Source of the DNA: a virus
Taxonomy: Duplodnaviria > Caudoviricetes
IMG/VR virus record: IMGVR_UViG_3300028175_000001
Length of the DNA stretch: 64,000 bases
Reading direction: 5' to 3' (one strand)
In this document: positions 1-64,000 of the stretch, one piece after another
Layout: the number at the start of each line of letters is the position of its first letter
Position numbering within the stretch: position 1 is the stretch's first letter
Translations under genes and position numbers: made by a program
Notes under the pieces: model-generated
Told to the model about the DNA's origin: nothing
The model's input: the letters and a program-made list of their open reading frames with translations, nothing else
The model's database searches: none

Positions 1-593
1 CCACCACTTTCATCTACCAAATATGCCTCGAATGAAACACCTTTGTATTTTTTCTGCAAAGACAAAAATGATGTTATGTTCGACTGTGCATCGTCATATA
101 ACCTAACTCTGGTATATTTACCCGTTTTCAAATATTTATTGAAAATAATTTTTTTGTTTTTTGCAGATGAACCAAGATTTAGGTTCCCCGCACGTTCAAC
201 ATAAACATCATCTATCGGAATTCCTTGTTTTCTAAATGTGTCGAGAAACTTCTTCTTGTCATCAAAGTCTGCTCTCGCCGTAACTATAATCATCTTCGCC
301 CCCTTTGCAATCACGTTTTTTGCGATTGCTTTCATTTTAGCGATCATGGGTTTGATGGGTTCGGACGTTTTCAGAAAATGTTCTGCGTCTCCAAACTCCC
401 CAAAATCAAACTCTTCTCCGTCTTTCAGTTTATAGCTATTAAACTCTTGGTTGTTTAATTTTCGAGCCACTCTACCATCCTTTTTAACCAAGATGTTAGC
501 GGTAGTCTTGAATAAAGTCTCGTCTATATCGAAAATGGTCAGTCCTATTCCTTCTTGAACTTTTTCTAAAACGTATTCTTTGAATGTTTTCAT
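1..593 (-). CDS. HAD-superfamily phosphatase (PNKP-phosphatase-like) with N-terminal capsid-targeting-like peptide; 3' end runs off the window
   Basis: Manual translation from ATG 593: MKTFKEYVLEKVQEGIGLTIFDIDETLF...VTAR...AKNKK...LYDD, containing HAD motifs I (DxD), II (T), III (K) and IV (DD); no stop before base 1. Confidence 0.8.
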   Translation of the reverse strand, partial: MKTFKEYVLEKVQEGIGLTIFDIDETLFKTTANILVKKDGRVARKLNNQEFNSYKLKDGEEFDFGEFGDAEHFLKTSEPIKPMIAKMKAIAKNVIAKGAKMIIVTARADFDDKKKFLDTFRKQGIPIDDVYVERAGNLNLGSSAKNKKIIFNKYLKTGKYTRVRLYDDAQSNITSFLSLQKKYKGVSFEAYLVDESG

Positions 594-877
594 AGGTATT
601 TGTTGTCTATTTTTTGAATCTCTATTCCTGTAATATCTTTACCATATCTTTTCTTTGCATGATTTATTACTTTTGACAAACTGTCCTCAGAACCAAAAGA
701 AAGATCAGTATGAGCATCGACCGCAGATGACAAATTAGTTGCTGATAATGCCTTATAATGTATCAGTGCAATATGAGTTATATTGGGTCTAATTCTAGCT
801 TGTGTAGTATGAGACTTTCCACTCTTATCTTTTACTGTAATTTTCTGAAATTTGACATGTTCTTTGAATGTTTTCAT
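590..877 (-). CDS. Small hypothetical protein starting MKTFKEHV (putative internal head protein)
   Basis: ORF 590..907; second Met at 877 matches the starts of its neighbours; stop overlaps the start of the downstream gene. Confidence 0.65.
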   Translation of the reverse strand: MKTFKEHVKFQKITVKDKSGKSHTTQARIRPNITHIALIHYKALSATNLSSAVDAHTDLSFGSEDSLSKVINHAKKRYGKDITGIEIQKIDNKYL

Positions 878-1167
878 TCTGTTTCGTTCCAACCTGTTTT
901 TACACAACCCAAAGTGACATATTTACCCCTACTCCAACTATTAGTCTGTTCGTTATATTTCAACCACAACTGATTACCCTTTGCATCACAGTGTTGAACT
1001 AAAATCTTATCTTCTATTTCAAATACTCCTGCACGTCTATATCCTTCAAGTGTTGGAATTGTCTCTAAACTTCTAATCCAGAGGGGAGCTTCATGTTCCG
1101 ACACTAACATCTGAGAACACGAAGAAGTTATTACAATCACTAATAACAAAACAATCTTGGTTATCAT
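874..1167 (-). CDS. Putative lipoprotein
   Basis: MITKIVLLLVIVITSSC: basic residue, hydrophobic stretch and lipobox-like SSC; start trimmed from 1191. Confidence 0.6.
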   Translation of the reverse strand: MITKIVLLLVIVITSSCSQMLVSEHEAPLWIRSLETIPTLEGYRRAGVFEIEDKILVQHCDAKGNQLWLKYNEQTNSWSRGKYVTLGCVKTGWNETE

Positions 1168-1177
1168 AATCCTTACC

Positions 1178-1447
1178 TCAATCAAATGCACTAGGTGTTT
1201 TGACCCTCACCCACGGGCCTCGTCTGAATATCCTCGCAGGAATTGCGACTTCTTTTCCTATTGGATGTGTTTTCCAATATTTTTTATCTATACCAACAAT
1301 TCTCGTCAGGAAAGTGTTGTTCTTATTATCAGTCCCATACAGTTCAACTTCAACATCTACTTTCTGTCCGTCGATTTTTAATCCACCAATCCCCTTGAAA
1401 ATACCTTTCTTTATCTCGTTCAATACATGTTCTTTAAATGTTTTCAT
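1178..1447 (-). CDS. Small hypothetical protein starting MKTFKEHVLNE (putative internal head protein)
   Basis: ORF track; N-terminus resembles the T4 internal-protein targeting sequence. Confidence 0.65.
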   Translation of the reverse strand: MKTFKEHVLNEIKKGIFKGIGGLKIDGQKVDVEVELYGTDNKNNTFLTRIVGIDKKYWKTHPIGKEVAIPARIFRRGPWVRVKTPSAFD

Positions 1448-1938
1448 TATGTTCCGTCCTTAGTGGTCATAGAACTCTTAAAGTCCCATTTGTAAAAACT
1501 AACGTCTCCGCCAACAGTAAATCCGTTTGCTTCTTCGCCTTCTTTTTCGTTCTCGCCGTCCATATCACCCTTTTCGGAATCGACTTCTAACATCATGTAC
1601 TCACCTTTTTCTGCCTCTCCTTTGACACCTTCTAATGATTTGTGAGTTTCTTTTGAATAGGGTAGTTGATAATTGGTCGGAACATTATCCATATTCGCCA
1701 CCCACAAATAAATCCATTTGGGTTCATCTACGTAATGAGAAAGATACAACCCCTTTTCAGGAATACTCATTCTCGGTTGCCCCAAAAGTGAAGTATATGT
1801 TTCGTGGAGAGAAATAGTAAAAAAGAGAAATAATGGAATGAACCAAATCAAGAACTTCGGACTCTTCCTTCTGTCTATTAAAATCCACAGACACACCACT
1901 GCAAAAATAATCAAACCCAAAAATAAAAGAACTATCAT
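1447..1938 (-). CDS. Membrane-anchored protein, third gene of the ExbB/ExbD-like cassette
   Basis: Two N-terminal hydrophobic segments followed by an acidic soluble domain; start overlaps the upstream stop by 4 bp. Confidence 0.7.
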   Translation of the reverse strand: MIVLLFLGLIIFAVVCLWILIDRRKSPKFLIWFIPLFLFFTISLHETYTSLLGQPRMSIPEKGLYLSHYVDEPKWIYLWVANMDNVPTNYQLPYSKETHKSLEGVKGEAEKGEYMMLEVDSEKGDMDGENEKEGEEANGFTVGGDVSFYKWDFKSSMTTKDGT

Positions 1939-2648
1939 GGTGAATCCCGTTCTTCTCTACTGTTTCCATAGAAATTACCCATAGAACCAAGAGGTGAGAC
2001 AAACTTTTTCTTTTCAAATGTTACAGGAGAAATAAATCTACCGTCTTGGTCTATTGAAAATCGAACAAATGTTTCCTCTTGACCCTTTTTGAAAAACTTC
2101 TTCTCACCTTCCCAAATCAACCGATATGGGTTGACCTTATGTACTTCTATTCTAACCATAAGTGATTTCTTTGGTGTGAATTTTTTCTTTTGAATAGCGG
2201 GTTGTTTTCCGCTATTGGGTAAAATCATTGTAGAAGACTTCCCCTTCGAATAATAATGTGCGTTCACTATATATTCCCCTTTAGTGATTCCTCTGATAGT
2301 CACCACTTCTCTATTGAGTGCAACCGATGATGTGACACCACCTACAACAATTTGATCGTTTCTGTTGCCCAAATCATCTTTGTCGAGGTGCATGAAATTG
2401 CCTACCGTTCTTCTGAAAGAAACCCGCATTCCCAATGGATCTTCTACATAAAGATCAATATCGTCAGGTGCATCGTGGTTCCATTCCATGATGATAATGA
2501 ACTCTGCTTTTCGTTCAAAATCTTCTTTCTTGGCTTCGGGTTTAATCAATAAAAAGGCTATCATAAACAAAAAAGCAAATCCTACCAAAATGTTGAATAA
2601 CATATCGGTGAACCCGACCGATGATTTATATTTAGAATTGCTGTCCAT
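1935..2648 (-). CDS. MotB/ExbD-like single-TM protein with a YfaP/DUF2135-like soluble domain
   Basis: GFTDMLFNILVGFAFLFMIAFLL is a TM helix with an Asp positioned like ExbD/MotB; DIDLYVEDP and LDKDDLG motifs follow. Confidence 0.6.
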   Translation of the reverse strand: MDSNSKYKSSVGFTDMLFNILVGFAFLFMIAFLLIKPEAKKEDFERKAEFIIIMEWNHDAPDDIDLYVEDPLGMRVSFRRTVGNFMHLDKDDLGNRNDQIVVGGVTSSVALNREVVTIRGITKGEYIVNAHYYSKGKSSTMILPNSGKQPAIQKKKFTPKKSLMVRIEVHKVNPYRLIWEGEKKFFKKGQEETFVRFSIDQDGRFISPVTFEKKKFVSPLGSMGNFYGNSREERDSP

Positions 2649-3109
2649 TAATTACCCGATTCAAAATTTATTAATTGAACTTTTAGTATCAAAGAACAAA
2701 CTAAACCCGTGAGAGTAGTCCAAAGTGCAGTACTCATTCCAATTGCCATGTCAGAGAGAGCTTGTTGAAGTGTAACCGAATTAGTAACATCAATATTAGC
2801 AAAAGCTGTACCTAACATTAAAAGAAACCCTGTAACAGTACCGATCATTCCAAGTACAAGACACGCTTCGGCAATAAACCATCCAACTTCAATTGTTTTA
2901 TCTACGATTGAAGTTTTTTCTAAATCATAAGTTTTTCTTCCAATCCAAAGGGAAGTACTCACAAAAATGATAATAATCAAAAAACTAAGTTTAGTTGCAT
3001 CTGCATAATATAGAATTGGATGTAAATTATAATAATATGTTGTTCCAAAACCCAAAAGTATTAAACAAAATATTAACCACCATTTTAAAAGTTTTCTTCC
3101 TATTTTCAT
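2648..3109 (-). CDS. MotA/TolQ/ExbB proton-channel family protein
   Basis: LGMIGTVTG and GMSTALWTTLTGL match the two conserved ExbB/TolQ TM motifs; about 4 TM segments. Confidence 0.85.
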   Translation of the reverse strand: MKIGRKLLKWWLIFCLILLGFGTTYYYNLHPILYYADATKLSFLIIIIFVSTSLWIGRKTYDLEKTSIVDKTIEVGWFIAEACLVLGMIGTVTGFLLMLGTAFANIDVTNSVTLQQALSDMAIGMSTALWTTLTGLVCSLILKVQLINFESGN

Positions 3110-3223
3110 TTTTAGCCTCTAATAAAATTACTTAAAGTGAATCTTTTTCTTTCAAAATATCACTATTATATAAAACCATTCTTATATTTATTTTATTGCA
3201 AAGGTGTACATTTGAGGCCTTTT

Positions 3224-3577
3224 TCAATTTAATACTATTCTTGATGTCTTTGATTCTTTTATTTTATTTTTACAAAACTCTTGATGAATGTGTATTATTT
3301 TTGTTCTATTAAATGAAACGTCTTCAAACCATTTTCTATGTGCTTCAATTCCTTCTTCAAAAACATCATACCAAATAAACGCCCATTCTTTAGTTTTTTT
3401 TATCCATTTTATATGGAGAATCCCTATAAAATCTACCTCGTCGGTTCCAACTGTTTGAAATATTTCGTTTATTCCTAGACTAATAAGAAAATTAAATTCA
3501 GGAAGGGCATTTAAATACTGTTTAAATTGGGTTTCTATTAATTGTCTAAAAAAATGTTTTTTTCTAGGATTTATCAT
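3224..3577 (-). CDS. Hypothetical protein
   Basis: 117-aa ORF in the main gene orientation. Confidence 0.55.
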   Translation of the reverse strand: MINPRKKHFFRQLIETQFKQYLNALPEFNFLISLGINEIFQTVGTDEVDFIGILHIKWIKKTKEWAFIWYDVFEEGIEAHRKWFEDVSFNRTKIIHIHQEFCKNKIKESKTSRIVLN

Positions 3578-3774
3578 TATTGTTTTTACGTATCATGATT
3601 TAGTTCTCAATCTAAAGTTCGATTGTTTATGAAAAGTTCTGTGTGAACATACCGATAATGAGGAGACATGGCAGTGGGATCGTTAATGTGAACTACCTGC
3701 CAATGCGAGGATGTCCACCAGATAAAACTTGAGAATACCTTTTTGCTGATTCGTAGAAAAACTTTAAATGTCCA

Positions 3775-4092
3775 TTAAGAACTAAAAGTGTCACCATTAC
3801 GATGATGGATTTCCAATTCGTCTTTTTTCTTCCATGCGGTTGCACTTAGTATGGCCCCAAAGCTTAAATGAAACATTGCTCCTGCTCCTAGTGTAAGGGG
3901 CACCCATCTTGACACATCACATTTCACTCCTGGCGGATATCGATTTTTATCATTACAATGTTCTTCCATCTTAATATTCCACACTAACGGAGCAATAAAA
4001 AAATCAACCAAACAAATAAATAGATACAATAATGCCGCCCAGTCTCTCCAGTATCTATTAATATTTTTATTAATATTAAAATTCATTTTCAC
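3775..4092 (-). CDS. Holin-like membrane protein
   Basis: WRDWAALLYLFICLVDFFIAP and MFHLSFGAILSATAW TM segments; basic C-terminus. Confidence 0.5.
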   Translation of the reverse strand: MKMNFNINKNINRYWRDWAALLYLFICLVDFFIAPLVWNIKMEEHCNDKNRYPPGVKCDVSRWVPLTLGAGAMFHLSFGAILSATAWKKKDELEIHHRNGDTFSS

Positions 4093-4103
4093 TACAATTT
4101 TTA

Positions 4104-4361
4104 TTATTTTTCTGTGTTCTGTTGACTTTTTAGATCACCTTTCTTTTTTTTATTTAATGTAACAGAAGCTTTTTTGTCGTATAATAGTGGGTTGTCTTTT
4201 TTGTGTTGAGCTACATATTCATCCCCTTTATACCATGCATCTCGTCGTTTTTCTTGATCGTCTTCTTGAACTGAATCATCATTTTCTGGATCCATTTCAG
4301 CAGAATCTTCCTTGGTTATTTTGGCTTTGATGTTTTTTATGAAATTTCTAAAAGGTATCAT
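4104..4361 (-). CDS. Hypothetical charged protein (MIPFRNFIK start)
   Basis: ORF track. Confidence 0.55.
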   Translation of the reverse strand: MIPFRNFIKNIKAKITKEDSAEMDPENDDSVQEDDQEKRRDAWYKGDEYVAQHKKDNPLLYDKKASVTLNKKKKGDLKSQQNTEK

Positions 4362-4420
4362 ATCGTTATCTTTCTATTATATTTTGTTTAAAATGTGTCT
4401 TGTTTTTATCTTTTTTTGAT

Positions 4421-4567
4421 TTACATATCAGCACATTGTTGTCTGTAATATGAATGCCGATGTCGGCCCTTAGTATTTCCCATCCATCTATAAGGTGTAC
4501 ACAGGGTGCATTTTGGTTGTTTTCTAGTTCTTTTACTTTTTCGTTTACCTACTTTTCGTTTGTTCAT
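4421..4567 (-). CDS. Small very basic protein with CxxC (48 aa)
   Basis: Manual translation: MNKRKVGKRKSKRTRKQPKCTLCTPYRWMGNTKGRHRHSYYRQQCADM. Confidence 0.55.
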   Translation of the reverse strand: MNKRKVGKRKSKRTRKQPKCTLCTPYRWMGNTKGRHRHSYYRQQCADM

Positions 4568-4590
4568 TTTTTCTCGCTGGGTTTGAATAT

Positions 4591-5370
4591 TTATTGTTTT
4601 TTATTCTTCCTATCTAAGGCAAGTTGTACTCCTACAACAAACTTTTTACTTGCTATTTTATATTTATTGGGTGCATATTTTTTTAATAGTCCAAAAAATT
4701 TAGACTGGTCTATATGTTTTTGTAATGAACTATTGACACTTCTGATAGCTAAAAACTCGCCTATTTCAGACATTATTGTAGGATCAAATTCTTTTTGTGA
4801 AGTATAATATTCTATTTCATTTTCGGGGTTTCCTGTTTGAACTTGTTTTTCTGATTTATTTGAAAGAAAAACGTCTTGAACATAATGCATTAATTCATGT
4901 TTCAAGTCTGATTGCATTCTTACGAGGATTTGTTCAACATTCAATATTATGTCATTTTCATTATCTGCATTATGTGCTTCTTTTACGTAATTGGAAACAT
5001 AAAACGTAATTGCGGGATTACCTGTTTTTACGTGTTCTGTGTCATAATAAGAATTATAACTTGCTGGTTTGTTATCATAAATTAAGAATAATGTAATATC
5101 ATCATTTTGGTCAACGTCCCAATCTGGATAAGGCATATCTTGATGGGGGTTTTTATATACTACATCTGTTTTTGTGGTGGGTCTAATAAAATGTTTTATT
5201 CCATGTTTTCTTGCAAGTTTTTTAATTGTAGTAGAAAAACTATACATTCCAATTTCATTTATCATATGCGAAAAAGCAAATGTAAATAAAGTGGTCTCGA
5301 ATTGTTTATATATCTTGGGGGGTATCTGTACTAATCCCTCGCTCAAAGCAAAATTTTGAAATGTCTTCAT
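4591..5370 (-). CDS. HExxH zincin-like protein with capsid-targeting-like N-terminus
   Basis: Starts MKTFQNFALSE; contains DLKHELMHYVQD; TATAAATA late promoter upstream. Confidence 0.65.
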   Translation of the reverse strand: MKTFQNFALSEGLVQIPPKIYKQFETTLFTFAFSHMINEIGMYSFSTTIKKLARKHGIKHFIRPTTKTDVVYKNPHQDMPYPDWDVDQNDDITLFLIYDNKPASYNSYYDTEHVKTGNPAITFYVSNYVKEAHNADNENDIILNVEQILVRMQSDLKHELMHYVQDVFLSNKSEKQVQTGNPENEIEYYTSQKEFDPTIMSEIGEFLAIRSVNSSLQKHIDQSKFFGLLKKYAPNKYKIASKKFVVGVQLALDRKNKKQ

Positions 5371-5454
5371 TTTCTTTTTCTGACCGCCTGTCTATAAAAA
5401 ATTCAGATATGATTACTTTATTAAAATAATCATTTACTCGCATATCATTATCAC

Positions 5455-5462
5455 TATTTATA
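5455..5462 (-). promoter_or_regulatory. T4-type late promoter TATAAATA
   Basis: Exact match to the gp55 consensus in the intergenic region upstream of 4591..5370. Confidence 0.65.
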
Positions 5463-5475
5463 GTGTATTTTTTTA

Positions 5476-5709
5476 TTATGCAACGTCATTTTCAATATCT
5501 TCACGGGAAATGTCTTTGGCCTTATCAAACACAACTTCAGAATGGGGGATTTCTGATGAGGGTAATAAATTTCTAGCTATTTCAATTTTTTTAGCACCGA
5601 GTTCGGACAACACTCTGTCGTTCATTAAAGCGGAAAAAACAGCTTTTGCTTGGGTGTGGTCTCCATCCGAAATTTTATTTAAAAGATCATTTGAACTATA
5701 ATCCATCAA
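5476..5709 (-). CDS. Small helical protein, possibly gp67-like prohead core protein
   Basis: AKAVFSALMNDRVLSELGAKKIEIA resembles marine T4-like gp67 proteins from memory; late promoter upstream. Confidence 0.4.
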   Translation of the reverse strand: MMDYSSNDLLNKISDGDHTQAKAVFSALMNDRVLSELGAKKIEIARNLLPSSEIPHSEVVFDKAKDISREDIENDVA

Positions 5710-5748
5710 TTCTCCTATAATGAGGGTTTAATTATATATGTATCATTA

Positions 5749-6351
5749 TCAATATTTATACTCTATAAATTCAGTAAGATTATGATTTTTAAATTGATTT
5801 AAACCATTTAAACTTAAAAAATCAGTGATTTCAAAACTCGTATTATCTTTATTTAATGCAAGCAAAAAATAATCCATGTTCTTATATTTCCAATTATTTT
5901 CTCTAATGTGTTGCAAATGTTTTTTTCTTCCTTCCTCTGAATCATATGTTTTACATTCTATGAGTGAAAGAGTTGATACATGAAATATATCATAGTACAT
6001 ATAATCCCATTCCGTAACCGTTTTTACTTCATTATATTTTATCCACTCATTATTGTTTTTCCTCATCGTTTCTTTTGATATTTTTCTGTCTTTAGATTTT
6101 AATAAAAATTGATGAGAAGAAGCCTGTTTAAAATACTTCATGCAGTTTATCATATTAATTGGTCTAAAAACACCAGGAAATTCTTTACAAATTGATCTTT
6201 CAATTAATTCACCATCATATATTTGGCGAGCATGTTGTAATATAGTGTGTATGTGGGGGTTTCTGGGTTTTGGATACATGTATTGAGCTTTTGCCAGAGC
6301 ATCTTCAAATGCATATCCATTTGGATCATTATTATCTTTCAACAATATCAT
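5749..6351 (-). CDS. Hypothetical protein, possible PD-(D/E)xK nuclease
   Basis: GELIE...WDY...IECKT motif spacing. Confidence 0.4.
   Translation of the reverse strand: MILLKDNNDPNGYAFEDALAKAQYMYPKPRNPHIHTILQHARQIYDGELIERSICKEFPGVFRPINMINCMKYFKQASSHQFLLKSKDRKISKETMRKNNNEWIKYNEVKTVTEWDYMYYDIFHVSTLSLIECKTYDSEEGRKKHLQHIRENNWKYKNMDYFLLALNKDNTSFEITDFLSLNGLNQFKNHNLTEFIEYKY
5753..5760 (-). promoter_or_regulatory. T4-type late promoter TATAAATA
   Basis: Exact consensus about 45 bp upstream of 5476..5709. Confidence 0.55.
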
Positions 6352-6475
6352 AATTAACTTTTAATGTAATGTTATTTACTTAAAACACCCAATTTCAGGA
6401 TATTTCTTAAGTCTAGTAACTATTGTAACACGCTTACTAGCATATGGCAAGACTTTTCTTGACTATTATTTTACA

Positions 6476-6943
6476 TTACACCACTTTTACACGAGATTTC
6501 TTTTTAGTACTAACTGTTTTTGTAGTTTTCTTTGTTTGGTCTGTTTTCTTTTTGCTTGCTTTTTTTGCGGCACTCGTTGCTTCAATTGATTTTTTCACTG
6601 CGAGTTTAGCTTTTTCTTCTGAAACGTTTTTTGCTTTCTCTGCGGCATCTTCGGCCGCCGCTTTATTTCTTGATAATTGATCTTTAACAGCATTTGTTAT
6701 TTCATTATTATGCTCTTCCGTTAGTCTTATTATTTCATCAAGATATCTAGTTCGATCTTCATTCGCTTCTTCTGATTCTTTAGCAAGTTGCTGTGATGCT
6801 TTAGCCGTTTCTTTTGCATGTTGTAATATTTTCTTAATATCGGGGTCTACTTCTGCATCAATATTTAGGTTAGCAATTAAATCAGTTTTTCCTGAATCTA
6901 TTAATCCAATATTAGCAGTTGTTGATGTATTTTCGCTTTTCAT
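6476..6943 (-). CDS. Coiled-coil protein with Lys/Ala-rich, histone-like C-terminus
   Basis: ORF track; ends AAKKASKKKTDQTKKTTK... Confidence 0.6.
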   Translation of the reverse strand: MKSENTSTTANIGLIDSGKTDLIANLNIDAEVDPDIKKILQHAKETAKASQQLAKESEEANEDRTRYLDEIIRLTEEHNNEITNAVKDQLSRNKAAAEDAAEKAKNVSEEKAKLAVKKSIEATSAAKKASKKKTDQTKKTTKTVSTKKKSRVKVV

Positions 6944-6965
6944 TTTGTGTTTCCTTTTATGACGT

Positions 6966-6998
6966 AAAAAACGACAAGTAGTAAACTTGTCGTTTTTT
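6966..6998. terminator. Bidirectional intrinsic terminator
   Basis: AAAAAACGACAAGT-agtaa-ACTTGTCGTTTTTT, a perfect 14-bp inverted repeat. Confidence 0.85.
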
Positions 6999-7017
6999 AA
7001 CTAATATTATTTTAAAT

Positions 7018-7239
7018 TTATTTTTTAGAATAAATTCCCCATAATACCCAAACAGCAACTAATCCAACAAGTCCTTCATTGCCCAATTGCTTTACTATTC
7101 CTACTACTGATCCTACGACATCCAGTCCGATAAATGGAACTGCCGCTCCAAATATTATTTGAAGCACAACTCCAAGTGCTATAAACGCTAATCCAATTTC
7201 CGTGATGGAACGAATCCATCCAAGAGTTTTTTCTACCAT
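7018..7239 (-). CDS. Small membrane protein (73 aa)
   Basis: AGGAG RBS before ATG 7239; hydrophobic segments. Confidence 0.7.
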   Translation of the reverse strand: MVEKTLGWIRSITEIGLAFIALGVVLQIIFGAAVPFIGLDVVGSVVGIVKQLGNEGLVGLVAVWVLWGIYSKK

Positions 7240-7491
7240 GATTCTCCTTTTAAAGTTATTAAAGTTATATGTCAAAGTAAAGATATTTTAAACTAAACAT
7301 ATGAATTTCAGCATTGTTATTGTTTGTATAATCTTTGTAATTTTTGACATATCGTGTTGGTTTAAAATCTTACATATTACGTCCAATGTAGTTTGATACT
7401 TTAAACCCGTTTGATAGCATGACATCAAGAATTAAATCCCCTTGTGATATGCTATCAACAATCACATTTATCACCATAATTTATTCATTAA

Positions 7492-7734
7492 TCAAGTTTT
7501 CAAATTAATTAATGAGTTTTTCCAATCCCCCAACTGCAAATCTACTTCTTCTACAGATAACAAAATCGGAACAGTTATTTGTAAAACGTCTCCCGCTTTA
7601 ACGTCCCATGTATCACACGCTATATCAGTTGTCAATCCAGGTTTATTTTGAAAAGCAAATATTGCGCCATTTAAGTCTCGGGCAACATATTTAAAATGTT
7701 TCGGTATTAGAGTTTCGACAGTTAGTTTTTTCAT
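7492..7734 (-). CDS. Hypothetical protein, paralogous to 48748..48960
   Basis: Shares the A.D.....F...NKP......WDVK.G pattern. Confidence 0.65.
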   Translation of the reverse strand: MKKLTVETLIPKHFKYVARDLNGAIFAFQNKPGLTTDIACDTWDVKAGDVLQITVPILLSVEEVDLQLGDWKNSLINLKT

Positions 7735-7759
7735 TATTATGATTATTAATTTCTTGTCA

Positions 7760-8005
7760 TTATTGAATATTTGAATATTTCGAAGATTTGGCTATTTTGA
7801 TCCTAACCTCCATTAATTGTTTATCTATTTCATCTAATTCTTTAAAGCCCCGTATAATATCTGAATGGATTCGAGGAATGTCTGATTGTTCTACTTTATG
7901 AAGACTTTTGTCTATGCTCATAACCGTCACGATTATCCATGTTATACACCCTGTTAATATGGCGAAAATTAATGGCACCATCGTGCTGACTACTGAATGC
8001 TTCAT
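7760..8005 (-). CDS. Single-TM coiled-coil protein
   Basis: N-terminal TM segment and heptad-like tail. Confidence 0.6.
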   Translation of the reverse strand: MKHSVVSTMVPLIFAILTGCITWIIVTVMSIDKSLHKVEQSDIPRIHSDIIRGFKELDEIDKQLMEVRIKIAKSSKYSNIQ

Positions 8006-8067
8006 TAAACGAGTTAATTTCTGTATCGAGTGCCCTGTTATGCATGTGTTAGTTTATTATTTGTATA

Positions 8068-8310
8068 TTAGAAAACTTCATTTTGTAATTTTAAGGCAAG
8101 TTTAATGGCTTTATTTAAATCTTCTTTCTTTTGTTTTGCGGCATTTTTAGATTTTAATCGTTTAGCAAGAGATGGTTTTAAAAAATACCTGTTATTTTTA
8201 ACATCCTGTAAAATACCTTCATCATTAACTTTATTCTTAAATGCTTGCAAAAGTATAAAGTTATTATTTGATTTATTTTTTACACTAATACGTACTATAT
8301 TTTTTGACAT
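8068..8310 (-). CDS. rpsU: Ribosomal protein bS21 homolog
   Basis: LQAFKNKVNDEGILQDVKNNRYFLKPSLAKRLK matches the bS21 core (FKrk...Gil.e.r.r.yy.KPS). Confidence 0.8.
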   Translation of the reverse strand: MSKNIVRISVKNKSNNNFILLQAFKNKVNDEGILQDVKNNRYFLKPSLAKRLKSKNAAKQKKEDLNKAIKLALKLQNEVF

Positions 8311-8312
8311 AA

Positions 8313-8486
8313 TTAACCGTTTAATTGTTGTTTTTTATCAATAATTGCTTTATCAACCAGCAAAATTTTATTATTAAGAACCCCTCTTTCTGTGAATTCT
8401 TCGTCACAGTTTCTAGAATCTAAAAAATATTCTTTTAGGCTCTCTAAATCCTCTAAAGACATTTCGTGAAAATTCATTTTTTCCAT
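8313..8486 (-). CDS. Hypothetical protein (57 aa)
   Basis: Manual translation MEKMNFHEMSLEDLESLKEYFLDS...QQLNG; fills the gap between neighbours. Confidence 0.55.
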   Translation of the reverse strand: MEKMNFHEMSLEDLESLKEYFLDSRNCDEEFTERGVLNNKILLVDKAIIDKKQQLNG

Positions 8487-8513
8487 TTGTTCAATTATTA
8501 TTTACCTTTATGG

Positions 8514-8981
8514 TTACCTAGTTCCACTCTTTTTTACTGAAGGCATTACCCGAGAACCGAACCAAAAGCTGATAATAGTCGCAAATAATGCCTCAGTTTG
8601 TTCATCCCATACAACCCCTAAAGTCGTATTTAAGTCGCTACCATTCTGTATTGCTTGATATAATAATGTTATTTTAACTCCAATAAACGTTAAAAAGAAA
8701 ATATATGTTATAAATGGTCTTACAAATGCTCGTAATGAATTTATAAATCCTTTTTGATTGCCTAGTGCAGTATCATGATCTAAAAGCATTTTGTGTTCTT
8801 CGAAATCCTTCTTTGCATCAAATAGTTTGATATCTAAATCAACACCTAGTTTTTTTGCCTCTAATTGAAGTTTAAATTCTTCCGTTTTTTGTTCTTTATC
8901 TGATTTATTTTTAAAATAATCTATTAGTGATGGCACCGCTGATCCAGCAAATCCTAATAGGCTACCTAAAATAGTAAACAT
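8514..8981 (-). CDS. Holin-like protein (3TM gene-transfer-release holin type)
   Basis: MFTILGSLLGFAGSAVP...SLRAFVRPFITY...IISFWFGSR. Confidence 0.6.
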   Translation of the reverse strand: MFTILGSLLGFAGSAVPSLIDYFKNKSDKEQKTEEFKLQLEAKKLGVDLDIKLFDAKKDFEEHKMLLDHDTALGNQKGFINSLRAFVRPFITYIFFLTFIGVKITLLYQAIQNGSDLNTTLGVVWDEQTEALFATIISFWFGSRVMPSVKKSGTR

Positions 8982-8990
8982 TATGTTCCT

Positions 8991-9287
8991 TTATACATCA
9001 ATTGAATCATTTTTAAAACTATCTGTTAAACTTTTTAATTTAATATATGCTTGTTTGATTTTATTTTCATCAGGAGACACTTCAAACATAGAAGGGTCTA
9101 CTTCAAACATCATTCTATTTTCTGCGAGAGGCTGTTCTGGATGGGTATGTCTTTGATATTCATTAGTATAAATTCGAACAATTGCTTTATATGTATTATT
9201 TGACGAATGCTCAATATCAGATACTTTATAATAAGCCTCGTCTATAAGTATTCCACTAGTAGTTAAAAATGATTTTTTAATTGCCAT
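8991..9287 (-). CDS. Hypothetical protein (possibly tail-fibre associated)
   Basis: ORF track; composition only. Confidence 0.5.
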   Translation of the reverse strand: MAIKKSFLTTSGILIDEAYYKVSDIEHSSNNTYKAIVRIYTNEYQRHTHPEQPLAENRMMFEVDPSMFEVSPDENKIKQAYIKLKSLTDSFKNDSIDV

Positions 9288-9567
9288 TGTTCGCTAAGTC
9301 TTGTGTCTCTTTGTGTTCTGGATCATCTTTTTCTTTAAACCAATAATCAGTACTTTTCGCTAAAACAGCAACATAGGCTCCAACCAAAATATTGATTAAT
9401 TGCATATGATTATCTGTGGTACCAGTTGTAAAAAATAACAAATACAATAAAATTAAAAATGTTCCTACGATGGCCCAAGATAAAGTAATTCTTGCCCAAA
9501 AATTTTTCACTTTTCTTTTTTCTATAGCTGATAATTCAGTACTGATTTTTTTTTTATTTATTGTCAT
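9277..9567 (-). CDS. Two-TM membrane protein
   Basis: Two hydrophobic helices ending in DYWF. Confidence 0.65.
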   Translation of the reverse strand: MTINKKKISTELSAIEKRKVKNFWARITLSWAIVGTFLILLYLLFFTTGTTDNHMQLINILVGAYVAVLAKSTDYWFKEKDDPEHKETQDLANNGN

Positions 9568-9606
9568 TATATTTCCCCATAGTTGTCTAATTTATTAAAA
9601 AAGACA

Positions 9607-10002
9607 TTATCCTTCTGTTCCAAGTGCAGTGATGGTTTCTCCGCCTGCTTCTGCATCTCTAATTCTTAAGGCACTATCATATGCTTGACCTAAAATATCA
9701 GTATTCATATACTTGACATTAGTAGGATCATATCCAAATTTAACTAAAAATTCTTGTTTTTCTGAAACTGTAAGATCCGCAACTTCTACTTCGGGCTCTT
9801 TTACTTCAGGCTCTTTTACTTCAGGCTCTTGGGCTTCTACTTCTTCATTCTGTTGAAGCGGATCTATTATTGCTATATTAGCAAAGGTGTCTTCTTTAGG
9901 ACTTTCCGTTTTAACATCATCTGTGTGATGAAGAAGAAGTTTTTTAAGTTCTTCTTTTTCTTGATCACTTAAATTTTCAAATAATTCTTTTACATTTAAC
10001 AT
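9607..10002 (-). CDS. Acidic hypothetical protein with EPEVK repeats
   Basis: ORF track. Confidence 0.6.
   Translation of the reverse strand: MLNVKELFENLSDQEKEELKKLLLHHTDDVKTESPKEDTFANIAIIDPLQQNEEVEAQEPEVKEPEVKEPEVEVADLTVSEKQEFLVKFGYDPTNVKYMNTDILGQAYDSALRIRDAEAGGETITALGTEG
9787..9831. repeat. Three 15-bp tandem repeats encoding EPEVK
   Basis: tacttc(a/g)ggctctt(t/g) x3. Confidence 0.85.
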
Positions 10003-10011
10003 TTTTTCCTT

Positions 10012-10128
10012 TTAAACTGGTGCTACTAGATCATCATCAAATTCCGAACAGGCACATTGAACTTCTGCAGTACATTCGCATGGATCACAGGTGCAATTTG
10101 AACATTCGCATTCTGGATTATTACACAT
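10012..10128 (-). CDS. Metallothionein-like Cys-rich peptide (38 aa, 9 Cys)
   Basis: Manual translation MCNNPECECSNCTCDPCECTAEVQCACSEFDDDLVAPV; AAGGAG RBS upstream. Confidence 0.75.
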   Translation of the reverse strand: MCNNPECECSNCTCDPCECTAEVQCACSEFDDDLVAPV

Positions 10129-10180
10129 TTAAACTCCTTTTAACTCCCTTATATTTATGTTTATAGGGGATTTGGTTTTT

Positions 10181-10570
10181 CTAAGTTGTTGCTTCTTGTT
10201 TACTTTTATAATCTGCTATTGCTCCTTTAATTGCATCTTCTGCAAGAACCGAACAATGAATTTTTACTGGGGGCAATGATAATTCTTGCACAATGACTGT
10301 ATTATCTAACGCAAATGCTTCGTCCAATGATCTACCCTTAACCCATTCGGTTGCCAATGAAGAACTTGCAATTGCAGAACCACATCCAAATGTTTTAAAT
10401 TTTGCATCAACAATTTTATCATTATCATCCACCTTTATTTGTAATTTCATAACGTCACCACATTCCGGTGCCCCCACAAGACCGGTTCCTATACTAGGAT
10501 CATTTTTATCAAAACTTCCAATATTTTTGGGTCTTTCAAAATGCTCTACTACTTTATCTGAATATGCCAT
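10181..10570 (-). CDS. iscU: Fe-S cluster scaffold IscU
   Basis: MAYSDKVVEHF..P.N.G, GAPECGDVMKLQI, FKTFGCGSAIASSS, LPPVKIHCS. Confidence 0.95.
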   Translation of the reverse strand: MAYSDKVVEHFERPKNIGSFDKNDPSIGTGLVGAPECGDVMKLQIKVDDNDKIVDAKFKTFGCGSAIASSSLATEWVKGRSLDEAFALDNTVIVQELSLPPVKIHCSVLAEDAIKGAIADYKSKQEATT

Positions 10571-10571
10571 A

Positions 10572-10976
10572 TTATTTCCATCCTAAGTGCTGTCTACTAT
10601 CTGCGGGAATATCCTTTATTGGTGTAAAACTTTCTCCGCAACCACAAACATGTCCATATTTGAGTCTTTTAAATATGAATCCCTGTTCTACCAAATTTCC
10701 TATTTTATAATCTACTTCTACATCACCAACTATATCATTAAGTATATGCTCATCTATTACTAATTTAATTCCGTTTTCAATAAAAACCAAATCTTCTGGT
10801 TTAATTTTATTTTCAAAATCTAAACTATATTTCCACCCAGAACAACCGCCGGAATTTGCTCCTACTCGTAAGTATGAATTTTCAATGTCTTTTTTTTCGT
10901 CTTCAATCATTTCTTTAAAAACATTTGATGCCTTTTCAGAAATTTTAAGTTTACATCCAACTTGGTTTGTGTTCAT
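10572..10976 (-). CDS. A-type Fe-S carrier (IscA/HesB family)
   Basis: GGCSGWKY and CGCGESF motifs; GAGG RBS before ATG 10976. Confidence 0.9.
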   Translation of the reverse strand: MNTNQVGCKLKISEKASNVFKEMIEDEKKDIENSYLRVGANSGGCSGWKYSLDFENKIKPEDLVFIENGIKLVIDEHILNDIVGDVEVDYKIGNLVEQGFIFKRLKYGHVCGCGESFTPIKDIPADSRQHLGWK

Positions 10977-11316
10977 TTTCCTCAATACGTTCATACATGA
11001 ATGATGTCCTACAGCCGCATGTTCCTTTTGCTGAAGGATTGTTAAATTTTAATCCACGATCATTTAAATTATCCGACCAATCAATTTCTGTATCTCTAAT
11101 ATATAAATGACTTTTTTTATCTACTAAAATGTTTAATCCAAAAGATTCAAACTCTAAATCAAATTTCCCTTTACGGCTTTCAAAATCTACTGTATAAGTA
11201 AATCCTGAACACCCGCCACCTTTAACGCCTACTCGCACTACTGTACCTTCAGAAACTTTCTGATCTTGCATTATACCCAATACTTTATTAGCGGCTTTTT
11301 CTGTAAACGATATCAT
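10951..11316 (-). CDS. iscA: A-type Fe-S carrier (IscA/ErpA family)
   Basis: GVKGGGCSGFTY, FNNPSAKGTCGCRTSF. Confidence 0.9.
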   Translation of the reverse strand: MISFTEKAANKVLGIMQDQKVSEGTVVRVGVKGGGCSGFTYTVDFESRKGKFDLEFESFGLNILVDKKSHLYIRDTEIDWSDNLNDRGLKFNNPSAKGTCGCRTSFMYERIEENEHKPSWM

Positions 11317-11319
11317 ATT

Positions 11320-11509
11320 CCCTTAATTTGTGTAATTGATTGTTTCTGTTTCAAGGCACAATCATAAGCCCACTCCAACACTAAGCGGCCAATGCTACCT
11401 GTGCGGAAAAATAATCGTCATTGTTTGCGATTAAGTTAAATGACATTTTACATCTGTCAAGATGGTCTCCTCTGCATAATCACATTCAATCGAATTCCCG
11501 AACACCCCC
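11320..11509 (-). ncRNA. ssrA: tmRNA coding piece of a permuted two-piece gene; tag ANNDDYFSAQVALAA* at 11428..11381
   Basis: 5' GGGGGTGTTCGGGAATTCGAT at 11509; resume codon GCA; tag ends in ALAA-stop; 3' boundary approximate. Confidence 0.85.
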
Positions 11510-11513
11510 AACA

Positions 11514-11606
11514 TTAAGTCATCAAAGTCCAGTCTAGAACAAAATATAATCCCATCATAATCGATATTATAAAAACCCACAATAACAAAGTAGGATTATC
11601 ATTCAT
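11514..11606 (-). CDS. 30-aa hydrophobic peptide inside the tmRNA intervening segment
   Basis: MNDNPTLLLWVFIISIMMGLYFVLDWTLMT*; no strong SD visible. Confidence 0.4.
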   Translation of the reverse strand: MNDNPTLLLWVFIISIMMGLYFVLDWTLMT

Positions 11607-11615
11607 ATGGCTCAT

Positions 11616-11675
<60 letters not shown>

Positions 11676-11679
11676 ACAT

Positions 11680-12045
11680 CTATTTAGATAAGTCTTGAGT
11701 CACATCTTTAATTTTTTCTATTTGTTTAGTAATAATTTCTTCCCGTTTTGGCCAATAAATATAATCTTTATCTGGATTTTTCATAAGATTATATAAAAGA
11801 GGTAAAATTAATTGCTCAACTTTGCCCATATCTACTATATATTTTTCTTCTAAATATTCTTTTTTATAACTAATTTCTTTAATTGCGGAATCTATTTTCT
11901 TTTCTAAATTTGCAAAACTTTGAGATTTTGCTTGAACCTCAACTATTTTCTTTTCTACTTCTGTTGTTTTTGCTTTATATTCTTCATCATTTACTGCGGA
12001 AAAACCGAAGTCATAACTATCATATTCATCAGGTATTATTGCCAT
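11680..12045 (-). CDS. Hypothetical protein of marine T4-like phages
   Basis: DYDFGFSAVNDEEY-type N-terminus and LYNLMKNPDKDYIYWP; start trimmed. Confidence 0.7.
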   Translation of the reverse strand: MAIIPDEYDSYDFGFSAVNDEEYKAKTTEVEKKIVEVQAKSQSFANLEKKIDSAIKEISYKKEYLEEKYIVDMGKVEQLILPLLYNLMKNPDKDYIYWPKREEIITKQIEKIKDVTQDLSK

Positions 12046-12625
12046 TTTCGTATCCGTATTTGCAAATCCAATAAGAGTCAACTATATCTGAAATGGGATT
12101 TTTATCGCAGTTTATTTGAAATTCATCTATGAGTTTTCTATGCGTATCAGACACAAAAGAATCATACATCAATTCTTTATTTGCGTTTCCCTTATCGGAT
12201 GCGTATTTTTTGATTACTGTAGGGGGTATCATTTTATACCCAAGTTTACAGTTGTATAAAGTGTTTTTTAAAATTGCCATATTTTCTGCAATTTGCAAAA
12301 TTCTTTGTCCAATTGCGGCATATGCATAATCTTCAATAAAAACTACTTGATGCAAGTTTTGATCTGTAACATCATATTTCATAATACATTTTTTAACCCA
12401 AGACGATAGTCCTAAATATCTTTCCATCTCTGTATTATATTTAGGATATTTTTCTATTCGAATATTACGAAAAGATTTCCATCTTTCAAATTGTCTATCA
12501 TTTTTTGCTAAACAATAATGTGTAATATTTTCATATTTCCACTCTCCACGACATTCTGTTATGGCTGGACTGGTTAATGAATAATCAATTCCCACATATA
12601 AATCAGGTGTCCCAGTTGCCATCAT
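12029..12625 (-). CDS. RuvC-like Holliday junction resolvase/endonuclease
   Basis: GIDYSLTSP, FIEDY, KGNANK, SDIVDSY RNase H-fold acidic residues. Confidence 0.8.
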   Translation of the reverse strand: MMATGTPDLYVGIDYSLTSPAITECRGEWKYENITHYCLAKNDRQFERWKSFRNIRIEKYPKYNTEMERYLGLSSWVKKCIMKYDVTDQNLHQVVFIEDYAYAAIGQRILQIAENMAILKNTLYNCKLGYKMIPPTVIKKYASDKGNANKELMYDSFVSDTHRKLIDEFQINCDKNPISDIVDSYWICKYGYENGNNT

Positions 12626-12755
12626 CTTCTTCTTGTAATTCTATTAATTCTCCGCAATAAGAGCAAAATCGTACTATTTCATCTTCGTCTTCATGAACAA
12701 GAATTTCATACGTTTTAAAACAATAAGTGCAATTAATATTTTCCGATATTTCCAT
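12603..12755 (-). CDS. Small zinc-ribbon protein (50 aa)
   Basis: Manual translation: CTYC...FCSYCG. Confidence 0.7.
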   Translation of the reverse strand: MEISENINCTYCFKTYEILVHEDEDEIVRFCSYCGELIELQEEDDGNWDT

Positions 12756-12764
12756 ATTAAGACT

Positions 12765-13031
12765 TTAAGCCTTCTCCTCGTCTTTTAATGATTCTTCTAA
12801 TTGTTCAACGGTCAGAAAAACTTGACCCTCCAAAAAAATTTGAGGGACTTTTTTACTTCCTGTAATTGACAATATTTTACCAAACAATCTCTTATCCGCC
12901 TGAATGAACATATATTGTTTTTTATACTTATCTAATAAAGATTTTGCTTTTTCACACATTGCACATTCCCTGAAAGTAAAATGTCCAACAACATAATTTC
13001 CTTTGTTAAAATCTATTTCATATTTTAGCAT
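12765..13031 (-). CDS. Glutaredoxin (NrdH/NrdC-like)
   Basis: CAMC active site, KVPQIF; adjacent to RNR. Confidence 0.85.
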   Translation of the reverse strand: MLKYEIDFNKGNYVVGHFTFRECAMCEKAKSLLDKYKKQYMFIQADKRLFGKILSITGSKKVPQIFLEGQVFLTVEQLEESLKDEEKA

Positions 13032-14962
13032 TATAAATCCACCACTTCACACCCATCACCTGCGGCGCAAGCTAATTCTTGTGATCCTACAGTAAAATCT
13101 TTTTCCTCATATGCAGATAATAATGACCAATCAACATTTTTAGGCATTGCTTTTAATGCTTTTGTATATTCAGCTTTTGTACAATCTTGATAAGGTGCTT
13201 GCCTATATGCATGTTCAGAAAAAGGTAAAAAAGATATTCCACTAATATCATCAAAATTATTCCATACCCAATTTCCCATTTCTATCCACTCATTTTCTTT
13301 GACTGAAATGGTAATAGATGGTTTGTGTTCGCACCAATATTTTTGATATGTTGACCAAAGATCTAACTGTTCAATCGCATTTATATCGGCTCTACATCTT
13401 GCATTTTGTGGACTTTTCATAGGAAATGAAAATACAGATGTGTGTTTCGGTTTCATCACATCTGGTTCATTTGGAAAGTTTGCTTCCTTCATGAATTTAC
13501 AAAGCGGATCTTTATTATCAGCCCGCACTGTTCTAATATAGTAGGGATTGTGACGAGCATGTATGCCACTAGCAGAATCAACAAGTTGACTAACCGTACC
13601 AGAAGGTTTGACACAAGTAATTGCGGCAGATTGCGGGATGTTAAGTTTTTTTGAGAATTCTTTATTAGTTTTAATTGCAACATTTTTTAACTTATCCAAT
13701 AAATCTTTTAAATTGCCTTTTTTACCATTTGTCAAAGAATTATCCATTATTCCTGTAAGAGAGACCCCCAAAAGTCGTTCCTCTTCGCAATTATTTTTCC
13801 ATTCTTTTGATAAATATTTGAAACTTGTAAGAGTTGATTGAAATGTTCCAATGATAGTTGCAAGTTTAATTTTATTTTCTAAAGATTCTAATGTATCATC
13901 TCCTCTGATTACGACTTCTGAAAGATTACAAAATTCCCTACTTCTAAGAATAATTTCACTACATGGATTAGTGCCAAAATCATTTCTAGGTTTTCGTCTA
14001 ATATGTTCTTCGGTATTCATTTTTTCTACTTGCTGTCTAGCCGCCAAACTATTATAAATTCCCCGTTCTCCTGATTTGGAATCATAAAGGGATAACCATT
14101 CTCTCATAAAAGTACCAACATCTGGCTTTTCTTTATAGTTAACAGAGTTATTGGCGAGGGCTCGTTGAGGATTATTTTCCCACCAGAGACCCGATTTAGC
14201 ATGTCTCATTGTTTCATCATTAAGATTAGATAAACTAATAAGAGCAGATCTACGAACACCTCCTACGACAACAATTTCTGCAATTTTACATACAATATCA
14301 TGCGCTTCTATTGATTTTAATTTACGCCCGGAAGCATTTCGAAACGTATTTATAGTAAACATAAAAAGATCTTCTAATGGCTCAGGACCCGAGGCTCTTC
14401 CTCCAAAGGTTTTAAGAGCAGAACCCGCTGGTCTTATCTTAGATAAATCCCATTTTGGTATTTGCCCCTGCCAAACTAATGAAATCAATTCTTTATATGA
14501 TTTTGCCCACCCCAATTTTGAATCTGCTATAACAATTGTAGTATCTGTTTCATAAAATTCATCTGATATAATAGGAAGTTGATTAACATATTCTTCTTCC
14601 ACAGAAAATCCCACTCCTGTTCCATTCATTAACACATATAAAATTTCATCAAATGATCGTGGACTATCTATTTTTACATACGAACAATTATAACCTGCTA
14701 TATTTTCTTTTTTGAGTGCTTCACCGGCCGTCATCAAGCACCTCATTGAAGGCATCACTTTAAGGGTTAAAATTGCCTCACGCAACTCTGCTTCTAGTTC
14801 ATTACTAATAACAAAATCATGATTATCATCTAAATGTTCTTTAAAAAATGCCAAATATCTGTTAACCGTTTCTTCCCAGGTTTCACGTCTTTTGAGATTA
14901 TAATTCCATCTTGCATATCTCGATAAATGAATAAATGATTGATATTCTGTTGGTAGAGACAT
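13031..14962 (-). CDS. nrdJ: Class II (adenosylcobalamin-dependent) ribonucleotide reductase
   Basis: FIHLSRYARW, GTNPCSE, TCVKPSGTVSQL, C-terminal CAAGDGC; no beta subunit in the window. Confidence 0.9.
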   Translation of the reverse strand: MSLPTEYQSFIHLSRYARWNYNLKRRETWEETVNRYLAFFKEHLDDNHDFVISNELEAELREAILTLKVMPSMRCLMTAGEALKKENIAGYNCSYVKIDSPRSFDEILYVLMNGTGVGFSVEEEYVNQLPIISDEFYETDTTIVIADSKLGWAKSYKELISLVWQGQIPKWDLSKIRPAGSALKTFGGRASGPEPLEDLFMFTINTFRNASGRKLKSIEAHDIVCKIAEIVVVGGVRRSALISLSNLNDETMRHAKSGLWWENNPQRALANNSVNYKEKPDVGTFMREWLSLYDSKSGERGIYNSLAARQQVEKMNTEEHIRRKPRNDFGTNPCSEIILRSREFCNLSEVVIRGDDTLESLENKIKLATIIGTFQSTLTSFKYLSKEWKNNCEEERLLGVSLTGIMDNSLTNGKKGNLKDLLDKLKNVAIKTNKEFSKKLNIPQSAAITCVKPSGTVSQLVDSASGIHARHNPYYIRTVRADNKDPLCKFMKEANFPNEPDVMKPKHTSVFSFPMKSPQNARCRADINAIEQLDLWSTYQKYWCEHKPSITISVKENEWIEMGNWVWNNFDDISGISFLPFSEHAYRQAPYQDCTKAEYTKALKAMPKNVDWSLLSAYEEKDFTVGSQELACAAGDGCEVVDL

Positions 14963-14963
14963 T

Positions 14964-15839
14964 TTAAATTCCTTTCAATTTTTCTAAAAACTCTTTACGT
15001 TCTCGGGTTGATAAGTTAAACTCTGCGTTTGTCATTATATGCAGGTCTTCTACAAGTTTAGGGTCATTAAAGTCCAATGTACATTTTATATTGGCTTTAA
15101 TGATCTTCATTTCTTCTGCTGAAAATGTTTCAGCCTTTAAGATATAATCTTCAAATGCTTCACAACTTATAGGAAATAATGGTTTTACTAAATCATACAT
15201 TATATTTGCATAATCTCTAATTTCTTTTTGAGAATGAGAATCCATGCGTAATTTGGAAAATTTAAAAAAATTATTTAAATCTATCTTCCAAATACATTCC
15301 GTATAATTAGAAACTGGTAAAACAGTTCTTGCCAATTCTCTTGCAATACCATTAAAACCATCATAAAACCCGTCTAATAGTGTAGGGTCTACAATTTGTT
15401 TATAACACATCTGTGAGTGTTCATTCGCATCATACATTCGCCCAAGAACAAGTGTTTTGTTGTCTTCATCTAATTCTTTTCCTCGGCCTTGATTGTTTTG
15501 CTCTGATTGCTCATGAACATCTTTTTCTGCAGGTAAATAAAATTCGTCACTCATTATGGAATAACGGCCTGAATATTCATTTATGTTAGCGGTTCGGTGT
15601 CTAACAAATTGCCTCATTACAAAGATAGGTAGTTTTAAATGAAATTTCACTTCACACATTTCAAAAGGAGATGTGTGATTATGCCGCATTAAATATCGAA
15701 TTAAATTTCTTGTTTGACTAGTTTTTCTCGTACCGGTTCCATAACTAATTCTTGCGGCATTTTCGACTTCTTCATCGGAGCCCATCACATTTAATAACTT
15801 CACAAATCCATGATTATGCACTTGTTTTTCATTTATCAT
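14964..15839 (-). CDS. thyX: Flavin-dependent thymidylate synthase
   Basis: HTSPFEM, RQFVRHRTANINEYSGRYS, ELARTVLP. Confidence 0.95.
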   Translation of the reverse strand: MINEKQVHNHGFVKLLNVMGSDEEVENAARISYGTGTRKTSQTRNLIRYLMRHNHTSPFEMCEVKFHLKLPIFVMRQFVRHRTANINEYSGRYSIMSDEFYLPAEKDVHEQSEQNNQGRGKELDEDNKTLVLGRMYDANEHSQMCYKQIVDPTLLDGFYDGFNGIARELARTVLPVSNYTECIWKIDLNNFFKFSKLRMDSHSQKEIRDYANIMYDLVKPLFPISCEAFEDYILKAETFSAEEMKIIKANIKCTLDFNDPKLVEDLHIMTNAEFNLSTRERKEFLEKLKGI

Positions 15840-16837
15840 AATTTAAATTCTAATAATTTTGTTTTTGCAATTAATCCTTGAAAGGTATTATTTTCCATAA
15901 CACTCATAACATTTACATTGTTTAATATCATATCATTAATGTCTTTTTCCATTACATGATTGGGCCAAATAACTATCTTATGGTTATCTGAAATAATTTT
16001 ATCCATTTTTTTAACAATTTCTTTATTTCTTTTTTCATTATCATAAACAAATACTACATCAATATCATTTAATAGTGTTTTGCATGTCGATAAATCAGCT
16101 CCGGCCATAGCAAGAGAATTTTCTACAAATAAAGAATCTATCGGACCTTCAACTATATAGGTGGTCTTATTTTCATTCCAGGTGTTCAATCCAAAAATTT
16201 TTGGTGCATTTTCTTTAACCTTAATTGTCACATATCTTAATTTAGAACTTTTTATTAATGATCTTCCTTGAGCGGCAATCAAATTATAATCTTTATCAAA
16301 AAAAGGTATGACCAATCTAGGATCATTTTTAATTAATTCATAATGTGTATCGAGGTTAAGACTTTCAACCCATTTTTTAAAATCCTTAGCAAAATAAAGA
16401 TATTGGTATTTATTGGGTACAATGTTTCTAGATTTGACATACTGCTTACAAAAATGTTCATCGTTTAAGTCTTTTACGCATGGTATTTTTAGATCAATTT
16501 TTTTAAATTTTGGAATATCAAATTTGAATGTTGGCTCCTTATAATTACTAAATTTATTTTCACCAGACATATATCTTTCCATACAATATTCAGAATGCAA
16601 TCTTACATCCAACTCTTTTAAAAAATTTGAAAAAGTTTTCCCTACTCCGCAATTATGGCATTTATAAAAAAGATTATTTTCTTTTCTATGAACATATCCC
16701 CTTGCTTTGGTTAGTTTTTTTTGAGAATCTCCGCAAATTGGACATCGGAAATTCCAGAGATATTCTTTTTTTTGTTTATATAAAGGAAGTCTACTAGATA
16801 AAAGGTTCAAATATTTTACATCAATATAAAGAGACAT
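15836..16837 (-). CDS. 61: DNA primase (T4 gp61-like)
   Basis: CPICGDS...CHNC zinc finger; VEGPIDS and YDNE TOPRIM motifs. Confidence 0.93.
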   Translation of the reverse strand: MSLYIDVKYLNLLSSRLPLYKQKKEYLWNFRCPICGDSQKKLTKARGYVHRKENNLFYKCHNCGVGKTFSNFLKELDVRLHSEYCMERYMSGENKFSNYKEPTFKFDIPKFKKIDLKIPCVKDLNDEHFCKQYVKSRNIVPNKYQYLYFAKDFKKWVESLNLDTHYELIKNDPRLVIPFFDKDYNLIAAQGRSLIKSSKLRYVTIKVKENAPKIFGLNTWNENKTTYIVEGPIDSLFVENSLAMAGADLSTCKTLLNDIDVVFVYDNEKRNKEIVKKMDKIISDNHKIVIWPNHVMEKDINDMILNNVNVMSVMENNTFQGLIAKTKLLEFKL

Positions 16838-16888
16838 GTCAAATAATTAGATAGAGGATATATTAGAATATAATATAGATTTATTATA

Positions 16889-16917
16889 ATTATATCAAAT
16901 TTGACTATAAAAGTCAA
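16889..16917 (-). promoter_or_regulatory. Sigma70-type promoter for primase
   Basis: TTGACT-17bp-TATAAT with TGn extended -10; the -35 lies in the palindrome TTGACT-ATAAA-AGTCAA. Confidence 0.75.
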
Positions 16918-17076
16918 CTACCACGAGGCCAATAATAAAATTTTTTGAATAGATTCATCATCTACTTTTAAATCGTAAGCATACTTATAAACTGGAGACA
17001 AATCTTTGACTTTGTTTTTGTTTTTTATAGACACAACTAATTTCAAAACTTGTTGTTCATTTTCATTTAACAGCAT
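16918..17076 (-). CDS. Hypothetical protein (52 aa)
   Basis: Manual translation MLLNENEQQVLKLVVSIKNKNK...LLASW. Confidence 0.5.
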   Translation of the reverse strand: MLLNENEQQVLKLVVSIKNKNKVKDLSPVYKYAYDLKVDDESIQKILLLASW

Positions 17077-17323
17077 ACTCATCTCGCACAACAACACTAA
17101 AATTAGTTAAGTGATTTAATTTGACTATTCTTTCAGATATAAAATCAATCTGTTTTGTTATATGTTTTATATCAGTTTTCACTATAGCCACATCGGATTT
17201 TAATTCTATAATATTAACAAGACTCCATCCTACTATGGTTATGATAACAGTTATCATAGGAACCAATATGACTTTTTCAAACAAATTTAAGGGGTTGTAT
17301 TGAAAAATCTCGTTCATTTTCAT
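17063..17323 (-). CDS. Single-TM coiled-coil protein
   Basis: TM segment followed by a heptad region. Confidence 0.6.
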   Translation of the reverse strand: MKMNEIFQYNPLNLFEKVILVPMITVIITIVGWSLVNIIELKSDVAIVKTDIKHITKQIDFISERIVKLNHLTNFSVVVRDEYAVK

Positions 17324-17326
17324 TCT

Positions 17327-17959
17327 TTATGTGTTTACAATAACACCGCTAGTGTCTCTAATTGTTATCAAACCATGTGCGCCATCAGAATTATAACATT
17401 TTGCGGTAAATGTTGAATCTCCATTAGAATGATAAGTTTGGATTAAATTTACACCCGACCCATTATTCGTTTTTACGGTCAATTCTCCCCTATCATCAGC
17501 GGAAGTGCCTTCATGATCGACAATTATTTCTCCCAATTTATGCATAGCAGTCGTTGTTATGATTGTGGTTATTTCCCAATAATCATTCAACGTATGACCA
17601 GTTGTTGCGGCAAATGTAATTGTTATGCCATTATCTAATTCTTGAGTGGACCCCATAACCGCAACACCAGTGGCTTCCCAAGTTGATCCCCCATCATTTG
17701 ACCAAGTAAATGTATCAGTAGCGGCGGCCGCATCAATTTTTACTCGATAAGTTCTAACATCAGTTGAATTATAATTTCCTCCAAATGTAATATCATCTAA
17801 TCCAGATACCGTAGCGGTGGTTGTACCAAATCCTTTAAAATAATCATTGGCAGAATCTTCGCCATCAGACCACCCCTGAAACGCAATATTAGTCAATCTA
17901 GCGGCGGCTCCATCGCCTTCTGTATGATTTTGTATTGTAAGTGTATCTCTTGCTATCAT
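17327..17959 (-). CDS. Virion structural protein (beta-rich)
   Basis: Thr/Gly/Asp-rich; lies in the structural gene block. Confidence 0.6.
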   Translation of the reverse strand: MIARDTLTIQNHTEGDGAAARLTNIAFQGWSDGEDSANDYFKGFGTTTATVSGLDDITFGGNYNSTDVRTYRVKIDAAAATDTFTWSNDGGSTWEATGVAVMGSTQELDNGITITFAATTGHTLNDYWEITTIITTTAMHKLGEIIVDHEGTSADDRGELTVKTNNGSGVNLIQTYHSNGDSTFTAKCYNSDGAHGLITIRDTSGVIVNT

Positions 17960-17973
17960 GGTTGCTATTCTTT

Positions 17974-18285
17974 CTATTGATCACTAAAAATTGACTTAAA
18001 TTTTATATCAACATTTTGTTTTTTTACTTTATCTTTTTTAAATTCATTTAAAAGATGTTGCAAATTTCCTTGTTTTTCTTCTATACGCAATTGCTTTTTA
18101 CTCTTGGGTTCTTCTCTTAACTTAAACATTCTAACGATAGAAGAAATGGTTTCAGTATCACTCTTATTTATATTTTTCTCTACCAACACATCTATTACAT
18201 TTTTTGCAATACTGTAACTGATATCATATTTTTCTGCAAGAATTGTAGTTTCTTTTTGTTGTCTAAAAGCCGTGAAATCCAGCAT
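17974..18285 (-). CDS. Hypothetical protein
   Basis: ORF track. Confidence 0.55.
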   Translation of the reverse strand: MLDFTAFRQQKETTILAEKYDISYSIAKNVIDVLVEKNINKSDTETISSIVRMFKLREEPKSKKQLRIEEKQGNLQHLLNEFKKDKVKKQNVDIKFKSIFSDQ

Positions 18286-19033
18286 GTTTACGTCCGTATT
18301 TAAGATAAATCATAGAACCGGTTAGTTCATCTTGTAACACAATGGGTTTGCTTGGATTAGCTCTTCCATATTGTCTAATGGCTTCTCCCGTATCATCATT
18401 GCCTACATATTGTTCATATTTAGCATATCGACGTTTACCGTATCTCGCTCTCATAAAAGTTTCTGGTTTAACTATAAAAACCTCTGAACCAGCAAATGTG
18501 CTTCCTTTTTTTATTTTCTTCTTCTTTATTCCTGGTTCTGATTGTCCTGGAATAGAGGGATTTTCAACACCGAGCCCTGCAATAGCGCCTCCACCAGCGG
18601 CCAATCCGTCTTCGTTCAATTCTTCTTCTCTGCGGCTAATTTCATCTATTAATAGACCAATTTCTTTTTTATTATATTGACATTCTTGTAAAAATGATGT
18701 ATATTTTTTTTCTAAAAATGTCTGATCATAATATAATTTTGCGTTTTTATTTTCTTCTTTCAGTAAAAACAGCGCCGCTACAAAAGTAGCAAATTTTGTT
18801 GATCCCCCAGGAACTTTCGCTAAAATTTTTTTTAAATTAAAAACCAATGTATCTGTTAATGTGTATGATTCTTTTTCTTCTTTAGTCTTTAATTTACTTC
18901 TTTTTTTAAGAATTTTTCCGTTTTTATCAATAATCCCCAATTCAAAAGCTTTCGTGCTACTAAAAGGAGTCGCAAGTCTTTTAATAAACGTATAAACAAA
19001 AAATATATTACCTGCGGCTGAAGCTAATCCCAT
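18263..19033 (-). CDS. Conserved marine T4-like hypothetical/virion protein
   Basis: FIKRLATPF..TKAFELGIIDKNGK and RYAKYEQYVG motifs. Confidence 0.7.
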   Translation of the reverse strand: MGLASAAGNIFFVYTFIKRLATPFSSTKAFELGIIDKNGKILKKRSKLKTKEEKESYTLTDTLVFNLKKILAKVPGGSTKFATFVAALFLLKEENKNAKLYYDQTFLEKKYTSFLQECQYNKKEIGLLIDEISRREEELNEDGLAAGGGAIAGLGVENPSIPGQSEPGIKKKKIKKGSTFAGSEVFIVKPETFMRARYGKRRYAKYEQYVGNDDTGEAIRQYGRANPSKPIVLQDELTGSMIYLKYGRKHAGFHGF

Positions 19034-19442
19034 TTGGTGTTATCTCTCGTAATCTGTTTGCTATTTCTAAATTTACTCTTATATCACTACTAATAATCTT
19101 TTCGCCATTTATGCTTGATATTTGTTCTGGCATGAATTCTAAATATATCAAAAAAGTTTTTAAATAAGTCCAATATTTTTGAGATATTTTCAAAAATAAT
19201 ATTCTAGATAAAACCTCAACTGGAAAAACATTTCCTAATGTTATTATGTGATTTAAAATTAATCTTTCCTTTAAATCACCACCTAAATGATATCGATTCA
19301 ACAATCTTTTCAGGTATTTTATAATTTTTAAATCATTATGAAAATCTTGTTCACTTAAACATTGAGGATTTTCATAATATTTCATTGCATATAATATATA
19401 ATTATCTTTATTCAAATCATCAAACACTGGTTTTTCTTTCAA
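19008..19442 (-). CDS. Conserved marine T4-like hypothetical protein
   Basis: YAMKYYENPQC...DFHNDLKIIKYLKRLL...ERLILNHII. Confidence 0.75.
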   Translation of the reverse strand: MKEKPVFDDLNKDNYILYAMKYYENPQCLSEQDFHNDLKIIKYLKRLLNRYHLGGDLKERLILNHIITLGNVFPVEVLSRILFLKISQKYWTYLKTFLIYLEFMPEQISSINGEKIISSDIRVNLEIANRLREITPNGISFSRR

Positions 19443-19730
19443 TCAGCTTTTTATGGCTGTTTCATTGTTTATTTCTTCTTTTCCGGTTAAAAAATAAGTA
19501 CACGTTTGAATTGCGCCATCAATCATAGTAAGATGAGTTTTTAAATTCAGTAATTCTGTTTCAAATTGATTTATTTTTTGTATCGTCAAACCTCTATCAT
19601 TATTTAATTTTTCAAATTCTTTTTCTATTTTTTCAATCATGATATTATCAATTCTTTTTTTATTCTCGTCATAAGTTGCAACATATTCTTTTTCTAAAAC
19701 CGTTTGATTTTTAGTGGGTTTTTTTTTCAT
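19443..19730 (-). CDS. Coiled-coil hypothetical protein
   Basis: ORF track. Confidence 0.55.
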   Translation of the reverse strand: MKKKPTKNQTVLEKEYVATYDENKKRIDNIMIEKIEKEFEKLNNDRGLTIQKINQFETELLNLKTHLTMIDGAIQTCTYFLTGKEEINNETAIKS

Positions 19731-19737
19731 AATATTA

Positions 19738-22170
19738 TTAATATTCCTCTATAAAAACATTTCCTGTAAACTCTTCTAATTTTCGAATCATACGTTCCAT
19801 ATTTACACGAATAACTTTTCCTGTCTTAACGTTTCTAGAATAAAATTCCCATTCATTGTTTTCATTGTGAGGACCAAGTTTTGTTTCATTTCCCCCCTCA
19901 TCCATTGTATATATGTGTGATTCTGCGACATCATCTCTTGCATACAAATATGCTTGATTTACTCCTTGAGTAGTTGGTGCAGTACCATTTTTTATTGCTA
20001 GAATACCAGCACCTGATCCAACAGAGCCAGTAGTTATAGTTGCTCCAGCAAGGGCTAAAGAAGATTGAGCATGCACTTCTCCACCAAACCACGCCGCTTG
20101 TACAACGCCCAAACCACCAGCAGTTTTTATTGCCCCCGAAGTAGTCGATGTTGAATTAGTTGTTGATGAAACATTGATTTGATTAATTTTATCACTAAAA
20201 ATAAATCCATCAGTTAAATTATGAGTTATTTTTGCTTCTTCATCAGTTTCTAAATCAAGTCTACCGCCTTCAGTACCACTTCCAGAGGCCGTTCCATCTT
20301 CTTGTAACAGAAATCCAGTCGTGTTTGTGGTGTCCATAATTTTAAATTGACTACCAAATACAAGAGAACTGCCGTTTGATACAAAAACACTACCGTCTGT
20401 TCGAATTTTTTCACTACTTTCAATTTGAGTGTTTGAAACTAATTGATCCGAAAGTGCTTTTAATTTAATTTTATTACCCGCAGTACCAGAATATATTGTA
20501 AAGTTTTTTCCTAGACCGTCTGACCCAACCGTTATAATTCCTGTCATATCAACATTAGATTTGACATTCATCAATGTTCCATCTATTGTTGCGCCTGATC
20601 CTGTTATACTTAAATTAGAGCTACTAATATTTGTGTTTGTACCAGATAATGTAACATTAGATGTAATATTAGTATTTGTACCAGCAAATACTGAATTAGA
20701 TATAACATTAAATATCGCTGAATCCACTTCTACATTTGATGTTGCGGTAAATGTAATAAGATCATCAGAAGCGATCTCTATTTCTCCGTCAATTGGAGAA
20801 TTTATTGTTAACGCCGCATCTCTAAAAATTAATTCTTTTGTTCCTGATATGCTTACATTATCTGAAAATATACCAAAAGCACCACTTACATTTCCCGTTG
20901 CTGTCATTGAACTCGCAACAACAACGTTCCCTGTTATTGTAAGTTCATCTACATAAGCATTGGCAAAACGATTTGTAGTGTTTCCTAGATCATAAACCGA
21001 ATCTATATTGGGAAGAATATCAGATCCAATATCAGCATTGAATGTTACTGTATCTGCATTGGAATCCCCTAATGCAATTGTACCACCATCTGCTGTGATA
21101 TTTCCATTAGCATGTATATTTCCATGAACATTTAAGTTTCCACCGATAACCGCACTTTTAGCGATTCCCAGTCCTCCAGATAATGTCAAAGCACCAGTGC
21201 TGTTGCTTGTGGTGTCTATTGTTGAGGTGAGTGATACATTTGCGGTTATATTCACATTAGACGTAATAGTAGTTAATGATCCTGCCAATGTCGCATTAGC
21301 CGAAGAATATAAATTCTCACTTATGATATGAGTATTTGTGGCCAACAGAGTAATATTTGATGAAATAACAGTATTTGTTCCTGCAAACGTACTATTACTT
21401 GTTATATAAACATTTGCACCAGTAATTGAAACATTATCACTGGTAAAAGTACTATTTGATGAAATAACAGTATTTGTTCCTGCAAACGTACTATTACTTG
21501 TTATATAAACATTTGCACCAGTAATTGAAACATTATCACTGGTAAAAGTACTATTTGATGAAACAACCGTGTTTGTTCCTGCAAGTATAGTATTTGACGT
21601 TATATAAACATTTGCACCAGTAATTGAAACATTATCACTGGTAAAAGTACTATTTGATGAAACAACCGTGTTTGTTCCTGCAAGTATAGTATTTGACGTT
21701 ATATAAACATTTGCGCCTGTGAATGTTATATTTGCCGATGCATTTGTATTTGCTGTAATCAATAAATTTTCATCAGTAGATCCATTAATCACACTTACAT
21801 ATGCGTTTTTCCAACCTACGGTTGTGTTTCCTAAATCATATAAAGCATTTGTGGTACCAATTAAATTAGAAGATAATGAAGTAATTGTTGCAATATTTAA
21901 AACAGTGAGTGCATTTACTGTTAACTTATTATCAATCTTCATGCTTTCTTGTACACCAACACCGCCCTTAAAAATAACAGCGGCATTGGTAGAACTAGAC
22001 AATATTTTAGTATTGGCGAATACTGTTTCGGGTTCAACGTTTGAAAAAAATTGCGTTAATGATATTTTTTTATTCGAAGGGATGCCTGCTGGATCATCAA
22101 CGAGTAGTAGTAAATCTTCTCTAGCCGCGGTTGATACTGCAGGAAGACCCGAAATGCGTTTATCTGCCAT
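19738..22170 (-). CDS. Tail fibre/spike-like protein
   Basis: Ser/Thr/Asn-rich beta repeats, YDLG motifs, N-terminal anchor shared with 22188..22976. Confidence 0.75.
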   Translation of the reverse strand: MADKRISGLPAVSTAAREDLLLLVDDPAGIPSNKKISLTQFFSNVEPETVFANTKILSSSTNAAVIFKGGVGVQESMKIDNKLTVNALTVLNIATITSLSSNLIGTTNALYDLGNTTVGWKNAYVSVINGSTDENLLITANTNASANITFTGANVYITSNTILAGTNTVVSSNSTFTSDNVSITGANVYITSNTILAGTNTVVSSNSTFTSDNVSITGANVYITSNSTFAGTNTVISSNSTFTSDNVSITGANVYITSNSTFAGTNTVISSNITLLATNTHIISENLYSSANATLAGSLTTITSNVNITANVSLTSTIDTTSNSTGALTLSGGLGIAKSAVIGGNLNVHGNIHANGNITADGGTIALGDSNADTVTFNADIGSDILPNIDSVYDLGNTTNRFANAYVDELTITGNVVVASSMTATGNVSGAFGIFSDNVSISGTKELIFRDAALTINSPIDGEIEIASDDLITFTATSNVEVDSAIFNVISNSVFAGTNTNITSNVTLSGTNTNISSSNLSITGSGATIDGTLMNVKSNVDMTGIITVGSDGLGKNFTIYSGTAGNKIKLKALSDQLVSNTQIESSEKIRTDGSVFVSNGSSLVFGSQFKIMDTTNTTGFLLQEDGTASGSGTEGGRLDLETDEEAKITHNLTDGFIFSDKINQINVSSTTNSTSTTSGAIKTAGGLGVVQAAWFGGEVHAQSSLALAGATITTGSVGSGAGILAIKNGTAPTTQGVNQAYLYARDDVAESHIYTMDEGGNETKLGPHNENNEWEFYSRNVKTGKVIRVNMERMIRKLEEFTGNVFIEEY
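21354..21717. repeat. About 3.7 tandem copies of a 99-bp unit (33 aa TGANVYITSN...SDNVSI)
   Basis: Exact 99-bp periodicity (tatttgat at 21354, 21453...); two subtypes in A-A-B-B order. Confidence 0.9.
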
Positions 22171-22187
22171 TTTACTTCAATTCCTTA

Positions 22188-22976
22188 TCAGGTCATGCTT
22201 GTGTTACTTGTTGCTAACAGCCAATATTCGGTTCCGTTAACTTTAATTCTTAATCTTGCATCAGATGGTGAATCGCTCATAGCAGTTCCAAACATTACGA
22301 GATTTGCGGAAGTTGCACTCGTATTTGAAACAGCCGCGGAAGCAACATATCCATCTGTGTTGCCTGATCCACCAAGTGAAGCACCAAGTTCAGCAAAATA
22401 ATGAACAGCTTGTGCCCCTGGATGATTATCAGCGGTCCATCCCCCCTGGTCTCTTAAACTAAGAAAAGCATCGGGTTTTGTGGCTCTTGCAGACGATCCT
22501 TTATTTGTGTCGTTTATGTCGACCATTAAACCATACGCTCTTGCAGAACCACCAGTATATGCTGTATTTACATTTGCTGAATCAACTGCATTAGTCATAT
22601 TCAATGTAATTTTTGCACCAGAGGCGGATGTAGTGACTATTGTATTAGAACCAGAAATGTTTGCATCTACTTTTGCACCAAATATATTGACTACTGAATT
22701 AGCATCACCTGTTCTATGGTCATGGGTTGTTTGTGAATTCAATGCCGTAATATCACCAGACGTTGAACCGGTAGCAGTTGAAATAGTTGTAGATATAAAC
22801 GATCTACCAGTAATGTCTCCTGAATTAGTCGAATGATTCAAGTTCCCAAAAAGATTGAAAACACTAACCTTTTTGTTTACGGGACTACCTGAAGGATCGT
22901 CTACTACATGGACAACATCATCAGATGCAATCGCGGTGGACAGATCTGCTAAATCCGTCATTTTTTTGTCAGCCAT
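22188..22976 (-). CDS. Virion fibre-like protein
   Basis: MADKKMTDL...[15 protein letters not shown] homologous to the N-terminus of 19738..22170. Confidence 0.7.
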
Positions 22977-23028
22977 TGTTTTAACTCCTTAAAATGGATG
23001 AAGTTGCTGGGACTCAGCCAAGACGTTA

Positions 23029-23319
23029 TTATGAATCTTTTGCTTCTTCAATTAATTGTTGTATAACTATTTTAGCACCGTGCAATCCGCTTAATTCGAA
23101 TTTTACGGTTTCTTCGTTATTATTTAGTTCTCGTTTTTTGTTTGCATATTCAGTTAATAGATTTTCCTGTTCATCATACATTTCATTAATATCTATCATT
23201 TTTTTTTCAAGAATAGTAACGAGAGATTCCTGTATTGAAGGAATCTCTCTATCCTCGCCATTATCTATCACAAGTTCAGGAACTTTTCTATTGTTCTTTT
23301 CATTTTTACCCATAATCAC
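23029..23319 (-). CDS. Coiled-coil hypothetical protein (possible fibre chaperone)
   Basis: ORF track; similar in style to 19443..19730. Confidence 0.55.
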   Translation of the reverse strand: MIMGKNEKNNRKVPELVIDNGEDREIPSIQESLVTILEKKMIDINEMYDEQENLLTEYANKKRELNNNEETVKFELSGLHGAKIVIQQLIEEAKDS

Positions 23320-23347
23320 CTTTTATTATCAAAAATTACGTATTACT

Positions 23348-23941
23348 CTATGCTAATACAGTATGTGTAACTGCGGTCACTCCTGACATCACTAATGATG
23401 CATCAGCAGGAGTTCCTCCTTGATCTTTAAGAGTTCCGCCAGCAAGTACAACATTTGCACCACCGATTGTCATAACATCACCTGTGGCAAGTGTCTGACT
23501 TGCAACCTGGAAGGTAAGTCTGTTTGTACCCGTACCAGAAGTATATGCACATGTATGATCTGCAGAAACATCATTAGCAATAACAACAGTTGGATTTCCT
23601 GTAACTGTTATAGCCTCATCCCATGTGATTGTAACCGAGACTCTTTGCGAACTTGAACCTGCTGTATGATCAGTAGTGGCCGTTGTTCCTGGTGAAAATC
23701 TAAATGATGTAATAGTTGCTGTTTTAAGACCAGTAGTCGCAGAAGCACCCGCTAATCCACGAATTGCTACTAGCACTTCTGGATCTGCGCTTGTATTGCC
23801 ATTTCCTGTAGCCGCTCCATCTATTACCCATCCAGCATTAGTTGCATAACATTCTGCTTTGTTGTAATCTGAATCTTCATCTGCAGGCAAAAACTTGGGT
23901 TTATTATTATCTGCCGCGGCAGTAGTTCCCCATAAAGCCAT
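23348..23941 (-). CDS. Virion structural protein with Ig-like C-terminal domain
   Basis: MALWG...KPKFLP, PEVLVAI, YTSGTGTNRLTF. Confidence 0.7.
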   Translation of the reverse strand: MALWGTTAAADNNKPKFLPADEDSDYNKAECYATNAGWVIDGAATGNGNTSADPEVLVAIRGLAGASATTGLKTATITSFRFSPGTTATTDHTAGSSSQRVSVTITWDEAITVTGNPTVVIANDVSADHTCAYTSGTGTNRLTFQVASQTLATGDVMTIGGANVVLAGGTLKDQGGTPADASLVMSGVTAVTHTVLA

Positions 23942-23981
23942 TTTTTTCTCCTAATTAAAATTGTTTATTCTCTTTATTTAG

Positions 23982-26900
23982 TTAGTTAACAACAAAACCT
24001 TTTTTTTGCCGTTGTTCATTTGATTGAATAAATCTTGAATATAAATCTATATTTTCAAAAGTTTTAGGTGGATCTGTAGTATAAATGCCTTGTCCCGTTT
24101 TATCTTTTCCAATAGCCGGAATGCCTTCGTCACCTATAATACTATTTCCTTTTTCTGTTAATTCTTTAACACCAAATCCTAACATCATTTCAATAAATTC
24201 TTCCATAGCCATATCTTGATCATCATAAGCAGATTGAACATCGGCTAAAGTAATTGTCGCCAATGCTCCTTCTTTATTTTCTAATCTCAATTTATCAGGA
24301 GTTTCTTCAATTTTATAAAACGAATAGTCTTCTATATTTTTAATAGAAGTTCCCATTACATAATGAATTAGCTGTTCAAAAATTTTATAGGGATCTCTAT
24401 CATTAACAGTGATGTTTCCTTCTTTAACATCTTGACCAGGAGTAGTTTTTCTATAGGTGTTGGCTAACTTGTCAGTACCCCATTCTCCAGCTCTTTCATC
24501 GACTTTTGGTTCTATTGGTTTTTTTCTATCTAACAAAACTTTTTCAAGTTTTAATCTTGATTTAGTGATCATATTATCATTTTCTTGCGATATAATAGAT
24601 TCATACATGCCTTGATTATCCCCGAATTCCTCATATTGGCGTCTGCTAAAGCCCATTTTTTTAGCTAAAGCTTCCCAATCAGATATTTTATGTTCTTTAT
24701 TAGGGCCCGTGATTTCTTTTGCAATAGATTTTGCTTGATTCATCAAATAAAGTTTATTTACTATTGGATTGTTAGAAATTCTTGACTTAAATTCTTCATT
24801 AACTGCTTCTTCGACTTCGTTATTTTTTAAAAAGCCATCTCTTTTTCTTGATAACATTCGCATGTGATCACGATCTTTCCCGGAAAGATATTTTAAGTGT
24901 TTAGTTCGACTATGAAATTTATCAATTTCTTTATCGATTGATTTTAAATTTTCTATCATGTTATCCTCGTTTTTAAAATATTTTTTAGAAAAAGCCTTTG
25001 CGAATTTAACTGATTGGAGTTTCCGTTTATTTCTTACCTTGCCGGAGTTATTTCCATAATTTGCACTTGCTCCACCAGAACCTCCGGGTTCTCTCCCTTG
25101 AACTTCGGCTTTACTTGCGGCTCTACTAAGTAATCCTGTAGTTATTTCATTTACTTCATCGTTTTCTCCATGTCGTGCATAAAAAAGCCCGGATTGATTT
25201 TTTATCGAATCTTTACTTTGTGAATGATCTTGATTAATAAATTCTTCAGGAAAAGATTTAGCCATCATATCTAAAACAATTTTTCGTGGTTCTATTTCAT
25301 TATCAATGTCCTGAACGGAAGGAATTTTTCCTGAGGCGGCTATTTGTGCAAGTTTTTTAAAATATAAGCTATCAATACTATTTCTATGTTTTTTTGCATA
25401 AGCGGATAATTCTTGAGAAAGATCACGCAATTTTGTTTTCACGGCCGCTTCACTAAGTTCAACTTCTTCAATATACATATTCAATTCATATGAACCCTTA
25501 GGCATTCCGAAGACTTGAAATTGTAACCTTTTCTTTTGTGGTTTACCGTTTTTCTCCAACCCGATATTAAACCTTTTGGTCTTTCCTTCACCTGGCCGAC
25601 CTCTTCCAGAAGCACCGCCCATAGTGACTTCTCTGTTCCAATCGCCATCATCTAAATCATACCCCTGTTTTTCTGCATAATCCTTGGCATGAGTTGCCGC
25701 AGAGGTAAAAGTTTTGTGATAGATTGTATATTTTGATGCGGCTTCACCAAGTTCAACGTCTTCTTTGATTTTGAAAAATTTATTAAATTCCTGCCACATT
25801 ACTTTTTCTTGGTCTGGTTTTGTTTTATTTTGTTTAAAGATGAGTTCTAAACCACTCTTCATTTTAGGAATATTATTTTTATGTTTTTGTTTTAACATTC
25901 TGAAGATATTTTTAGATTGTATTCTTGTATTTTTCCACTCATCCCAACTATCACTGGCCTCTTTAACAATTTCATAATTGCCTCTGAACTGATAATCTAA
26001 ACCATTCAGTGTTGACTGTGCATCTTTTTCTGATTTGAATTGGAGTGCATCTTTTGTGTTATCAACATCTCTGGACTTGTTACTCAAATATCTATTCTTT
26101 GCCTTTTTGTATTTGATTACATATGACATTTCACCAAGTTCAACTTCTTCATTTTGTCTAAATTTTTTCAATGCCATCTTTGCAATTGTGTCCATTTTAG
26201 CATCAGTCTGGGATGACCATTCCGAATCATATTGATTGCCTCCAGAATTGTCGAAAAGTTTTAAATCATATTTGTCTGGGAAGTATTTTTTATAGACGGA
26301 ACGTTCACGTTGACTACCCATACTACCCATGATAGGGGAAATGGTGTTTATAATTAAACTATCTTTTGTCGAGTCATCAATCTTACCATCTTTTTTGAGT
26401 TTTTTAATAATTTCTACTGCATATTTGACAAACTCGTTTTTATATTTTGATGCGGCTTCACCAAGTTCAACTTCCTCTTCTGCTGGTTTAATCGCAAGAA
26501 GTCCTTGTTTCGATTTAGGAACTTTAAAGTGTTTAATTGCTAATTGTTTTGCGGGCCATATTCCATCTGCTTCACTTTTCTTAATTTCCAATTGCTTTCC
26601 ACCATATATTGCAATCCATCCTGCAAATTTTTCAGCAACTTCAACTTCTTCTACCATTGAGACAGTTAGTTCGGGGTAATCACCTTTTTGCATAAGGTCA
26701 TCCATTACCTTTTTAGCTTTACCACCAGAACTGTATGTGCCAAGTATTTTTCCATTTTCGTCTTTAATTGTATACTTACCTTTTTTCCATCCTTCAGCAA
26801 CTTCTTCAGATTTAGCGCCCGGTTTAATTTTAGACCAGTTGACTGATTTTAAATCGCCATAATATACTTTTTTTCCATTTTCCTTTTTCCACCATCTTAT

Positions 26901-28223
26901 AGTTGTCGTATCATTTCTAGCGTCCACATGATATACTCCCACCATCTGATCATCGGGAGTCTTGGGCGAAAAATTAATTTTATCTGCAATTCTTTTGGCT
27001 CCTGTACCAGTTTTAACTACCTGAAGAATTTCTCCTGTCGTTACATTAATAATGTTATATGGGCCGGGCTTCCATCCTCCATGCCTTTCATCAAGTTCAA
27101 CTTCCTCGAAAAACTCTTGCCAACTTTTTTTATCAAAATTGAGTTTTGGTATAGATTTTTTCATATATCTAAGTATTTCATCTGTTGATTTGACATCGCT
27201 CACAGCAGTAACTACAATCTTATTGTTTTTCCACACTGCGATTGTTTGACCACCCATACCAAGTTTTTCTAATGTCTTACCATCAGTGGAGAGTAATCTA
27301 CCTTCCAAACTTTCTTTATCATAAAACGCCTGTATGACATCTTTATCTTTTGGTTTAAGTGCTTCATTAAGTTCAACTTCTTCTTTCAAAACAAAATTCT
27401 TAACAACATCTTTATGAACTACCCCACCACGTTTCATGTAATCTTTGAGTAATGATACTACCCAATTTTGATCTTTTCGTGGCAATTTCTTCAACAATGA
27501 TCCATATTTGGAATTGTCTGGTGCAACTTCTGTTGGCAATACTCTTGAGCCAGGAACATACATTGTTGCAAAAATCAAAGAATATTCATCAAAAGTCATT
27601 TTAATTCCTTTGAACCAAATTTGATCTCCACCTTCATTGAGGTCAACGGTTTTCTTTTCGATATTTGCATCATAATTTTTATTTATTTTTCTGCATTCGA
27701 AAACACTTTGTCGATTTTTAATTTTTTGACCGAAAGCAAAAATATCTTTAGTATATCGTTTCTTATTTTCTTCAATTCCTTTGTAAATTTCAATTTTTTC
27801 TTTTTTACCCGATAATTTTATACTTTTTTCAGATTTTGTATTTTGTCGAGATTTAATTGACTTATTAATTGCTTTTCTTTTTTTTGCAAGAAATTTATCG
27901 CTATTATCTATATCTCCATCGTTATCTATATCTCCATCTTCTTTGCCAACAGGATCCAATTTTTTCTTTTTTTCACTACGACTCTGTGCTGGCGTTTCAT
28001 CATCATTGTTTGATTTATTAGATTTTTTCTTGACGTTTGCAGTAGCATCTTTTTCACGTTTTTTTTTATCATCAGGATTATCGTCTTTAGCATAATGATG
28101 ATGATGGACATCTCCTTGCTCTTTCAATTTTAAAAATTCTTTATATATTAAATCGTTTTCGGGTTCTGTGAATAAACCGGGCGCAAGTGTTTTCCAGTTT
28201 TCATGAAGTGGGTTCGGTTTCAT
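23982..28223 (-). CDS. Large modular protein (putative internal-head polyprotein)
   Basis: About 15 small Lys-rich modules separated by EEVELxE/EEVAE/EVNE linkers; DGDIDNDGDIDNSD motif near the N-terminus. Confidence 0.75.
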   Translation of the reverse strand: MKPNPLHENWKTLAPGLFTEPENDLIYKEFLKLKEQGDVHHHHYAKDDNPDDKKKREKDATANVKKKSNKSNNDDETPAQSRSEKKKKLDPVGKEDGDIDNDGDIDNSDKFLAKKRKAINKSIKSRQNTKSEKSIKLSGKKEKIEIYKGIEENKKRYTKDIFAFGQKIKNRQSVFECRKINKNYDANIEKKTVDLNEGGDQIWFKGIKMTFDEYSLIFATMYVPGSRVLPTEVAPDNSKYGSLLKKLPRKDQNWVVSLLKDYMKRGGVVHKDVVKNFVLKEEVELNEALKPKDKDVIQAFYDKESLEGRLLSTDGKTLEKLGMGGQTIAVWKNNKIVVTAVSDVKSTDEILRYMKKSIPKLNFDKKSWQEFFEEVELDERHGGWKPGPYNIINVTTGEILQVVKTGTGAKRIADKINFSPKTPDDQMVGVYHVDARNDTTTIRWWKKENGKKVYYGDLKSVNWSKIKPGAKSEEVAEGWKKGKYTIKDENGKILGTYSSGGKAKKVMDDLMQKGDYPELTVSMVEEVEVAEKFAGWIAIYGGKQLEIKKSEADGIWPAKQLAIKHFKVPKSKQGLLAIKPAEEEVELGEAASKYKNEFVKYAVEIIKKLKKDGKIDDSTKDSLIINTISPIMGSMGSQRERSVYKKYFPDKYDLKLFDNSGGNQYDSEWSSQTDAKMDTIAKMALKKFRQNEEVELGEMSYVIKYKKAKNRYLSNKSRDVDNTKDALQFKSEKDAQSTLNGLDYQFRGNYEIVKEASDSWDEWKNTRIQSKNIFRMLKQKHKNNIPKMKSGLELIFKQNKTKPDQEKVMWQEFNKFFKIKEDVELGEAASKYTIYHKTFTSAATHAKDYAEKQGYDLDDGDWNREVTMGGASGRGRPGEGKTKRFNIGLEKNGKPQKKRLQFQVFGMPKGSYELNMYIEEVELSEAAVKTKLRDLSQELSAYAKKHRNSIDSLYFKKLAQIAASGKIPSVQDIDNEIEPRKIVLDMMAKSFPEEFINQDHSQSKDSIKNQSGLFYARHGENDEVNEITTGLLSRAASKAEVQGREPGGSGGASANYGNNSGKVRNKRKLQSVKFAKAFSKKYFKNEDNMIENLKSIDKEIDKFHSRTKHLKYLSGKDRDHMRMLSRKRDGFLKNNEVEEAVNEEFKSRISNNPIVNKLYLMNQAKSIAKEITGPNKEHKISDWEALAKKMGFSRRQYEEFGDNQGMYESIISQENDNMITKSRLKLEKVLLDRKKPIEPKVDERAGEWGTDKLANTYRKTTPGQDVKEGNITVNDRDPYKIFEQLIHYVMGTSIKNIEDYSFYKIEETPDKLRLENKEGALATITLADVQSAYDDQDMAMEEFIEMMLGFGVKELTEKGNSIIGDEGIPAIGKDKTGQGIYTTDPPKTFENIDLYSRFIQSNEQRQKKGFVVN
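25447..27380. repeat. Six dispersed linker repeats with core AAGTTCAAC, encoding E(E/D)VEL[GNDS]E
   Basis: Cores at 25455, 25749, 26136, 26463, 27093, 27369 (spacings 294, 387, 327, 630, 276, all in frame); 31-bp exact repeat at 25727..25757 and 26441..26471. Confidence 0.9.
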
Positions 28224-30206
28224 TTATGCCTCTCCGTCTTTGTGTTGAAGATATTTTTTATCTAAAGGCGTGGCAAGTCTACTAGTTACTTTTATCTTGT
28301 CTTTATGGTCCCTAAATGATTTTTTTGCTTTTATTTTTGCAGAAGCAACATTTCCTGCTTTTACATATCTGCCCTGAGGAGTGTCTATAACTACATCTGC
28401 TTCACTAATAGCCAACCATTTTTTAAATGCCTGATCTGTGTCCATTTCTTCCTTTATTCTGTGTTTAGAATTAACTTGATTCCATAAGTCTTCATCCGCG
28501 ATTAATCTGGTTTTGCCGCCAGTTAAAAACGAATTAACTCTTGACTCTGCCCATTCTTGAGAAGTAGTTCCTGGTTTATGACCAGTTTTCCACGAACTAA
28601 CTCCACGATCATACACTTTTTCTAAAATTTTAAATGAAATGCCTGATTGTTCTGCTTTCCTTTTTAAATTTTCTTCTATAGTGAACTGTGCTTTAGCCTC
28701 ACTTATATTTACAATATGTCCCATTTCATCAATTATAATTTCTTCATTATATCCTGGATGACTGGACTTCATCATTTTCTTTTTCTTTTCTTGTTGTTTA
28801 TTTGCCCACATTTTATGAATCGTTGCTCTAGACGGTCCTTTTTTCAAATTAGCATATGGATTTTCCACTCCTTCAAATTTATTCAGAGGCACACCATGAT
28901 CCTGATGCATAATTAGTCTTGCATTCATAGAAATAAAAGGAATATCTGCTTTAACAAGTTGTGTCAATGCATCTTTATTTTTTGCAAGTTGTCTTACTAT
29001 TTTCTCTAATTCTACATTTCTACCCAAACTAATTCTTTTCCCTCTCCACGGCTCATATTGCTGTTTCAGTTTATCTATCATTTTATTCGAAAATTTTTCC
29101 TCATCAATTATATCTTCTCCCACAACATCAGGAGTTTTTCCTTTATAATAAACATTTCCCTTTAAAGCCTTATGTGCTTTTTTTACATGTTTTTTATGAA
29201 CATTAACTTTTCCATCTTTAAACTCTCCCTTTACTCCTGCATCATCTAAAGCCATTTTTACTTGTAATCCAGTACCCTCTGGCAATCCATGTTTATTATG
29301 TTGCGCCCAAGCAAACGCATATGCTTTATCCGCACCCACTTTCTTTTTTAATGTTTTTACTTGTATTTCTCTTCCAGGGGGGGCTTCTTCATCAGGGCCA
29401 TATCCTTTAGGGGTTTTATCTACTATGCTAACGCCCCAATCTTTTTCTCTTTGTTTTTTTACATCTGCCACTTTTTTAAATAATTTATGTAAATGAGCTT
29501 TCTTGTCTGCTGGTGTTTTGGGAAATTCTCTACCTTCTTTTATTTTATGTGCGGGTACTTTTTCAGGGCGAAGTGCTTCTTTCAAATTAATTTGTTCCGT
29601 TTTTATGGTTTCAAGTTTCATAGCCTTCCTAATTTCGTTATACATAGACTTTGTATCTTTAGCAGATAATTTCGTACCTTTTTTAAAACTATCAATGTCT
29701 CCAGAAACTGCAAACTCTCTTAATTTTGATGCAGACATTCCAGCGGCACCTTCAGCATCGGGATCACGGTCTCCTGAACTTACAAAATCAATATCTGTAA
29801 AATCATAAAATCCATGAGCTTTTCCTTCTACTCCATTATATTGTGATATCCATTTTGAAAATTTACTTAGTCTATCACTACCAACAACAAATACAAGTTT
29901 TTTAAATCCTTTAGAATACAAATCAGATAATGCTTCAAAAACTGTAGGTTTAACATCAATATGAATATGTGGACCTATCGTTTTTTCAACATAATAAAGT
30001 TTTCTTTCTGGACCCAAAGGATCCTTTTTAGCATTCTGAGTAGGAGACAAGCAAATATAAGGTTCTGCTTTATGCTTTCTTGCCTCTGATAAAATCTTTT
30101 TTGCAAGTTTAACATGACCTATAGAAGGAGGATTCATTCTCCCAAAAGTTGCAATTGCCGTCTTTTCTTGCTTTGTTTCTACTAAAAACTTTTTATAAAT
30201 CTTCAT
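28224..30206 (-). CDS. HIGH-motif nucleotidyltransferase (cytidyltransferase/NMNAT-like) fused to a string of small modules
   Basis: FGRMNPPSIGH, VVGSDR, GMSASKLR; starts MKIYKKFLVE; C-terminal VYDRG..SWKTGHKPG..WAESRVNSF module. Confidence 0.8.
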   Translation of the reverse strand: MKIYKKFLVETKQEKTAIATFGRMNPPSIGHVKLAKKILSEARKHKAEPYICLSPTQNAKKDPLGPERKLYYVEKTIGPHIHIDVKPTVFEALSDLYSKGFKKLVFVVGSDRLSKFSKWISQYNGVEGKAHGFYDFTDIDFVSSGDRDPDAEGAAGMSASKLREFAVSGDIDSFKKGTKLSAKDTKSMYNEIRKAMKLETIKTEQINLKEALRPEKVPAHKIKEGREFPKTPADKKAHLHKLFKKVADVKKQREKDWGVSIVDKTPKGYGPDEEAPPGREIQVKTLKKKVGADKAYAFAWAQHNKHGLPEGTGLQVKMALDDAGVKGEFKDGKVNVHKKHVKKAHKALKGNVYYKGKTPDVVGEDIIDEEKFSNKMIDKLKQQYEPWRGKRISLGRNVELEKIVRQLAKNKDALTQLVKADIPFISMNARLIMHQDHGVPLNKFEGVENPYANLKKGPSRATIHKMWANKQQEKKKKMMKSSHPGYNEEIIIDEMGHIVNISEAKAQFTIEENLKRKAEQSGISFKILEKVYDRGVSSWKTGHKPGTTSQEWAESRVNSFLTGGKTRLIADEDLWNQVNSKHRIKEEMDTDQAFKKWLAISEADVVIDTPQGRYVKAGNVASAKIKAKKSFRDHKDKIKVTSRLATPLDKKYLQHKDGEA

Positions 30207-30214
30207 AGAATTAT

Positions 30215-30628
30215 TTATTCAAATGAAGATGGTACTTCTATTAATTCTTTATCAGCAGTCACATAATATTCTATGCCTTCATGAACAATTATTGTATGAG
30301 TTGATCTAAAAGTATCTTCTTTAATTTTTTCTTTATTTTTTTTGCTCTTTTTAACAGTTTGCAATATCTTTTGATACACAACCTTGTCCCCCATAATTAG
30401 ACCAAGGAGCTTATCAAAAATCCGTATAATCATCATTCTTTGTTTTGGATTTGGCTTTTTATCGGCTTCTAAATCTTGCATTGTTTTAAGAAACAGTGCA
30501 TATTCATCTTGATTAATTAAACCTTCTCTTGCTAATCTTTTTAATCGAGCATCAACATCTTCAGTCAATACTATTTTCATATAAGATTCGCCTAATTTGT
30601 TTAAGAGATTTTGTTCTGATACTTCCAT
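30215..30628 (-). CDS. Hypothetical protein
   Basis: ORF track; overlaps the upstream gene stop. Confidence 0.6.
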   Translation of the reverse strand: MEVSEQNLLNKLGESYMKIVLTEDVDARLKRLAREGLINQDEYALFLKTMQDLEADKKPNPKQRMMIIRIFDKLLGLIMGDKVVYQKILQTVKKSKKNKEKIKEDTFRSTHTIIVHEGIEYYVTADKELIEVPSSFE

Positions 30629-31863
30629 TATGCTTTACTCCCAAATGTTTTTGGTGCTAAAAAATTTTGTCTTGAAAATTCTAATCTATCTATTAGTTTT
30701 ATTGCTCCATCAGCAATTGTAACTGCAACAAATCCTTCCGGATTCGTAATTTCAAACCCATTATCGGTTTGAATAAATGTTTTTGTCATGGGCTGAATAT
30801 CTTGTAATTTTTTAATTATTATCATTTTAGCGGCTATAAGAACATTTTGCATTTGAAACATGTTTTTCAAAGCATTTTTATTTTCTGTAAAAAATTTTAA
30901 AATGTCTTCATTTTTTTTACGTCTATTTTCTTTGCCCTTTTCTGATTTTAATTTATCAACCTCGTTAGTTAATTTATGTTGTAAATATTTAATCAATCCA
31001 ATAACATGTGCATTAACATTTCCAATGGGTTTACCCTGCCGTATTTTAAAATTAGCAAATGCTTTAATTTGCGTATTTAAATATTTATCATCTCTTATAC
31101 CGTCAAGTAACTTCTTATCAAGAGTTCTAAATAACTTACCAGCCAGTGAAAGCACACTGAAAAATGAATCAGTTTCTTCTTTAGTAAAAGATGCTATTCC
31201 GTCCATTTTTTCATATTCAGCATCTTTAAACCACACACTTGATGTTTGTTTAAAATTATCAACATTTACATCAAATGTAGCATTCATTTGATTTACTACT
31301 TCACCAGTATATTTTGTATGCCAAACAATGCCTAATTTTGAAGCATTTATTTTTTTCCCTAATTCACTTTTTAATTTAATCGCATATGTTATAGTGTTTG
31401 GAGTAAAAACAATATGCGATTCTCCATCTATAGATTGTATCGTTGTAGGTTTTTGTGGACTGTATAATAAATCCCCTTGATAAACGCCATCCATTCCAAT
31501 ATCTTTAAGATATCTCAAAGAATCTTTTAAAACTTCCTGTAACCCACCCTCGTGATTATTTTCAATGTCTTCATTTGAAAAATTTAATTTGGGTACTTTT
31601 GAAAATGCACCATGCTTAGTGGCTACAAAAAATTTTTCAGTTTCAGGATCGATTCCGGCCACAACTGCAGGAGCCCCATCCCATTTAGTTGTTATTTTAA
31701 TTTGTTTAGAAGAATCCCCTTTTAGTGTTGATCCTAATGAACTTAAATATGTGATTGCTTTTTTTACACCATCAAATCCACCGTTTAAAACTTCATCTTC
31801 TAAATGTTCAAGGTGCTTATTAGCACCCTGAGATTCTAATAAAAATTCTTTAAATAAAAGCAT
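30628..31863 (-). CDS. Ligase-like covalent nucleotidyltransferase-fold protein (DUF6267-like from memory)
   Basis: Motif I TKWDG, motif IV EGFVAV, motif V IKL; starts MLLFKEFLLE. Confidence 0.65.
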   Translation of the reverse strand: MLLFKEFLLESQGANKHLEHLEDEVLNGGFDGVKKAITYLSSLGSTLKGDSSKQIKITTKWDGAPAVVAGIDPETEKFFVATKHGAFSKVPKLNFSNEDIENNHEGGLQEVLKDSLRYLKDIGMDGVYQGDLLYSPQKPTTIQSIDGESHIVFTPNTITYAIKLKSELGKKINASKLGIVWHTKYTGEVVNQMNATFDVNVDNFKQTSSVWFKDAEYEKMDGIASFTKEETDSFFSVLSLAGKLFRTLDKKLLDGIRDDKYLNTQIKAFANFKIRQGKPIGNVNAHVIGLIKYLQHKLTNEVDKLKSEKGKENRRKKNEDILKFFTENKNALKNMFQMQNVLIAAKMIIIKKLQDIQPMTKTFIQTDNGFEITNPEGFVAVTIADGAIKLIDRLEFSRQNFLAPKTFGSKA

Positions 31864-31934
31864 GATCCTTTATAATATCCAATATAAACATTAATAGTAT
31901 TAACTATTTATTATATTATCTAATTGAGGATTAT

Positions 31935-32654
31935 TTAAAGAGAAGACAGTGTTGACTCATTTGTCCAGCTATTCGCCAATGAATTGTGAGCAAATGCTCT
32001 ATTACATTTGTCTAGAAGGCCCGGAATATTATAAATCAGTTTTGACAATGCTATTACAGATTTTGGAAAACCTATATTGTTTGCCAAAACACATATCCAA
32101 GTAATCTTTCCATAATGTGGACTATGATGATTTTTCCATGATCCGTTAGTGGGATCTATTAACAATAAAGCATTTAAAACTACATCAGGATCAATTATTT
32201 CGTTTGTGATAACATTTGTCGAATCAACGATTGTTTCTATGATTTCAACACGTACTTTTTGTTCAGTGCATCCTTTAAGACATTCACCTGTTTTAGTGTC
32301 TTGAGGACAACCCATAGGATTAAGACACTCTTGAACATTTTTTACGCCTTCTGTAATAACTGTTTTACTCTCCCATTCTGGCGTTGGAAGATCAGAAATA
32401 ATTTCAGTAACCTTTACCTTAGGAATTACTGCTTTTACAATTACAGGTTTGAAAAGTTGTAATCTTACTTCTTCATTTTCTTGACTAATTACAACCATTT
32501 TTTTACCGCCAAGAGTTATGACAGTACCAAATGGCAGTCCTACTTTTTCACTAATTTTATTAACAGGGGTTGTCGCCACAACTGGATAGGGGGCGCAGGA
32601 ACTTGAAAATATTGTTACTACGAATGACAATATTATCAGCATAAATTTATACAT
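31935..32654 (-). CDS. Putative lipoprotein
   Basis: MYKFMLIILSFVVTIFSSSC lipobox; own sigma70 promoter. Confidence 0.6.
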   Translation of the reverse strand: MYKFMLIILSFVVTIFSSSCAPYPVVATTPVNKISEKVGLPFGTVITLGGKKMVVISQENEEVRLQLFKPVIVKAVIPKVKVTEIISDLPTPEWESKTVITEGVKNVQECLNPMGCPQDTKTGECLKGCTEQKVRVEIIETIVDSTNVITNEIIDPDVVLNALLLIDPTNGSWKNHHSPHYGKITWICVLANNIGFPKSVIALSKLIYNIPGLLDKCNRAFAHNSLANSWTNESTLSSL

Positions 32655-32714
32655 ATTACCTCATTTATTTGAGATTAACAAAAAGAGCCAATATAGCTCC
32701 ACCATTACACTTAT

Positions 32715-32743
32715 ATTATCTCAAATATAGGAAGGAGAGTCAA
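32715..32743 (-). promoter_or_regulatory. Sigma70-type early promoter
   Basis: TTGACT-17bp-GATAAT with ATTTGA (TGn) before the -10. Confidence 0.7.
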
Positions 32744-32744
32744 G

Positions 32745-34193
32745 CTAATTAAAGGTAAATTCCGAAAAATCTTTCTTTTTTTTCTTTTTTCTATCGTTTA
32801 TTTCAACATCAAATACTGGGGGAGCATCATCTTTTTTAACCCAAGAATCTTTCTTTTTGTTTGGTGCATTTCTTGAAACAAGATCACTTTGAGCAGATTC
32901 TTCAAGATCATACAATTTCATTTTTGCTCTATCAATTCCAATCACAAATCTTTTATGTCTGCCAGGGTCACTATAACGATTTTTCAACTGTTTAATTAAA
33001 ATTTGATCGAGTTCTTCCAATTCTTCTGTACTAATCAAAGCAAACATAAAATCCGCAGTTGCTGGCAATCCAAATGATTCAGAAGTATCTTCAAGACCAA
33101 AATCCGTATCCGTAAATCCTGATCTAGTTGTTTGTGTAGCAGAACAGATAGGAAGATTATTTTCAACTGCAAGACCACGAAGTTCCTCTGCAATCGATTT
33201 AACATAATTATACGAATTTACAGAATTACCATACTTCATTCTTGCTGAAGACATAATATTTAAATAATCTACAAATATAATCTCAGGAACAAATTTTCTT
33301 TTTAATTTTAATTCATTCAATAAATTTTTAAAATGGTTTACATTTGCAGAAGCGGGCGGGTATTCCTTGACAATCAATCTACCTGCTGTCGTCTTTTTAA
33401 CCTTTTTCATTTTTTTATCAAACACATCTTTAGGAATATCATGTAAATCATCTATCGTAATATTCATTAAATTGGCATCAATTCTTTCCGCAATTTTTTC
33501 TTCTGCCATTTCAAGAGTAATATATAAAACATTTAAACCCTGAGATATTGAAGCGGCCGCATGATGACACATGAATAACGATTTTCCTACACCTACACCA
33601 GCAAGTGTAATATTCAAGGTTTTTTTAGATAATCCACCATTGGTTATTTTATTGAAATAATCTAAATCAAACCTTACTTTTTCTTCAACCCTATGATAAC
33701 TTTCAAATCGTTCATCCGAGTCTTCAATATAGTCATGACCGATATTAGGATCAAAACAAATTGCAAGAGCATCAGATAAAATTTGGGGTATTACTCCTTT
33801 GTCCTGTTCTGTATCTTTTTGATTATCAATGATATTAATTGATTCAAATACTGCATTATAGATTGCTTTGTCTTGACAAAATTTTTCAGTAGTTTCAAGT
33901 AACCAAGCAGTTTCGGTGTTTTCTTTACTATTGAAAAATTCCGCAACTTTTTTAGAAACAATATCAAATTGTTGTTCAGAAATACTTGTATTATTTCCAA
34001 TCTCTATAATTAGGGCTTCTTGAGTAGGAAGAACATTAAACGCATTTACATATTTTTCTATTTCATTAAAAAGATATCGGTCATTATGTTCTGAAAAATA
34101 TTCTGTTTTTATATATGGTAAAGCTTTTCTGGTATATTCATCATTGAATATCAGGTTCTTCAATATCGTGTCCTCGATCCTCATCATTTCCAT
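32745..34193 (-). CDS. 41: Replicative DnaB-like helicase (gp41)
   Basis: AGVGVGKS Walker A, IFVDYL Walker B, SATQTTRSG, LKNRY. Confidence 0.95.
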   Translation of the reverse strand: MEMMRIEDTILKNLIFNDEYTRKALPYIKTEYFSEHNDRYLFNEIEKYVNAFNVLPTQEALIIEIGNNTSISEQQFDIVSKKVAEFFNSKENTETAWLLETTEKFCQDKAIYNAVFESINIIDNQKDTEQDKGVIPQILSDALAICFDPNIGHDYIEDSDERFESYHRVEEKVRFDLDYFNKITNGGLSKKTLNITLAGVGVGKSLFMCHHAAASISQGLNVLYITLEMAEEKIAERIDANLMNITIDDLHDIPKDVFDKKMKKVKKTTAGRLIVKEYPPASANVNHFKNLLNELKLKRKFVPEIIFVDYLNIMSSARMKYGNSVNSYNYVKSIAEELRGLAVENNLPICSATQTTRSGFTDTDFGLEDTSESFGLPATADFMFALISTEELEELDQILIKQLKNRYSDPGRHKRFVIGIDRAKMKLYDLEESAQSDLVSRNAPNKKKDSWVKKDDAPPVFDVEINDRKKKKKKDFSEFTFN

Positions 34194-34488
34194 GTGTATC
34201 TAAATCTATATTTTCTTGAATTACTTCTATTAAAATTTCACCTATTAATTTTTCAAATTCTATACCTTCAGTATCAGCGTATGATTTTTTTCTAATATCT
34301 TCAGGTATTTCTAGTATATCATATTCGAACCGATATTTCAACTCTTCAGCATCTTTCTCTGGGTCTATTAAACCGAATCGATTATACTTATAAATTACAT
34401 TTTTAAATTTACCCGTAGTGATAACAAAAGCGAATTGGTCATCCTCATCATTCTGAGGATTTTTCACCAGTTTGTACCACTTCTTCAT
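34141..34488 (-). CDS. Hypothetical protein in the gp40 position (between uvsX and 41)
   Basis: Synteny; start trimmed to MKKWY. Confidence 0.55.
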
Positions 34489-35500
34489 CGACTGTTGTTC
34501 CATATAAAAATTTCTCCTGACAAAATTTATCTATTTTTAACATTATTTCTTCAGTAAAATGTTTTTCAGGATCTTGCATGATCTGTTTACCGAATAATTT
34601 TATACCACTTGGAAGCTCATATCTCGTTGATACTTTGATGAAAATACCAGCTTCTTCAGCAAGCTCTAACATACCATGCCAACGATCTAATCCCTTATTA
34701 TAAGTAACTAATGCATCAACCATTCTATTTTCCACAGTCAGTCTAGACTTGTGATTTTTACAATGAATGATGTTTCCGATTACTTCGGTACCACTTTTTT
34801 CTTTTCTTTTTGAAAGAAACACAATATTACTTGAAGCATAATATAGACCCGTACCACCCCCCATAATTTGTTGGGGAAACATCACACCGATTTGACTATA
34901 TGTGTGATTTGTAATCAATACAGGAACCTTTGCTTTACTTGCTTTAAGGGTCAACACTCTAAATGCTCCCTTTACAAGTGCGGCTCTTGTCATATCTTTC
35001 GTCTCTTTACCATCAGTAATATCACCAACCTCTTTTGAAGTAGATAACATACCAAGACTATCAAGACATATCATCAAAGGCACTCTATCTGCACTAGCAA
35101 GATGTTTATCAAGAATTGTTGTGACTTGATGAGCAAACTCTTGAATCGTCGCAACTGGTAACATGACCATACGAGAAGTATCTATTTTTCGCTGTTCTAT
35201 CATTTGTTTAGTTATAGCGGATTCGGATTCAAAATAAAGAACTCCTCCCGTAGGATTGTCTTCTAAAAATTGCTTGACAATTCCGAGGACAAAGAAAGTT
35301 TTTCCGGTTGCACTTTCTCCAGCAAATGCTGTGATTTTATTTGAAGCCAACCCCCCGTATATAGTTCCACTAAGTAAAGCATTAAAAGCATAACTGCCAG
35401 TGTCAATGAAAGTTTCAACATCTCCTGCTTCAATTCCGTCAGACACAAATCCAGCATATTCATTACCTATTTCCTTAAGTACTTCTTTCAAAAAACCCAT
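34448..35500 (-). CDS. uvsX: RecA-like recombinase UvsX
   Basis: [31 protein letters not shown]. Confidence 0.95.
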
Positions 35501-35509
35501 TTCGTCTCC

Positions 35510-38023
35510 TTAAATAAAAAAATCTTCGATTGTACTTGTTTTTTCATGTTCCCACCCAACGCATTTTAATATTGCTTTTAATGGTTCTAAAAAAGATTTT
35601 TCAAATTGCATTTTATAGTTTATATATTGGTGTAATCCAAACTCGGGGGGTAAGATTGTTCCCATACTAATTACAGTATCTCCTACGGGGTTTGGTTCTT
35701 TAAGATAAGAAAATTTAATCTTTTCTCCCTCCTGAATGATTTGATATTTCTTTGTAAGTTTATGTTCTTTTAATAACTTATTGTGTATAATCGTTCCCTT
35801 TACATGTATAGGAGTACCTTTTTTATACGATAATACACTATCACGATATTTCTCAATTCCTCTTACAGACCTGGGAAATGCAATATCTTCTGGAGAAAGC
35901 AAGTCAAATGATTCTTTAAATTCTTCAATAAATTCTTGCATTTGATGTTCAGAGCCATTCATAAGAATATCGAAAGATTGTTTTAATTTATCCCTACAAA
36001 CTGCGGGAGTCGAAGATTTAACTGATTCTAGTCCCATTACTTTTATTTTGGGTTTAGCATATTGTACTCCTTCACTATTATGAACGTTCATGATATAATG
36101 CTTCTTACCGGTCCAAACTGCTTTGTCTGCAAGAACTTCTCTAGACATATTCATTTTTTGTTCAAATGCATTCATATATACATGCAGTTTATTAAATGAA
36201 TCATTTATACAATCTTGTATTTTTGTATCACATACTTTATCTAAAAATTTAATAATTTTTTCTTTATTGGTTGTATCAGTAAAAACAGTTTTAACTAAAT
36301 CATCTAAACAAATATAAATCGAATCTGTATCGGCGGCTATAATATAATCTTTATTTTTTGTTTTTAGAAGAGCGTTCAAATAAAGATTAACGTCATTTTG
36401 AACCCACCTAATAGAAAGTTGTCCACCAGTTGTGATAGCCGTTGCCTGTCTTTCATCATAAAATCTAAAATATTGATTACCCAAAGCACCATAAGCAGAA
36501 TTGAGTTGAATTTTTCTCGCCATCTGCATGTTATTTAATCTTGAAACCTCTTTTATTAAACGTTTTTTTTCTGTTTCATTTTTTTCATTTTCAAGTAATT
36601 GTGATGTTTCAAGCATATCAGTTTTGAATTTCTTTCTTTCAGCATACATTCTCTCCATCATTTCTGGTAAAAATCCTTGATGATCTCTTGTAAAATGAAA
36701 CCCATTAGCTCCTAAACATACATTTTCAGCATTAGCATAATCTGTATCAATTTCTTGGTCTAACAGGTTATCAATTGATAATGATTTTTGAGGAAGTTTT
36801 GTGAGTAATGTTTCTGGAGAAATATTATATTGCATAATTAAATGAGGATATAAACTGTCTAAATCAAAACTAGCAACCCATTCATACATTCCTGGAACGG
36901 GTTCTTTCACATAAGCACCTATATATGGGTCATCTTTTATTGAATTTTTTTTAGGAGGAAGCTGGATGCCTTTATTTCGTAATTCATTATAAATCAACGT
37001 ATCCCACATTCTAACTTGAGTATAAACATCTGTATAGTTCACCTTAGCATCATACGCTAATACAGTAGCCATTTCGATTAGTTTCATTTTATCTTCTAAT
37101 CGGTTCACAAGTTCTACGTCTTTTATATTATATTCTATAAATTTCTGATAGTCTTCTTTCCAAAGATTGTGTAATGAACCATATTCAGAATAGTCTAATT
37201 TTCGTTCATTTAATTCAACATGAGCAATATGATCTAATCTATATGATTCTTGATTTTTATAAGTAAATTTTCGATATAGGTCTAAATAATCAAGAATACC
37301 AACTCCCATAATCTCATATGATTGCTGGGGTTTTGCTCCTCCAAAACCCATTACTGTTCTTTCGCTCACAAAATGCCAAGGAGATAAATCAGAATAAAAA
37401 GATTTATCAAATAATAAATCCATTCTATTCACGAGATATGGTATATCAAAAAATTTAACATTCCAACCAGTAATAATATCTATATCTTGATTAGACCAAA
37501 AAGACATAAATTCGTGAAGCAAATGCACTTCGTTTTTACAATCAAAATATTTAATATCATTTCTATGTACTTTATATTCCCCATAACCAAAAACATAATA
37601 TGTTCCCTTAAAAGAAACAGTAATTGCAGTGACGGGTTCTTGAGCAATTTCAGGATTGGGAAATCCATTTTCTGAACCAGTTTCTATATCAATGTTAGCA
37701 ATTGTTATTTTATTTAAATCGTATTCTACTTGATTGGGAAAATTGTCTGCAATAAAAGTATAATGATAATTGGTATTTCCAAAAATTTGAAAATTATCTA
37801 TACCTTCATATTTTTTTATAAAATTTCTGGCTTCGTTAATACTGCCGCAGTCAATAGGAGCAAGATAATTGCCATCAAGAGTTTTATATTTTGTGGGTTT
37901 TGGAGAGTTAATGAATAGAGCTGGATTATAATCTATTTTTTCTTTGAAATGAGTTCCAGTAGAATCTATTCCTCTACAATAGATTTTACCGCCCCAATTT
38001 TGAACATTTGTATAAAAAGCCAT
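35510..38023 (-). CDS. 43: Family B DNA polymerase (gp43)
   Basis: DIET exonuclease motif, FDLDSLYP, KIQLNSAYG, DTDS. Confidence 0.97.
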   Translation of the reverse strand: MAFYTNVQNWGGKIYCRGIDSTGTHFKEKIDYNPALFINSPKPTKYKTLDGNYLAPIDCGSINEARNFIKKYEGIDNFQIFGNTNYHYTFIADNFPNQVEYDLNKITIANIDIETGSENGFPNPEIAQEPVTAITVSFKGTYYVFGYGEYKVHRNDIKYFDCKNEVHLLHEFMSFWSNQDIDIITGWNVKFFDIPYLVNRMDLLFDKSFYSDLSPWHFVSERTVMGFGGAKPQQSYEIMGVGILDYLDLYRKFTYKNQESYRLDHIAHVELNERKLDYSEYGSLHNLWKEDYQKFIEYNIKDVELVNRLEDKMKLIEMATVLAYDAKVNYTDVYTQVRMWDTLIYNELRNKGIQLPPKKNSIKDDPYIGAYVKEPVPGMYEWVASFDLDSLYPHLIMQYNISPETLLTKLPQKSLSIDNLLDQEIDTDYANAENVCLGANGFHFTRDHQGFLPEMMERMYAERKKFKTDMLETSQLLENEKNETEKKRLIKEVSRLNNMQMARKIQLNSAYGALGNQYFRFYDERQATAITTGGQLSIRWVQNDVNLYLNALLKTKNKDYIIAADTDSIYICLDDLVKTVFTDTTNKEKIIKFLDKVCDTKIQDCINDSFNKLHVYMNAFEQKMNMSREVLADKAVWTGKKHYIMNVHNSEGVQYAKPKIKVMGLESVKSSTPAVCRDKLKQSFDILMNGSEHQMQEFIEEFKESFDLLSPEDIAFPRSVRGIEKYRDSVLSYKKGTPIHVKGTIIHNKLLKEHKLTKKYQIIQEGEKIKFSYLKEPNPVGDTVISMGTILPPEFGLHQYINYKMQFEKSFLEPLKAILKCVGWEHEKTSTIEDFFI

Positions 38024-38060
38024 TTGGTGAATTTATAATATCAAGGTTTTGAATATCTTA

Positions 38061-38089
38061 ATAATAACACATTATACTATATTTGTCAA
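38061..38089 (-). promoter_or_regulatory. Sigma70-type promoter for DNA polymerase
   Basis: TTGACA-17bp-TATTAT. Confidence 0.6.
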
Positions 38090-38159
38090 CCCATGCATTC
38101 TACTTACAAAAACAAAATAATATTTCCGAAAAAACAATTTTGATTTAACAAATAAAATT

Positions 38160-38624
38160 TTATGGTTTCCAAGGCAAATATTTACCTTTTGTGTATTTAT
38201 TAATTATTAAAGCGGTTTTGCGATTAGTTCCATCATTTTTATAAGAACAATGAATCCAACCACTATTGGGATCACCTTTTGGATCATAATATTCTAAAAT
38301 TATTTGATCAAAATCTAAATTTTTATAAATCCATGTTGCAACTTCTGCATTAGATATGCTATTAATTTCAAAATCTGCGGCCTGACCTCTTGCGTGTTGA
38401 GATTTTCTAGAACTTCCTATTGCTTCACATAATTTAATTGATCTATATCCAGAATTAATTTTTACTGATTTCCCAAAATGTTCTCTTATGGGTTGCAAAA
38501 TATGATTGCATAAATTTGCTAGATTTATTATTTGTTCTTCACTGGGATCATTATCTATATTTTTTCTAATTGCTGTATCAGAAAAAGTCATTTCTTTAAA
38601 TGAAAAATTTTTGGTGAATATCAT
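38160..38624 (-). CDS. Peptidase M15 endolysin
   Basis: INSGYRS, SQHARGQAADF, GWIHCS zinc ligands. Confidence 0.9.
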   Translation of the reverse strand: MIFTKNFSFKEMTFSDTAIRKNIDNDPSEEQIINLANLCNHILQPIREHFGKSVKINSGYRSIKLCEAIGSSRKSQHARGQAADFEINSISNAEVATWIYKNLDFDQIILEYYDPKGDPNSGWIHCSYKNDGTNRKTALIINKYTKGKYLPWKP

Positions 38625-38632
38625 TTTATCCT

Positions 38633-38662
38633 AAAAAATGGAGGCCATATGGCCTCCATTTT
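38633..38662 (-). terminator. Intrinsic terminator after Hsp20
   Basis: AAAATGGAGGCC-atat-GGCCTCCATTTT followed by T run. Confidence 0.9.
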
Positions 38663-38686
38663 ATCATTAACTGAGTTGTATTTGAT

Positions 38687-39157
38687 TTATACAACTTTAT
38701 GATCAACTACTTTAACACCATCATCGATAATGGTAATTTTACGAGGTCTTTTTTCTTCAGGAATAATTCGCTTTAAGTTAATTTTAAGCAAGCCGTTGAA
38801 TAAATCCGCACCCGATACAACGACATCATCAGCGATATTAAATTTTCGAACAAAGACTCGTTTGGCGATTCCATGATGTAGATAACTTTCATCACTTTCA
38901 TCTTTTTGCGGCACTGATTTTATTGTAAGAGTGCCCTCTGTCAGTTCTAAATCTAGATCGTCTTTCGTAAATCCTGCTAAGGCAAGTTCGATTACGTAAT
39001 CGCAATCAGTCACTTTTCGAATGTTATAAGGGGGATAAGTGCCTGAACCACCCGAATTATAAGCATTATCAAATAGACGATTAAAAAAAGAGTCAAACCC
39101 TACTGAGGTCGAAAGTTGGCGATTGAGGTCTTCTATAGTTTTTGGTACTAAATACAT
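38687..39157 (-). CDS. Small heat-shock protein (Hsp20/IbpA)
   Basis: TYPPYNI, IELALAGF, YLHHGIAKRVF, GLLKINL; AGGAG RBS at 39161-39167. Confidence 0.95.
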   Translation of the reverse strand: MYLVPKTIEDLNRQLSTSVGFDSFFNRLFDNAYNSGGSGTYPPYNIRKVTDCDYVIELALAGFTKDDLDLELTEGTLTIKSVPQKDESDESYLHHGIAKRVFVRKFNIADDVVVSGADLFNGLLKINLKRIIPEEKRPRKITIIDDGVKVVDHKVV

Positions 39158-39255
39158 ATTATCTCCTGTATTATTAGCGAGATTAATTATTTTCCTCTGC
39201 AAGGGCCAGAGGATGTTGCTACATGCAACGGATGAGATGCAAATGCACTCTCATA
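39155..39255 (-). promoter_or_regulatory. ROSE-like RNA thermometer (four hairpins)
   Basis: AUCUC-G-CU pairs with SD AGGAGAU leaving a bulged G (U(U/C)GCU motif); three upstream hairpins. Confidence 0.8.
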
Positions 39256-39261
39256 AGATCT

Positions 39262-39290
39262 ATTATACTACTATATATGCAATTTGTCAA
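39262..39290 (-). promoter_or_regulatory. Perfect sigma70 promoter for Hsp20
   Basis: TTGACA-17bp-TATAAT. Confidence 0.9.
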
Positions 39291-39817
39291 GTTCCTGTAG
39301 ACCCAAATCCACCTTCTCTATCGGTTTTTTGATTTGGTCTGTTATTTAGGAAATCAATTTTAAAATTTTCTAATTTACGCAATTCAGCTTGTGCAATTCT
39401 ATCACCATGGGTTATTTGAATAGGGTCATATGATACATTTATCATAATACAATTACATTCTTCCACAAAATCTTCATCAATAATTCCAACATTATTTGCA
39501 GTAATTAAACCCTTTTTCAATGCATTGCCTGAACGTGGATGAATTTTAATATAATGGTCTTTCGGAATATCAAAAATTATTCCTGTAGGAATTAAATATC
39601 TCCAGCCAGGAGACATGAGTAAACAATTATTTTTTATAAAAATTTCTTTTTTAGTATTATATGGATCGTATGCTAATATTTTTGTAAATGAATTGAAATA
39701 TGCCTTTAAATCAAAACATGCAGATTTTTTTGTGGCCAATGTTGGCAGTTCAACATCATCATGCAAACAAAAAATTCCTAATTTTTGTTGTAATGCAACC
39801 GCTGTTGATTCATTCAT
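39287..39817 (-). CDS. dut: Trimeric dUTPase
   Basis: ACFDL, HPRSG, GIIDEDF, GDRIAQ, REGGFGSTG. Confidence 0.95.
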   Translation of the reverse strand: MNESTAVALQQKLGIFCLHDDVELPTLATKKSACFDLKAYFNSFTKILAYDPYNTKKEIFIKNNCLLMSPGWRYLIPTGIIFDIPKDHYIKIHPRSGNALKKGLITANNVGIIDEDFVEECNCIMINVSYDPIQITHGDRIAQAELRKLENFKIDFLNNRPNQKTDREGGFGSTGT

Positions 39818-40215
39818 TATGATTTTTTGCCTATATTATATTTTGGAATCAAAGACCATTCTTTTTTTTCTGAAAAAGACAAAATCTTTAATTGATTTAG
39901 GGGTAAAATTGGATCTGTTGTTTTGTTTACATCAACTAATTTAATTAAATTCCATTCTTCTAACCTATTTGATATTGTATTTCTTCTAGCAATATCTGTA
40001 TCTGAAAAATTATAAGGTTTACCATCAAGAGCAAATAATTCTTTAAAATGTACTATGTAATATTTGCCCTGTTTGTGTAAAATGTGACAAGATTGATAAA
40101 GAGTTTTTTCTTTTCTACTAGCAACACCAATACGAGTTAGTGTTTCTTTTACTTTTAGAAAATCATCAGGTTCTTTTAACGTAATCTCTACCATTTCGCC
40201 GATATCATACATCAT
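39817..40215 (-). CDS. regA: Translational repressor RegA
   Basis: FLKVKETLTRIGVAS...LYQSCHILHKQGKYYIVHFKELFALDG. Confidence 0.97.
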   Translation of the reverse strand: MMYDIGEMVEITLKEPDDFLKVKETLTRIGVASRKEKTLYQSCHILHKQGKYYIVHFKELFALDGKPYNFSDTDIARRNTISNRLEEWNLIKLVDVNKTTDPILPLNQLKILSFSEKKEWSLIPKYNIGKKS

Positions 40216-40604
40216 TTATTTCCTTCGCCACCTGTATTTAATTTTTCTTTGATCAGATCGAGATCTTTCACGGAATGCAAATGTAAAACTTCTTTAGCTC
40301 TTTGTACATTATATCCATAATATTTTACGATCATTTTAATATTTTCATTTTCTTGGGATTTTATCCACTTAGGAAAACGTTTGTTTCGTCTGACTGTATT
40401 TATTAAATAATCAAATTGAAGTTTCTTATCAGTATTAGGTCGAATATTCATTTCATTCGCATAAAGGACTGTATCCATTGTATAAGATAGTCCCTTATTG
40501 ACAATGAAAGGCAAATATTGTTTTTCAACCTGATGGTCAGTATCACCGATCATCAGATTTTTTTTACCGTAATTAATATCGTTTAAAAAATCAAAAGGAG
40601 TCAT
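40212..40604 (-). CDS. 62: Clamp loader small subunit (gp62)
   Basis: PFDFLNDIN...YLPFIVNKGLS...KRFPKW; synteny. Confidence 0.9.
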   Translation of the reverse strand: MTPFDFLNDINYGKKNLMIGDTDHQVEKQYLPFIVNKGLSYTMDTVLYANEMNIRPNTDKKLQFDYLINTVRRNKRFPKWIKSQENENIKMIVKYYGYNVQRAKEVLHLHSVKDLDLIKEKLNTGGEGNK

Positions 40605-40621
40605 TTTTATTTTAATTAAGA

Positions 40622-41686
40622 TTATTCTCGTATTGAGGCATACATTACATCTGCATTAATAAAGAGTCTTTTTAAAAGAACATTCACAATTAGAAATCTT
40701 CGTTTTCTCACAATCGTTAATGCGACCGTCTCTCCTATATTATATTTGTATATTTCATTTGAAAACTGTAATCCAGTATTAATAATTACACCATTAATTC
40801 CAATAATGGTATCAAATTTATTTAAGTCCGGCGGAAAACTGTCATTAGGCAATACGAATACCCCAAACGTATTCGGAACGAATTCTGGGTCAATTTCAGG
40901 AAATTTTGTTATAATTTTTTCTCTTTGTTTTTTCAGATTTAATGGTACAACCATAACACCAATTGCTGGTCTATCGACTTTTCCAAACATTAACATAGAA
41001 TTTAAAGACGTTTTTACAATATCGCTTCTAATCGCTAAACCAATTCCTGCATTTTCAGAGATTGTAGAAACGATTAACGTATTGATTCCTACAATTTCTC
41101 CTTTCATATTCAGAAGAGGGCCTCCAGAATTTCCTTTATTGATCGCGGAATCAGTCTGTATCGCTTTGATAAAAGGATGTCCTACAAATCGGTCAATGCT
41201 AGAAACAATTCCTTTGGTTACAGACCAAATCATTCCCATAGGATGGCCTATGGCGAAAACATCAGCACCTACTGATATTGCATTGGTGTCTTTTACAAAT
41301 TCAAGATAAGGAATCGGTTCTTTTTTTCCTATAATTTTAAGTAAAGCTAAATCAGCAAGGGGATCAACACCTATTATCTTTATTTCATACTCTCTCCAAT
41401 CAGTTTGCTCGTGATAATATAATTTTATATAATTTTGTTTGTAAATACAATGAAAATTAGTAATAACATGACCTATATTATCAACAACTGTTCCAGTACA
41501 TAAACCAGTACGTGATGCGTTCGTTTCTGGGTCTGCATTAGGATTCGTAGATAACAATACTACTGATTGGTTTGCTTTTTTAATAACATTTTCAAATGAT
41601 CCGTTTTCTTGTGCTGATATGTTAAACTTGACACCTATAAACATAATAAATAAACATATCAAGATATTATACTTGATATTTTTCAT
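40622..41686 (-). CDS. HtrA/DegP-like serine protease with PDZ domain and signal peptide
   Basis: ITNFHCI, DLALLKI, IQTDSAINKGNSGGPL catalytic triad motifs. Confidence 0.92.
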   Translation of the reverse strand: MKNIKYNILICLFIMFIGVKFNISAQENGSFENVIKKANQSVVLLSTNPNADPETNASRTGLCTGTVVDNIGHVITNFHCIYKQNYIKLYYHEQTDWREYEIKIIGVDPLADLALLKIIGKKEPIPYLEFVKDTNAISVGADVFAIGHPMGMIWSVTKGIVSSIDRFVGHPFIKAIQTDSAINKGNSGGPLLNMKGEIVGINTLIVSTISENAGIGLAIRSDIVKTSLNSMLMFGKVDRPAIGVMVVPLNLKKQREKIITKFPEIDPEFVPNTFGVFVLPNDSFPPDLNKFDTIIGINGVIINTGLQFSNEIYKYNIGETVALTIVRKRRFLIVNVLLKRLFINADVMYASIRE

Positions 41687-41884
41687 GCTTTATCCTTGAA
41701 AAATTGACGTGATTTTCTCTTTCGATTCTTCTTGTTGTACTTTGTCTTTATTATTTATTGATTTGTTTAGTTTAGAAGGAAAAAAAGAGGGTAACGTTTT
41801 TTCTGAGGTAACACATTTTAATTCATTGACTGAAAAAAGATTTTCTGCCCAAGTATCATTAAACTGAAATGTATAACATTTTTT

Positions 41885-42826
41885 TTAAATAAATTGACAT
41901 TCTACCATTATTTCTACAAGACAAGCAACTAGATTTAATTCATGATCTGCCGCAAAAGCCGATTTATATTGCGAATCTGCTAAAATTAATACCAATTGAG
42001 GTATCGATGTTGCTTGAACGTGATTTGATGCAACATCATAAATTTTTCTGTAAACTTTTTGCGGATCATTATCCAAGTTATTCACAACCCATTTTCGCAC
42101 ATCATTGAATTTTTTAACCTTCATGTAATTCATAAGTTCGGTCAAATCTAAATCTGAAATTTGAGACAATATACCCGTATCTATGTTACCGTATTTAGAA
42201 TATTTTTGAAGTTCATTCAGTGTTCGACGATAATCAGGAAAATGTTTCATCAACACTTCCGCAACCACTTTTTTATCATAATTTACATTTTCTTGATCTA
42301 GGATATTATAAAGTCTTTTTCCGAAATTCGTCCCAACAGTTAACTTATCTTCTCTGCTTATCTTAAAATCAATTGATTGACATCTAGATCGCAAAGGCTC
42401 AATAATTCGATTAACATAATTACACGTCAGTATAAATGAACAATGTTTTTCGAATTCTTCAATAAAAGATCTTAGAGCCGGTTGGGTAGAATTGGGGTTT
42501 AAATAATCTGCTTCATCAAGTATAACAACTTTTCTTCCACCATCAAAACTGACTGTTGACGCATATCCTCTAATTTTAGTACGTAAAACATCAATGCCAG
42601 ATTCTTCAGAACCATTTATCATAAGAAAATCACACCCTATTTCATTACAAAGAGCTTTTGCTACGGTCGTTTTACCCGTACCAGGATCCCCAGAAAGAAT
42701 CATATTAGGAATACGTCCTTCCAATGATATCTGACTAAAAAGTGTTTTTATTCTATCAGGAAGTATACACTCTTCAATTGTTTTAGGTCTATATTTTTCG
42801 ACCCATAAAAAAGATTCTCCAAACAT
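41885..42826 (-). CDS. 44: Clamp loader large subunit (gp44)
   Basis: LWVEKYRP, GDPGTGKT, ILDEAD, PLRSRC. Confidence 0.95.
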   Translation of the reverse strand: MFGESFLWVEKYRPKTIEECILPDRIKTLFSQISLEGRIPNMILSGDPGTGKTTVAKALCNEIGCDFLMINGSEESGIDVLRTKIRGYASTVSFDGGRKVVILDEADYLNPNSTQPALRSFIEEFEKHCSFILTCNYVNRIIEPLRSRCQSIDFKISREDKLTVGTNFGKRLYNILDQENVNYDKKVVAEVLMKHFPDYRRTLNELQKYSKYGNIDTGILSQISDLDLTELMNYMKVKKFNDVRKWVVNNLDNDPQKVYRKIYDVASNHVQATSIPQLVLILADSQYKSAFAADHELNLVACLVEIMVECQFI

Positions 42827-42845
42827 TTATAATCCGCGCAATGGG

Positions 42846-43523
42846 TTAATCTTCATATATTGAATTTGCTAATTCTATAGCAATAAAATATTCTATAACA
42901 TTATCAGAACTTATAAATTGAGCCAATCCTTTACTTGATAACAATACATTATAATTTTTAGACATTAATTTTGTAATATTTTCAAATTTAAAAATAAATT
43001 TGAAATTTTTATCAGTTTCACCAACTACTTGTTCAGAAGAAGTTTCATTAGTTTGTGAATCTAATGCTGTAATAGTTATATCAGCCCCATTACCTATGAT
43101 ACCTATTTCAGGCAACGAAAGTACGCTTGCTTGCTTAATGGAAAAATCTAAAGCACTTGATTCAAGAGTAAAACTAACATCTTCAGTAGGAAGATGGACA
43201 TTTTTTCCTTCGGGGGGCCTTACAACAAGATCTGGGTCACACATCCAATATTTAACTTTTCTTTGATTTTTCTTGTCCTCAATAAGAATGTATTTTTCTT
43301 CAAATTCAACTTCAGGAGTTTCAAATAAAGAATAAGACCCGAGCATTTTTGTTATATCATATATGCCGAAATTCCTCGGTATATCTTCTATAATATTCGC
43401 TTTTGCTAAAATTGCTTTAGTGGGAGCAACTGTTTTAATTATTTTTCCTTTTTCAAAAAAAATACCATTATTGATATTGGCAAAATTCTTCAAAACTGAA
43501 ACGGTTTGATTACTTAGTTTCAT
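42846..43523 (-). CDS. 45: Sliding clamp (gp45)
   Basis: MKLSNQTVSVLKNFANIN, FGIYD; synteny. Confidence 0.92.
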   Translation of the reverse strand: MKLSNQTVSVLKNFANINNGIFFEKGKIIKTVAPTKAILAKANIIEDIPRNFGIYDITKMLGSYSLFETPEVEFEEKYILIEDKKNQRKVKYWMCDPDLVVRPPEGKNVHLPTEDVSFTLESSALDFSIKQASVLSLPEIGIIGNGADITITALDSQTNETSSEQVVGETDKNFKFIFKFENITKLMSKNYNVLLSSKGLAQFISSDNVIEYFIAIELANSIYED

Positions 43524-43553
43524 AATAACACTCCATATTTAATTGTTTAAATT

Positions 43554-44567
43554 TCATTTTTTCTTTTTTAAATTTTTCTTTTTGTCCCTTAAAGATTTTC
43601 TTCTGTCTTGCCTAGTTGATTTCTTCTCTTCAATCCGCTCAATATTTTGTACTGCTATTGCTTCTTCAGTAACGTTTATTCTAGCTTGTCTTAATTTTTG
43701 TGATTGTTCCATATGAACCCTAGCAAGTTCATTAGACGAATCTATTCTTCCAAGGTCAGACATTGAACCATCAAACACATATGTTCCAATATGACCGAGC
43801 TTCATCCAAGGACAAAGATAAATGTTTATATCAATATGTCTTGCTAATTGACAAAATGCATAATCTTCGGAAAGATACCTATCAGACTTGTTTGAAGATC
43901 CCATTGGCATATAGGAGTCATTATCAATAACCGTATCAAAATATGCATGAATATATCGGTCTCCAGAAAATTGTTCAGAACGATTGTGATCTGGTTTATA
44001 ATGAAACTGAGGATATGCATCTTTCCATTTAGTAAAAACTTCTCTTTGAATCATCATAAATCCAGTTCCAATTTCTAAAACTTTTACGGGTTCGTTTATC
44101 TTTAATTCAGTGGTTCCCTGAACTGGATTAAATACAAAATCGCCCACGAATTTCTGCAATTCGTTTGGATCTTTATCAGCCACCCCAGCATCAACTGCTT
44201 GCACAATTTTTTCCCACGCAATACATTTTTTCCCATAGGGGCCACCGATAATAGGGTGTTTATCGTCACACAGTGCGGCAAGAGACAATACGTCTCTTGG
44301 ATCAAAATGAATATCAGCATCAATAAACATCAAATGAGTAAATTCTTCTGCTCTAAGAAATTCATCAACTAAATAATTTCTAGCTCTAGTAATAAGAGAT
44401 TCATTGAATATGAAAAAAAACTTACATTCTATTCCATAATTTGCACACATTGTTGCTAGATCAATACATGCCTTTGTGTACATACCCGCACATTGCCCAG
44501 CATACATTGGTGTTGCAACAAAAATCTTTTTCTTTCTTAATTCTTCAACTTTAATTTCAATTTGCAT
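43554..44567 (-). CDS. GT-A fold glycosyltransferase-like protein
   Basis: NESLITRARN, LMFIDADIHF (DxD), GTGFMMI, LSEDYAFC. Confidence 0.75.
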   Translation of the reverse strand: MQIEIKVEELRKKKIFVATPMYAGQCAGMYTKACIDLATMCANYGIECKFFFIFNESLITRARNYLVDEFLRAEEFTHLMFIDADIHFDPRDVLSLAALCDDKHPIIGGPYGKKCIAWEKIVQAVDAGVADKDPNELQKFVGDFVFNPVQGTTELKINEPVKVLEIGTGFMMIQREVFTKWKDAYPQFHYKPDHNRSEQFSGDRYIHAYFDTVIDNDSYMPMGSSNKSDRYLSEDYAFCQLARHIDINIYLCPWMKLGHIGTYVFDGSMSDLGRIDSSNELARVHMEQSQKLRQARINVTEEAIAVQNIERIEEKKSTRQDRRKSLRDKKKNLKKKK

Positions 44568-44633
44568 TATATCTCCATGATACAGTAATAGAGGATAAGA
44601 ATTTATTCCCTATCCTCTATTTATGACTGTCAA

Positions 44634-45821
44634 TTAAAAGGGTGTTTCTGTATCCTCTTCTTCATTAGATGTATTCTCTTCTTCAAGGGTAGATTCTCCG
44701 TCTTCAGCAGGGGTTTCCCCAGGAACAGTAACATCAGCATCAACTTTGCTGTATAAATCAAGAAACGCAGATTTAGTTTCTTCATCAAAACGATTAACAC
44801 ACATCTGAATTGATTTCATTTTATCACCAAAAATAGCGTATGCATTACAAATATGAACTAGTCGGCGAGTAGCAATAATTTCGTCAACACCACCATCGTA
44901 AAATGTTTTACGAATAATGTCCGCCCAGTTTGTAAGTTTATCAACAAACTCTTCATTTTCACAACCAAGAGAAACAAGAACTGCATTGAGAATTTTTTTC
45001 TCAACTGAAATACTCGGATAATCTTGTTCCATAGTAATTGCAAATCTTTCAAGAAATGCTTCATTAAGAATATTTGTTCCGATAAATCGTCCATCATCAG
45101 AACCTTTTCCTTTAGTATTTGCAGTAGCAAAAACATTAAAACCTCGAACGGGACGAATCCATTGATTTATCTTTTTAATGAAAATACCTTTACCTTCAAG
45201 AACAGGTTGCAAACACATAATTTTATTTGATGCAAGATCGACTTCATCAAGAAGCAGAATAGCACCTCGTTTCATTGCTTGAATAACTGGACCATCTTGC
45301 CAAACAGTTTCCCCATCTTTCAAAAGATAGTGACCAAGCAAATCATCTTCATCAGTTTCAATAGTAACGTTAACACGAAACATTTCACGATTAAGTTTTG
45401 CACAAACTTGTTCAACCATGAATGTTTTACCATTACCAGAAAGACCAGTCACAAAAGTTGGATAAAAAATTCTCGATTTGACAATCTGTTCGACATCTTT
45501 ACAATGTCCAAATCTAACAAAATGAGAATCTTTATCTGGAATAAATGATTCGGTTTGTACGGGAAATGGAATCACTTTAGATTCCTTTTTTTCTTCAGGA
45601 TTTTCATTAACAACTGTTTGTGCTAATGCACTTTTCATAGAACCATCAAGTTGAGGGATACGATATACACCTCTAGCAACTTTATATGTCTCATTTTTCT
45701 GCACCCATGCAGTACTCACACCAAGTTGTCTTCCAATTGCTTTCAATTCCGGACGAGAAATTTCGTCTTCATAACCAGCATCAATAACAGCTTGAACAAG
45801 AGCCTTTTGATTCACGTTCAT
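44634..45821 (-). CDS. MoxR/CobS-type AAA+ ATPase
   Basis: GLSGNGKT, LLDEVD, ATANTKG, NEAFLERF. Confidence 0.92.
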   Translation of the reverse strand: MNVNQKALVQAVIDAGYEDEISRPELKAIGRQLGVSTAWVQKNETYKVARGVYRIPQLDGSMKSALAQTVVNENPEEKKESKVIPFPVQTESFIPDKDSHFVRFGHCKDVEQIVKSRIFYPTFVTGLSGNGKTFMVEQVCAKLNREMFRVNVTIETDEDDLLGHYLLKDGETVWQDGPVIQAMKRGAILLLDEVDLASNKIMCLQPVLEGKGIFIKKINQWIRPVRGFNVFATANTKGKGSDDGRFIGTNILNEAFLERFAITMEQDYPSISVEKKILNAVLVSLGCENEEFVDKLTNWADIIRKTFYDGGVDEIIATRRLVHICNAYAIFGDKMKSIQMCVNRFDEETKSAFLDLYSKVDADVTVPGETPAEDGESTLEEENTSNEEEDTETPF

Positions 45822-45952
45822 ATTTTCTCCATAATATAATTAATAAAAAATGAAAGATGAAATAAATTCGCCGCCACTAAATTACACCGTTGCAGGCACC
45901 AGAACATTTCCAGAAGGAAACCATTTGCGAACTTCCTCCACCTTTCACTACT

Positions 45953-45981
45953 ATTATCTCAAATCCACGCCTATTTGTCAA
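45953..45981 (-). promoter_or_regulatory. Sigma70-type early promoter
   Basis: TTGACA-17bp-GATAAT with ATTTGA before the -10. Confidence 0.75.
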
Positions 45982-46370
45982 GACATTTCTTGGTCTAAAT
46001 CCATTTTTTTCACTTCTTCCCAAGTTCCATCCCCTAATTGTTTTACTGTAATTGCTGATTCTTTCTTATTCCATTCTTCGGGAGAAATCAAAGACAACAT
46101 ATCATCTGCATATAAGAAGTAATGTCTTTCTTTTACAATACGAAATGAAATGTTGACTTTTTCATGAATTCTCTTTGTTAATTGTACTCTGTCCATGATT
46201 TCTTTTGCTTGTTTTACTAAAAGATTTGCATGTTCTTGCAGTCTATTTATTTCTTTATGGGCAGATGTTTCCATTGCTTTAAGCAATTGGGAATCTGTTA
46301 AAGATTTTTCTGTTAGTATTTTTTGTATTTCTTTGTTTTTATTGTCCCATATAGGATTATCGATTGTCAT
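45978..46370 (-). CDS. Hypothetical protein (DUF2452-like from memory)
   Basis: Coiled-coil N-terminus then YFLY...LSLISPEEW. Confidence 0.55.
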   Translation of the reverse strand: MTIDNPIWDNKNKEIQKILTEKSLTDSQLLKAMETSAHKEINRLQEHANLLVKQAKEIMDRVQLTKRIHEKVNISFRIVKERHYFLYADDMLSLISPEEWNKKESAITVKQLGDGTWEEVKKMDLDQEMS

Positions 46371-46373
46371 GAT

Positions 46374-48662
46374 TCATGCGACCATTTCTGCAAAACTTTT
46401 CAAAACAATTCTATTAGTAAGTTTTTTCTTATTAAAGTTTTTAAATGCTTTAGTCAATTGACTTTTTGAAGCATCTTCACTAACAACAAAATCTTCATTT
46501 CCAACATTCAAATCTTCACCATCTTTAATGTAATACAATTTATCATAACCAAGATAATTTGAAGCAACATACGACTTCTCTCTTTTCCAAAGTTTTAAAA
46601 TTTCAGCAGAAGTTGGAGCATCCTTTGTACCCCAGGAAATATCCTGACTTATGTATTTAAATCTTCTTCCAGTTAAGAAAAATCCCAGAATATTAACATT
46701 ACATCGATCTTTTAAAATTTTATAAAAAGTAGCAGTAGACCTTCCACTTCGGCGACCTCTGGAATTATAAGTTTTTTTAGTGACAGGATCAACATAATAT
46801 GTGTCTCTTCCTCTACTATCAAAATATTCTTTATCCAGTTCACCGTCTTCATTAGCTTTCCAATATCGAGTATTAGTATGGGATTCACCATCAGTAAGAA
46901 AAACTGCATTTACAATTTGTACACGGTTTTTCTTTTGAAATTCAGGAACTACTTCTAATGCCGCAATAATTGCCGCATCAAGAGGAGTCCCACCCAACTC
47001 AAAATGATATGGAATTGCATATCTAAAATCATAATAATAATCAGGATCAAATTTTTTCATCTTCAATTGCACCATAGATTGCATAGCATAATTCATTTCT
47101 GAAGTTGACATTGAACTACTGAAAAGATTCATTAAATGCAAAGTAGAATTAGAAATCATATGTTTTTCTTTTTGAAAGAAAACTCTTTCACTTTGTTTTT
47201 CTTCACTTCCATCATGTACCTCTTGTGAAGTCAGTTTTTCTCCGTTTCTGTTCATTGTCCTAATACTACGATCAGTAAAAGCGTACACCTCAAAAGGAAT
47301 ATTTACTTTTTTACAAAACAGAACCAAATTCAAAAGTTGATCAATAGTACCTGCAAGGTTCGAATGCATAGAACCAGACCAGTCTATGAATAAAACAAGA
47401 CCATGATTTTTTCCAGAAGCAATAGTTGCAACTTTTTTGAAAAGATTATCATTATATTTGTAAGAATGAATTGAAGACATATCAAGCAAACCAGTTTTTG
47501 AAATGCTGGTCCTTTTATATTCATCGGCCCTCTTTCTCATTTCAAATTCTTTGACTAAATAATCTACTGTTTTTGAATTCTTACTTTTGAATTCTTTCAC
47601 CATAGTTTGTGCAATAGAAAACATTTTTTCATAACCTTCATTCTGAAACTTAGGATCTGAAAAATATTTACGAGTCATCCCATATAATTCCTTATGAGAA
47701 ACAATTATTTCCTCCAAATTTGCTTTTGGAATTGTTACATAGTCCCAAATTCGTTCAGATTCTTCATTTAAATCTTTTGCTGATTCTTGCCATGCTTCAT
47801 CAGTAAATGCTTTCGGATCTAGTGGAGAAAAATCTTTATCATTCGATACTCCACCTTCAAGACCAGAAGTTATTTGACCTCCCGCTTCTTCACCTTTATC
47901 TCCACTTCCATCCTCTTCTTCACCTTCGCCTCCAGCAGAAGCATTTTCTGATTCTTCTTCAGAAGATCCTTCTTCCTCTTCATCTTCTTCCATCCACTCA
48001 AGCGGAGAATCTCCCATTACTTCAGGCATTTCTTCACAACCATCAAAACCTTCACACATTGAAGATTCAAACTCAGAAAAATCTTGAAAATCTGTTTGAC
48101 TTTCATTTTCTTTTGAATACTCAAAAAGTCTTACAGTAATATCATAAATTTCTTCAAAAGTCTCTGCATTATCAATTTCAGTAATGAAAGGGCTTTCTAT
48201 TTCATTAAACTCAATACCAGCAGATGCACCGATTTTATAATGTAAATTAATTCTATCAATCAAATTTAATGTACTCAGATCACGATCTTTTGTTTGAAAA
48301 AAATTCTCTGATACAAGTTGGCGATAGCCTTCAATCATCGGCTTTGAACCACCTGGATACTTTCTTTTTATCTTTTTCTCAATTCTAGCATCTTCCACCA
48401 CATTAAGATAAGACTTGAATCCAGGACCCTTCGGATTCTTTTCAGAATGTAATCCTTTCAAAGGAGTCCAGAGTGCATGACCAACTTCATGGAGAACCAT
48501 CAAATCATAAATCGGACCACTCATATACTTGAAAATTGGTAGACGAATGACCCGATTTTTAACATCAAATGATGCAGTTTGATAATTTCCGTGTTCTACA
48601 GTAATGTTCTCAGAAGCAAGAAGTTTTGCTAAAAGAGATTTTGTAGACTGTATTTCATTCAT
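46374..48662 (-). CDS. HExxH plus VWA (CobT-like) partner of the MoxR ATPase
   Basis: LHEVGH; acidic linker; IDWSGS MIDAS, GGTPL, LTDG; start trimmed to MNEIQ. Confidence 0.88.
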   Translation of the reverse strand: MNEIQSTKSLLAKLLASENITVEHGNYQTASFDVKNRVIRLPIFKYMSGPIYDLMVLHEVGHALWTPLKGLHSEKNPKGPGFKSYLNVVEDARIEKKIKRKYPGGSKPMIEGYRQLVSENFFQTKDRDLSTLNLIDRINLHYKIGASAGIEFNEIESPFITEIDNAETFEEIYDITVRLFEYSKENESQTDFQDFSEFESSMCEGFDGCEEMPEVMGDSPLEWMEEDEEEEGSSEEESENASAGGEGEEEDGSGDKGEEAGGQITSGLEGGVSNDKDFSPLDPKAFTDEAWQESAKDLNEESERIWDYVTIPKANLEEIIVSHKELYGMTRKYFSDPKFQNEGYEKMFSIAQTMVKEFKSKNSKTVDYLVKEFEMRKRADEYKRTSISKTGLLDMSSIHSYKYNDNLFKKVATIASGKNHGLVLFIDWSGSMHSNLAGTIDQLLNLVLFCKKVNIPFEVYAFTDRSIRTMNRNGEKLTSQEVHDGSEEKQSERVFFQKEKHMISNSTLHLMNLFSSSMSTSEMNYAMQSMVQLKMKKFDPDYYYDFRYAIPYHFELGGTPLDAAIIAALEVVPEFQKKNRVQIVNAVFLTDGESHTNTRYWKANEDGELDKEYFDSRGRDTYYVDPVTKKTYNSRGRRSGRSTATFYKILKDRCNVNILGFFLTGRRFKYISQDISWGTKDAPTSAEILKLWKREKSYVASNYLGYDKLYYIKDGEDLNVGNEDFVVSEDASKSQLTKAFKNFNKKKLTNRIVLKSFAEMVA

Positions 48663-48706
48663 ATGATATCCTGTTTGTTTGATTGTTTTCCTCAACCCTC
48701 ACTTAT

Positions 48707-48735
48707 ATGGTATCAAATTCTGAAAATAGTGTCAA
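48707..48735 (-). promoter_or_regulatory. Sigma70-type early promoter
   Basis: TTGACA-17bp-TACCAT with ATTTGA before the -10. Confidence 0.7.
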
Positions 48736-48747
48736 GACATTTTTTGG

Positions 48748-48960
48748 TTATATTTGGACCAATGAATCTCTCCAATCAAAACCGCTTGTGGGAATAGTGT
48801 GCAATGGCATGTAATGACCGGTTTTAACATCCCAAGCATCATCAACACAGTTTGGTTTATTTTCATAACAAAACCAGTTATGGTCCCAATCCATGGCCGC
48901 AAAATTCATATTATATTTTGTAAGTTTATCGACTACTTGTTTTTTGATATTAGCTTTCAT
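48748..48960 (-). CDS. Hypothetical protein, paralogous to 7492..7734
   Basis: AAMDWDHNWFCYENKP...WDVKTG. Confidence 0.65.
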   Translation of the reverse strand: MKANIKKQVVDKLTKYNMNFAAMDWDHNWFCYENKPNCVDDAWDVKTGHYMPLHTIPTSGFDWRDSLVQI

Positions 48961-48962
48961 AA

Positions 48963-50183
48963 TTATTTTTTGTTATAAGGTTTTAGTACATTTATGTATA
49001 TACTATTTGCAATTTCTGTCATCATTTTTGGAGCCACCATACGACCTAATCTTTCTGCCTGTTGATCATAATCTCCAGTCAAAATAAAATCTTCTGGTAC
49101 TCCCATTAACCGTTTAAATTCTACTATAGTTGGTTTTCTATTTTCAGCATAATGAAAAACACCAGATAATCCTTTTTTCTGACCTTGTTGTGTTAAAGTC
49201 GGAGAAGGAAGATTTGGTGCTGGTCGAATCATATTAAAACATGATCCCTTTGGATTAAATTTATGAAATTGTTTATCTGAAGGTTTAAGAGGTTTTTCTG
49301 GATTAAAGGGTAAAAAACTTAAAAATTTCTTTTGAAATGATCCCTCAACATAATCTAAAAGCATTTTTACTTCTTCTGGATCATTTTCAATATCTTCAAA
49401 TGCTTCCTTCATAGAAACATGCTTTGAAACTGTTTTGGAAGGAAAAATGCCATTTATGTTCATAAAATTAAGACCAATTTTGGATGCAACATCTTTTCTC
49501 ACACATATAAAAATTGTTCTTTCTCTTGCTTGAGGTGTTCCAAAATCAGCGGCATTCAAAACTTGATACGAAACTTCATAACCTATTCGTTCAAAATCAT
49601 TAATAAATTCCAAAAGTTTCTTCTTTGACTCTCCGAAAGTTATTCCTTTTACATTTTCTGCTACAATAACTTTTGGTTGAATTCCTTTAGCAATACGTAT
49701 ATATTCTAAAAATAAATCTTCAATACCTTCTTGTGTTTTATTTGAATATTTTTTAATTCCGTCTTTTATTTTTTTTTCACCGGTTTGTATTACTGTACCC
49801 GTATCAAAATCTATTTCTGTATGTGTAGTATCTTCTATATAACCAGTCCAACCTTTATTTCGTTTTCCAGAAAGCGAAAACGCGGAACAAGGAGGAGAAC
49901 CATCAAGTAAATCTAATTCACCAACTTTAATTCCAGCCAATTCTAAAAAATCATCCGATGAATATTTTTTAATATCATCTACTAAAACTTTTGTGTCGGG
50001 AAAGTTTGCTTTATATGTCTCAATTGCTTCTTCAACAAATTCATTTATTAAAAGTATATTTGCACCAGCAAGTCTATAACCCGTAGAGCTACCTCCGCCA
50101 CCAGCAAAACAACTTATGACATTAAACAATTTCTCAGATGATTTTTCTTTAACATCTTTTGTATAATATTTTTGATAATTCAT
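48963..50183 (-). CDS. dcm: C5-cytosine DNA methyltransferase
   Basis: FAGGGG (I), GSPPC (IV), ENV (VI), QARER (VIII); start trimmed to MNYQK, ATGA overlap with the upstream gene. Confidence 0.93.
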   Translation of the reverse strand: MNYQKYYTKDVKEKSSEKLFNVISCFAGGGGSSTGYRLAGANILLINEFVEEAIETYKANFPDTKVLVDDIKKYSSDDFLELAGIKVGELDLLDGSPPCSAFSLSGKRNKGWTGYIEDTTHTEIDFDTGTVIQTGEKKIKDGIKKYSNKTQEGIEDLFLEYIRIAKGIQPKVIVAENVKGITFGESKKKLLEFINDFERIGYEVSYQVLNAADFGTPQARERTIFICVRKDVASKIGLNFMNINGIFPSKTVSKHVSMKEAFEDIENDPEEVKMLLDYVEGSFQKKFLSFLPFNPEKPLKPSDKQFHKFNPKGSCFNMIRPAPNLPSPTLTQQGQKKGLSGVFHYAENRKPTIVEFKRLMGVPEDFILTGDYDQQAERLGRMVAPKMMTEIANSIYINVLKPYNKK

Positions 50184-51022
50184 GCAAAAAACCCTTCTAT
50201 GCTTGTACTTGTAGTTTTCCAATCTCTGACTAAATCCATTATTCTACTTCTATTATAGATGTTAATTTCTTTATTGTCAAGGAGTTTTTCAAAATAATTT
50301 GGTATTCCTGCGGCCAACTGTAAATTCAGATGATTTCTTCTCTTTATTTCTAGCAATTCAGGAAATGCATTAAACAATGGCGCTTTTTGATATGGTTTAT
50401 TAAAAAAATTCCAATCATACTCTATCATCCAGTCCCAGACCTTCTTATCGATGTATGGAGCAACTAAAGTAGAATCTATAGTTTCTGCTAATAACATTTG
50501 TTGTTTCACTCCTACAGGGTTTCCTGGAGTGAATTTTTGAGATTCTTTATCAAGTTTACCAAAATAATCATTTCTAAAAACATCAAACAATTCTTTAGTG
50601 TGTTTATAATGAATATTTGCACGTTTACTTACTCCATAATAACCATCAGCGGCCCATCCTGTTAAAATGTATTTTTCTTTTATGTGAGGATAAACATATA
50701 AAAAGGGAAATGTACATTCTACATGAGTTTTCTTTTTACATTCATATTTTTTAATCAAAGTAAAAAAATCATTTTCAATATTATCAACTGGAACATCTAT
50801 AAGTTTAAAATTCCAACCAAAATGATCACATGCTTTTTTTGCATAGATACTATCCTCAGAATCTTTTCCATCAACCCGAAACGTATAGCAATTTAGGGTT
50901 TTATTTAATCTATGCGCCGCTATGGCAACTGTCAAACTATCTGTACCACCAGACATTAATACCGCAACGGTTTGATCGGGTGCTTCTTGATCAATAATAT
51001 CCGTGATAATTTTATCAATCAC
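50180..51022 (-). CDS. Asparagine-synthase-like PP-loop ATP pyrophosphatase lacking a glutaminase domain
   Basis: LMSGGTDS PP-loop, TGWAADGYYG, APYID; GTG start. Confidence 0.75.
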   Translation of the reverse strand: MIDKIITDIIDQEAPDQTVAVLMSGGTDSLTVAIAAHRLNKTLNCYTFRVDGKDSEDSIYAKKACDHFGWNFKLIDVPVDNIENDFFTLIKKYECKKKTHVECTFPFLYVYPHIKEKYILTGWAADGYYGVSKRANIHYKHTKELFDVFRNDYFGKLDKESQKFTPGNPVGVKQQMLLAETIDSTLVAPYIDKKVWDWMIEYDWNFFNKPYQKAPLFNAFPELLEIKRRNHLNLQLAAGIPNYFEKLLDNKEINIYNRSRIMDLVRDWKTTSTSIEGFFA

Positions 51023-51143
51023 GAAAACCTTCGCCTTTTAAAAGATGTTGACAACGATGCCAAAAAACACCCCACATTAACTCAGGTAACGAATCTGCAG
51101 TATAATCACCAACATCTTTAATTACTAGTTTATATTTTGCCAT
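51015..51143 (-). CDS. Hypothetical protein (42 aa)
   Basis: Manual translation MAKYKLVIKDVGDYTADSLPELMWGVFWHRCQHLLKGEGFRD; overlaps both neighbours. Confidence 0.55.
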   Translation of the reverse strand: MAKYKLVIKDVGDYTADSLPELMWGVFWHRCQHLLKGEGFRD

Positions 51144-51678
51144 TTTTAGTTTTTCTTAAAAGGGTTTTCATTTTTTTTCTTGCTTGTTGCATATGAATTT
51201 GACTGGCTCTATCAAAAAACGTATAGCCATTTAAATGATCATATTCGTGCAAAATTACTCTTGCAGAAAGACCAATAAAATTTCCATTATATGGTTCACC
51301 ATCTCTATCTCTCCAATTAATAGAAACCCCGCTTGGTCTTGCTATCTTAGGAAACAAGCCAAACCAAGTAAGACATCCCTCTTTCATCAAAGTTGTTTCT
51401 TCTGTCGCTTCTATAACTTTAGGATTAAACATAATCAAAGGCTCACCTTCGTGTAACATTGCAAATGCTCTACAATTAATGCCTATTTGATTAGAAGAAA
51501 GACCCAATCCTTCATGATGTGTCATATTTTCAAGTAATATCTCTTCTAGTTCTTGAGCATTTAATGTGTGTAATATTTTTTCATCATCAAAATACGTTAC
51601 TTTATTAGATTCAAAATCAAATTCGTCTAGTTTGGTTTCTATTAAAGGATGCACTCCATCTACAAGTTCTAAGATCAT
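51130..51678 (-). CDS. def: Peptide deformylase
   Basis: GLGLSSNQIG, EGCL, HEYDHL. Confidence 0.95.
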   Translation of the reverse strand: MILELVDGVHPLIETKLDEFDFESNKVTYFDDEKILHTLNAQELEEILLENMTHHEGLGLSSNQIGINCRAFAMLHEGEPLIMFNPKVIEATEETTLMKEGCLTWFGLFPKIARPSGVSINWRDRDGEPYNGNFIGLSARVILHEYDHLNGYTFFDRASQIHMQQARKKMKTLLRKTKNGKI

Positions 51679-53390
51679 TGTACGATTCTACTAAAATTTT
51701 TAAATTTTTCAAATTTTATAACATGTTTAAATTTATCATAAAGAATTTCACCTTTATGACTTATCACAAATACATTTGATTCGCCGCCAAGAGAATGTAT
51801 TATTTTTAGAAAATCACTTGTTCCGTCTTCATCAAGAGAACTATCAAAGACTTCATCTAGTATGAGTAAATTTGTACTCATACTATTTTTCAATTTAGCA
51901 ATAGTTCTCCAGGTAAAAAGCAGGGCCAAATCAATACGCATTTTTTCGCCTTCACTAAATGAAGCATATGTAAATATATCACGAAATCTTGATTTGATAG
52001 TTTCCCCAAAATTTTCATCTAAATTAAAAGAAATATAAAATTCCATTAATGTCAAATATTTATTAATCAGATTATTCATAATTGGTAAATATTTTTTAAT
52101 AATTAAAGTCTTAATACCATTGTCTTTAAGCAAAACACTTGCTGTGTCATATACTGAGTGTAAATTGCTATATTGTTCTTTTAATGACAAAAACTTTTTA
52201 TGATCTAATTTTAATTCTTTTAATTGTATTAAAGCATCAGAAACATCTGCTCCCTTTTCATTTAATTGATTTATTTCTTCATTTATTTTTTCAATATATT
52301 GATTAATAGCGAATATTGACGCATTGTACTTTGTCACGGTGCTTTGTATTTCTGTAATGTTTTTTTGAGTAAGTTGCATTTCAGAAATTGAATTAAAAGA
52401 CGAGGTTATTTCTTTTCCTATCTTAGATATCGCTTCGTTTAATTTGGTTTTCTTATCTTCTTTCAAGTGTATTTCACACGTTCTATGCTCATCATCAATT
52501 GTTTGGTTACAAGTCGGGCAATCAGAATTTTCATTATAAAAATTTATTTCTTTTTCAAGTTGTTTTAAATTTTTTTCAATATTATATTGATATTTTTCTA
52601 ATTTTTGATGTTTAACGTGTATCTTATCAAAATTGCAAATAAGTTTTTGAAGAACAGAAATATCTTTATCACAAACTGCAATCTGTGAATTATATTGTTT
52701 TATTTGATTATTGGATTCTTTAATGTTTTTTTGATTACTCGCAATTAATTGTTTATTACTTTTTTTCATTTTTGAAATATAATCTTCTTGCAATTCTAAA
52801 GCATTTTCAGTTTTTGAAAACATTAATTCATTTTGATATTGTTCATTTTTCAAATTAGAAATTTTACCTTTCAACAATAAATTCATAGTAGAAAATATTT
52901 GAATACCTAACAAATCCTCAATGATCACTCTGCGGTCACTTGCTTTAAGTTGCATAAATGGAATAAAAGATGTACTACCGAGAACTACAATCTGAGTAAA
53001 CGATTTATAATTTAATTTGAGAATATTTTTTTCAAGATGTTCTTGATAATCTCTTGTTTTTGAATCTTGATTTATCATTTTTCCATCAACTTCAATTTCA
53101 AATATGTTCGGTTTAATACCTCTACGAACAATATAATTTTTTTTACTGATTGAAAATTCTGTTTCAATAAGACAATTTCTATCATTAATTGAATTGACAA
53201 TTTGTGACTTATTAATATTCCGGAATGCTTTTCCAAACAAACTAAAAGTAAGAGCATCTAGTATAGTAGACTTCCCAGATCCATTTTCACCAACCATTAA
53301 TGTTGTTGAATGTTGATTTAAATCAATTTCGATAAAATTTTGACCAGTGGAAAGGGTGTTTTTCCATCGAATTCTATGAAAGTTTATCAT
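51675..53390 (-). CDS. 46: Recombination exonuclease ATPase subunit (gp46, Rad50-like)
   Basis: GENGSGKS, CPTC hook, FSEGEK, ILDE, ISH. Confidence 0.95.
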   Translation of the reverse strand: MINFHRIRWKNTLSTGQNFIEIDLNQHSTTLMVGENGSGKSTILDALTFSLFGKAFRNINKSQIVNSINDRNCLIETEFSISKKNYIVRRGIKPNIFEIEVDGKMINQDSKTRDYQEHLEKNILKLNYKSFTQIVVLGSTSFIPFMQLKASDRRVIIEDLLGIQIFSTMNLLLKGKISNLKNEQYQNELMFSKTENALELQEDYISKMKKSNKQLIASNQKNIKESNNQIKQYNSQIAVCDKDISVLQKLICNFDKIHVKHQKLEKYQYNIEKNLKQLEKEINFYNENSDCPTCNQTIDDEHRTCEIHLKEDKKTKLNEAISKIGKEITSSFNSISEMQLTQKNITEIQSTVTKYNASIFAINQYIEKINEEINQLNEKGADVSDALIQLKELKLDHKKFLSLKEQYSNLHSVYDTASVLLKDNGIKTLIIKKYLPIMNNLINKYLTLMEFYISFNLDENFGETIKSRFRDIFTYASFSEGEKMRIDLALLFTWRTIAKLKNSMSTNLLILDEVFDSSLDEDGTSDFLKIIHSLGGESNVFVISHKGEILYDKFKHVIKFEKFKNFSRIVQ

Positions 53391-53559
53391 AGTTTAATTT
53401 TAATATTTCAATTATTTTTGTTTGGAGAAAGAGTACTTTAGTGTATGCTATATCTCTGTTGCTATAATGACCATGTTTATTTGTCTTGGCAAATTCTTTT
53501 TCTAACACAAATAATTTATCAAGTTCACTCTTCAGTAAGAAATTGAGGCGTTGATTCAT
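53374..53559 (-). CDS. Small hypothetical protein
   Basis: Overlaps both neighbours; start uncertain. Confidence 0.35.
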   Translation of the reverse strand: MNQRLNFLLKSELDKLFVLEKEFAKTNKHGHYSNRDIAYTKVLFLQTKIIEILKLNYDKLS

Positions 53560-53725
53560 TTTCAGCATTATATTTTGAATATTTCATCGTTTTTTTGAAA
53601 ATATCATTAATATGATCATTTAAAGTTATATTTTTTTTATGAGCGTCTAATGCTATTTTTATAAAAACGTCATCATCTAACGCTAATTCTATTTCTTTTG
53701 TTTCTTTTTTAGGCCGTGATTTCAT
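53525..53725 (-). CDS. Small hypothetical protein (ribbon-helix-helix-like)
   Basis: IELALDDDVFIKIALDAHKKNITLND. Confidence 0.6.
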   Translation of the reverse strand: MKSRPKKETKEIELALDDDVFIKIALDAHKKNITLNDHINDIFKKTMKYSKYNAENESTPQFLTEE

Positions 53726-54785
53726 AGTCTAATGCTTCATTATAGAGTGTTCTTATTAAAGTGTCAAGTTCTTTTTTATCTTTTTGTATGTTTAATGTAT
53801 CTATATAATTACTTAAAATAGTGAGAGTGTCTTCAGCTTCATCAATAACTGAATCATCATCTTCAAATTCAAGATCAATATTTTCCACAACTGATACATT
53901 TACTGCTTCTGCTTTATATAATTCATCCAACATTGTATCAAACCAATACGGATTTTGTTTTTTTACAACTACAACTTTGACAATAGTTCCTGTATATTTT
54001 TCATATTGTTTTTCTTTAATTGATTCAAAGGTTTCTTTAGTGTCATCATAATAAATTTTATGAAACATGCGATAAGGATTTTGAATAAATTCCAATTCTC
54101 TTGTTTTAGTATCAAAAATATGAAATCCTCTTGAATCATTATAATCAGCCCAAGTTATTTCATAAGGATTACCTAGATAAGTAATGCTTCCCTGCGTAGA
54201 TTTATGATGAAAATGCCCACTATATACTAAGTCAAATTTAGAAAACGTGTTCATATCAACCCCATAATCACACACCTGATTGTAATTCATTAAAAAACCA
54301 TTAATTTCAAGATGCCCCATCATAATTTGCGAAGATGTTTTTTTGATAGCATCCATGCATTCTGTATAATTATCTGAAGTAATCCAAGGCATCATTATTA
54401 TTTTAGTACCATCAAAATCCACTTCTCTAGGACTAGAATATACCCATGGTTCATAAAGACCATCTGATGTTGAAAATAATTCAGTCATTGAATTTATTTC
54501 ATTAGTGTTTTTGTAAAAAATATCATGATTGCCAATTATGAAATGAGTGTCAACGCCCATTTTCCACAAGCGGTCCACAAAATTTTCTCTTAAATCATTT
54601 GCAGTTTTAAAATTGATATATTTTCTTCTGTCAACAACATCTCCTAAATGAATACATGCTTTAATATTATATTCCTCAATACGAGGAAAAAAAACATTAT
54701 CATAAAATTTACGAAAATAATTAGAAAATATCACATTATCATTTCTAGCTCCGAAATGAGTATCCGTTATTAATGCTATTTTCAT
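53709..54785 (-). CDS. 47: Recombination endonuclease (gp47, Mre11-like)
   Basis: DTHFG, HLGDVVD, GNHD, SGHFH. Confidence 0.95.
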   Translation of the reverse strand: MKIALITDTHFGARNDNVIFSNYFRKFYDNVFFPRIEEYNIKACIHLGDVVDRRKYINFKTANDLRENFVDRLWKMGVDTHFIIGNHDIFYKNTNEINSMTELFSTSDGLYEPWVYSSPREVDFDGTKIIMMPWITSDNYTECMDAIKKTSSQIMMGHLEINGFLMNYNQVCDYGVDMNTFSKFDLVYSGHFHHKSTQGSITYLGNPYEITWADYNDSRGFHIFDTKTRELEFIQNPYRMFHKIYYDDTKETFESIKEKQYEKYTGTIVKVVVVKKQNPYWFDTMLDELYKAEAVNVSVVENIDLEFEDDDSVIDEAEDTLTILSNYIDTLNIQKDKKELDTLIRTLYNEALDYEITA

Positions 54786-55351
54786 ATGTAAACTGTTCCT
54801 GATTTTGAAAATATTTTATTTTTGGGATCTTCTTGAGATTCGTCTTCTTTTTTCTGTCTTTTTGCAAATCTCTTTTCTTCGAAATCCTCTATAAATTTAG
54901 ATATGGCAAGTCTAGAATCAGCAGAACCTATTAAATTCAAATATTCTTTATTATCAGAATCACTGGTCTCTATATGGTCTTCAAGGTGCGATAATCTATC
55001 CATTTCTTTGTATTTAATATATAAATTCTTTTTTTCTTTTTGGATTCTTCTAACAAATGCCCAATAAATTATCTGAGTAAAATATGCAAAGGGGTTTGTT
55101 GATTTTTCTGGATTAAAATTATTAACATATTGAAGACAATTTTCTATACCATCAGAAATCATGTCTTCTTTAAATGCATAATTTATAAAATTTGGTCTAA
55201 AAGAAAGTCGTTGAGCTATAAGTAAAAAACATTCTCCCACATAATCTGGAACGGGAGGAATTTCTATATTTTCTTTCTCCGCAGTACTGATTTTTTCTTT
55301 ATACTCAATCATAGCTTTAAGAAAATCTGCATTATTTATATAATTGGCCAT
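54782..55351 (-). CDS. 55: Late transcription sigma factor (gp55)
   Basis: RPNFINY...MISDGIENC...NPFAYFTQI..AFVRRIQKEKK. Confidence 0.96.
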   Translation of the reverse strand: MANYINNADFLKAMIEYKEKISTAEKENIEIPPVPDYVGECFLLIAQRLSFRPNFINYAFKEDMISDGIENCLQYVNNFNPEKSTNPFAYFTQIIYWAFVRRIQKEKKNLYIKYKEMDRLSHLEDHIETSDSDNKEYLNLIGSADSRLAISKFIEDFEEKRFAKRQKKEDESQEDPKNKIFSKSGTVYI

Positions 55352-55394
55352 TATTTCTCCGTGTTATGTTAAAGATCAAAAAATTCTTACTTTT

Positions 55395-55424
55395 ATAATA
55401 ACATGAATATATGATATTTGTCAA
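55395..55424 (-). promoter_or_regulatory. Sigma70-type promoter upstream of gp55
   Basis: TTGACA-18bp-TATTAT. Confidence 0.55.
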
Positions 55425-55438
55425 GTTTTTTATTGGAA

Positions 55439-56923
55439 TTAAGAATTTATCGGAACAGTTATAATAGTATATTCAAACTGTTCTTCATTATAAAGTTTTA
55501 TTCTTTCTACAAAATGATTTAACGTATAATTTTTATAGTTTTTATAAGAAAAATCATCTGCTATATCGTATAACGTAGCTATTTTTTTCGATTTATTTTG
55601 TCTAAGACTTCTTCCTATACTTTGTAAATTTCTTATTCTTGATTTAGAGGGAGAAGCAAAAATAATATTATGTAAATTGGTTATATTGATACCAGTAGAA
55701 AATGTACCATAACTCGCTACAACAATAGCATTTGTTTCATTTTCAACAGCTTTTCTAATATTTTCTCTATCAGTTGTTTCTGTTCCACCATATACAAAAA
55801 AGACTTTTCTTCCATCTTTGGCTTTTTCTTTTATAAGATCATACAGAATTTTTCCATGATTTTCCACCATTTGAAAAAGAATCAAAGTATTAGTATTTAA
55901 ACTTATTGCAAGATTTCGAATGAATTTGTTTCTTTTTTCATTTGAAATAATAACATCGATTTCTTCTTTATAAGTATAAGACTTAATCTGTTTACGCATT
56001 TCTTCAGGATACTGTAAAACTAAAGACTTAATTCGAAAGGGAGAAAGTGTTTTTTTATCTATTAACTCGTTTGTAGTGGTTACTAGATGAGTTTCTCCGA
56101 ATAACCCTTCTAAAACTAATTTATGAGTTAATGTTCCATCTAAAGTTCCAGTTGTACCAAATTTATATTTTGTATTAATTGTTTTTTCCATTATAGACGT
56201 AAGAGATTTCGCTTTAAAAAGATGAGCTTCATCCCCCAGAATAAAATCAAAATCAGCATAATAACTAATATTCATTTTATATAAAGATTGCCAAGTAGAA
56301 ATATAAATAGGTTTAGATGATATTTTATCTTTACCTGCATAAATCTGATGAACATTTTCTGAGGCATTCCAATTATCTGGTTTAGAATAATCTGCAAAAT
56401 CACTCGTCATCTGTGCTACTAAAGATGTTGTGGGAACAATTATTAATGCTTTAAAATTTGGAAATTTTTGTTGATAGTATCTTAAAAGCAAATATATTAT
56501 AAAAGATTTACCAGATGCCGTAGGAGAGAGAAGTAAACATCTTTCATGATTTATTGCATATAAAAACGCATCAATTTGATAGTCTCTAGCCCGAATATCC
56601 AATACAAGACTTTTGACAAATTTTTCATAATCTTCATTGTTGTAATTGTTTAAACTTTTAGGAAAACTTTTATATTCTATTTTATATTGTCTGTCTCGTG
56701 TAAATCGTAGTAAATGATTTAATAATCCAATATATAATTCTTTTGATCTTAAATTATAAAGTCTAATTTTTCCATCCCACATTTTGTTTTTAAAGGATGG
56801 CATAAACCTATAGCCAGGAATAAAAAAAGTAAAATATTCGCTTATTTCTCGTTCAATACCAGGTTCTGATTGAACCAGCATATGTACTTCATTTTTTTTA
56901 TCTATTGAAATTTTTTCTATCAT
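55439..56923 (-). CDS. uvsW: UvsW SF2 helicase
   Basis: SPTASGKS, GDEAH, GTTGT, QSIGRSLR. Confidence 0.95.
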   Translation of the reverse strand: MIEKISIDKKNEVHMLVQSEPGIEREISEYFTFFIPGYRFMPSFKNKMWDGKIRLYNLRSKELYIGLLNHLLRFTRDRQYKIEYKSFPKSLNNYNNEDYEKFVKSLVLDIRARDYQIDAFLYAINHERCLLLSPTASGKSFIIYLLLRYYQQKFPNFKALIIVPTTSLVAQMTSDFADYSKPDNWNASENVHQIYAGKDKISSKPIYISTWQSLYKMNISYYADFDFILGDEAHLFKAKSLTSIMEKTINTKYKFGTTGTLDGTLTHKLVLEGLFGETHLVTTTNELIDKKTLSPFRIKSLVLQYPEEMRKQIKSYTYKEEIDVIISNEKRNKFIRNLAISLNTNTLILFQMVENHGKILYDLIKEKAKDGRKVFFVYGGTETTDRENIRKAVENETNAIVVASYGTFSTGINITNLHNIIFASPSKSRIRNLQSIGRSLRQNKSKKIATLYDIADDFSYKNYKNYTLNHFVERIKLYNEEQFEYTIITVPINS

Positions 56924-57515
56924 CTCTTAACCAGACTTTTGAAGCCGCCCAAACATTATTCGGCAAGATCCAAACTTCTTTAAATTTTTCACCCACTGCT
57001 CTTGCTACATCTCCCCAATTATAATCATGGCCCATAATTAAACCGTCTTCTTGTACTATTGGTGTCCAGCAATTTATATCAGTTTTAACACTTTCATAAC
57101 TATGATCACCATCTATAAATACAAAATCAATAGATTCTTTCTCAAATTGTTTTGAAGCATTATCAGAACGATCTATGATCAATTCAAGATTTGGGAATTT
57201 AAGAGATTCTTTTAATACCTGTTTTTTAAGTATATTTAAAGATTCATCATTATATTCTTCATTTATGCGTTGTTCATATAACGTATTGTCTGGTTGTACT
57301 TTATAAGGATCGACACCGTACATTTTTAGTTGTTTATTTCCCTTATCCAACAAACTAAACATGTTTTCGCCGTTATTCACTCCTATCTCCACACCTATTT
57401 TATAATTAAACTGAGTGATCATGATGTTTATTACGTCCCACCTTGCCCAATAGGCAGGATAAGCGAATTGAACGCCTGTTTTTATTAAATCTTTCGGTTT
57501 TGGATTTTTGTTCAT
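56898..57515 (-). CDS. Class I SAM methyltransferase (Methyltransf_24-like)
   Basis: VEIGVNNG, VFIDGDHSYE, GHDY. Confidence 0.85.
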   Translation of the reverse strand: MNKNPKPKDLIKTGVQFAYPAYWARWDVINIMITQFNYKIGVEIGVNNGENMFSLLDKGNKQLKMYGVDPYKVQPDNTLYEQRINEEYNDESLNILKKQVLKESLKFPNLELIIDRSDNASKQFEKESIDFVFIDGDHSYESVKTDINCWTPIVQEDGLIMGHDYNWGDVARAVGEKFKEVWILPNNVWAASKVWLRDDRKNFNR

Positions 57516-58555
57516 TTTAATAATTTAGCCCATTTTTTAATAATTATATCAGAATCGAATTTTTTTAAGTCAACAACTGTTTTTCTTTTTTCAATATCCA
57601 CAGTCCAATCATAAATATCATCTATAGTTGTATTTTTTCTAATAAACATGTTATTTTCATCTGTTAATATTTCCTCAGCCGCATCTGATTCATATGTTAT
57701 TACAGGTACTCCTAAGTTATTTGCTTCTAAATAAACAAGACCAAACGTTTCTTGAGGCATTCCCACTCTAAAAAGACATGCGGCATTAGCTAGAGTTTTT
57801 AAAACAGATTCATAATTTAATTCTCCTAAAAAATGAACAGGATAATTGCTTTTATTAACTTCTTCGATTAAATCTGTAAATATTTTCACGTCTCTTTTTT
57901 GTTTTTGAGGAGGACAGCAAACATAAAATGGCCTTTTCATACCTTTATCATAAAGAGCGATATAAACCATCAGTGCTTCTTTAAATCCTTTACCAAAAGC
58001 ACTCATCCAAAAAAGATAATTTCCTCTTTCATTTTTCGGTTTCTGTTTATCCGCGCCTTTAGGAAGCATATAATGAATAGTTTGATCACCTTTTACTTTT
58101 TTACCTTTATCATGAACATAGTTTTTAAGTGCATCTGATAAAAACAATCTAGGAACTTCTTCATGGCAAGTTGTCCAATTATGCAACCAAATATAATTTT
58201 TATCTCCGCTATTATTTTCTAAAGGCGATAATACTTTAATATGGGGATTAAACATTTGATAATGTTTCCAAGTATTACCAATATAACTAATTTGATTACA
58301 ATTTATCCTTACTCTTGATTTAGCATAAAAATGTCTATAATAATTTAAATGTTTTACATTGTTTATTATTTTATCAGTTCCATCTGTTAAAGAATGCACC
58401 AATCCAACATTGAAATTTTCACTGGCTAGTTTTTCTGCAACAGTCAAAACTTGTCTCTCTGTACCGCCCATAGCTCCCCCATCAATTTCAAACAATTGAG
58501 GTGAAATTATTAAGTAATCATAACTCATTAAGCTCCTGAAGTGAATTTTCTCCAA
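57512..58555 (-). CDS. GT-B (GT4-like) glycosyltransferase
   Basis: GGTERQ, ETFGLVYLEANNLGVPVI (EX7E). Confidence 0.85.
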   Translation of the reverse strand: MEKIHFRSLMSYDYLIISPQLFEIDGGAMGGTERQVLTVAEKLASENFNVGLVHSLTDGTDKIINNVKHLNYYRHFYAKSRVRINCNQISYIGNTWKHYQMFNPHIKVLSPLENNSGDKNYIWLHNWTTCHEEVPRLFLSDALKNYVHDKGKKVKGDQTIHYMLPKGADKQKPKNERGNYLFWMSAFGKGFKEALMVYIALYDKGMKRPFYVCCPPQKQKRDVKIFTDLIEEVNKSNYPVHFLGELNYESVLKTLANAACLFRVGMPQETFGLVYLEANNLGVPVITYESDAAEEILTDENNMFIRKNTTIDDIYDWTVDIEKRKTVVDLKKFDSDIIIKKWAKLLK

Positions 58556-58971
58556 TCAATTATATTCTTGATCAAAAAATTTCTGTTAACAACTGTTTTT
58601 ATAATTGATTCTAAATAATTTATTTTTTCTTTTTGATATTCGATTTTTTCTTGCAGAACAATCATGTCTTTATCAGAATATAAAAATCTATCTAAATCTA
58701 ATTTATTTCTAGATTTAATATCTAATTCGAACGGATCCCAATTCATCTTATCTAAAGTGATTTTATCAAGTTTGCCTGTGTAATAAAGCCATTTTAATTT
58801 AGACAGTTCTTTCTTTCTCGACTCAAATTTTACAAGTCTCAATTTTTCTTCTGAAAAAATTTTAAAATATTTATTGTGAAGTTCGGGTATTCTTTTTGAT
58901 TCTGTGTCTAGTTGTATATCATCTAAAACACAATCACTGGTCCATAATTCTTGAATGTTTTCTAATTTCAT
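58528..58971 (-). CDS. uvsY: Recombination mediator UvsY
   Basis: IPELHNKY...KWLYYTGK...IKNIIDWRKFTSG. Confidence 0.9.
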   Translation of the reverse strand: MKLENIQELWTSDCVLDDIQLDTESKRIPELHNKYFKIFSEEKLRLVKFESRKKELSKLKWLYYTGKLDKITLDKMNWDPFELDIKSRNKLDLDRFLYSDKDMIVLQEKIEYQKEKINYLESIIKTVVNRNFLIKNIIDWRKFTSGA

Positions 58972-58983
58972 TATACCTCATAA

Positions 58984-59520
58984 TCAATGTTCTCCAATAA
59001 TTCTTTCTATGTTATATGTAGAATATGCAAATGTAGCATCTGCGGCAACAACTTCTGCATCAGCAACATCAGAAGACATTTCTATATCTGTTAAGTCCAC
59101 AGGAAATAAATCTGTAAATTTGGCCACATACTGTATATTTTTGTTACTGGTAAGAATTGACAATGTACCATCAGAATATAATTCTCCTTTAGGATTAGGT
59201 ACATTTGCTACTGCAAGATTTTTATATTGGTCCAGATTATCAGGAAAAGTAATACCTTTTATCCAATCATAAACCTCTAACCAATTTTTCAATTCTTCAT
59301 CTATTATAAATCTAACACGTAATTCATTATATTGCACTTTATCGCCCGCAATAGGAATGTCTCTAAGGGGAGTTGTAAGAATGGCCTGTCCTGCTGATAA
59401 CCCAGGTAAATTTGCAGATTGACAGAAAAAATTTACGTTTGGAATTTTTTCAATCGTAAATTTAAATCCCGTGGGTATAAAATAATTTAAATTTTTTGGT
59501 TGGTTGCTAGATTTCGCCAT
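58984..59520 (-). CDS. 3: Tail completion/terminator protein (gp3-like)
   Basis: FFCQSANLPG, FIIDEELKNW, ATFAYSTY; position between gp23 and uvsY. Confidence 0.8.
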   Translation of the reverse strand: MAKSSNQPKNLNYFIPTGFKFTIEKIPNVNFFCQSANLPGLSAGQAILTTPLRDIPIAGDKVQYNELRVRFIIDEELKNWLEVYDWIKGITFPDNLDQYKNLAVANVPNPKGELYSDGTLSILTSNKNIQYVAKFTDLFPVDLTDIEMSSDVADAEVVAADATFAYSTYNIERIIGEH

Positions 59521-60179
59521 AGCTCATCTTTCGATATGTTTGGTATATTTTCTAATGTTTGATCTTGATCAATAACTCTTTTTATTTTAATATCATCATA
59601 TATATTTAGTAAGTATTCAAAACCATCTATAAATTCTTTTGTCATAGTAGTATTAGATGCTCCTTCTGAAGGATATCCATTAGTTCCATCATACATATTA
59701 TCTCTATCACCGAATATGTCAAATCCTATTAGATATATTTCTTCTTTTGGATAAAGATTGTGTGCTAATCTAGTTGCTTGTATTCCAGCACTTAATCCCC
59801 ATCCATCATCTTTCCAAGGTGTTTTTCTTATTAAACTTCCTTCTTTAGCCCATGAAATATAAGTGTGATCACCCCAACCATTATAATAAAATTCATATCC
59901 TGTCGGTTCGTTTTCATAAATTTTAGAATCGGAAGGAATATCAATAGTGTCTCTAATCATTCCTGGAAGAGAATTTATATTGCTCAAATAAACAATATTC
60001 TTTAAACTATAATCAGTATCTAGTATTTCATGAGTGACATGAGGATCAATAGTTAAAAGATAATCTGGTGCAAAATCACGATAAAGAGCATTACAACCAA
60101 ATGTCCATGCCTTTGTCTTAATATTTTCTAGATCCATATGTTGTCTAGATTTTCCATTTCCTATTATAACTACTGCCAC
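59487..60179 (-). CDS. DUF115/Maf-like sugar-transferase-fold protein
   Basis: IIGNGKSR, GCNALYRDF.PDYL, LSAG, YLIGFD. Confidence 0.6.
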   Translation of the reverse strand: MAVVIIGNGKSRQHMDLENIKTKAWTFGCNALYRDFAPDYLLTIDPHVTHEILDTDYSLKNIVYLSNINSLPGMIRDTIDIPSDSKIYENEPTGYEFYYNGWGDHTYISWAKEGSLIRKTPWKDDGWGLSAGIQATRLAHNLYPKEEIYLIGFDIFGDRDNMYDGTNGYPSEGASNTTMTKEFIDGFEYLLNIYDDIKIKRVIDQDQTLENIPNISKDELWRNLATNQKI

Positions 60180-60778
60180 GTTATTTCTTCCATAAATTGC
60201 TCTGTTGTTATATTATCAATATTTTCAATTTTTGTATCATCATCTATAACTCTTGTTAATCTTATTTTTGGACAAAAATGATCCTTCAACAAATAAAACA
60301 ATCCAATTCTTTCATCTTCCGCCATATGAAATTCTTCATTGGATGTTATTCCCTCCTTAAACATTGTTGGATAATTAGGAGAACCCTCATAAATATTTTT
60401 TCTATCACCGAATAAGTCAAAACCTATCATATATATTTGATCTTCTGGATGAAAATGATATGCCAATCTAATGCTCTCCCATCCAGAATTTACTGGATAT
60501 ATCTTCTCGAAAGGCACTAAAGAAACTTTATGTCCTTTGGGTGTTTTTTTCAGTATATCCTGTATATTACCATATCCATATTCAGTTGTATAAACTTTAT
60601 TTTCTTTAGAATATCCAGACTCAATTATTTCTTCAAGCATCATTGGATCACATGTAAGGAGTATGTCTGGAGTAAAATCACGATAAAGACCATTACTTCC
60701 ATATATTGTACCGTATTTCTTCAAAAATTGCAAGTCTATTTTTTGTCTTGACTCGCCATTACCTATACAAAAAATCAT
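60170..60778 (-). CDS. DUF115/Maf-like protein, tandem paralog of 59487..60179
   Basis: CIGNGESR, GSNGLYRDFTPDIL, NSG, YMIGFDLFGDR. Confidence 0.6.
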   Translation of the reverse strand: MIFCIGNGESRQKIDLQFLKKYGTIYGSNGLYRDFTPDILLTCDPMMLEEIIESGYSKENKVYTTEYGYGNIQDILKKTPKGHKVSLVPFEKIYPVNSGWESIRLAYHFHPEDQIYMIGFDLFGDRKNIYEGSPNYPTMFKEGITSNEEFHMAEDERIGLFYLLKDHFCPKIRLTRVIDDDTKIENIDNITTEQFMEEITWQ

Positions 60779-61308
60779 GCTTTTTTATAAATTTCACGTT
60801 CTATGTTTTTAATACCATGTGTATACGAATATACAACATGAACTTCAATATTTTCTTTTATTGTTTCAGCTATTTTATTTCTCCACCAATCTTTCGGTTT
60901 TAATGTACAATGAGCATTTTCACCGTTTGGTAAAATTTGACTGGCTGGATACATTGCTATATTTAAATAAGTACATTTATTTGATAATGTAAAAATTTCT
61001 TTTAAAGTGTAATTTATTTCTTTTTCTGGAACATGTTCTAAAACATCTGTACAAATAACACAATCAAAATTGCCAGATGGCAAAAGACCCCATTTTGGTA
61101 TTGCAGGATCATAAAGCCCCATCTTATCAAGTCCCCATGATAAATGAATCCTATCTTCTATGTAATGTTTTGCATTTCCACATCCATAATCCAATGCGGT
61201 TTTTGATTTTGTAGTTTTTATTAATTTTTTGATATTGTCTAAATGAAGCGTAAGGGAATTGCCAGGATAAGGAGGAAGTTGTTTATATAAATCAATTTTA
61301 GAATGCAT
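60775..61308 (-). CDS. Class I SAM methyltransferase
   Basis: LDYGCG, VICTDVLEHVP, NAHCTLK. Confidence 0.85.
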   Translation of the reverse strand: MHSKIDLYKQLPPYPGNSLTLHLDNIKKLIKTTKSKTALDYGCGNAKHYIEDRIHLSWGLDKMGLYDPAIPKWGLLPSGNFDCVICTDVLEHVPEKEINYTLKEIFTLSNKCTYLNIAMYPASQILPNGENAHCTLKPKDWWRNKIAETIKENIEVHVVYSYTHGIKNIEREIYKKA

Positions 61309-61320
61309 AATGTCTCCAAA

Positions 61321-61354
61321 AACAAAAAAGGAGAAGGTTTAACCCTTCTCCTTT
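61321..61354 (-). terminator. Intrinsic terminator after gp23
   Basis: AAAGGAGAAGG-gttaaa-CCTTCTCCTTT followed by TTTGTT. Confidence 0.88.
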
Positions 61355-61381
61355 ATGTATAATCTAAATTTTCAGAGAAAA

Positions 61382-62722
61382 TTACATTAAGTTATTTACT
61401 CTTACAATTCTGTAATACTCGTTGCCTGCGGCACCAGCATTATCTGCACTAATATCTGCACTACCTGAGCTTGTGCTATCTGAAGCTCCAGTTGCAAATG
61501 GATTTCTTACAAGACCATAACGAGTCTTAAATCCAATTTTTGGCTGGAAAGTGCTTGTATCAACTGCACGTACCATTTGTAACGGAACGTATGGGCAGTA
61601 GAACATACCAGCATCATATGAAGATGATCCTTTATATCCAACTACAAAATAGTTAGCATCATTTGTTACTGCATATGGATCAACATAAACACGATAACGC
61701 CCGTTAAGTACACCAACAAAAGTATTTCCTGCATCATCAGGATTAAGATTGTTGCTGTCAAGAGCAGGAGCGTAATCAAGAACTCCAGCCATTTGAAGTG
61801 CGGAAGCAACATCTGAAGAGGTCATAAGGATATTACCTTTTCCTCTACGTGTCTTCTTCGCAATCTCATTGGCTTCTCTCTCTATCTGGAACATGAGACC
61901 TTTAAACTTCTCTACGGACCAGCGACCATTTGAATCTGTGTCAAGATCAAAAATACCTGCAGTTGTGGTGTTATTTTGGGCACCGACTTTGGCTTCTCTG
62001 TAAATCTTACGAATAACTTCACGATTAATTTCTGCAAGAATCTCAGCGGAAAGAATATTGCTGAGTTCTGTTTCTGCATCAAGACCATGAACTGCTTTAA
62101 GATCCTGAGCAACTTCCATTGTGTAATCCGCTCTTAAGGCTCTTGTTTTCGCAGTAACAGTAACCTTCTCAATCGAGAAAGCCATGTTATTAGGCGTCAT
62201 TGACTCACCTGCGGCAGTTGATAATCCTCCACTTACTAAAGTTTGAGAAGCATTAGCCGTACCATCAGAATGAATATGAAGTCCCGGAACATTGCTGTCT
62301 TGGGCTATGCCAGAATTAGCAGAATAATTTGTGTCCGCTTCATTATAAAGTGCTTCTGGTGACTGATTCATTGTGACATATCTTGCTCTCATAGCAAAGA
62401 TAAGACCAGTAGGACCAGTCATTGGTTGCACACCACAAACATCGTATGCAATCAAATTAGGCATTGCTCTCCGAACAAGAGAAATCATAATAGGGTCATA
62501 TTTTGCAACACCCCCCTGATCAGGGAATGAGCCTGAAGCCTGGCCGGCCTCTGTCAAGAAATTTTGTGAAGAAAGGACTTGATTGTCTTCCTGCATGGAC
62601 TTTTCTTGATTCTCCAAAAGAACAGTTGTTACTGCCTTTCTATATGGGTCTGAAATTGTTCCCAATTCTGGATGATCAAGAATAGGAGCCCACTTTTTTT
62701 GTAATTGCTCTGATAAATACAT
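61382..62722 (-). CDS. 23: Major capsid protein (gp23)
   Basis: LVRRAMPNLIAYDVCGVQPMTGPTGLIFAMR, YCPYVPLQM, GFKTRYG. Confidence 0.98.
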   Translation of the reverse strand: MYLSEQLQKKWAPILDHPELGTISDPYRKAVTTVLLENQEKSMQEDNQVLSSQNFLTEAGQASGSFPDQGGVAKYDPIMISLVRRAMPNLIAYDVCGVQPMTGPTGLIFAMRARYVTMNQSPEALYNEADTNYSANSGIAQDSNVPGLHIHSDGTANASQTLVSGGLSTAAGESMTPNNMAFSIEKVTVTAKTRALRADYTMEVAQDLKAVHGLDAETELSNILSAEILAEINREVIRKIYREAKVGAQNNTTTAGIFDLDTDSNGRWSVEKFKGLMFQIEREANEIAKKTRRGKGNILMTSSDVASALQMAGVLDYAPALDSNNLNPDDAGNTFVGVLNGRYRVYVDPYAVTNDANYFVVGYKGSSSYDAGMFYCPYVPLQMVRAVDTSTFQPKIGFKTRYGLVRNPFATGASDSTSSGSADISADNAGAAGNEYYRIVRVNNLM

Positions 62723-62741
62723 GTGTAAATCTCCTTAATTG

Positions 62742-63941
62742 TTATTTAATAATAGTTCTAGAAATAGCTGATGCATATTTTTTGATATTTTCAGGCGCTT
62801 GTGCCATTGCATCGTCTGAAGAATTTTCTTCATTGAATTCCATATCATCTTGTGTATCTTCGATTAAAACGGTTTTTGGATTAATCGTTTCTTCTGCACG
62901 GAAATACTTGTCTTTAATAATCTGAAGTTTTTCAGTATAGGAATCTTCATTTTCATATCCAATACCCTCAGCCAATTTAATCATTTTTTCTTGATCAACT
63001 TCAGTCATTCCTTCTGAAACCATATACAAAGAATCCATCTTTTTGTACTCTTTGAGGTCTTTAGATGAATCAATGTTTTTTTGTATTTCAGAATTTAATG
63101 ACTCTTCAAGGTCTTCAACCTTAGCGAATAGGTCATCAACAAGATCAACCTTTTCGTCAGGAATATCAACATAATGTTCGACAAACAGATTTTTAAGACC
63201 AACCATAAAATCTTCAACGATTTCTGAACGAATGCCCTTATCAACGGCAAGTTCATTTTCTTGCATCCATTCATTAACAACATAATTCATGAAATCATCT
63301 ACTTTTTCAATCATAACACTATGGTTATTTTCGATGGCTTCTTGAAGTTCTGTTTTATATTGTTCATCGAGTTTGTCTATTCTTGTGGAAACTTCATCGT
63401 TGACTCTAGCAAAAACTGCGGCTTCAAATATAGTAGCCGCCTTTTCTTTAAATTCGTCTGACAGTTCTTCTCCCTCAATAAGGGCTTGAACATCACTCTC
63501 TAAATCAAATTCTTCTCTAGTAACAACTTCTCGTGTTTCTTTTTTATTTTCGGAAACAATTTCATTACCTTCTTCGTCGAATTCGGCTTCATCAATTTCG
63601 TTAAGCGCACCGAGAATTTCAGCAACTTCATCTTTGCTCATCTCGTCTAACTTATCATAAATTGATTTAATAAGTGACATTTTTGATGCACTTTCAGAAA
63701 CTCCTCCTTTATCAGCAGGACGCTTCTTAGCAGATGGCACCCCTTTTGTAAAATCTGGTTTGGGCCCATCGGGAACCTCGTTATTTACTCCCGTATCTAT
63801 TGCTTTTTTGGGAGCTTTTTTAATTGGTTCTTTATTTTTTCCAGCACCTGGATATGAAGTCTCATGTACCTGAGATTCTTCATTTGTAATATCCTCTTGA
63901 GTTTCCTCTTGAGTTTCCTCTATTACGTTTTCTTCTGACAT
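62742..63941 (-). CDS. 22: Prohead core scaffold protein (gp22)
   Basis: LSDEFKEKAATIFEAAV, VVNEWMQENELAV, GLKNLFVEHYVDIP. Confidence 0.93.
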   Translation of the reverse strand: MSEENVIEETQEETQEDITNEESQVHETSYPGAGKNKEPIKKAPKKAIDTGVNNEVPDGPKPDFTKGVPSAKKRPADKGGVSESASKMSLIKSIYDKLDEMSKDEVAEILGALNEIDEAEFDEEGNEIVSENKKETREVVTREEFDLESDVQALIEGEELSDEFKEKAATIFEAAVFARVNDEVSTRIDKLDEQYKTELQEAIENNHSVMIEKVDDFMNYVVNEWMQENELAVDKGIRSEIVEDFMVGLKNLFVEHYVDIPDEKVDLVDDLFAKVEDLEESLNSEIQKNIDSSKDLKEYKKMDSLYMVSEGMTEVDQEKMIKLAEGIGYENEDSYTEKLQIIKDKYFRAEETINPKTVLIEDTQDDMEFNEENSSDDAMAQAPENIKKYASAISRTIIK

Positions 63942-63990
63942 TTGATAACTCCTTAATTTTGTGAGAATTTTGTTTTCTGTCTCATGTTTA

Positions 63991-63998
63991 TATTTATA
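63991..63998 (-). promoter_or_regulatory. T4-type late promoter TATAAATA
   Basis: Exact consensus 50 bp upstream of gp22. Confidence 0.6.
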
Positions 63999-64000
63999 TA

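Follow-up and report, generated by a model that had tools for sequence, protein, structure and literature searches.

The locus described here raises the question of why genes encoding dissimilar proteins begin with almost the same ten residues, and whether this decapeptide addresses its carriers to the phage head. It lies in a 64,000-nt stretch of DNA (hereafter the window) from an abundant uncultured T4-type ocean phage, in which the tag stands on six or more unrelated genes, including several for predicted enzymes. In T4, the capsid targeting sequence (CTS) of IPIII is MKTYQEFIAE, as given in a preliminary description of this DNA and borne out by both the T4 record and the literature (10.1101/2021.01.19.427310), and mutagenesis of the CTS showed that residues 4 and 7 serve targeting and residues 8 and 10 serve processing (PMC9026906). 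The decapeptide of the window is likely a genuine capsid targeting sequence of this type, for which we infer a mechanism of packaging, cleavage, and ejection, and since the leader is the tag by which T4 loads its head and which it then removes, its carriers probably travel inside the virion and enter the host together with the DNA.

All eight N-termini reported in the preliminary description (at 593, 877, 1447, 5370, 30206, 31863, 4361, and 18285) were read directly at those starts on the minus strand, which carries all genes of the window. Six of them belong to strong carriers, named cargo A to F (a slash marks the predicted cut):

3..593, minus strand: cargo A, predicted HAD-superfamily phosphatase with the DxDxT motif as IFDIDETLF; leader MKTFKEYVLE/ at 564-593
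590..877, minus strand: cargo B, 95-aa basic protein (pI 9.8), unassigned in Pfam and PHROG; leader MKTFKEHVKF
1178..1447, minus strand: cargo C, 89-aa basic protein (pI 9.9), likewise without a family assignment; leader MKTFKEHVLNE/ at 1415-1447
4591..5370, minus strand: cargo D, 259-aa candidate zincin-like metallopeptidase; leader MKTFQNFALSE/GL at 5338-5370
28224..30206, minus strand: cargo E, 660-aa protein with a predicted N-terminal HxGH nucleotidyltransferase ("cytidyltransferase") domain and a C-terminal DUF5824 (phrog_3041, 2e-59); leader MKIYKKFLVE/ at 30177-30206
30628..31863, minus strand: cargo F, 411-aa DUF6267 protein with a KWDGAP motif (PF19782, 1e-103); leader MLLFKEFLLE/ at 31834-31863

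All six strong carriers have F or Y at residue 4 and F, Y, or H at residue 7, two positions that are invariant or nearly so across the orthologue sets, and the processing positions (hydrophobic 8, Glu 10 or 11) are present in five of them, the exception being the protein starting at 877. The leader can be summarized as M-[KL]-x-[FY]-[KQ]-x-[FYH]-[VLIA]-x(1-2)-E, and its conserved positions, 4, 7, 8, and 10, are those of the T4 mutagenesis. The motif scan that had been suggested was run over the 64-kb window, the 10 kb upstream of it (L023), and relatives with a strict pattern, ^M..[FY]..[FYH][VILAMFT].{1,2}E, which demands aromatic residues at 4 and 7, a hydrophobic residue at 8, and Glu at 10 or 11. 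This pattern fitted 5 of the 82 called gene starts against 0.045 expected (Poisson P ~1e-9), the expectation being derived from the 11 occurrences of the pattern without its Met in 20,004 internal positions. The carriers had been described as unrelated, and Pfam and PHROG indeed place them in different families or in none. Paralogy as the origin of the common leader was ruled out because cargo B and C align over residues 1-8 only. Most of the cargo is basic, with a pI of 9-10.

In the T4 genome (NC_000866), which served as a control, the strict pattern finds IPII and IPIII (both MKTYQEFIAE) as well as gp61.1, and a looser one also finds IPI (MKTFKEFTST), with which the window leaders share MKTFKE; a single pattern retrieves both the window and the T4 sets. 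As with the CTS of IPI, IPII, and IPIII, the leader is N-terminal, about ten residues long, near-identical in sequence, and conserved at the same positions, and its carriers are otherwise unrelated and mostly basic. Unlike T4, which has three (perhaps four) carrier genes, the window phage has at least six to eight, and these include large predicted enzymes of 197 to 660 aa; the largest, cargo E with 660 aa, far exceeds T4 IPI-IPIII, which have 95-193 aa before cleavage, a point against the capsid-targeting reading. The function of the T4 leader is experimental, whereas that of the window leaders is deduced from sequence.

Like T4, the window phage possesses both gp21 (S77) and gp22, and the following head genes lie near the window end:

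62742..63941, minus strand: gp22 prohead scaffold (T4_CASP), with 20 [LIV]xE sites against 13 expected; TATAAATA at 63991-63998
61382..62722, minus strand: gp23 major capsid protein, with the T4 maturation site FLTE/A in register at residues 55-59

The same contig carries the gp21 gene (Peptidase_S77) immediately upstream (L023:9296-9940); its product shares 41% identity with T4 gp21, and the motifs GELxHP and GVSSRG are common to the two. T4 gp23 is cleaved at FLTE/A, after Glu65, and the alignment of the gp23 sites suggests a protease of T4-type specificity that cuts after hydrophobic-x-Glu. The window phage is a distant marine relative of T4, its gp23 being 35% identical to that of T4 and 64% identical to that of Pelagibacter phage HTVC008M; megablast matched the first 20 kb of the window to no phage in GenBank. 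Beyond the window end, immediately upstream of gp21, lie two more leader genes, one for a very basic 132-aa protein (MKNFREFKDE, pI 11.9) and the other for an acidic 192-aa protein (MKTFKDL), both conserved in the relative G002. A very basic 106-aa protein encoded beside them has no leader.

The leader was then sought across viral metagenomes by scanning IMG/VR for MKTFKE[FYHL], written as ATG-AAA-ACN-TTY-AAR-GAR-YWY. The scan gave 126 matches, of which 105 lie at the first ATG that follows an in-frame stop codon; these are distributed over 57 unrelated protein bodies. Glu at 10 or 11 was the majority state in 35 of these 57 families (background Glu 6.9%) and a hydrophobic residue at 8 in 40 of the 57, neither of which had been specified. 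T4 gp23 was found on 7 of the 20 longer contigs, and the T4-like contigs G006 and G020 had 4 and 5 strict matches against 0.06 and 0.18 expected. Among the cargo bearing the leader on other contigs are a SAM lyase and an ART-PolyVal ADP-ribosyltransferase, which are typical early counter-defence enzymes. The ART-PolyVal domain, found with an MKTFKEF leader, recalls the T4 ADP-ribosyltransferase Alt, a head-packed enzyme that gp21 trims and that enters the host along with the DNA.

In the mechanism proposed, the aromatic residues at 4 and 7 of the leader would guide a freshly synthesized protein to the scaffolding core, built on gp22, during prohead assembly. Following closure of the shell, the prohead protease gp21 would cut after the Glu of the hydrophobic-x-Glu ending, whereupon the leader would be lost and the mature protein would remain beside the DNA inside the head. 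By analogy with T4 IPI, IPII, IPIII, and Alt, the protein would exit with the DNA when a cell is infected and act before phage gene expression. The predicted cargo of the window would consist of the HAD phosphatase, the two small basic proteins, the HExxH protein, the HxGH nucleotidyltransferase, and the DUF6267 protein. For this phage we infer core binding, cleavage, retention, and ejection alike. Cargo B has no Glu at 10 or 11 and may therefore be targeted yet not cut at the usual place.

The 132-aa protein, with its pI of 11.9 and its gene upstream of gp21, where T4 has the prohead core gene 68, would also suit carriers that are targeted to the prohead but act within the head, as core or scaffold proteins, in DNA condensation, or as enzymes on packaged DNA, rather than as host effectors. 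T4 core proteins are mostly degraded rather than ejected (10.1101/2021.01.19.427310), and ejection in the window phage is argued by analogy. Such a confinement to the head is nevertheless improbable, considering that T4 IPI and IPIII bear the same leader, are ejected, and act in the host, and that the SAM lyase and the ADP-ribosyltransferase with the leader on other contigs need host targets. Packaging followed by delivery is the preferred reading, within which the proposal of the preliminary description that the motif defines the injected proteome was too strong: the basic 106-aa protein is leaderless, T4 packs Alt without the leader (PMC9958956), and two carriers lie outside the range it had given. 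Proteins inside the head are therefore not all marked by the motif.

The bodies behind the leader were characterized one by one. Cargo A, whose 3' end is cut off by the window edge, matches Pfam Acid_phosphat_B at E 6e-6, just under the cut-off, and phrog_415 (polynucleotide kinase) at 1e-8, and nearly all of its orthologues at 58 IMG/VR loci have the leader. The ATG of cargo B at 877 falls within a longer ORF that begins with TTG; because it overlaps the stop codon of the gene upstream (874..1167), 877 was taken, from the coordinates, as the real start. The body of cargo C is similar to a section of a leader-bearing 488-aa ORF in L114.

In cargo D, the motif HE(L/M)MH is invariant in 17 homologues, as are M1, F4, E11, G12, and L13 of the leader region, and the AlphaFold model shows residues 1-12 detached, with pLDDT <50. 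The best Foldseek rows for this model are weak (zincin-like 3e11, E 0.36, probability 0.35). Homologues of 221-224 aa starting MIAET were considered as natural leaderless forms and rejected, the DNA revealing gene-caller truncations of ORFs that start MKTFQNFALDE. In relatives of the window phage, other leader-bearing genes stand beside cargo D.

Orthologues of cargo E begin MK[IN]YK.FL.E, with codons that vary synonymously. Among 40 homologues of cargo F, E10 is invariant and M1 and F4 are nearly so; KWDGAP is invariant in DUF6267 homologues. The Pfam DUF6267 profile begins only at residue 15 of cargo F, past the leader, and residues 1-18 of its AlphaFold model have pLDDT <50 despite their conservation. 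The homologues of E and F in cyanophage S-RIM44 begin directly at the catalytic domain, which shows the leader to be a separable add-on, and because these homologues work without it, E and F do not need packaging to be active, a point against the capsid-targeting reading. The leaderless homologues, the Pfam start, and the low pLDDT together support a leader that the fold does not need and that can be detached from the body. At the same locus of the Methylophilales phage Melnitz, leaders occur on four consecutive genes. Genes 15-18 of Melnitz (EXVC039M) begin MQGFKTFLSE, (L)INFSKYITE, MKKFSELTSE, and MKKFSEIIEA; no proteomics of the carriers was found in the literature for the Melnitz or cyanophage homologues (Melnitz paper; Sullivan 2010).

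Structural comparison of cargo F gave weak Foldseek rows (T4 Rnl1, E 0.5; archaeal ligase, E 0.6) and a VIA-align output dominated by helical bundles. A PDB sequence search with F found no match, and none of the searches with A, D, E, and F gave anything useful. There was no significant fold match for the F model with Foldseek or VIA-align or for the D model with Foldseek, and the labels "ligase-like" and "metalloprotease" are therefore kept as hypotheses.

Cargo E and F adjoin gp41 in the replication region, and three carriers resemble enzymes of nucleic acids or nucleotides (HAD, HxGH, and the KxDG-containing DUF6267). Considering also that the leader is modelled as a short detached amphipathic helix, like many docking motifs, the peptide could be taken for a docking motif unrelated to the capsid, its partner being, for instance, the sliding clamp or replisome, a chaperone, or the membrane. 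We regard this as very unlikely, since the leader is near-identical to an experimentally proven capsid address of T4, is found on small basic proteins adjoining gp21 as well, and has an invariant Glu after a hydrophobic residue, in agreement with both the cleavage rule of gp21 and the gp23 site of this phage. Moreover, it is on no recognised replication protein in the window, against the equal frequency on replication genes that the preliminary description had named as speaking against a capsid-targeting motif.

The capsid-targeting reading is further strengthened at the level of codons. Among close relatives, TTT/TTC, AAA/AAG, and GAA/GAG interchange and residues 2, 3, and 9 change, while residues 4, 7, 8, and 10 are kept, demonstrating that selection acts on the peptide; the 90 nt upstream of the leader genes are dissimilar between genes, so that the shared part is the coding leader only. 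The first codons are alike and A/T-rich (ATG AAA ACA TTY AAA GAA) and three carriers lie within 1.5 kb of one another, but it is hardly credible that a functionless peptide reflects mRNA selection for an A-rich, unstructured start that aids initiation, or a recombination scar copied from gene to gene, when substitutions are conservative in the protein (F/Y, V/L/I) and free only at 2, 3, and 9 under synonymous codon variation, the upstream DNA is not common, the unspecified positions 8 and 10 are enriched over 57 unrelated families, and the cyanophage homologues are expressed without the leader.

The claim of a T4-like targeting leader on unrelated cargo, predicted enzymes included, was upheld by the T4 identity, the conserved positions, gp21 and gp22, the gp23 site, the leaderless homologues, and the broad modular occurrence on T4-like viral contigs. 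The mechanism itself is not new, and the value of the finding is its breadth and cargo. In the literature searched, the natural capsid address was described for small basic proteins of T-even coliphages only, and for no marine phages. The IP loci of the T-even phages (T2, T6, and RB phages; PMC9026906, PMC3012670) similarly combine a conserved leader with diverse, fast-replaced bodies in variable clusters; they are, however, confined to enterobacterial kin of T4 and to small basic carriers of the anti-restriction type, whereas an oceanic clade and enzymes are involved here. Giant phages (SPN3US, phiKZ-type; PMC5694885, PMC7411985) likewise have many head-internal ejection proteins and a T4-related protease cutting after Glu, but their leaders and cleavage context differ and they have no common decapeptide of the MKTFKEF type.

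A broader reading, plausible though slightly doubtful, is that the T4 address is an ancient portable tag across the T4 superfamily, with which abundant ocean phages infecting SAR11- and OM43-type hosts load a conserved enzyme kit into their heads, to be delivered along with the DNA. In this tentative scheme, the kit would hold the HAD phosphatase, DUF6267, the HxGH nucleotidyltransferase, and the HExxH protein, with SAM lyase and ADP-ribosyltransferases elsewhere. If true, the injected proteome could be predicted for thousands of uncultured phages from nothing but the leader, and these unknown families would be identified as enzymes of counter-defence or takeover that act in the first minute. 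From sequence alone and at little cost, the leader would indicate which "hypothetical proteins" are carried within phage heads. Early delivery would be the first functional context for three conserved families of marine T4-like phages, DUF6267, DUF5824, and the "cytidyltransferase". The T4 capsid address has uses in engineering, where GFP, nucleases, and vaccine antigens are packed into T4 heads by its means.

The two remaining N-termini of the preliminary description belong to weak candidates:

4104..4361, minus strand: 85-aa protein starting MIPFRNFIKN; the orthologue in a relative starts MKHFRDFMKD
17974..18285, minus strand: 103-aa protein starting MLDFTAFRQQ, among structural genes; aromatic residues 4 and 7 kept in relatives

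Both had been presented as weaker matches, and their starts stood as described, but neither has the hydrophobic residue 8 plus Glu 10. The better leader, MKHFRDFMKD, occurs in the orthologue of the 4361 protein only (38% identity, G001 848-1174); relatives of the 18285 protein read MLDFTxFR(E/Q)Q, without a hydrophobic-x-Glu ending.

The intergenic late-promoter-like element, placed as at gp22, precedes only cargo D (exact; TATAAATA at 5455-5462, 92 nt upstream) and cargo F (ATAAATA). With 8 occurrences in the window against 12.5 expected, TATAAATA is not enriched, and the late-promoter evidence is therefore only a weak hint, for D and F. A Lys-rich ORF of 1413 aa at 23982-28223, which the preliminary description had regarded as a possible polyprotein, starts without a leader and contains 27 [LIV]xE sites.

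A leader of about ten residues, resembling the T4 capsid targeting sequence (CTS), begins six strong carrier genes of the window (cargo A–F), and the N-termini listed in the preliminary description were all found at their starts by direct reading of the translated window.

3-593, minus strand: cargo A, HAD phosphatase, leader MKTFKEYVLE
590-877, minus strand: cargo B, 95 aa, leader MKTFKEHVKF
1178-1447, minus strand: cargo C, 89 aa, leader MKTFKEHVLNE
4591-5370, minus strand: cargo D, 259 aa with HELMH, leader MKTFQNFALSE
28224-30206, minus strand: cargo E, 660 aa, predicted HxGH nucleotidyltransferase plus DUF5824, leader MKIYKKFLVE
30628-31863, minus strand: cargo F, 411 aa, DUF6267, leader MLLFKEFLLE

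Family profile searches showed that the bodies of these proteins are mutually unrelated, and the alignment of cargo B with C is confined to residues 1–8. A strict pattern (M, aromatic residue at 4, F/Y/H at 7, hydrophobic residue at 8, Glu at 10 or 11) matched 5 of the 82 called gene starts versus 0.045 expected, based on 11 occurrences of the pattern without Met in 20,004 internal positions. The motif might have been equally common on replication genes, yet it is absent from every gene recognisable as one of replication, recombination or the tail. Most carriers are basic (pI 9–10), and the predicted enzymes A and E together with the basic proteins B and C fit the earlier statement that the cargo includes enzymes as well as small basic proteins. 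Comparison of the 90 nt upstream of each carrier revealed no likeness between genes, and late-promoter support is thin. Two weaker proteins stay candidates from their sequences: the aromatic residues at 4 and 7 of the one at 18285 (MLDFTAF) are retained in relatives, but it has Arg at 8 and lacks Glu-10, and an orthologue of the one at 4361 (MIPFRNF) has a better leader, MKHFRDFMKD.

The T4 CTS, MKTYQEFIAE, is removed once, the internal proteins remaining in the head (10.1101/2021.01.19.427310). Amber-suppressor mutagenesis identified residues 4 and 7 as the main targeting determinants and residues 8 and 10 as those of processing, with Asp at 10 stopping cleavage but not targeting (PMC9026906). 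Cargo B has Glu at neither 10 nor 11 and, by analogy with T4, might be targeted but uncleaved. Scanning the T4 genome (NC_000866) with the same strict pattern retrieved IPII and IPIII, which share MKTYQEFIAE, as well as gp61.1 of 54 aa (MKTFKEFIKE), and a looser pattern additionally found ipI (MKTFKEFTST). The gp61.1 gene (NC_000866 18966-19130; L063), annotated as a 'hypothetical protein' and adjoining the primase gene, thus has a full CTS-like leader besides the three known internal proteins.

Computational evidence gives good support to reading the leader as a T4-type capsid targeting sequence, and we consider this probable; delivery of the carriers into the host, by analogy with T4, is somewhat favoured, and targeting into the head without ejection appears improbable. 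The mechanism is already known: since further basic proteins with CTS-like leaders were described in T-even relatives, and the CTS was discussed as a possible general protein-loading route of T4-like phages (PMC9026906), the concept is established for T-even coliphages. What is new is that the lineage is that of the abundant marine pelagimyophages, that enzymes form part of the natural cargo, and that the leader is so widely used in viral metagenomes.

The genes around the prohead protease gp21 were read from L023, an ENA scaffold whose gp22 and DUF6267 proteins are identical to those of the window and which adds 10 kb upstream.

61382-62722, minus strand: gp23, major capsid protein
62742-63941, minus strand: gp22, scaffold
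L023:9296-9940: gp21 (Peptidase_S77), upstream of gp22
L023:8571-8891 (about 5.1–5.4 kb past the window end): 106-aa leaderless protein, 40% Lys+Arg, pI 12
L023, beside gp21: 132-aa very basic protein, pI 11.9, leader MKNFREFKDE
L023, beside gp21: 192-aa acidic protein, start MKTFKDL

Three small genes directly precede gp21, the 106-aa one lying between two leader-bearing genes. Both leaders are retained in a relative of the window phage, G002 (MKQFREFKDE and MKTFKDL, respectively), so genes in the prohead-core position, beyond the range first described, bear the motif too. The gp21 protein shares 41% identity with T4 gp21 across the catalytic core and keeps GELxHP and GVSSRG, and NFLTE/A of gp23 aligns in register with T4 SFLTE/A, which we take to be the maturation cut after Glu65. 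The gp22 protein has the second highest [LIV]-x-E density in the window (20 versus 13 expected), in keeping with a scaffold that gets digested. By sequence, the processing machinery fits the CTS reading. That the peptide docks to some other partner, for instance the replisome, can be imagined for the nucleotide enzymes but is very unlikely: it would not account for the basic proteins encoded next to gp21, for the agreement with the gp21 cut rule or for the identity to a capsid address defined by experiment. The earlier claim that the motif defines the injected proteome is overstated, because the basic protein beside gp21 is leaderless and T4 Alt is packed without a CTS leader (PMC9958956). The 106-aa protein is possibly a DNA binder inside the head that is loaded in a different way.

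The leader also proved separable. Gene order in cyanophage S-RIM44 matches the window locus (gp41, DUF6267, cytidyltransferase), and its DUF6267 protein starts with MSNVKQLKHLEHLEDE, where the conserved domain begins in cargo F (residue 15), while its transferase begins eight residues ahead of the FTFGRF motif; the strict pattern has no match among the 208 S-RIM44 genes. Melnitz, a cultured Methylophilales phage (EXVC039M), has four consecutive leader genes at the gp41/DUF6267 locus and at least two elsewhere. The Pfam DUF6267 profile begins C-terminal to the leader, and alignment-based AlphaFold models place the leaders of F and D in short detached helices (pLDDT <50 at residues 1–18 and 1–12) beside confident bodies. 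Sequences and models together suggest that the leader is an add-on to the protein bodies. The annotated GTG start of the S-RIM44 'cytitidyltransferase' (KU594607 147598-148131; L025) is probably wrong, as translation from an ATG 48 nt farther upstream yields MALNCIKCYFTFGRFQPP, restoring the nucleotide-binding motif.

Of 120 database proteins homologous to F, with identities as low as 46%, nearly all start with M-x-[ST]-F-[KR]-x-[FY]-[IL]-x-E, and an alignment of 40 of them shows an invariant E10 and nearly invariant M1 and F4. Cargo A has orthologues in 58 IMG/VR loci (34–65% identity), nearly all starting with M-[KLI]-x-F-[RKLY]-x-[FY]-[IL]-x-E, the loose-form leader occurring on 84 of 442 same-strand ORFs there. 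Across 17 D homologues, residues M1, F4, E11, G12 and L13 do not vary, the leader length differing by 1–2 residues between position 7 and Glu. Close relatives of E and F showed synonymous changes at conserved positions (TTT/TTC, AAA/AAG, GAA/GAG, TAT/TAC) and residue changes at positions 2, 3 and 9. This position-specific conservation therefore indicates selection on the peptide, at the four positions important in T4. Sixteen database entries of D homologues (P0133–P0148) are annotated as 221–224 aa starting MIAET; the DNA (L204:3896-4669) rejects this start, placing that of the ORF 35 codons upstream at MKTFQNFALDE, so gene callers routinely remove the D leader. Relatives of the window phage keep D followed by a 196–197-aa protein starting MKTFKSF, absent from the window, and have further small leader-bearing genes, an arrangement reminiscent of the T-even phages, whose internal-protein loci are variable.

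A scan of IMG/VR for ATG-AAA-ACN-TTY-AAR-GAR-YWY (MKTFKE, then F, Y, H or L) gave at least 126 matches; in 105 of those listed the ATG is the first to follow an in-frame stop, and 121 of them begin ORFs of 40 aa or more. Deduplication of the listed matches left 89 proteins in 57 families with unrelated bodies. Positions 8 and 10 were unspecified in the search, and among the proteins listed Glu occurred at 10 in 50 of 89 (35 of 57 families; background 6.9%), and the residue at 8 was hydrophobic in 60 of 89 (40 of 57 families; background 30%). An mRNA-level effect or recombination scar is scarcely credible, being contradicted by this enrichment across unrelated families and by the synonymous codon variation.

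T4 gp23 lies on 7 of the 20 longer contigs among the matches listed (6 of 8 of those ≥58 kb), and CheckV completeness of 10–25% at 35–50 kb points to large genomes. Two fully scanned T4-like contigs carry clustered strict matches (G006, 4/141 versus 0.06 expected; G020, 5/322 versus 0.18). On G020 (L201), a complete 247-kb contig, a 440-aa ORF at 216788-218110 starts MKTYQEFISEA, one residue from the T4 IPII/IPIII leader, with two further carriers within 3 kb.

Leader-bearing bodies include an S-adenosylmethionine lyase (PF23780, L087:1441-2151) and an ART-PolyVal ADP-ribosyltransferase (PF18760, L111:6037-6813), both starting MKTFKEFI.E, as well as a second HAD enzyme, a DUF6267 relative and a stand-alone DUF5824. 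S-adenosylmethionine lyase and ADP-ribosyltransferase are classic early counter-defence activities; these two carriers are candidate head-delivered counter-defence enzymes, and such cargo fits delivery alongside DNA. The DUF5824 module at the C-terminus of E (residues 495–566) recurs as a stand-alone 211-aa protein (L172, 52% identity) with its own MKTFKEF leader, and cargo modules therefore seem shuffled between leader-bearing genes.

Every long ORF of the window is on the minus strand, G+C is about 31%, and the gene content is of T4-type replication and head genes, including gp41, clamp, clamp loader, gp46/47, UvsW, UvsY and a gp43 with 52% identity to cyanophage polymerases. By gp23, Pelagibacter phage HTVC008M is its closest cultured relative (64%), followed by Methylophilales phage Melnitz (62%) and Pelagibacter phage Mosig (61%); the phage is therefore classed, from its genes, with the pelagimyophages, as an uncultured marine myovirus of the T4-like kind.

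A MotA/TolQ/ExbB-family proton-channel protein (PF01618, E 2e-7) at 2648-3109 (minus strand) shares a tightly coupled gene string with cargo A–C, along with predicted membrane and lipoprotein-like genes at 1447-1938 and 874-1167. Directly downstream of cargo E lies a Lys- and acid-rich 1413-aa ORF of no family (23982-28223, minus strand) with 27 [LIV]xE sites, previously proposed as a possible polyprotein, followed at 23348-23941 by a protein homologous to a cyanophage 'virion structural protein'.

What the first reader, a model, noticed from the sequence alone, without database searches (positions are those of the whole stretch)
1447..3109. Phage-encoded MotA/ExbB plus MotB/ExbD-like ion-motor cassette with a third membrane gene
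Seen: three overlapping, translationally coupled genes. The first is a channel subunit keeping the Thr-containing motifs LGMIGTVTG and GMSTALWTTLTGL. The second has a single TM with Asp (GFTDMLFN) and a YfaP-like soluble domain instead of an OmpA peptidoglycan-binding domain. The third is a membrane-anchored acidic protein. Known: MotAB, ExbBD, TolQR and ZorAB are 5:2 PMF-driven motors. Inference: the phage installs its own motor for superinfection exclusion, jamming of host Ton/Tol/Zorya systems, PMF sensing or nutrient uptake.
Basis: partly seen in the sequence, partly recalled or inferred. Interest (0 to 1): 0.75.

Follow-up and report, generated by a model that had tools for sequence, protein, structure and literature searches.

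The report
Phage-borne minimal MotA-type motor trio
An abundant marine T4-like phage carries three tightly coupled membrane genes that look like a stripped-down relative of the ion-driven motors behind flagella and Ton/Tol transport, with two partner proteins of an undescribed type. Many phages and some bacteria keep the trio together as a unit, but what it does during infection is unknown.

Summary
Three overlapping minus-strand genes lie at 1447-3109.

- **g1 (153 aa)** is a minimal four-helix MotA/TolQ/ExbB-family protein (Pfam 31 bits, cut-off 22.9). It has invariant channel threonines and no cytoplasmic domain.
- **g2 (237 aa)** has one membrane helix with an Asp that is invariant in 82 diverse relatives. 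Its periplasmic part is a beta-sandwich (model pLDDT 85) of DUF2135/TerD type, not an ExbD or OmpA domain.
- **g3 (163 aa)** has a two-helix anchor, a small periplasmic domain, a variable acidic linker and a conserved C-terminal FY motif.

The trio stays together, in the same order, in every one of about 60 phage loci that reaches far enough, while its flanks vary. All three genes are under purifying selection (dN/dS 0.08-0.37). It also occurs in Rhizobium phages and, with a larger A subunit, twice on an Azospirillum chromid.

Best reading (0.6): a self-contained ion-driven 5:2-type motor that does work in the periplasm, with g3 as a TonB/TolA-like arm. Stoichiometry, ion, target and biological role are untested. 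I found no paper describing it. This scan has noted the same trio many times on other DNA.

The parts
3185..3192 (-). AATAAATA, a match to the T4-type late-promoter consensus (NATAAATA), 83 nt upstream of the g1 start
   Evidence: Read from the sequence. A [ACGT]ATAAATA motif lies within 160 nt upstream of g1 in 6 of 26 loci examined, against about 0.75 expected from the background frequency. Function as a promoter is inferred, not shown. The sigma-70 scan found no more sites than in shuffles.
3116..3120 (-). AGAGG ribosome-binding site, 6 nt before the g1 ATG
   Evidence: Read from the sequence.
2648..3109 (-). g1: 153-aa minimal MotA/TolQ/ExbB-family subunit (A subunit). It has four predicted membrane helices, a cytoplasmic loop of only about 16 residues and no cytoplasmic tail.
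   Evidence: Pfam PF01618 E 2.2e-7, 31.1 bits against 22.9. All 120 listed homologues carry PF01618. Invariant residues are W10 W11 D37 T39 G87 G90 T91 G94 G124 T127 T131 T132 G135 Q145.
2828..2854 (-). g1 motif LGMIGTVTG (residues 86-94, helix 3) with invariant Thr91
   Evidence: Alignment A3. The Pfam match covers residues 78-144. Equivalence to ExbB T148 / TolQ T145 is recalled from knowledge of those families and was not aligned here.
2702..2740 (-). g1 motif GMSTALWTTLTGL (residues 124-136, helix 4) with invariant Thr127, Thr131 and Thr132
   Evidence: Alignment A3.
1935..2648 (-). g2: 237-aa B-type subunit. It has a cytoplasmic N-terminus, one membrane helix (residues 10-34), a conserved basic linker LIKPEAKK and a periplasmic beta-sandwich (48-210) with a variable basic loop (135-162) and tail.
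   Evidence: AlphaFold model m90a631692a7e, pLDDT 85. The family has 1,572 clusters at 50% identity. There is no Pfam, NCBIfam, PHROG or PADLOC family.
2604..2606 (-). Codon of g2 Asp15, the membrane-embedded acidic residue near the cytoplasmic end of the helix
   Evidence: Invariant in alignments A1 (19 sequences) and A2 (82 sequences, down to 30% identity). Also present in the Rhizobium phage N34 and Azospirillum homologues.
2019..2507 (-). g2 periplasmic beta-sandwich of DUF2135 / TerD / PPC type with an invariant acidic cluster (D63, D65, D91, E114; D92 and D98 nearly invariant). It is a probable Ca2+ site.
   Evidence: Fold matches: AFDB DUF2135 proteins (E 1e-10 to 1e-6); Atlas DUF2135 clusters; TerD 2qz7 Z 9.4 and 2kxt Z 9.0; calcium-bound 2lge Z 6.0; the Tk-SP jelly-roll at 24% identity. 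Ca2+ binding is inferred from the analogues, not tested.
1447..1938 (-). g3: 163-aa third subunit. It has a two-helix membrane hairpin (residues 2-45), a conserved periplasmic domain (about 50-112, IYLW...P...Y core), a variable acidic linker (113-137) and a conserved C-terminal GG(D)xxFYxW motif (139-153, Tyr149 invariant).
   Evidence: Alignment A4 and hydropathy. 420 homologues. Profile matches to the third gene of Rhizobium phage N34 (E 7e-7), phage 16-3 p042 (E 3e-6) and Azospirillum (E 1e-6). No Pfam family.

Best explanation
The three genes encode one self-contained inner-membrane machine of the MotA/ExbB '5:2' ion-motor kind, made in the infected cell.

- **g1** would form the ring: five copies by analogy, entirely membrane-embedded because it has no cytoplasmic domain.
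- **g2** would be the central pair. Its membrane Asp15 takes up and releases the coupling ion (H+, or possibly Na+ in a marine host). Each g2 carries a probably Ca2+-binding DUF2135/TerD-type beta-sandwich that sits just above the ring on a short basic linker.
- **g3** would dock on the ring with its two-helix hairpin. It would carry the movement into the periplasm through a small domain, a flexible acidic spacer and a conserved aromatic C-terminal motif. In function, though not in descent, that is the role of TonB or TolA.

The output is therefore work on an envelope component in the periplasm, not torque on a cytoplasmic rotor and not a signal into the cytoplasm. In the window and its nearest relatives a T4-type late-promoter motif precedes g1, which suggests action late in infection.

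**Shown here:** family membership of g1, the invariant Asp, the fold of the g2 head, the conservation of the trio as a unit, and purifying selection.

**Inferred:** stoichiometry, ion, rotation, g3's role as transducer, Ca2+ binding, timing, and the target.
For: **g1.**
- It passes Pfam's MotA_ExbB threshold, and every listed homologue carries PF01618.
- Thr91, Thr127, Thr131 and Thr132 and the Gly motifs of helices 3 and 4 are invariant.

**g2.**
- It has the B-subunit layout: a short basic N-terminus and one helix with Asp15 near its cytoplasmic end, invariant in 82 sequences down to 30% identity.
- One family member weakly hits Pfam ExbD (E 0.005).
- The head is a confident beta-sandwich (pLDDT 85). 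It matches DUF2135 models, TerD (Z 9.4 and 9.0) and calcium-binding sandwiches. It carries an invariant acidic cluster.

**The trio as a unit.**
- The order g1-g2-g3 holds in all viral loci long enough to show it: 61, 58 and 51 loci for g2, g1 and g3. No flanking gene family is shared by more than 11 loci.
- This includes a 332-kb jumbo-phage contig and other T4-like lineages.
- It also includes Rhizobium phages N34, N3_19 and 16-3.
- Two complete trios lie on an Azospirillum chromid with the same ATGA coupling.

**Selection and timing.**
- dN/dS is 0.08-0.37 for each gene in independent pairs.
- The start/stop overlaps imply co-translation in fixed ratios.
- A late-promoter motif is enriched upstream of g1 (6 of 26 loci against about 0.75 expected).

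**Framework.** The three-part layout parallels ExbB-ExbD-TonB and TolQ-TolR-TolA. This rests on established knowledge of those systems. PMC12505986 supplies the 'generic ion transporter' class.
Against: - No assembly, ion flux or movement has been tested.
- The g1 profile finds no solved MotA, ExbB or TolQ chain by sequence. Its matches to specific subfamilies (ZorA, TolQ, MotA) are far below their cut-offs. It is therefore an outlier, and its stoichiometry could differ.
- g3 has no TonB or TolA signature and no recognised family. Its role as transducer rests only on position, topology and conservation.
- The linker between the g2 helix and its head is only about 12 residues. The head probably cannot reach the cell wall, which weakens a simple 'anchored stator' picture.
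- The late-promoter motif is absent in 20 of 26 loci, where g1 simply follows another gene.
- No target and no conserved neighbour gives a clue to function.
Confidence: 0.6

Rival explanations
1. The trio is a gated ion channel, or a sensor of membrane potential, rather than a motor. g1 and g2 would conduct protons or sodium, and the g2 head and g3 would act as a plug or regulator. The phage would use it late in infection to set or read the membrane potential, for example to time holin triggering and lysis, with no mechanical output.
For: g1 has no cytoplasmic or periplasmic domain on which to exert force. The g2 head sits on a very short, conserved basic linker (LIKPEAKK) directly over the channel mouth, like a plug. 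A late-promoter motif lies upstream in the closest relatives. Phage lysis timing is known to depend on membrane potential (established knowledge of holins).
Against: Chromosomal trios exist in Azospirillum next to housekeeping genes, so the function is not specific to lysis. Three strictly co-inherited proteins with two conserved periplasmic domains are more than a leak or sensor needs. No holin, endolysin or spanin gene is consistently adjacent.
Confidence: 0.15
2. The trio is a phage-versus-phage or phage-versus-host weapon. It would use ion-motive force to block entry of superinfecting phage DNA through the periplasm. Alternatively it would compete with or disable the host's own Tol, Ton or Zorya motors.
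For: It is an accessory gene set. It is absent from the cultured relatives HTVC008M, Mosig and Melnitz by tblastn. It sits in variable genome regions and shows recombination inside the cassette, as is common for exclusion and counter-defence genes. g1 gives weak matches to ZorA models. The TerD fold of g2 belongs to a family linked to phage and colicin resistance (recalled knowledge of the ter operon).
Against: The ZorA matches are far below threshold, and g1 lacks the long ZorA tail. The always-complete trio suggests an autonomous machine, not a poison subunit. T4 exclusion genes are early genes (recalled knowledge), whereas here the only promoter-like motif is of late type. The same trio lies in bacterial chromosomes outside obvious prophages.
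Confidence: 0.15
3. The genes are a passenger: a host operon picked up by the phage and not used, or three unrelated small membrane proteins that only happen to lie together.
For: None beyond the lack of any known function.
Against: dN/dS is 0.08-0.37 in all three genes. Order and coupling are conserved down to 36% identity and across unrelated phage types. There are thousands of environmental homologues.
Confidence: 0.02

Closest known systems
ExbB-ExbD-TonB (Ton) and TolQ-TolR-TolA (Tol-Pal) motors
   Same: Three adjacent genes: a PF01618 channel subunit, a single-pass partner with a membrane Asp, and a third membrane-anchored protein that extends into the periplasm through a low-complexity spacer. 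There is no flagellar rotor, so the output would be periplasmic.
   Different: g1 is about 80-90 residues shorter than ExbB or TolQ. It has four predicted helices with the N-terminus inside (MotA-like topology) and essentially no cytoplasmic domain. g2 has a DUF2135/TerD-type beta-sandwich instead of the ExbD/TolR fold (no Pfam ExbD hit). g3 has two helices and no TonB/TolA domain or recognised family. No outer-membrane partner genes are present. The trio is carried by phages.
Flagellar stators MotAB / PomAB
   Same: Same Pfam family for the A subunit, the same predicted four-helix topology, and Asp in the B-subunit helix near the cytoplasmic side.
   Different: There is no torque-generating cytoplasmic interface: the loop is about 16 residues, whereas the flagellar clade is defined by an interface of at least 4 helices (PMC12505986). 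There is no plug-plus-long-linker and no OmpA-like peptidoglycan-binding domain in g2. There is no flagellar context.
Zorya ZorA-ZorB anti-phage motor
   Same: A non-flagellar MotA/ExbB-type pair linked to phage biology. The best subfamily-level hits of g1 are ZorA models.
   Different: Those hits score 12-18 bits, against a 500-bit NCBIfam cut-off. g1 lacks the long cytoplasmic ZorA tail. There are no ZorC, ZorD or ZorE genes. The trio is encoded by the phage, not the host.
'Generic ion transporters' (non-flagellar MotAB relatives) of PMC12505986
   Same: That paper defines a heterogeneous non-flagellar clade with condensed cytoplasmic domains and members of unknown function. This trio fits the class description.
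   Different: The paper sampled bacterial genomes only. It describes condensed cytoplasmic domains of two or three helices and does not mention DUF2135 or any phage-borne member ('phage' occurs three times in the text and 'DUF2135' not at all; the passages shown concern Zorya phage defence). Here the cytoplasmic domain is essentially absent.
DUF2135 (YfaP-type) / TerD / PPC beta-sandwich domains
   Same: The fold of g2 residues 48-210. It shares the W...D-[IL]-D-L-[YW]-V-x-D-P-x-G strand motif with the Tk-SP jelly-roll and has acidic clusters like those at the Ca2+ sites of TerD and Tk-SP.
   Different: The window protein reaches no Pfam threshold. Only 1 of 82 relatives hits DUF2135, at E 0.002. 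None of the known members is described as the head of a MotB/ExbD-type anchor.

Membership tests
MotA/TolQ/ExbB proton-channel family (PF01618), for g1 | Profile match above the curated threshold | tested here: met
   31.1 bits against 22.9, E 2.2e-7. All 120 listed homologues carry PF01618.
MotA/TolQ/ExbB proton-channel family (PF01618), for g1 | Conserved polar (Thr) and Gly residues in the last two membrane helices | tested here: met
   T91, T127, T131, T132, G87, G90, G94, G124 and G135 are invariant in 24 sequences.
MotA/TolQ/ExbB proton-channel family (PF01618), for g1 | Adjacent gene for a single-pass partner with a membrane Asp | tested here: met
   g2 overlaps g1 by 1 nt. Asp15 is invariant.
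5:2 rotary motors (A5B2 assembly) | Pentameric ring around a dimer of B helices | not testable with these tools
   Seven chains exceed the six-chain limit of the complex predictor. No experimental data.
ExbD/TolR family (PF02472), for g2 | N-terminal single helix with conserved Asp | tested here: met
   Model helix 10-34 with Asp15.
ExbD/TolR family (PF02472), for g2 | ExbD/TolR-type periplasmic domain or profile match | tested here: not met
   No Pfam hit at E <= 1. Only 1 of 82 relatives hits, at E 0.005. The domain is a beta-sandwich of another fold.
MotB / OmpA-like stator anchor, for g2 | C-terminal OmpA-like peptidoglycan-binding domain | tested here: not met
   No OmpA hit. The fold is DUF2135/TerD-like.
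DUF2135 (PF09906, YfaP type), for the g2 head | Profile match | tested here: inconclusive
   No hit for the window protein. One of 82 relatives hits at E 0.0021.
DUF2135 (PF09906, YfaP type), for the g2 head | Same fold as DUF2135 models | tested here: met
   The AFDB top hits are DUF2135 proteins, E 1e-10 to 1e-6. Atlas DUF2135 clusters match at TM 0.46-0.52 by the model, with rmsd 1.9-2.6 over 116-140 aligned residues.
TerD family, for the g2 head | TerD fold | tested here: met
   2qz7_B Z 9.4 (126 aligned, rmsd 3.8) and 2kxt Z 9.0 (138 aligned, rmsd 5.3). The next unrelated rows are at Z 6 or below. There is no sequence-level match, so this is fold likeness only.
TonB / TolA transducers, for g3 | Single N-terminal helix with the SHLS-type motif, Pro-rich or helical spacer, and a TonB_C or TolA C-terminal domain | tested here: not met
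   g3 has two helices and no His-bearing motif in them. It has no Pfam or solved-structure match. Only the general layout (anchor, spacer, conserved C-terminus) is alike.
Zorya (ZorAB plus effectors) | ZorA with a long cytoplasmic tail, ZorB with a peptidoglycan-binding domain, and ZorC/D or ZorE nearby | tested here: not met
   The best PADLOC ZorA hit is 17.7 bits. g2 and g3 have no PADLOC hit. g1 ends 5 residues after its last helix.
Flagellar stator clade (FIT of PMC12505986) | Torque-generating cytoplasmic interface of at least 4 helices | tested here: not met
   The loop between helices 2 and 3 is about 16 residues and variable.

The most novel reading that the evidence does not exclude
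Tailed phages of several unrelated lineages carry their own ion-driven rotary motor. It would be the smallest known member of the MotA/ExbB class, with a calcium-binding beta-sandwich axle head and a new two-helix transducer. They would use it late in infection to do mechanical work on the host envelope, for example holding the outer layers together until release or helping to break them. That would be the first virus-encoded ion-motive-force motor and a fourth functional class beside flagellar, Ton/Tol/gliding and Zorya motors.
Probability: 0.4. Interest if true: 0.85.

Novelty: new variant of a known kind. Interest (0 to 1): 0.7.

Why it matters
Ion-driven 5:2 motors are known to power flagella, Ton uptake, Tol-Pal envelope maintenance, gliding and type 9 secretion, and Zorya defence.

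This trio would add a minimal form that is almost entirely membrane-embedded, with two partner domains not seen in those systems. It is carried by viruses, including some of the most abundant phages in the ocean.

At 153 residues the A subunit is a natural 'core only' version of the motor. That makes it attractive for structural and mechanistic work on how ion flow is turned into movement.

For phage biology it points to an unrecognised energy-dependent step in the envelope of the infected cell. The same module in Alphaproteobacteria suggests an undescribed envelope function in cells too.

Genetically tractable carriers exist (Rhizobium phage 16-3 and T4-like Rhizobium phages), so the function can be tested directly.

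Tried and rejected
**Searches and predictions that gave nothing**
- Complex prediction of g1 + g2 + g3 (one copy each, g3 as partner) gave no verdict: score 0.00, controls not run. This is neither support nor evidence against. A 5:2 assembly could not be submitted because of the six-chain limit.
- PHROGs had no family for any of the three proteins.
- PADLOC and NCBIfam gave only sub-threshold ZorA, TolQ and MotA hits for g1, and a sub-threshold STM3941 hit for the g3 hairpin.
- Sequence searches of solved structures with profiles of g1, g2 and g3 found nothing meaningful.
- The first g2 model, from 19 close sequences, was poor (pLDDT 61.6) and was replaced.
- Foldseek against the PDB gave no match at E <= 0.001; the best rows were TerD proteins. 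BFVD gave no informative annotated viral match.
- The Atlas feature search for g3 gave only a weak DUF4811 lead (0.77), which I did not use.

**Leads that did not hold or could not be followed**
- I looked for domain fusions in ten unusually long g2 relatives and found none.
- No whole genome is held for this window, and no alphaproteobacterial genome handle could be obtained. A phage-versus-host phylogeny and a census in SAR11 genomes were therefore not possible.
- The single genome-contig hit is a contig end in a Marinimicrobia MAG, which may be mis-binned phage DNA.
- The sigma-70 promoter scan was no better than shuffles.

**Literature.** Searches for MotA/ExbB in phages, DUF2135/YfaP, PF01618 in viruses, TerD with ExbB, and the Rhizobium phages found no description of this trio.
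Full report
**What is there.** On the minus strand the window holds three ORFs: 2648..3109 (g1, 153 aa), 1935..2648 (g2, 237 aa) and 1447..1938 (g3, 163 aa). The g1 stop and g2 start share one base (TAATG). g2 and g3 overlap as ATGA. A further TAATG links g3 to an unrelated 89-aa gene. An AGAGG ribosome-binding site precedes g1. An AATAAATA motif, a match to the T4-type late-promoter consensus, lies 83 nt upstream.

The window is a T4-like marine myophage. Its DNA polymerase, helicases, ribonucleotide reductase and major head protein give strong PHROG hits. The head protein is 64% identical to that of Pelagibacter phage HTVC008M.

**g1.** It passes the Pfam gathering score for MotA_ExbB (31.1 bits against 22.9), and all its listed homologues carry that family.

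- Hydropathy gives four membrane helices.
- The loop between helices 2 and 3 is about 16 variable residues, and the protein ends just after helix 4. There is therefore no cytoplasmic domain at all.
- The Gly/Thr motifs of helices 3 and 4 are invariant (T91, T127, T131, T132). So are a KWWL motif at the start of helix 1 and a D37-x-T39 motif in the first periplasmic loop.
- Subfamily models (ZorA, TolQ, MotA) match only far below threshold.
- A profile of g1 finds no solved structure by sequence.

It is a distant, minimal member of the family.

**g2.** No library names it.

- A model built from 82 diverse relatives is confident (pLDDT 85). It shows a membrane helix (10-34), a short linker and a beta-sandwich (48-210).
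- Asp15, near the cytoplasmic end of the helix, is invariant in all 82 sequences down to 30% identity. It is also present in the Rhizobium phage and Azospirillum homologues.
- The sandwich matches DUF2135 models in AFDB and the ESM Atlas.
- Among solved structures it matches TerD best (Z 9.4 and 9.0), followed by calcium-binding sandwiches and the jelly-roll of the Tk-SP protease. It shares the D-L-D-L-Y-x-x-D-P-x-G strand with the Tk-SP jelly-roll.
- D63, D65, D91 and E114 are invariant, and D92 and D98 nearly so. I read this as a probable Ca2+ site (inference).

**g3.** It has two membrane helices with a basic loop between them. By the positive-inside rule this places the rest of the protein in the periplasm. 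After the helices come:

- a conserved core (IYLW...P...Y);
- an acidic spacer that varies in length and is missing in some relatives;
- a conserved C-terminal GG(D)xxFYxW motif with invariant Tyr149.

No family or solved structure matches it. I could not fold it.

**The trio is a unit.**

- A scan of IMG/VR with the g2 alignment returned 50 loci at 36-94% identity. In every one that extends far enough, g1 lies directly upstream and g3 downstream.
- With further loci added, g2, g1 and g3 were found in 61, 58 and 51 loci. No flanking gene family occurs in more than 11.
- Carriers include a 332-kb contig that looks like a jumbo phage, and other T4-like lineages where hsp20 and clpS flank the trio.
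- In the cultured-phage collection g2 is found only in Rhizobium phages. T4-like RHph_N34, the 68-kb RHph_N3_19 and the temperate siphovirus 16-3 each have a small PF01618 or g1-like gene before it and a g3-like gene after it.
- HTVC008M, Mosig and Melnitz have no detectable copy. The trio is accessory.
- Unrelated genes can be inserted between g2 and g3, for example an OMP decarboxylase gene in L030.
- The family is large: 1,572 clusters at 50% identity for g2, and 1,715, 1,501 and 420 proteins for g2, g1 and g3 in the word-based search.

**Selection and mosaicism.** Pairwise dN/dS is 0.08-0.37 for all three genes in seven independent pairs. Against locus L005, nucleotide similarity starts abruptly inside g1, at the loop between helices 2 and 3 (window 2893). 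It then runs through g2 and g3. g3 is nearly identical (dS 0.007) while g2 has dS 0.5. Recombination therefore occurs within the cassette without breaking it.

**Cellular relatives.** tblastn against plasmids found the g2 family on the roughly 2-Mb chromids of seven Azospirillum strains. One of these carries two complete trios in the same order.

- At the first locus the A subunit is 271 aa and passes PF01618. It aligns to g1 with an extra cytoplasmic insert.
- The B subunit aligns at E 1e-28, including the Asp and the acidic motifs.
- The third gene aligns at E 1e-6 and starts at an ATGA overlap.
- The neighbours are housekeeping-type genes: a PurU-like formyltransferase and an Amidase_3 gene.

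The phage version is thus a miniature of a cellular module.

**How it most likely works.** By homology, g1 and g2 form the ion-conducting core of a 5:2-type motor, with Asp15 as the ion-carrying residue.

- Because g1 has nothing outside the membrane, the output cannot be cytoplasmic. This excludes a flagellar-type or Zorya-type mode.
- What leaves the membrane are the g2 head and g3, both periplasmic.
- The closest working analogy is Ton/Tol: ring, axle and a third protein anchored at the ring that reaches into the periplasm through a flexible spacer.
- I rate this reading at 0.6: roughly 0.8 for 'g1 and g2 are a MotA/ExbB-type ion-conducting pair', and roughly 0.4 for 'g3 is the transducer arm'.
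- The coupling ion (H+ or Na+), the stoichiometry, Ca2+ binding, late timing and the target are all inferred.

Rivals are a non-mechanical channel or sensor that sets lysis timing (0.15), an exclusion or counter-defence device (0.15), and a neutral passenger (0.02, contradicted by the selection data).

**What is known.** The nearest published framework I found is the class of non-flagellar 'generic ion transporters' of PMC12505986. It notes members of unknown function but does not describe this trio, DUF2135 heads or phage carriers. My other literature searches found nothing.

Earlier notes of this scan describe the same trio on many other genomes, both phage and bacterial.

- Claims I re-tested here, and which held: the TerD/DUF2135 fold, the invariant Asp, phage and chromosomal occurrence, and the late box.
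- Claims I could not test: occurrence in hundreds of species, and a copy in a SAR11-type genome.

**Limits.** The complex prediction gave no verdict. No genome is held for the window.

Noticed in passing
window 11381-11677 (-): A permuted (two-piece) tmRNA gene: Rfam RF04321, 88.7 bits against a gathering score of 47. ARAGORN also calls a tmRNA at 11290-11708 with tag ANNDDYFSAQVALAA. From recalled knowledge, permuted tmRNAs are typical of Alphaproteobacteria and a few other groups. That fits a SAR11-type host and the alphaproteobacterial bias of the trio.
   Followed up: partly
window 3-593, 590-907, 1178-1447, 4591-5370 (all -): Four otherwise unrelated neighbouring ORFs begin with nearly the same peptide (MKTFKEYV, MKTFKEHV, MKTFKEHV, MKTFQNF). 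The 1178-1447 gene is coupled to g3 by a TAATG overlap but is not conserved with the trio in other loci. It has no Pfam family. Other notes on this window read the peptide as a capsid-targeting leader.
   Followed up: no
window 2893 (inside g1) versus L005:3756: There is a recombination breakpoint inside g1. The window and IMG/VR contig 3300037809_000212 share 93% nucleotide identity from the loop between helices 2 and 3 of g1 through g2 and g3. They share no detectable similarity upstream of that point. g3 is nearly identical (dS 0.007), while g2 has dS 0.5.
   Followed up: partly
L030:4588-5918 (also L031, L032; shorter gaps in L035, L037, L038): In some phages unrelated genes are inserted between g2 and g3. 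In L030 these are an OMP decarboxylase gene (Pfam E 6e-22) and an ORF with a phosphoribosyltransferase-like LIIDDVLTTGGS motif. The trio tolerates being split at that junction.
   Followed up: partly
L063-L065 (Azospirillum brasilense chromid NZ_CP059450.1, about 723-724 kb and 747-749 kb): Two complete paralogous trios lie about 24 kb apart on one chromid. The first sits between an Amidase_3 (cell-wall amidase) gene and a PurU-like gene.
   Followed up: partly
L004 / L066 (CATMBH010000039.1, a Marinimicrobia MAG, contig end): This was the only hit in the species-genome collection. It is a phage-type g1 plus the first 67 residues of g2 (79% identical) at the end of an 8.9-kb contig of a Marinimicrobia MAG. 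It could be mis-binned phage DNA or a hint at another host group.
   Followed up: no
L059:5899-9685, L061:6950-9453: In two other T4-like lineages the trio lies between an hsp20 gene (opposite strand) and a clpS gene, with ribosomal protein S21 and L33 genes nearby. In this window the hsp20 gene noted by another report lies about 36 kb away.
   Followed up: no
L003:1286-2185 (phage 16-3 p036), L002:6204-6429: Trypsin-like, probably periplasmic, serine protease genes lie within 1-3 kb of the trio in two Rhizobium phages. No such gene is near the trio in the window.
   Followed up: no

What the first reader, a model, noticed from the sequence alone, without database searches (positions are those of the whole stretch)
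23982..28223. Beads-on-a-string internal-head polyprotein with prohead-protease linkers
Seen: after a low-complexity N-terminus, the 1413-aa ORF breaks into about 15 Lys-rich modules of roughly 50-110 aa. Each ends in an acidic linker: VDLNE, EEVELNE, EEVELDE, SEEVAE, EEVEVAE, EEVELGE (x2), IVKE, EDVELGE, EEVELSE, DEVNE, EAVNE, DVKE. Known: T4 gp21 cleaves after (L/I)-x-E and matures internal proteins that are ejected with the DNA; gp23 in this window has NFLTE at the expected position. Inference: this is one precursor that is packaged and cut into a cocktail of small DNA-binding or anti-defence effectors, i.e. a polyprotein form of T4 IPI/II/III.
Basis: partly seen in the sequence, partly recalled or inferred. 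Interest (0 to 1): 0.88.

Follow-up and report, generated by a model that had tools for sequence, protein, structure and literature searches.

The report
Shuffled polyprotein of phage head cargo
An abundant marine T4-like phage encodes one 1413-residue protein made of about a dozen small, basic, independently folding modules joined by a near-invariant acidic linker that looks like a cut site for the phage's own head-maturation protease, so one gene probably delivers an exchangeable set of small proteins packed with the DNA.

Summary
The strict linker E[ED][VIT][ED][LIV]xE occurs 7 times in all six frames of the 64-kb window. All 7 are in this ORF, against 0.007 expected by shuffling.

Homologues keep a conserved N-terminal region and C-terminal domain. 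Between them, discrete modules are gained, lost, duplicated and reordered. Modules also exist as standalone 90-130 aa proteins, which end just before the linker. Their leaders end in (L/I/V)-x-E at the module start.

P1 is Glu in 280 of 283 linkers, P3 is L/I/V and P1' is mostly Ala or Gly. This matches the T4 gp21 rule. A gp21 homologue lies next to gp22 in the same phage.

Published virion proteomes of two cyanophages detected the syntenic counterpart of this gene and the upstream "cytidylyltransferase". That upstream gene carries a T4-CTS-like 10-residue leader.

A nearly identical genome loses all similarity at the first base of one linker, so linkers are also recombination joints.

Cleavage and packaging of this protein itself are inferred, not shown. 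The scan flagged the same architecture in another genome before. Best reading: a prohead-protease-processed polyprotein of internal head proteins (about 0.5). Interest is high; it is a new variant of a known kind.

The parts
23982..28223 (-). Whole ORF, 1413 aa (P0001): polyprotein-like array
27768..28223 (-). Conserved N-terminal region M0 (aa 1-152). It has LHE at 6-8, YKEFLKLKE at 27-35, an HHHH run and a Lys-rich stretch, and ends ...KGIEE.
   Evidence: Conserved in 26 of 61 long homologues
27849..27971 (-). DPVGKEDGDIDNDGDxDxSDKFLxKKRKAI motif (aa 85-125): Ca-binding-like acidic loops followed by a basic helix. This is the piece shared with cyanophage counterparts.
   Evidence: phrog_4359 and phrog_38880; tblastn to cyanophages; 52% identity over 61 aa to the S-SM1 virion protein SSM1_191
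27087..27362 (-). Module M3 (aa 288-379), widespread and also found as standalone proteins of about 97-103 aa
26793..27086 (-). Module M4 (aa 380-477): an M5-like beta-beta-alpha start followed by a 3-stranded sheet
   Evidence: AF2 pLDDT 63-74
26631..26792 (-). Module M5 (aa 478-531), beta-beta-alpha-beta
   Evidence: AF2 pLDDT 80-91; 43 copies in retrieved proteins; phrog_17019
26457..26630 (-). Module M6 (aa 532-589)
   Evidence: AF2 pLDDT about 97; phrog_19202
25449..25742 (-). Module M10 (aa 828-925), the most widespread module. A compact alpha+beta domain with no known fold relative.
   Evidence: AF2 pLDDT 90, pTM 0.81. No significant match in the PDB: Foldseek best E 0.1, VIA best Z 5.0. 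115 copies, 30 of them C-terminal without a linker.
23985..24794 (-). Conserved C-terminal part M13+M14 (aa 1144-1413). It contains GTDKLxxxYRKxTPGQDVKE. The last 145 aa are acidic (pI 4.6).
27363..27383 (-). Linker EEVELNE
27087..27107 (-). Linker EEVELDE
   Evidence: pLDDT <50
26793..26807 (-). Linker EEVAE. Its first base (26807) is the homology breakpoint with the 99.8%-identical contig L016.
26631..26651 (-). Linker EEVEVAE
   Evidence: pLDDT <50
26457..26477 (-). Linker EEVELGE. Together with the next 5 codons it forms a 39-nt near-exact repeat of the 25727-25765 region.
26130..26150 (-). Linker EEVELGE
25743..25763 (-). Linker EDVELGE
25449..25469 (-). Linker EEVELSE
28224..30206 (-). 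Upstream gene of the same operon: an HxGH nucleotidyltransferase-like ('cytidylyltransferase', T4-GC190) plus DUF5824 protein, 660 aa. Its N-terminus MKIYKKFLVE is T4-CTS-like. Its middle holds modules that appear in polyprotein homologues.
   Evidence: homologues detected in virions (PMC3037559 Table S8, PMC9146016)
30628..31863 (-). First gene of the operon: DUF6267 protein, 411 aa, with the CTS-like N-terminus MLLFKEFLLE
31905..31927 (-). Conserved intergenic element TTAGATAATATAATAAATAGTTA, about 45 nt upstream of the DUF6267 start. It contains an NATAAATA late-promoter-like octamer.
   Evidence: Identical in 5 related genomes within an otherwise variable spacer; consensus from PMC2984593
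61382..62722 (-). gp23 major capsid protein, with a putative gp21 site ...NFLTE|AGQ
62742..63941 (-). gp22 scaffold. The gp21 protease gene lies just beyond the window end.

Best explanation
The ORF is a late-expressed precursor (step 1). It is incorporated into the prohead core of a marine T4-like myovirus (step 2). There the phage's gp21-type serine protease cuts after the Glu of each (L/I/V)-x-E linker, consensus EEVE(L/I/V)xE|A/G (step 3). This releases about a dozen small basic Lys-rich domains that stay with the packaged DNA and enter the host with it, as T4 internal proteins do (step 4). The same 15-21-nt linker sequence also acts as in-frame microhomology, so modules are exchanged between phages and between this gene and the adjacent cytidylyltransferase/DUF5824 gene (step 5). 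What the individual modules do is unknown; candidates are DNA charge neutralisation and countering host defences.

Steps shown here: the modular anatomy, the conserved boundary signal, module shuffling, a recombination breakpoint at a linker, the presence of gp21, and virion presence of cyanophage counterparts (from the literature).

Steps inferred: late expression (step 1), packaging of this protein (step 2), cleavage (step 3), ejection and function (step 4).
For: Motif and module anatomy:
- All 7 strict motifs in the window fall in this ORF, against 0.007 expected.
- Per-module phmmer shows M3, M5, M6, M10, M11 and M12 recurring in different order and copy number. Hits span modules end to end.
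- 1705 representative proteins carry such modules.
- Standalone or terminal copies stop before the linker; for M10, 30 copies are terminal without a linker.
- AF2 gives separate domains and disordered linkers. M10 is a compact domain.
- Modules are basic, pI 9-10 without the linker.

Boundary signal:
- Among 248 non-redundant module starts, [LIVF]xE sits exactly upstream in 50% and within +/-2 aa in 83%. The background is 2.4% per position. This includes leaders without EEVE.
- In 283 linkers, P1 is E 280: D 3, although P2 is mostly Asp. P3 is L/I/V. P1' is A, G or K.
- T4 gp21 cuts after L/I-x-E, and Asp at P1 blocks processing (PMC9026906).

Protease and targeting:
- A gp21 homologue (PF03420) lies next to gp22 in a contig identical to the window.
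- The T4 CTS determinant pattern (aromatic at 4 and 7, aliphatic at 8, Glu at 10) hits 3 of 556 Met positions in the window. All three are true ORF starts, and two are the genes just upstream in this operon.
- The same pattern is present on cyanophage cytidylyltransferases and on two M10-first proteins, P0184 and P0197.

Virion evidence from the literature:
- S-SM1: T4-GC190 with 25 counts, the downstream SSM1_191 with 10 and SSM1_192 with 7 (PMC3037559 Table S8; locus checked).
- S-SZBM1: genes 140 and 139 (PMC9146016).
- SSM1_191 shares the DNDGD-RRKAI motif with this protein.

Expression and recombination:
- A conserved NATAAATA-like element lies upstream of the operon.
- The breakpoint with the 99.8%-identical contig falls at the first base of a linker.
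Against: - There is no direct evidence that this protein is in virions or is cut.
- The cyanophage counterparts share only synteny and a motif of about 60 aa. S-SZBM1_139 lacks even that motif by eye.
- The protein's own N-terminus (MKPNPLHENW...) does not fit the strict CTS pattern.
- T4 IPs are cut only once; multiply cut T4 core proteins are mostly expelled.
- gp23's own site (NFLTE) lacks the acidic P4-P7, so the extra EEVE conservation is not explained by gp21 specificity alone.
- Glu is equally strict at P7 (280:3). The Leu codon is CTT in 15 of 19 linkers against 27% elsewhere. Part of the conservation is therefore at the DNA level.
- The gene sits beside replication genes, not in the head module.
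- The complex prediction gave no verdict.
Confidence: 0.5

Rival explanations
1. A virion-associated but essentially uncleaved multi-domain ('polyvalent'-type) protein. The linkers are short conserved spacers whose main role is at the DNA level, as in-frame recombination joints that allow cassette exchange.
For: - The breakpoint falls exactly at a linker.
- Within a genome the linkers are nearly identical in nucleotides.
- Leu is CTT in 15 of 19 linkers.
- A 39-nt repeat spans two linkers.
- Glu is as strict at P7 as at P1.
- The polyvalent-protein precedent includes proteins delivered unprocessed (PMC5512222).
Against: - Between genomes, synonymous codons vary (GTT/GTA, GAA/GAG) while the peptide is kept.
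- Leaders of standalone modules that lack EEVE still end in [LIV]xE at the module start.
- P2 tolerates Asp and many other residues while P1 does not.
- The linkers follow the rule of a protease that this phage encodes.
Confidence: 0.27
2. A prohead core or scaffold accessory that is chopped by gp21 and expelled from the head, like T4 gp22, gp67 and gp68, rather than a source of retained or ejected effectors.
For: - It has multiple gp21-type sites, as multiply cut T4 core proteins do (PMC9026906).
- The linkers are acidic, as gp22 is.
Against: - Modules are folded, heterogeneous, basic and shuffled, and some exist as standalone genes.
- Counterparts are found in mature virions (PMC3037559, PMC9146016).
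- Hypervariability is unexpected for a scaffold.
Confidence: 0.08
3. A non-virion intracellular protein of the replication or host-takeover programme. It is either left whole or cut by another protease.
For: - It lies directly after gp43-UvsX-gp41.
- Sigma-70-like hexamers (GATAAT/TATAAT) overlap the conserved upstream element.
- No homologue of P0001 itself has been detected in any proteome.
Against: - Operon neighbours and downstream genes (T4-GC190, GC425 'S-layer domain', GC426) are virion proteins in cyanophages.
- No other protease with this specificity is evident in the window.
Confidence: 0.1
4. An assembly chimera or mis-called ORF.
For: The repeated linkers could in principle mislead assemblers.
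Against: - Independent contigs from ENA, JGI, Logan and IMG/VR carry intact orthologues at the same locus.
- The frame is open for 4.2 kb in 31.6% GC DNA.
Confidence: 0.02

Closest known systems
T4 internal proteins IPI/IPII/IPIII and Alt (CTS-targeted, gp21-processed, ejected with the DNA)
   Same: - Small basic Lys-rich cargo.
- The (L/I)-x-E|A boundary rule with obligatory Glu at P1.
- A gp21 homologue is present.
- 10-residue CTS-like leaders occur on operon neighbours and on two proteins that begin with an M10 module.
- Hypervariable content between related phages.
   Different: - Here many cargo units are strung in one ORF with internal sites, whereas T4 IPs are separate genes cut once.
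- No sequence or fold homology to the IPs.
- The extended acidic EEVE part of the site is not a T4 feature.
- The protein's own N-terminus is not a canonical CTS.
Polyvalent proteins of phages and conjugative elements (Iyer et al. 2017, PMC5512222)
   Same: Many unrelated domains sit in one polypeptide. Such proteins are predicted to be packaged and delivered with the DNA, and their domain architectures are highly variable.
   Different: Those proteins carry recognisable enzymatic or anti-defence domains and often an embedded peptidase. Here no Pfam domain is found, modules are 45-120 aa, there is no embedded peptidase, and the junctions carry one conserved site that matches the prohead protease.
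phiKZ / 201phi2-1 / SPN3US inner-body and ejection proteins cut at multiple S/A/G-x-E sites by a gp21-like prohead protease
   Same: Head-internal proteins are processed at several Glu-specific sites, and the fragments stay with the DNA.
   Different: The phage group is different and the P3 preference differs (L/I/V here). No homology. Those proteins are not arrays of shuffled autonomous modules.
PeSL mobile regulatory cassettes that mediate modular shuffling in T4-type genomes (PMC2839356)
   Same: A short conserved sequence flanks exchangeable units and marks recombination junctions.
   Different: PeSLs are intergenic promoter/stem-loop elements between genes. Here the joint is in-frame coding sequence inside one gene.

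Membership tests
T4-type internal head proteins (CTS-targeted, gp21-processed) | N-terminal capsid targeting sequence of about 10 aa (targeting residues 4 and 7, processing residues 8 and 10) | tested here: inconclusive
   P0001 starts MKPNPLHENW and fails the strict pattern. It has LHE at 6-8 and YKEFLKLKE at 27-35. The strict pattern is met by the two upstream operon genes, by cyanophage homologues of one of them, and by two M10-first proteins, P0184 and P0197.
T4-type internal head proteins (CTS-targeted, gp21-processed) | Maturation site (L/I)-x-E with Glu at P1 | tested here: met
   13-14 module boundaries in P0001 carry the site. Across 283 linkers, P1 is E 280: D 3 and P3 is L/I/V. This is a sequence-level test only; cleavage itself is untested.
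T4-type internal head proteins (CTS-targeted, gp21-processed) | Cognate S77 prohead protease encoded by the phage | tested here: met
   A PF03420 gene of 214 aa lies directly upstream of gp22 in contig L015, which has 1 mismatch in 11.2 kb to the window.
T4-type internal head proteins (CTS-targeted, gp21-processed) | Present in mature virions and ejected with the DNA | not testable with these tools
   Only syntenic cyanophage counterparts were detected in virions (PMC3037559 Table S8; PMC9146016). Ejection has not been studied.
T4-type internal head proteins (CTS-targeted, gp21-processed) | Sequence or fold homology to IPI/II/III | tested here: not met
   No Pfam hit. PHROG hits go only to families of unknown function. 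The M10 and 288-589 models have no PDB match.
Polyvalent proteins (Iyer et al. 2017) | 2-15 distinct domains in one polypeptide with variable architecture | tested here: met
Polyvalent proteins (Iyer et al. 2017) | Domains drawn from the described repertoire (MuF, ART, MPTase, PBECR and others), often with an embedded peptidase | tested here: not met
   No Pfam family at E <= 0.01 over the whole protein.
Kyanoviridae locus 'T4-GC190 cytidylyltransferase + downstream virion protein' | Position directly downstream of the HxGH/DUF5824 gene and upstream of the 'S-layer domain' gene | tested here: met
   The window order matches HTVC008M, Melnitz, S-SM1, S-SSM5, P-SSM2 and S-SZBM1.
Kyanoviridae locus 'T4-GC190 cytidylyltransferase + downstream virion protein' | Shared DPVGxEDxDxDNDGD...RRKAI motif | tested here: met
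   52% identity over 61 aa to SSM1_191; tblastn hits in 19 cyanophage records.

The most novel reading that the evidence does not exclude
The linker has two jobs. As peptide it is the prohead-protease cut site. As DNA it is the in-frame recombination joint. Together these make an integron-like, protein-level cassette system: abundant marine T4-like phages assemble, swap and co-deliver variable sets of small head-packaged effectors, with modules moving between the polyprotein gene, the adjacent packaged enzyme gene and standalone CTS-led genes.
Probability: 0.3. Interest if true: 0.88.

Novelty: new variant of a known kind. Interest (0 to 1): 0.78.

Why it matters
Internal, ejected head proteins are the first phage molecules to meet host defences. 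They are known mainly from T4 and the giant phages. If this reading is right, some of the most abundant ocean phages (pelagimyophage- and cyanomyophage-like) package a large, rapidly shuffled repertoire of unknown small proteins. At least 1705 protein clusters at 50% identity carry such modules.

The reading also gives a simple sequence rule for finding these modules and their boundaries. It extends the T4 CTS/gp21 targeting logic to marine phages. It suggests that packaged enzymes (an HxGH nucleotidyltransferase-like protein and DUF6267) accompany the modules. It offers a natural design for multi-cargo delivery in phage heads. All of this can be tested directly by virion mass spectrometry.

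Tried and rejected
- tblastn of the whole protein against 50,697 GenBank phages found nothing at 1e-5. Only pieces found weak motif hits.
- Pfam gave no family.
- The ESM Atlas returned only unnamed viral clusters for M10, low-scoring (0.85) unnamed bacterial clusters for M3, and nothing usable for the C-terminal domain.
- Fold searches of the M10 model (Foldseek PDB, VIA wide, AFDB clusters) and of the 288-589 model gave only family members or chance-level matches. No function could be assigned to any module.
- The fragment alignment A2 (828-1413) was misaligned by MAFFT and was not used. In A1 the M5 fragments went partly onto the M5-like start of M4, and M3 came out at low confidence despite depth.
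- Complex prediction with the cognate gp21 and a 36-aa linker peptide returned no verdict. This counts neither for nor against.
- No whole genome is held for the window, and the L006 record is not held.
- The sigma-70 and terminator scans were uninformative.
- The exact T4 late octamer TATAAATA is absent near the operon. Only the NATAAATA variant is there.
- PDB sequence searches for DUF6267 and the 660-aa protein found nothing.
- I considered exterior decoration or fibre and assembly chimera, and rejected both (see rivals).


Full report
**What is there.** The window is 31.6% GC. It carries a T4-like replication and head gene set on the minus strand: gp43 polymerase, UvsX, gp41, clamp and clamp loader, gp46/47, UvsW, gp23 and gp22. 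Its nearest cultured relatives are Methylophilales phage Melnitz, Pelagibacter phage HTVC008M and the cyanomyoviruses (Kyanoviridae). These share about 40% identity on the DUF6267 gene.

The finding's ORF is real at 23982-28223, on the minus strand, and is 1413 aa (P0001). It is the last gene of a tightly packed run:
- DUF6267 (30628-31863)
- a 137-aa ORF
- a 660-aa HxGH nucleotidyltransferase-like/DUF5824 protein (28224-30206)
- P0001

Downstream come a homologue of the cyanophage 'S-layer domain' virion protein and fibre-like proteins.

**The linker is not chance.** The strict form E[ED][VIT][ED][LIV]xE occurs 7 times in all six frames of the 64 kb, and all 7 are in this ORF. Shuffling the protein 20,000 times gives a mean of 0.007.

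**Modules are real, autonomous and shuffled.** A search of 5.8 billion proteins returned 61 long relatives whose best local alignments cover only 3-34% of the query (68% for one near-identical variant) despite high scores. Per-module phmmer shows three things:
- a conserved N-terminal region (aa 1-152);
- a conserved C-terminal part (aa 1144-1413);
- between them, modules M3, M5, M6, M10, M11 and M12 in different orders and copy numbers, with hits running from the first to the last residue of each module.

One orthologue (P0007, 1072 aa) sits in a perfectly syntenic locus. Its flanking replication genes are 82-91% identical to the window's, yet the polyprotein aligns at only 36% and the upstream 660/715-aa gene at 51%. 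Three distant homologues sit at the same T4-like locus.

An exhaustive HMMER search with aa 153-1143 found 1705 representative proteins (810 at E <= 1e-10) of 89 to 1287 aa carrying such modules. These include standalone M3, M9 and M10 proteins of 89-130 aa. Standalone or C-terminal copies end exactly where the linker would begin. M10 ends ...YELNAYIN-stop, and M3 ends ...SYSRYF-stop. Of the M10 copies, 30 are terminal without a linker and 46 are followed by [LIVF]xE. The heptapeptide is therefore a separate element, added only when another module follows.

AF2 on aa 288-589 gives pTM 0.30. M5 and M6 are confident domains (pLDDT 80-98), and all four linkers fall below pLDDT 50. M10 alone folds as a compact alpha+beta domain with pLDDT 90 and pTM 0.81. 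These results go against 'one continuous fold'.

**The boundary signal is a Glu-specific (L/I/V)-x-E.** In 248 non-redundant contexts just upstream of module starts, [LIVF]xE is exactly in place in 50% and within +/-2 residues in 83%. The background is 2.4% per position. This holds also for leaders with no EEVE, such as ...DILQLMGE|ALKP...KVLHE|T and MFTFSEYLKE|GSDY.

In 283 non-redundant linkers the positions read as follows:
- P1: Glu 280, Asp 3, even though the neighbouring P2 is mostly Asp;
- P3: L, I or V;
- P1': Ala, Gly or Lys.

T4 gp21 cleaves after L/I-x-E, classically at a Glu-Ala bond, and Asp at P1 blocks processing (PMC9026906). A gp21 homologue (Peptidase_S77) lies directly upstream of gp22 in a contig that differs from the window by 1 base in 11.2 kb. 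gp23 reads ...NFLTE|AGQ.

**Links to the head.** T4 targets its internal proteins through the 10-residue CTS MKTYQEFIAE (PMC8442874). Residues 4 and 7 matter for targeting, and residues 8 and 10 for processing (PMC9026906). The pattern M..[FYW]..[FYW][LIVM].E hits 3 of 556 Met positions in the window, and all three are true ORF starts:
- DUF6267 (MLLFKEFLLE), in the operon just upstream;
- the 660-aa protein (MKIYKKFLVE), also in that operon;
- an ORF at the window edge.

The same pattern heads the cytidylyltransferase homologues of S-SM1, S-SSM5 and P-SSM2 and two proteins that begin with an M10 module. A basic 132-aa ORF next to gp21 starts MKNFREFKDE.

Two published virion proteomes support packaging of the locus:
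- S-SM1: T4-GC190 cytidylyltransferase (25 counts), the gene directly downstream SSM1_191 (10), SSM1_192 (7) and the S-layer-domain protein (17) were detected (PMC3037559 Table S8; locus checked).
- S-SZBM1: the cytidylyltransferase (gene 140) and its downstream neighbour (gene 139) were detected (PMC9146016).

SSM1_191 shares with P0001 the DPVG-DNDGD-RRKAI motif, 52% identity over 61 aa, followed by a linker-like KKEEVENVEE. Modules are basic, pI 9-10 without the linker. T4 IPs are likewise basic, and their lysines contact the DNA (PMC3012670).

A conserved element containing an NATAAATA-type late octamer lies about 45 nt upstream of the operon in five genomes (consensus from PMC2984593). 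It overlaps sigma-70-like hexamers, so this is weak evidence.

**DNA-level role.** Within the window, all the strict linkers read GAR GAN GTT GAA (CTT/GTT) nnT GAA. Across seven genomes Leu at P3 is CTT in 15 of 19 linkers, against 27% elsewhere, while Val and Glu codons vary between genomes. Melnitz carries the identical 21 nt.

Contig L016 is 99.8% identical to the window from 26807 downwards and unrelated above it. Position 26807 is the first base of the EEVAE linker. Modules also move between the polyprotein gene and the adjacent 660/715-aa gene. Linkers are therefore recombination joints as well. This agrees with another first-stage note on the same stretch. The scan had also flagged the same architecture in another genome.

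**What is not known.** No tool gave a function or known fold for any module. Packaging and cleavage of P0001 itself are inferred. Its own N-terminus is not a canonical CTS. The acidic P4-P7 and the strict Glu at P7 go beyond known gp21 determinants and may reflect DNA-level conservation. The complex prediction gave no verdict.

**Verdict.** The best reading is a gp21-processed polyprotein of head-internal proteins whose linkers double as cassette-exchange joints (about 0.5). The main rival is an uncleaved packaged multi-domain protein (about 0.27). It is a new variant of known kinds (T4 internal proteins and polyvalent proteins), it is widespread in marine T4-like phages, and virion mass spectrometry can test it directly.

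Noticed in passing
window 28224-30206 (-) and L006 7851-9998: The virion-type 'cytidylyltransferase' (HxGH)/DUF5824 protein is itself mosaic. Between its N-terminal enzyme domain and its C-terminal DUF5824 it holds modules that occur in polyprotein homologues, for example EGTGLQVKMALDDAG... and an M12-like MSKKLLYRAASKAEVQGREP. In L006 these have EEVEVDE and EDIEIDE linkers.
   Followed up: partly
window 30628-31863 (-): DUF6267 (411 aa) has a T4-CTS-like leader and a KWDG(A)P stretch that recalls the KxDG motif of ligase/capping nucleotidyltransferases. This resemblance is from memory only. The PDB sequence search found nothing, so it is untested.
   Followed up: partly
window 1-593 (-): This ORF runs off the window edge. 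It starts MKTFKEYVLE, the closest match in the window to the T4 CTS MKTYQEFIAE, followed by a FDIDE(T)-like motif. It may be another packaged enzyme.
   Followed up: no
L015 8571-9286 (same phage, beyond window end): Two very basic small ORFs lie directly upstream of gp21. One is a 106-aa Arg/Lys-rich protamine-like protein. The other is 132 aa, starts MKNFREFKDE and ends ...KTPGQ. By position they correspond to T4 gp67/gp68 or to internal proteins.
   Followed up: no
P0001 aa 1250-1268; cytidylyltransferase C-termini in L004, L005, L014; L001 10233-10745: The motif G(T)D/ExLxxxY(R/K)KxTPGQ recurs at or near the ends of several proteins of this locus in distant phages. Its function is unknown.
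   Followed up: no
window 63991-63998 (-): An exact T4 late-promoter octamer TATAAATA lies 50 nt upstream of the gp22 start.
   Followed up: partly
window 31935-32654 (-): This 239-aa ORF has a signal-peptide/lipobox-like N-terminus (…IFSSSC). It is only 44% identical between genomes whose neighbouring genes are 82-91% identical, so it is a second hypervariable gene at this locus.
   Followed up: no
window 19738-22170 (-): This 810-aa fibre-like protein has internal near-exact repeats (…SSNSTFTSDNVSITGANVYITSN…). Repeat number differs between the window (810 aa), L016 (744 aa) and L006 (770 aa).
   Followed up: no
L014 2489-3862, L002 10634-12586, P0190, P0197: A small Cys-containing module, CW.GYK..G.K.K.GKEVP.C, recurs in these mosaic proteins. 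It may be a zinc knuckle.
   Followed up: no
L016 2-640 and 633-4100: In the near-identical variant contig the polyprotein region is called as two overlapping ORFs: a 212-aa fragment ending in a stop, then a 1155-aa ORF. This is either a split gene or a frameshift.
   Followed up: no
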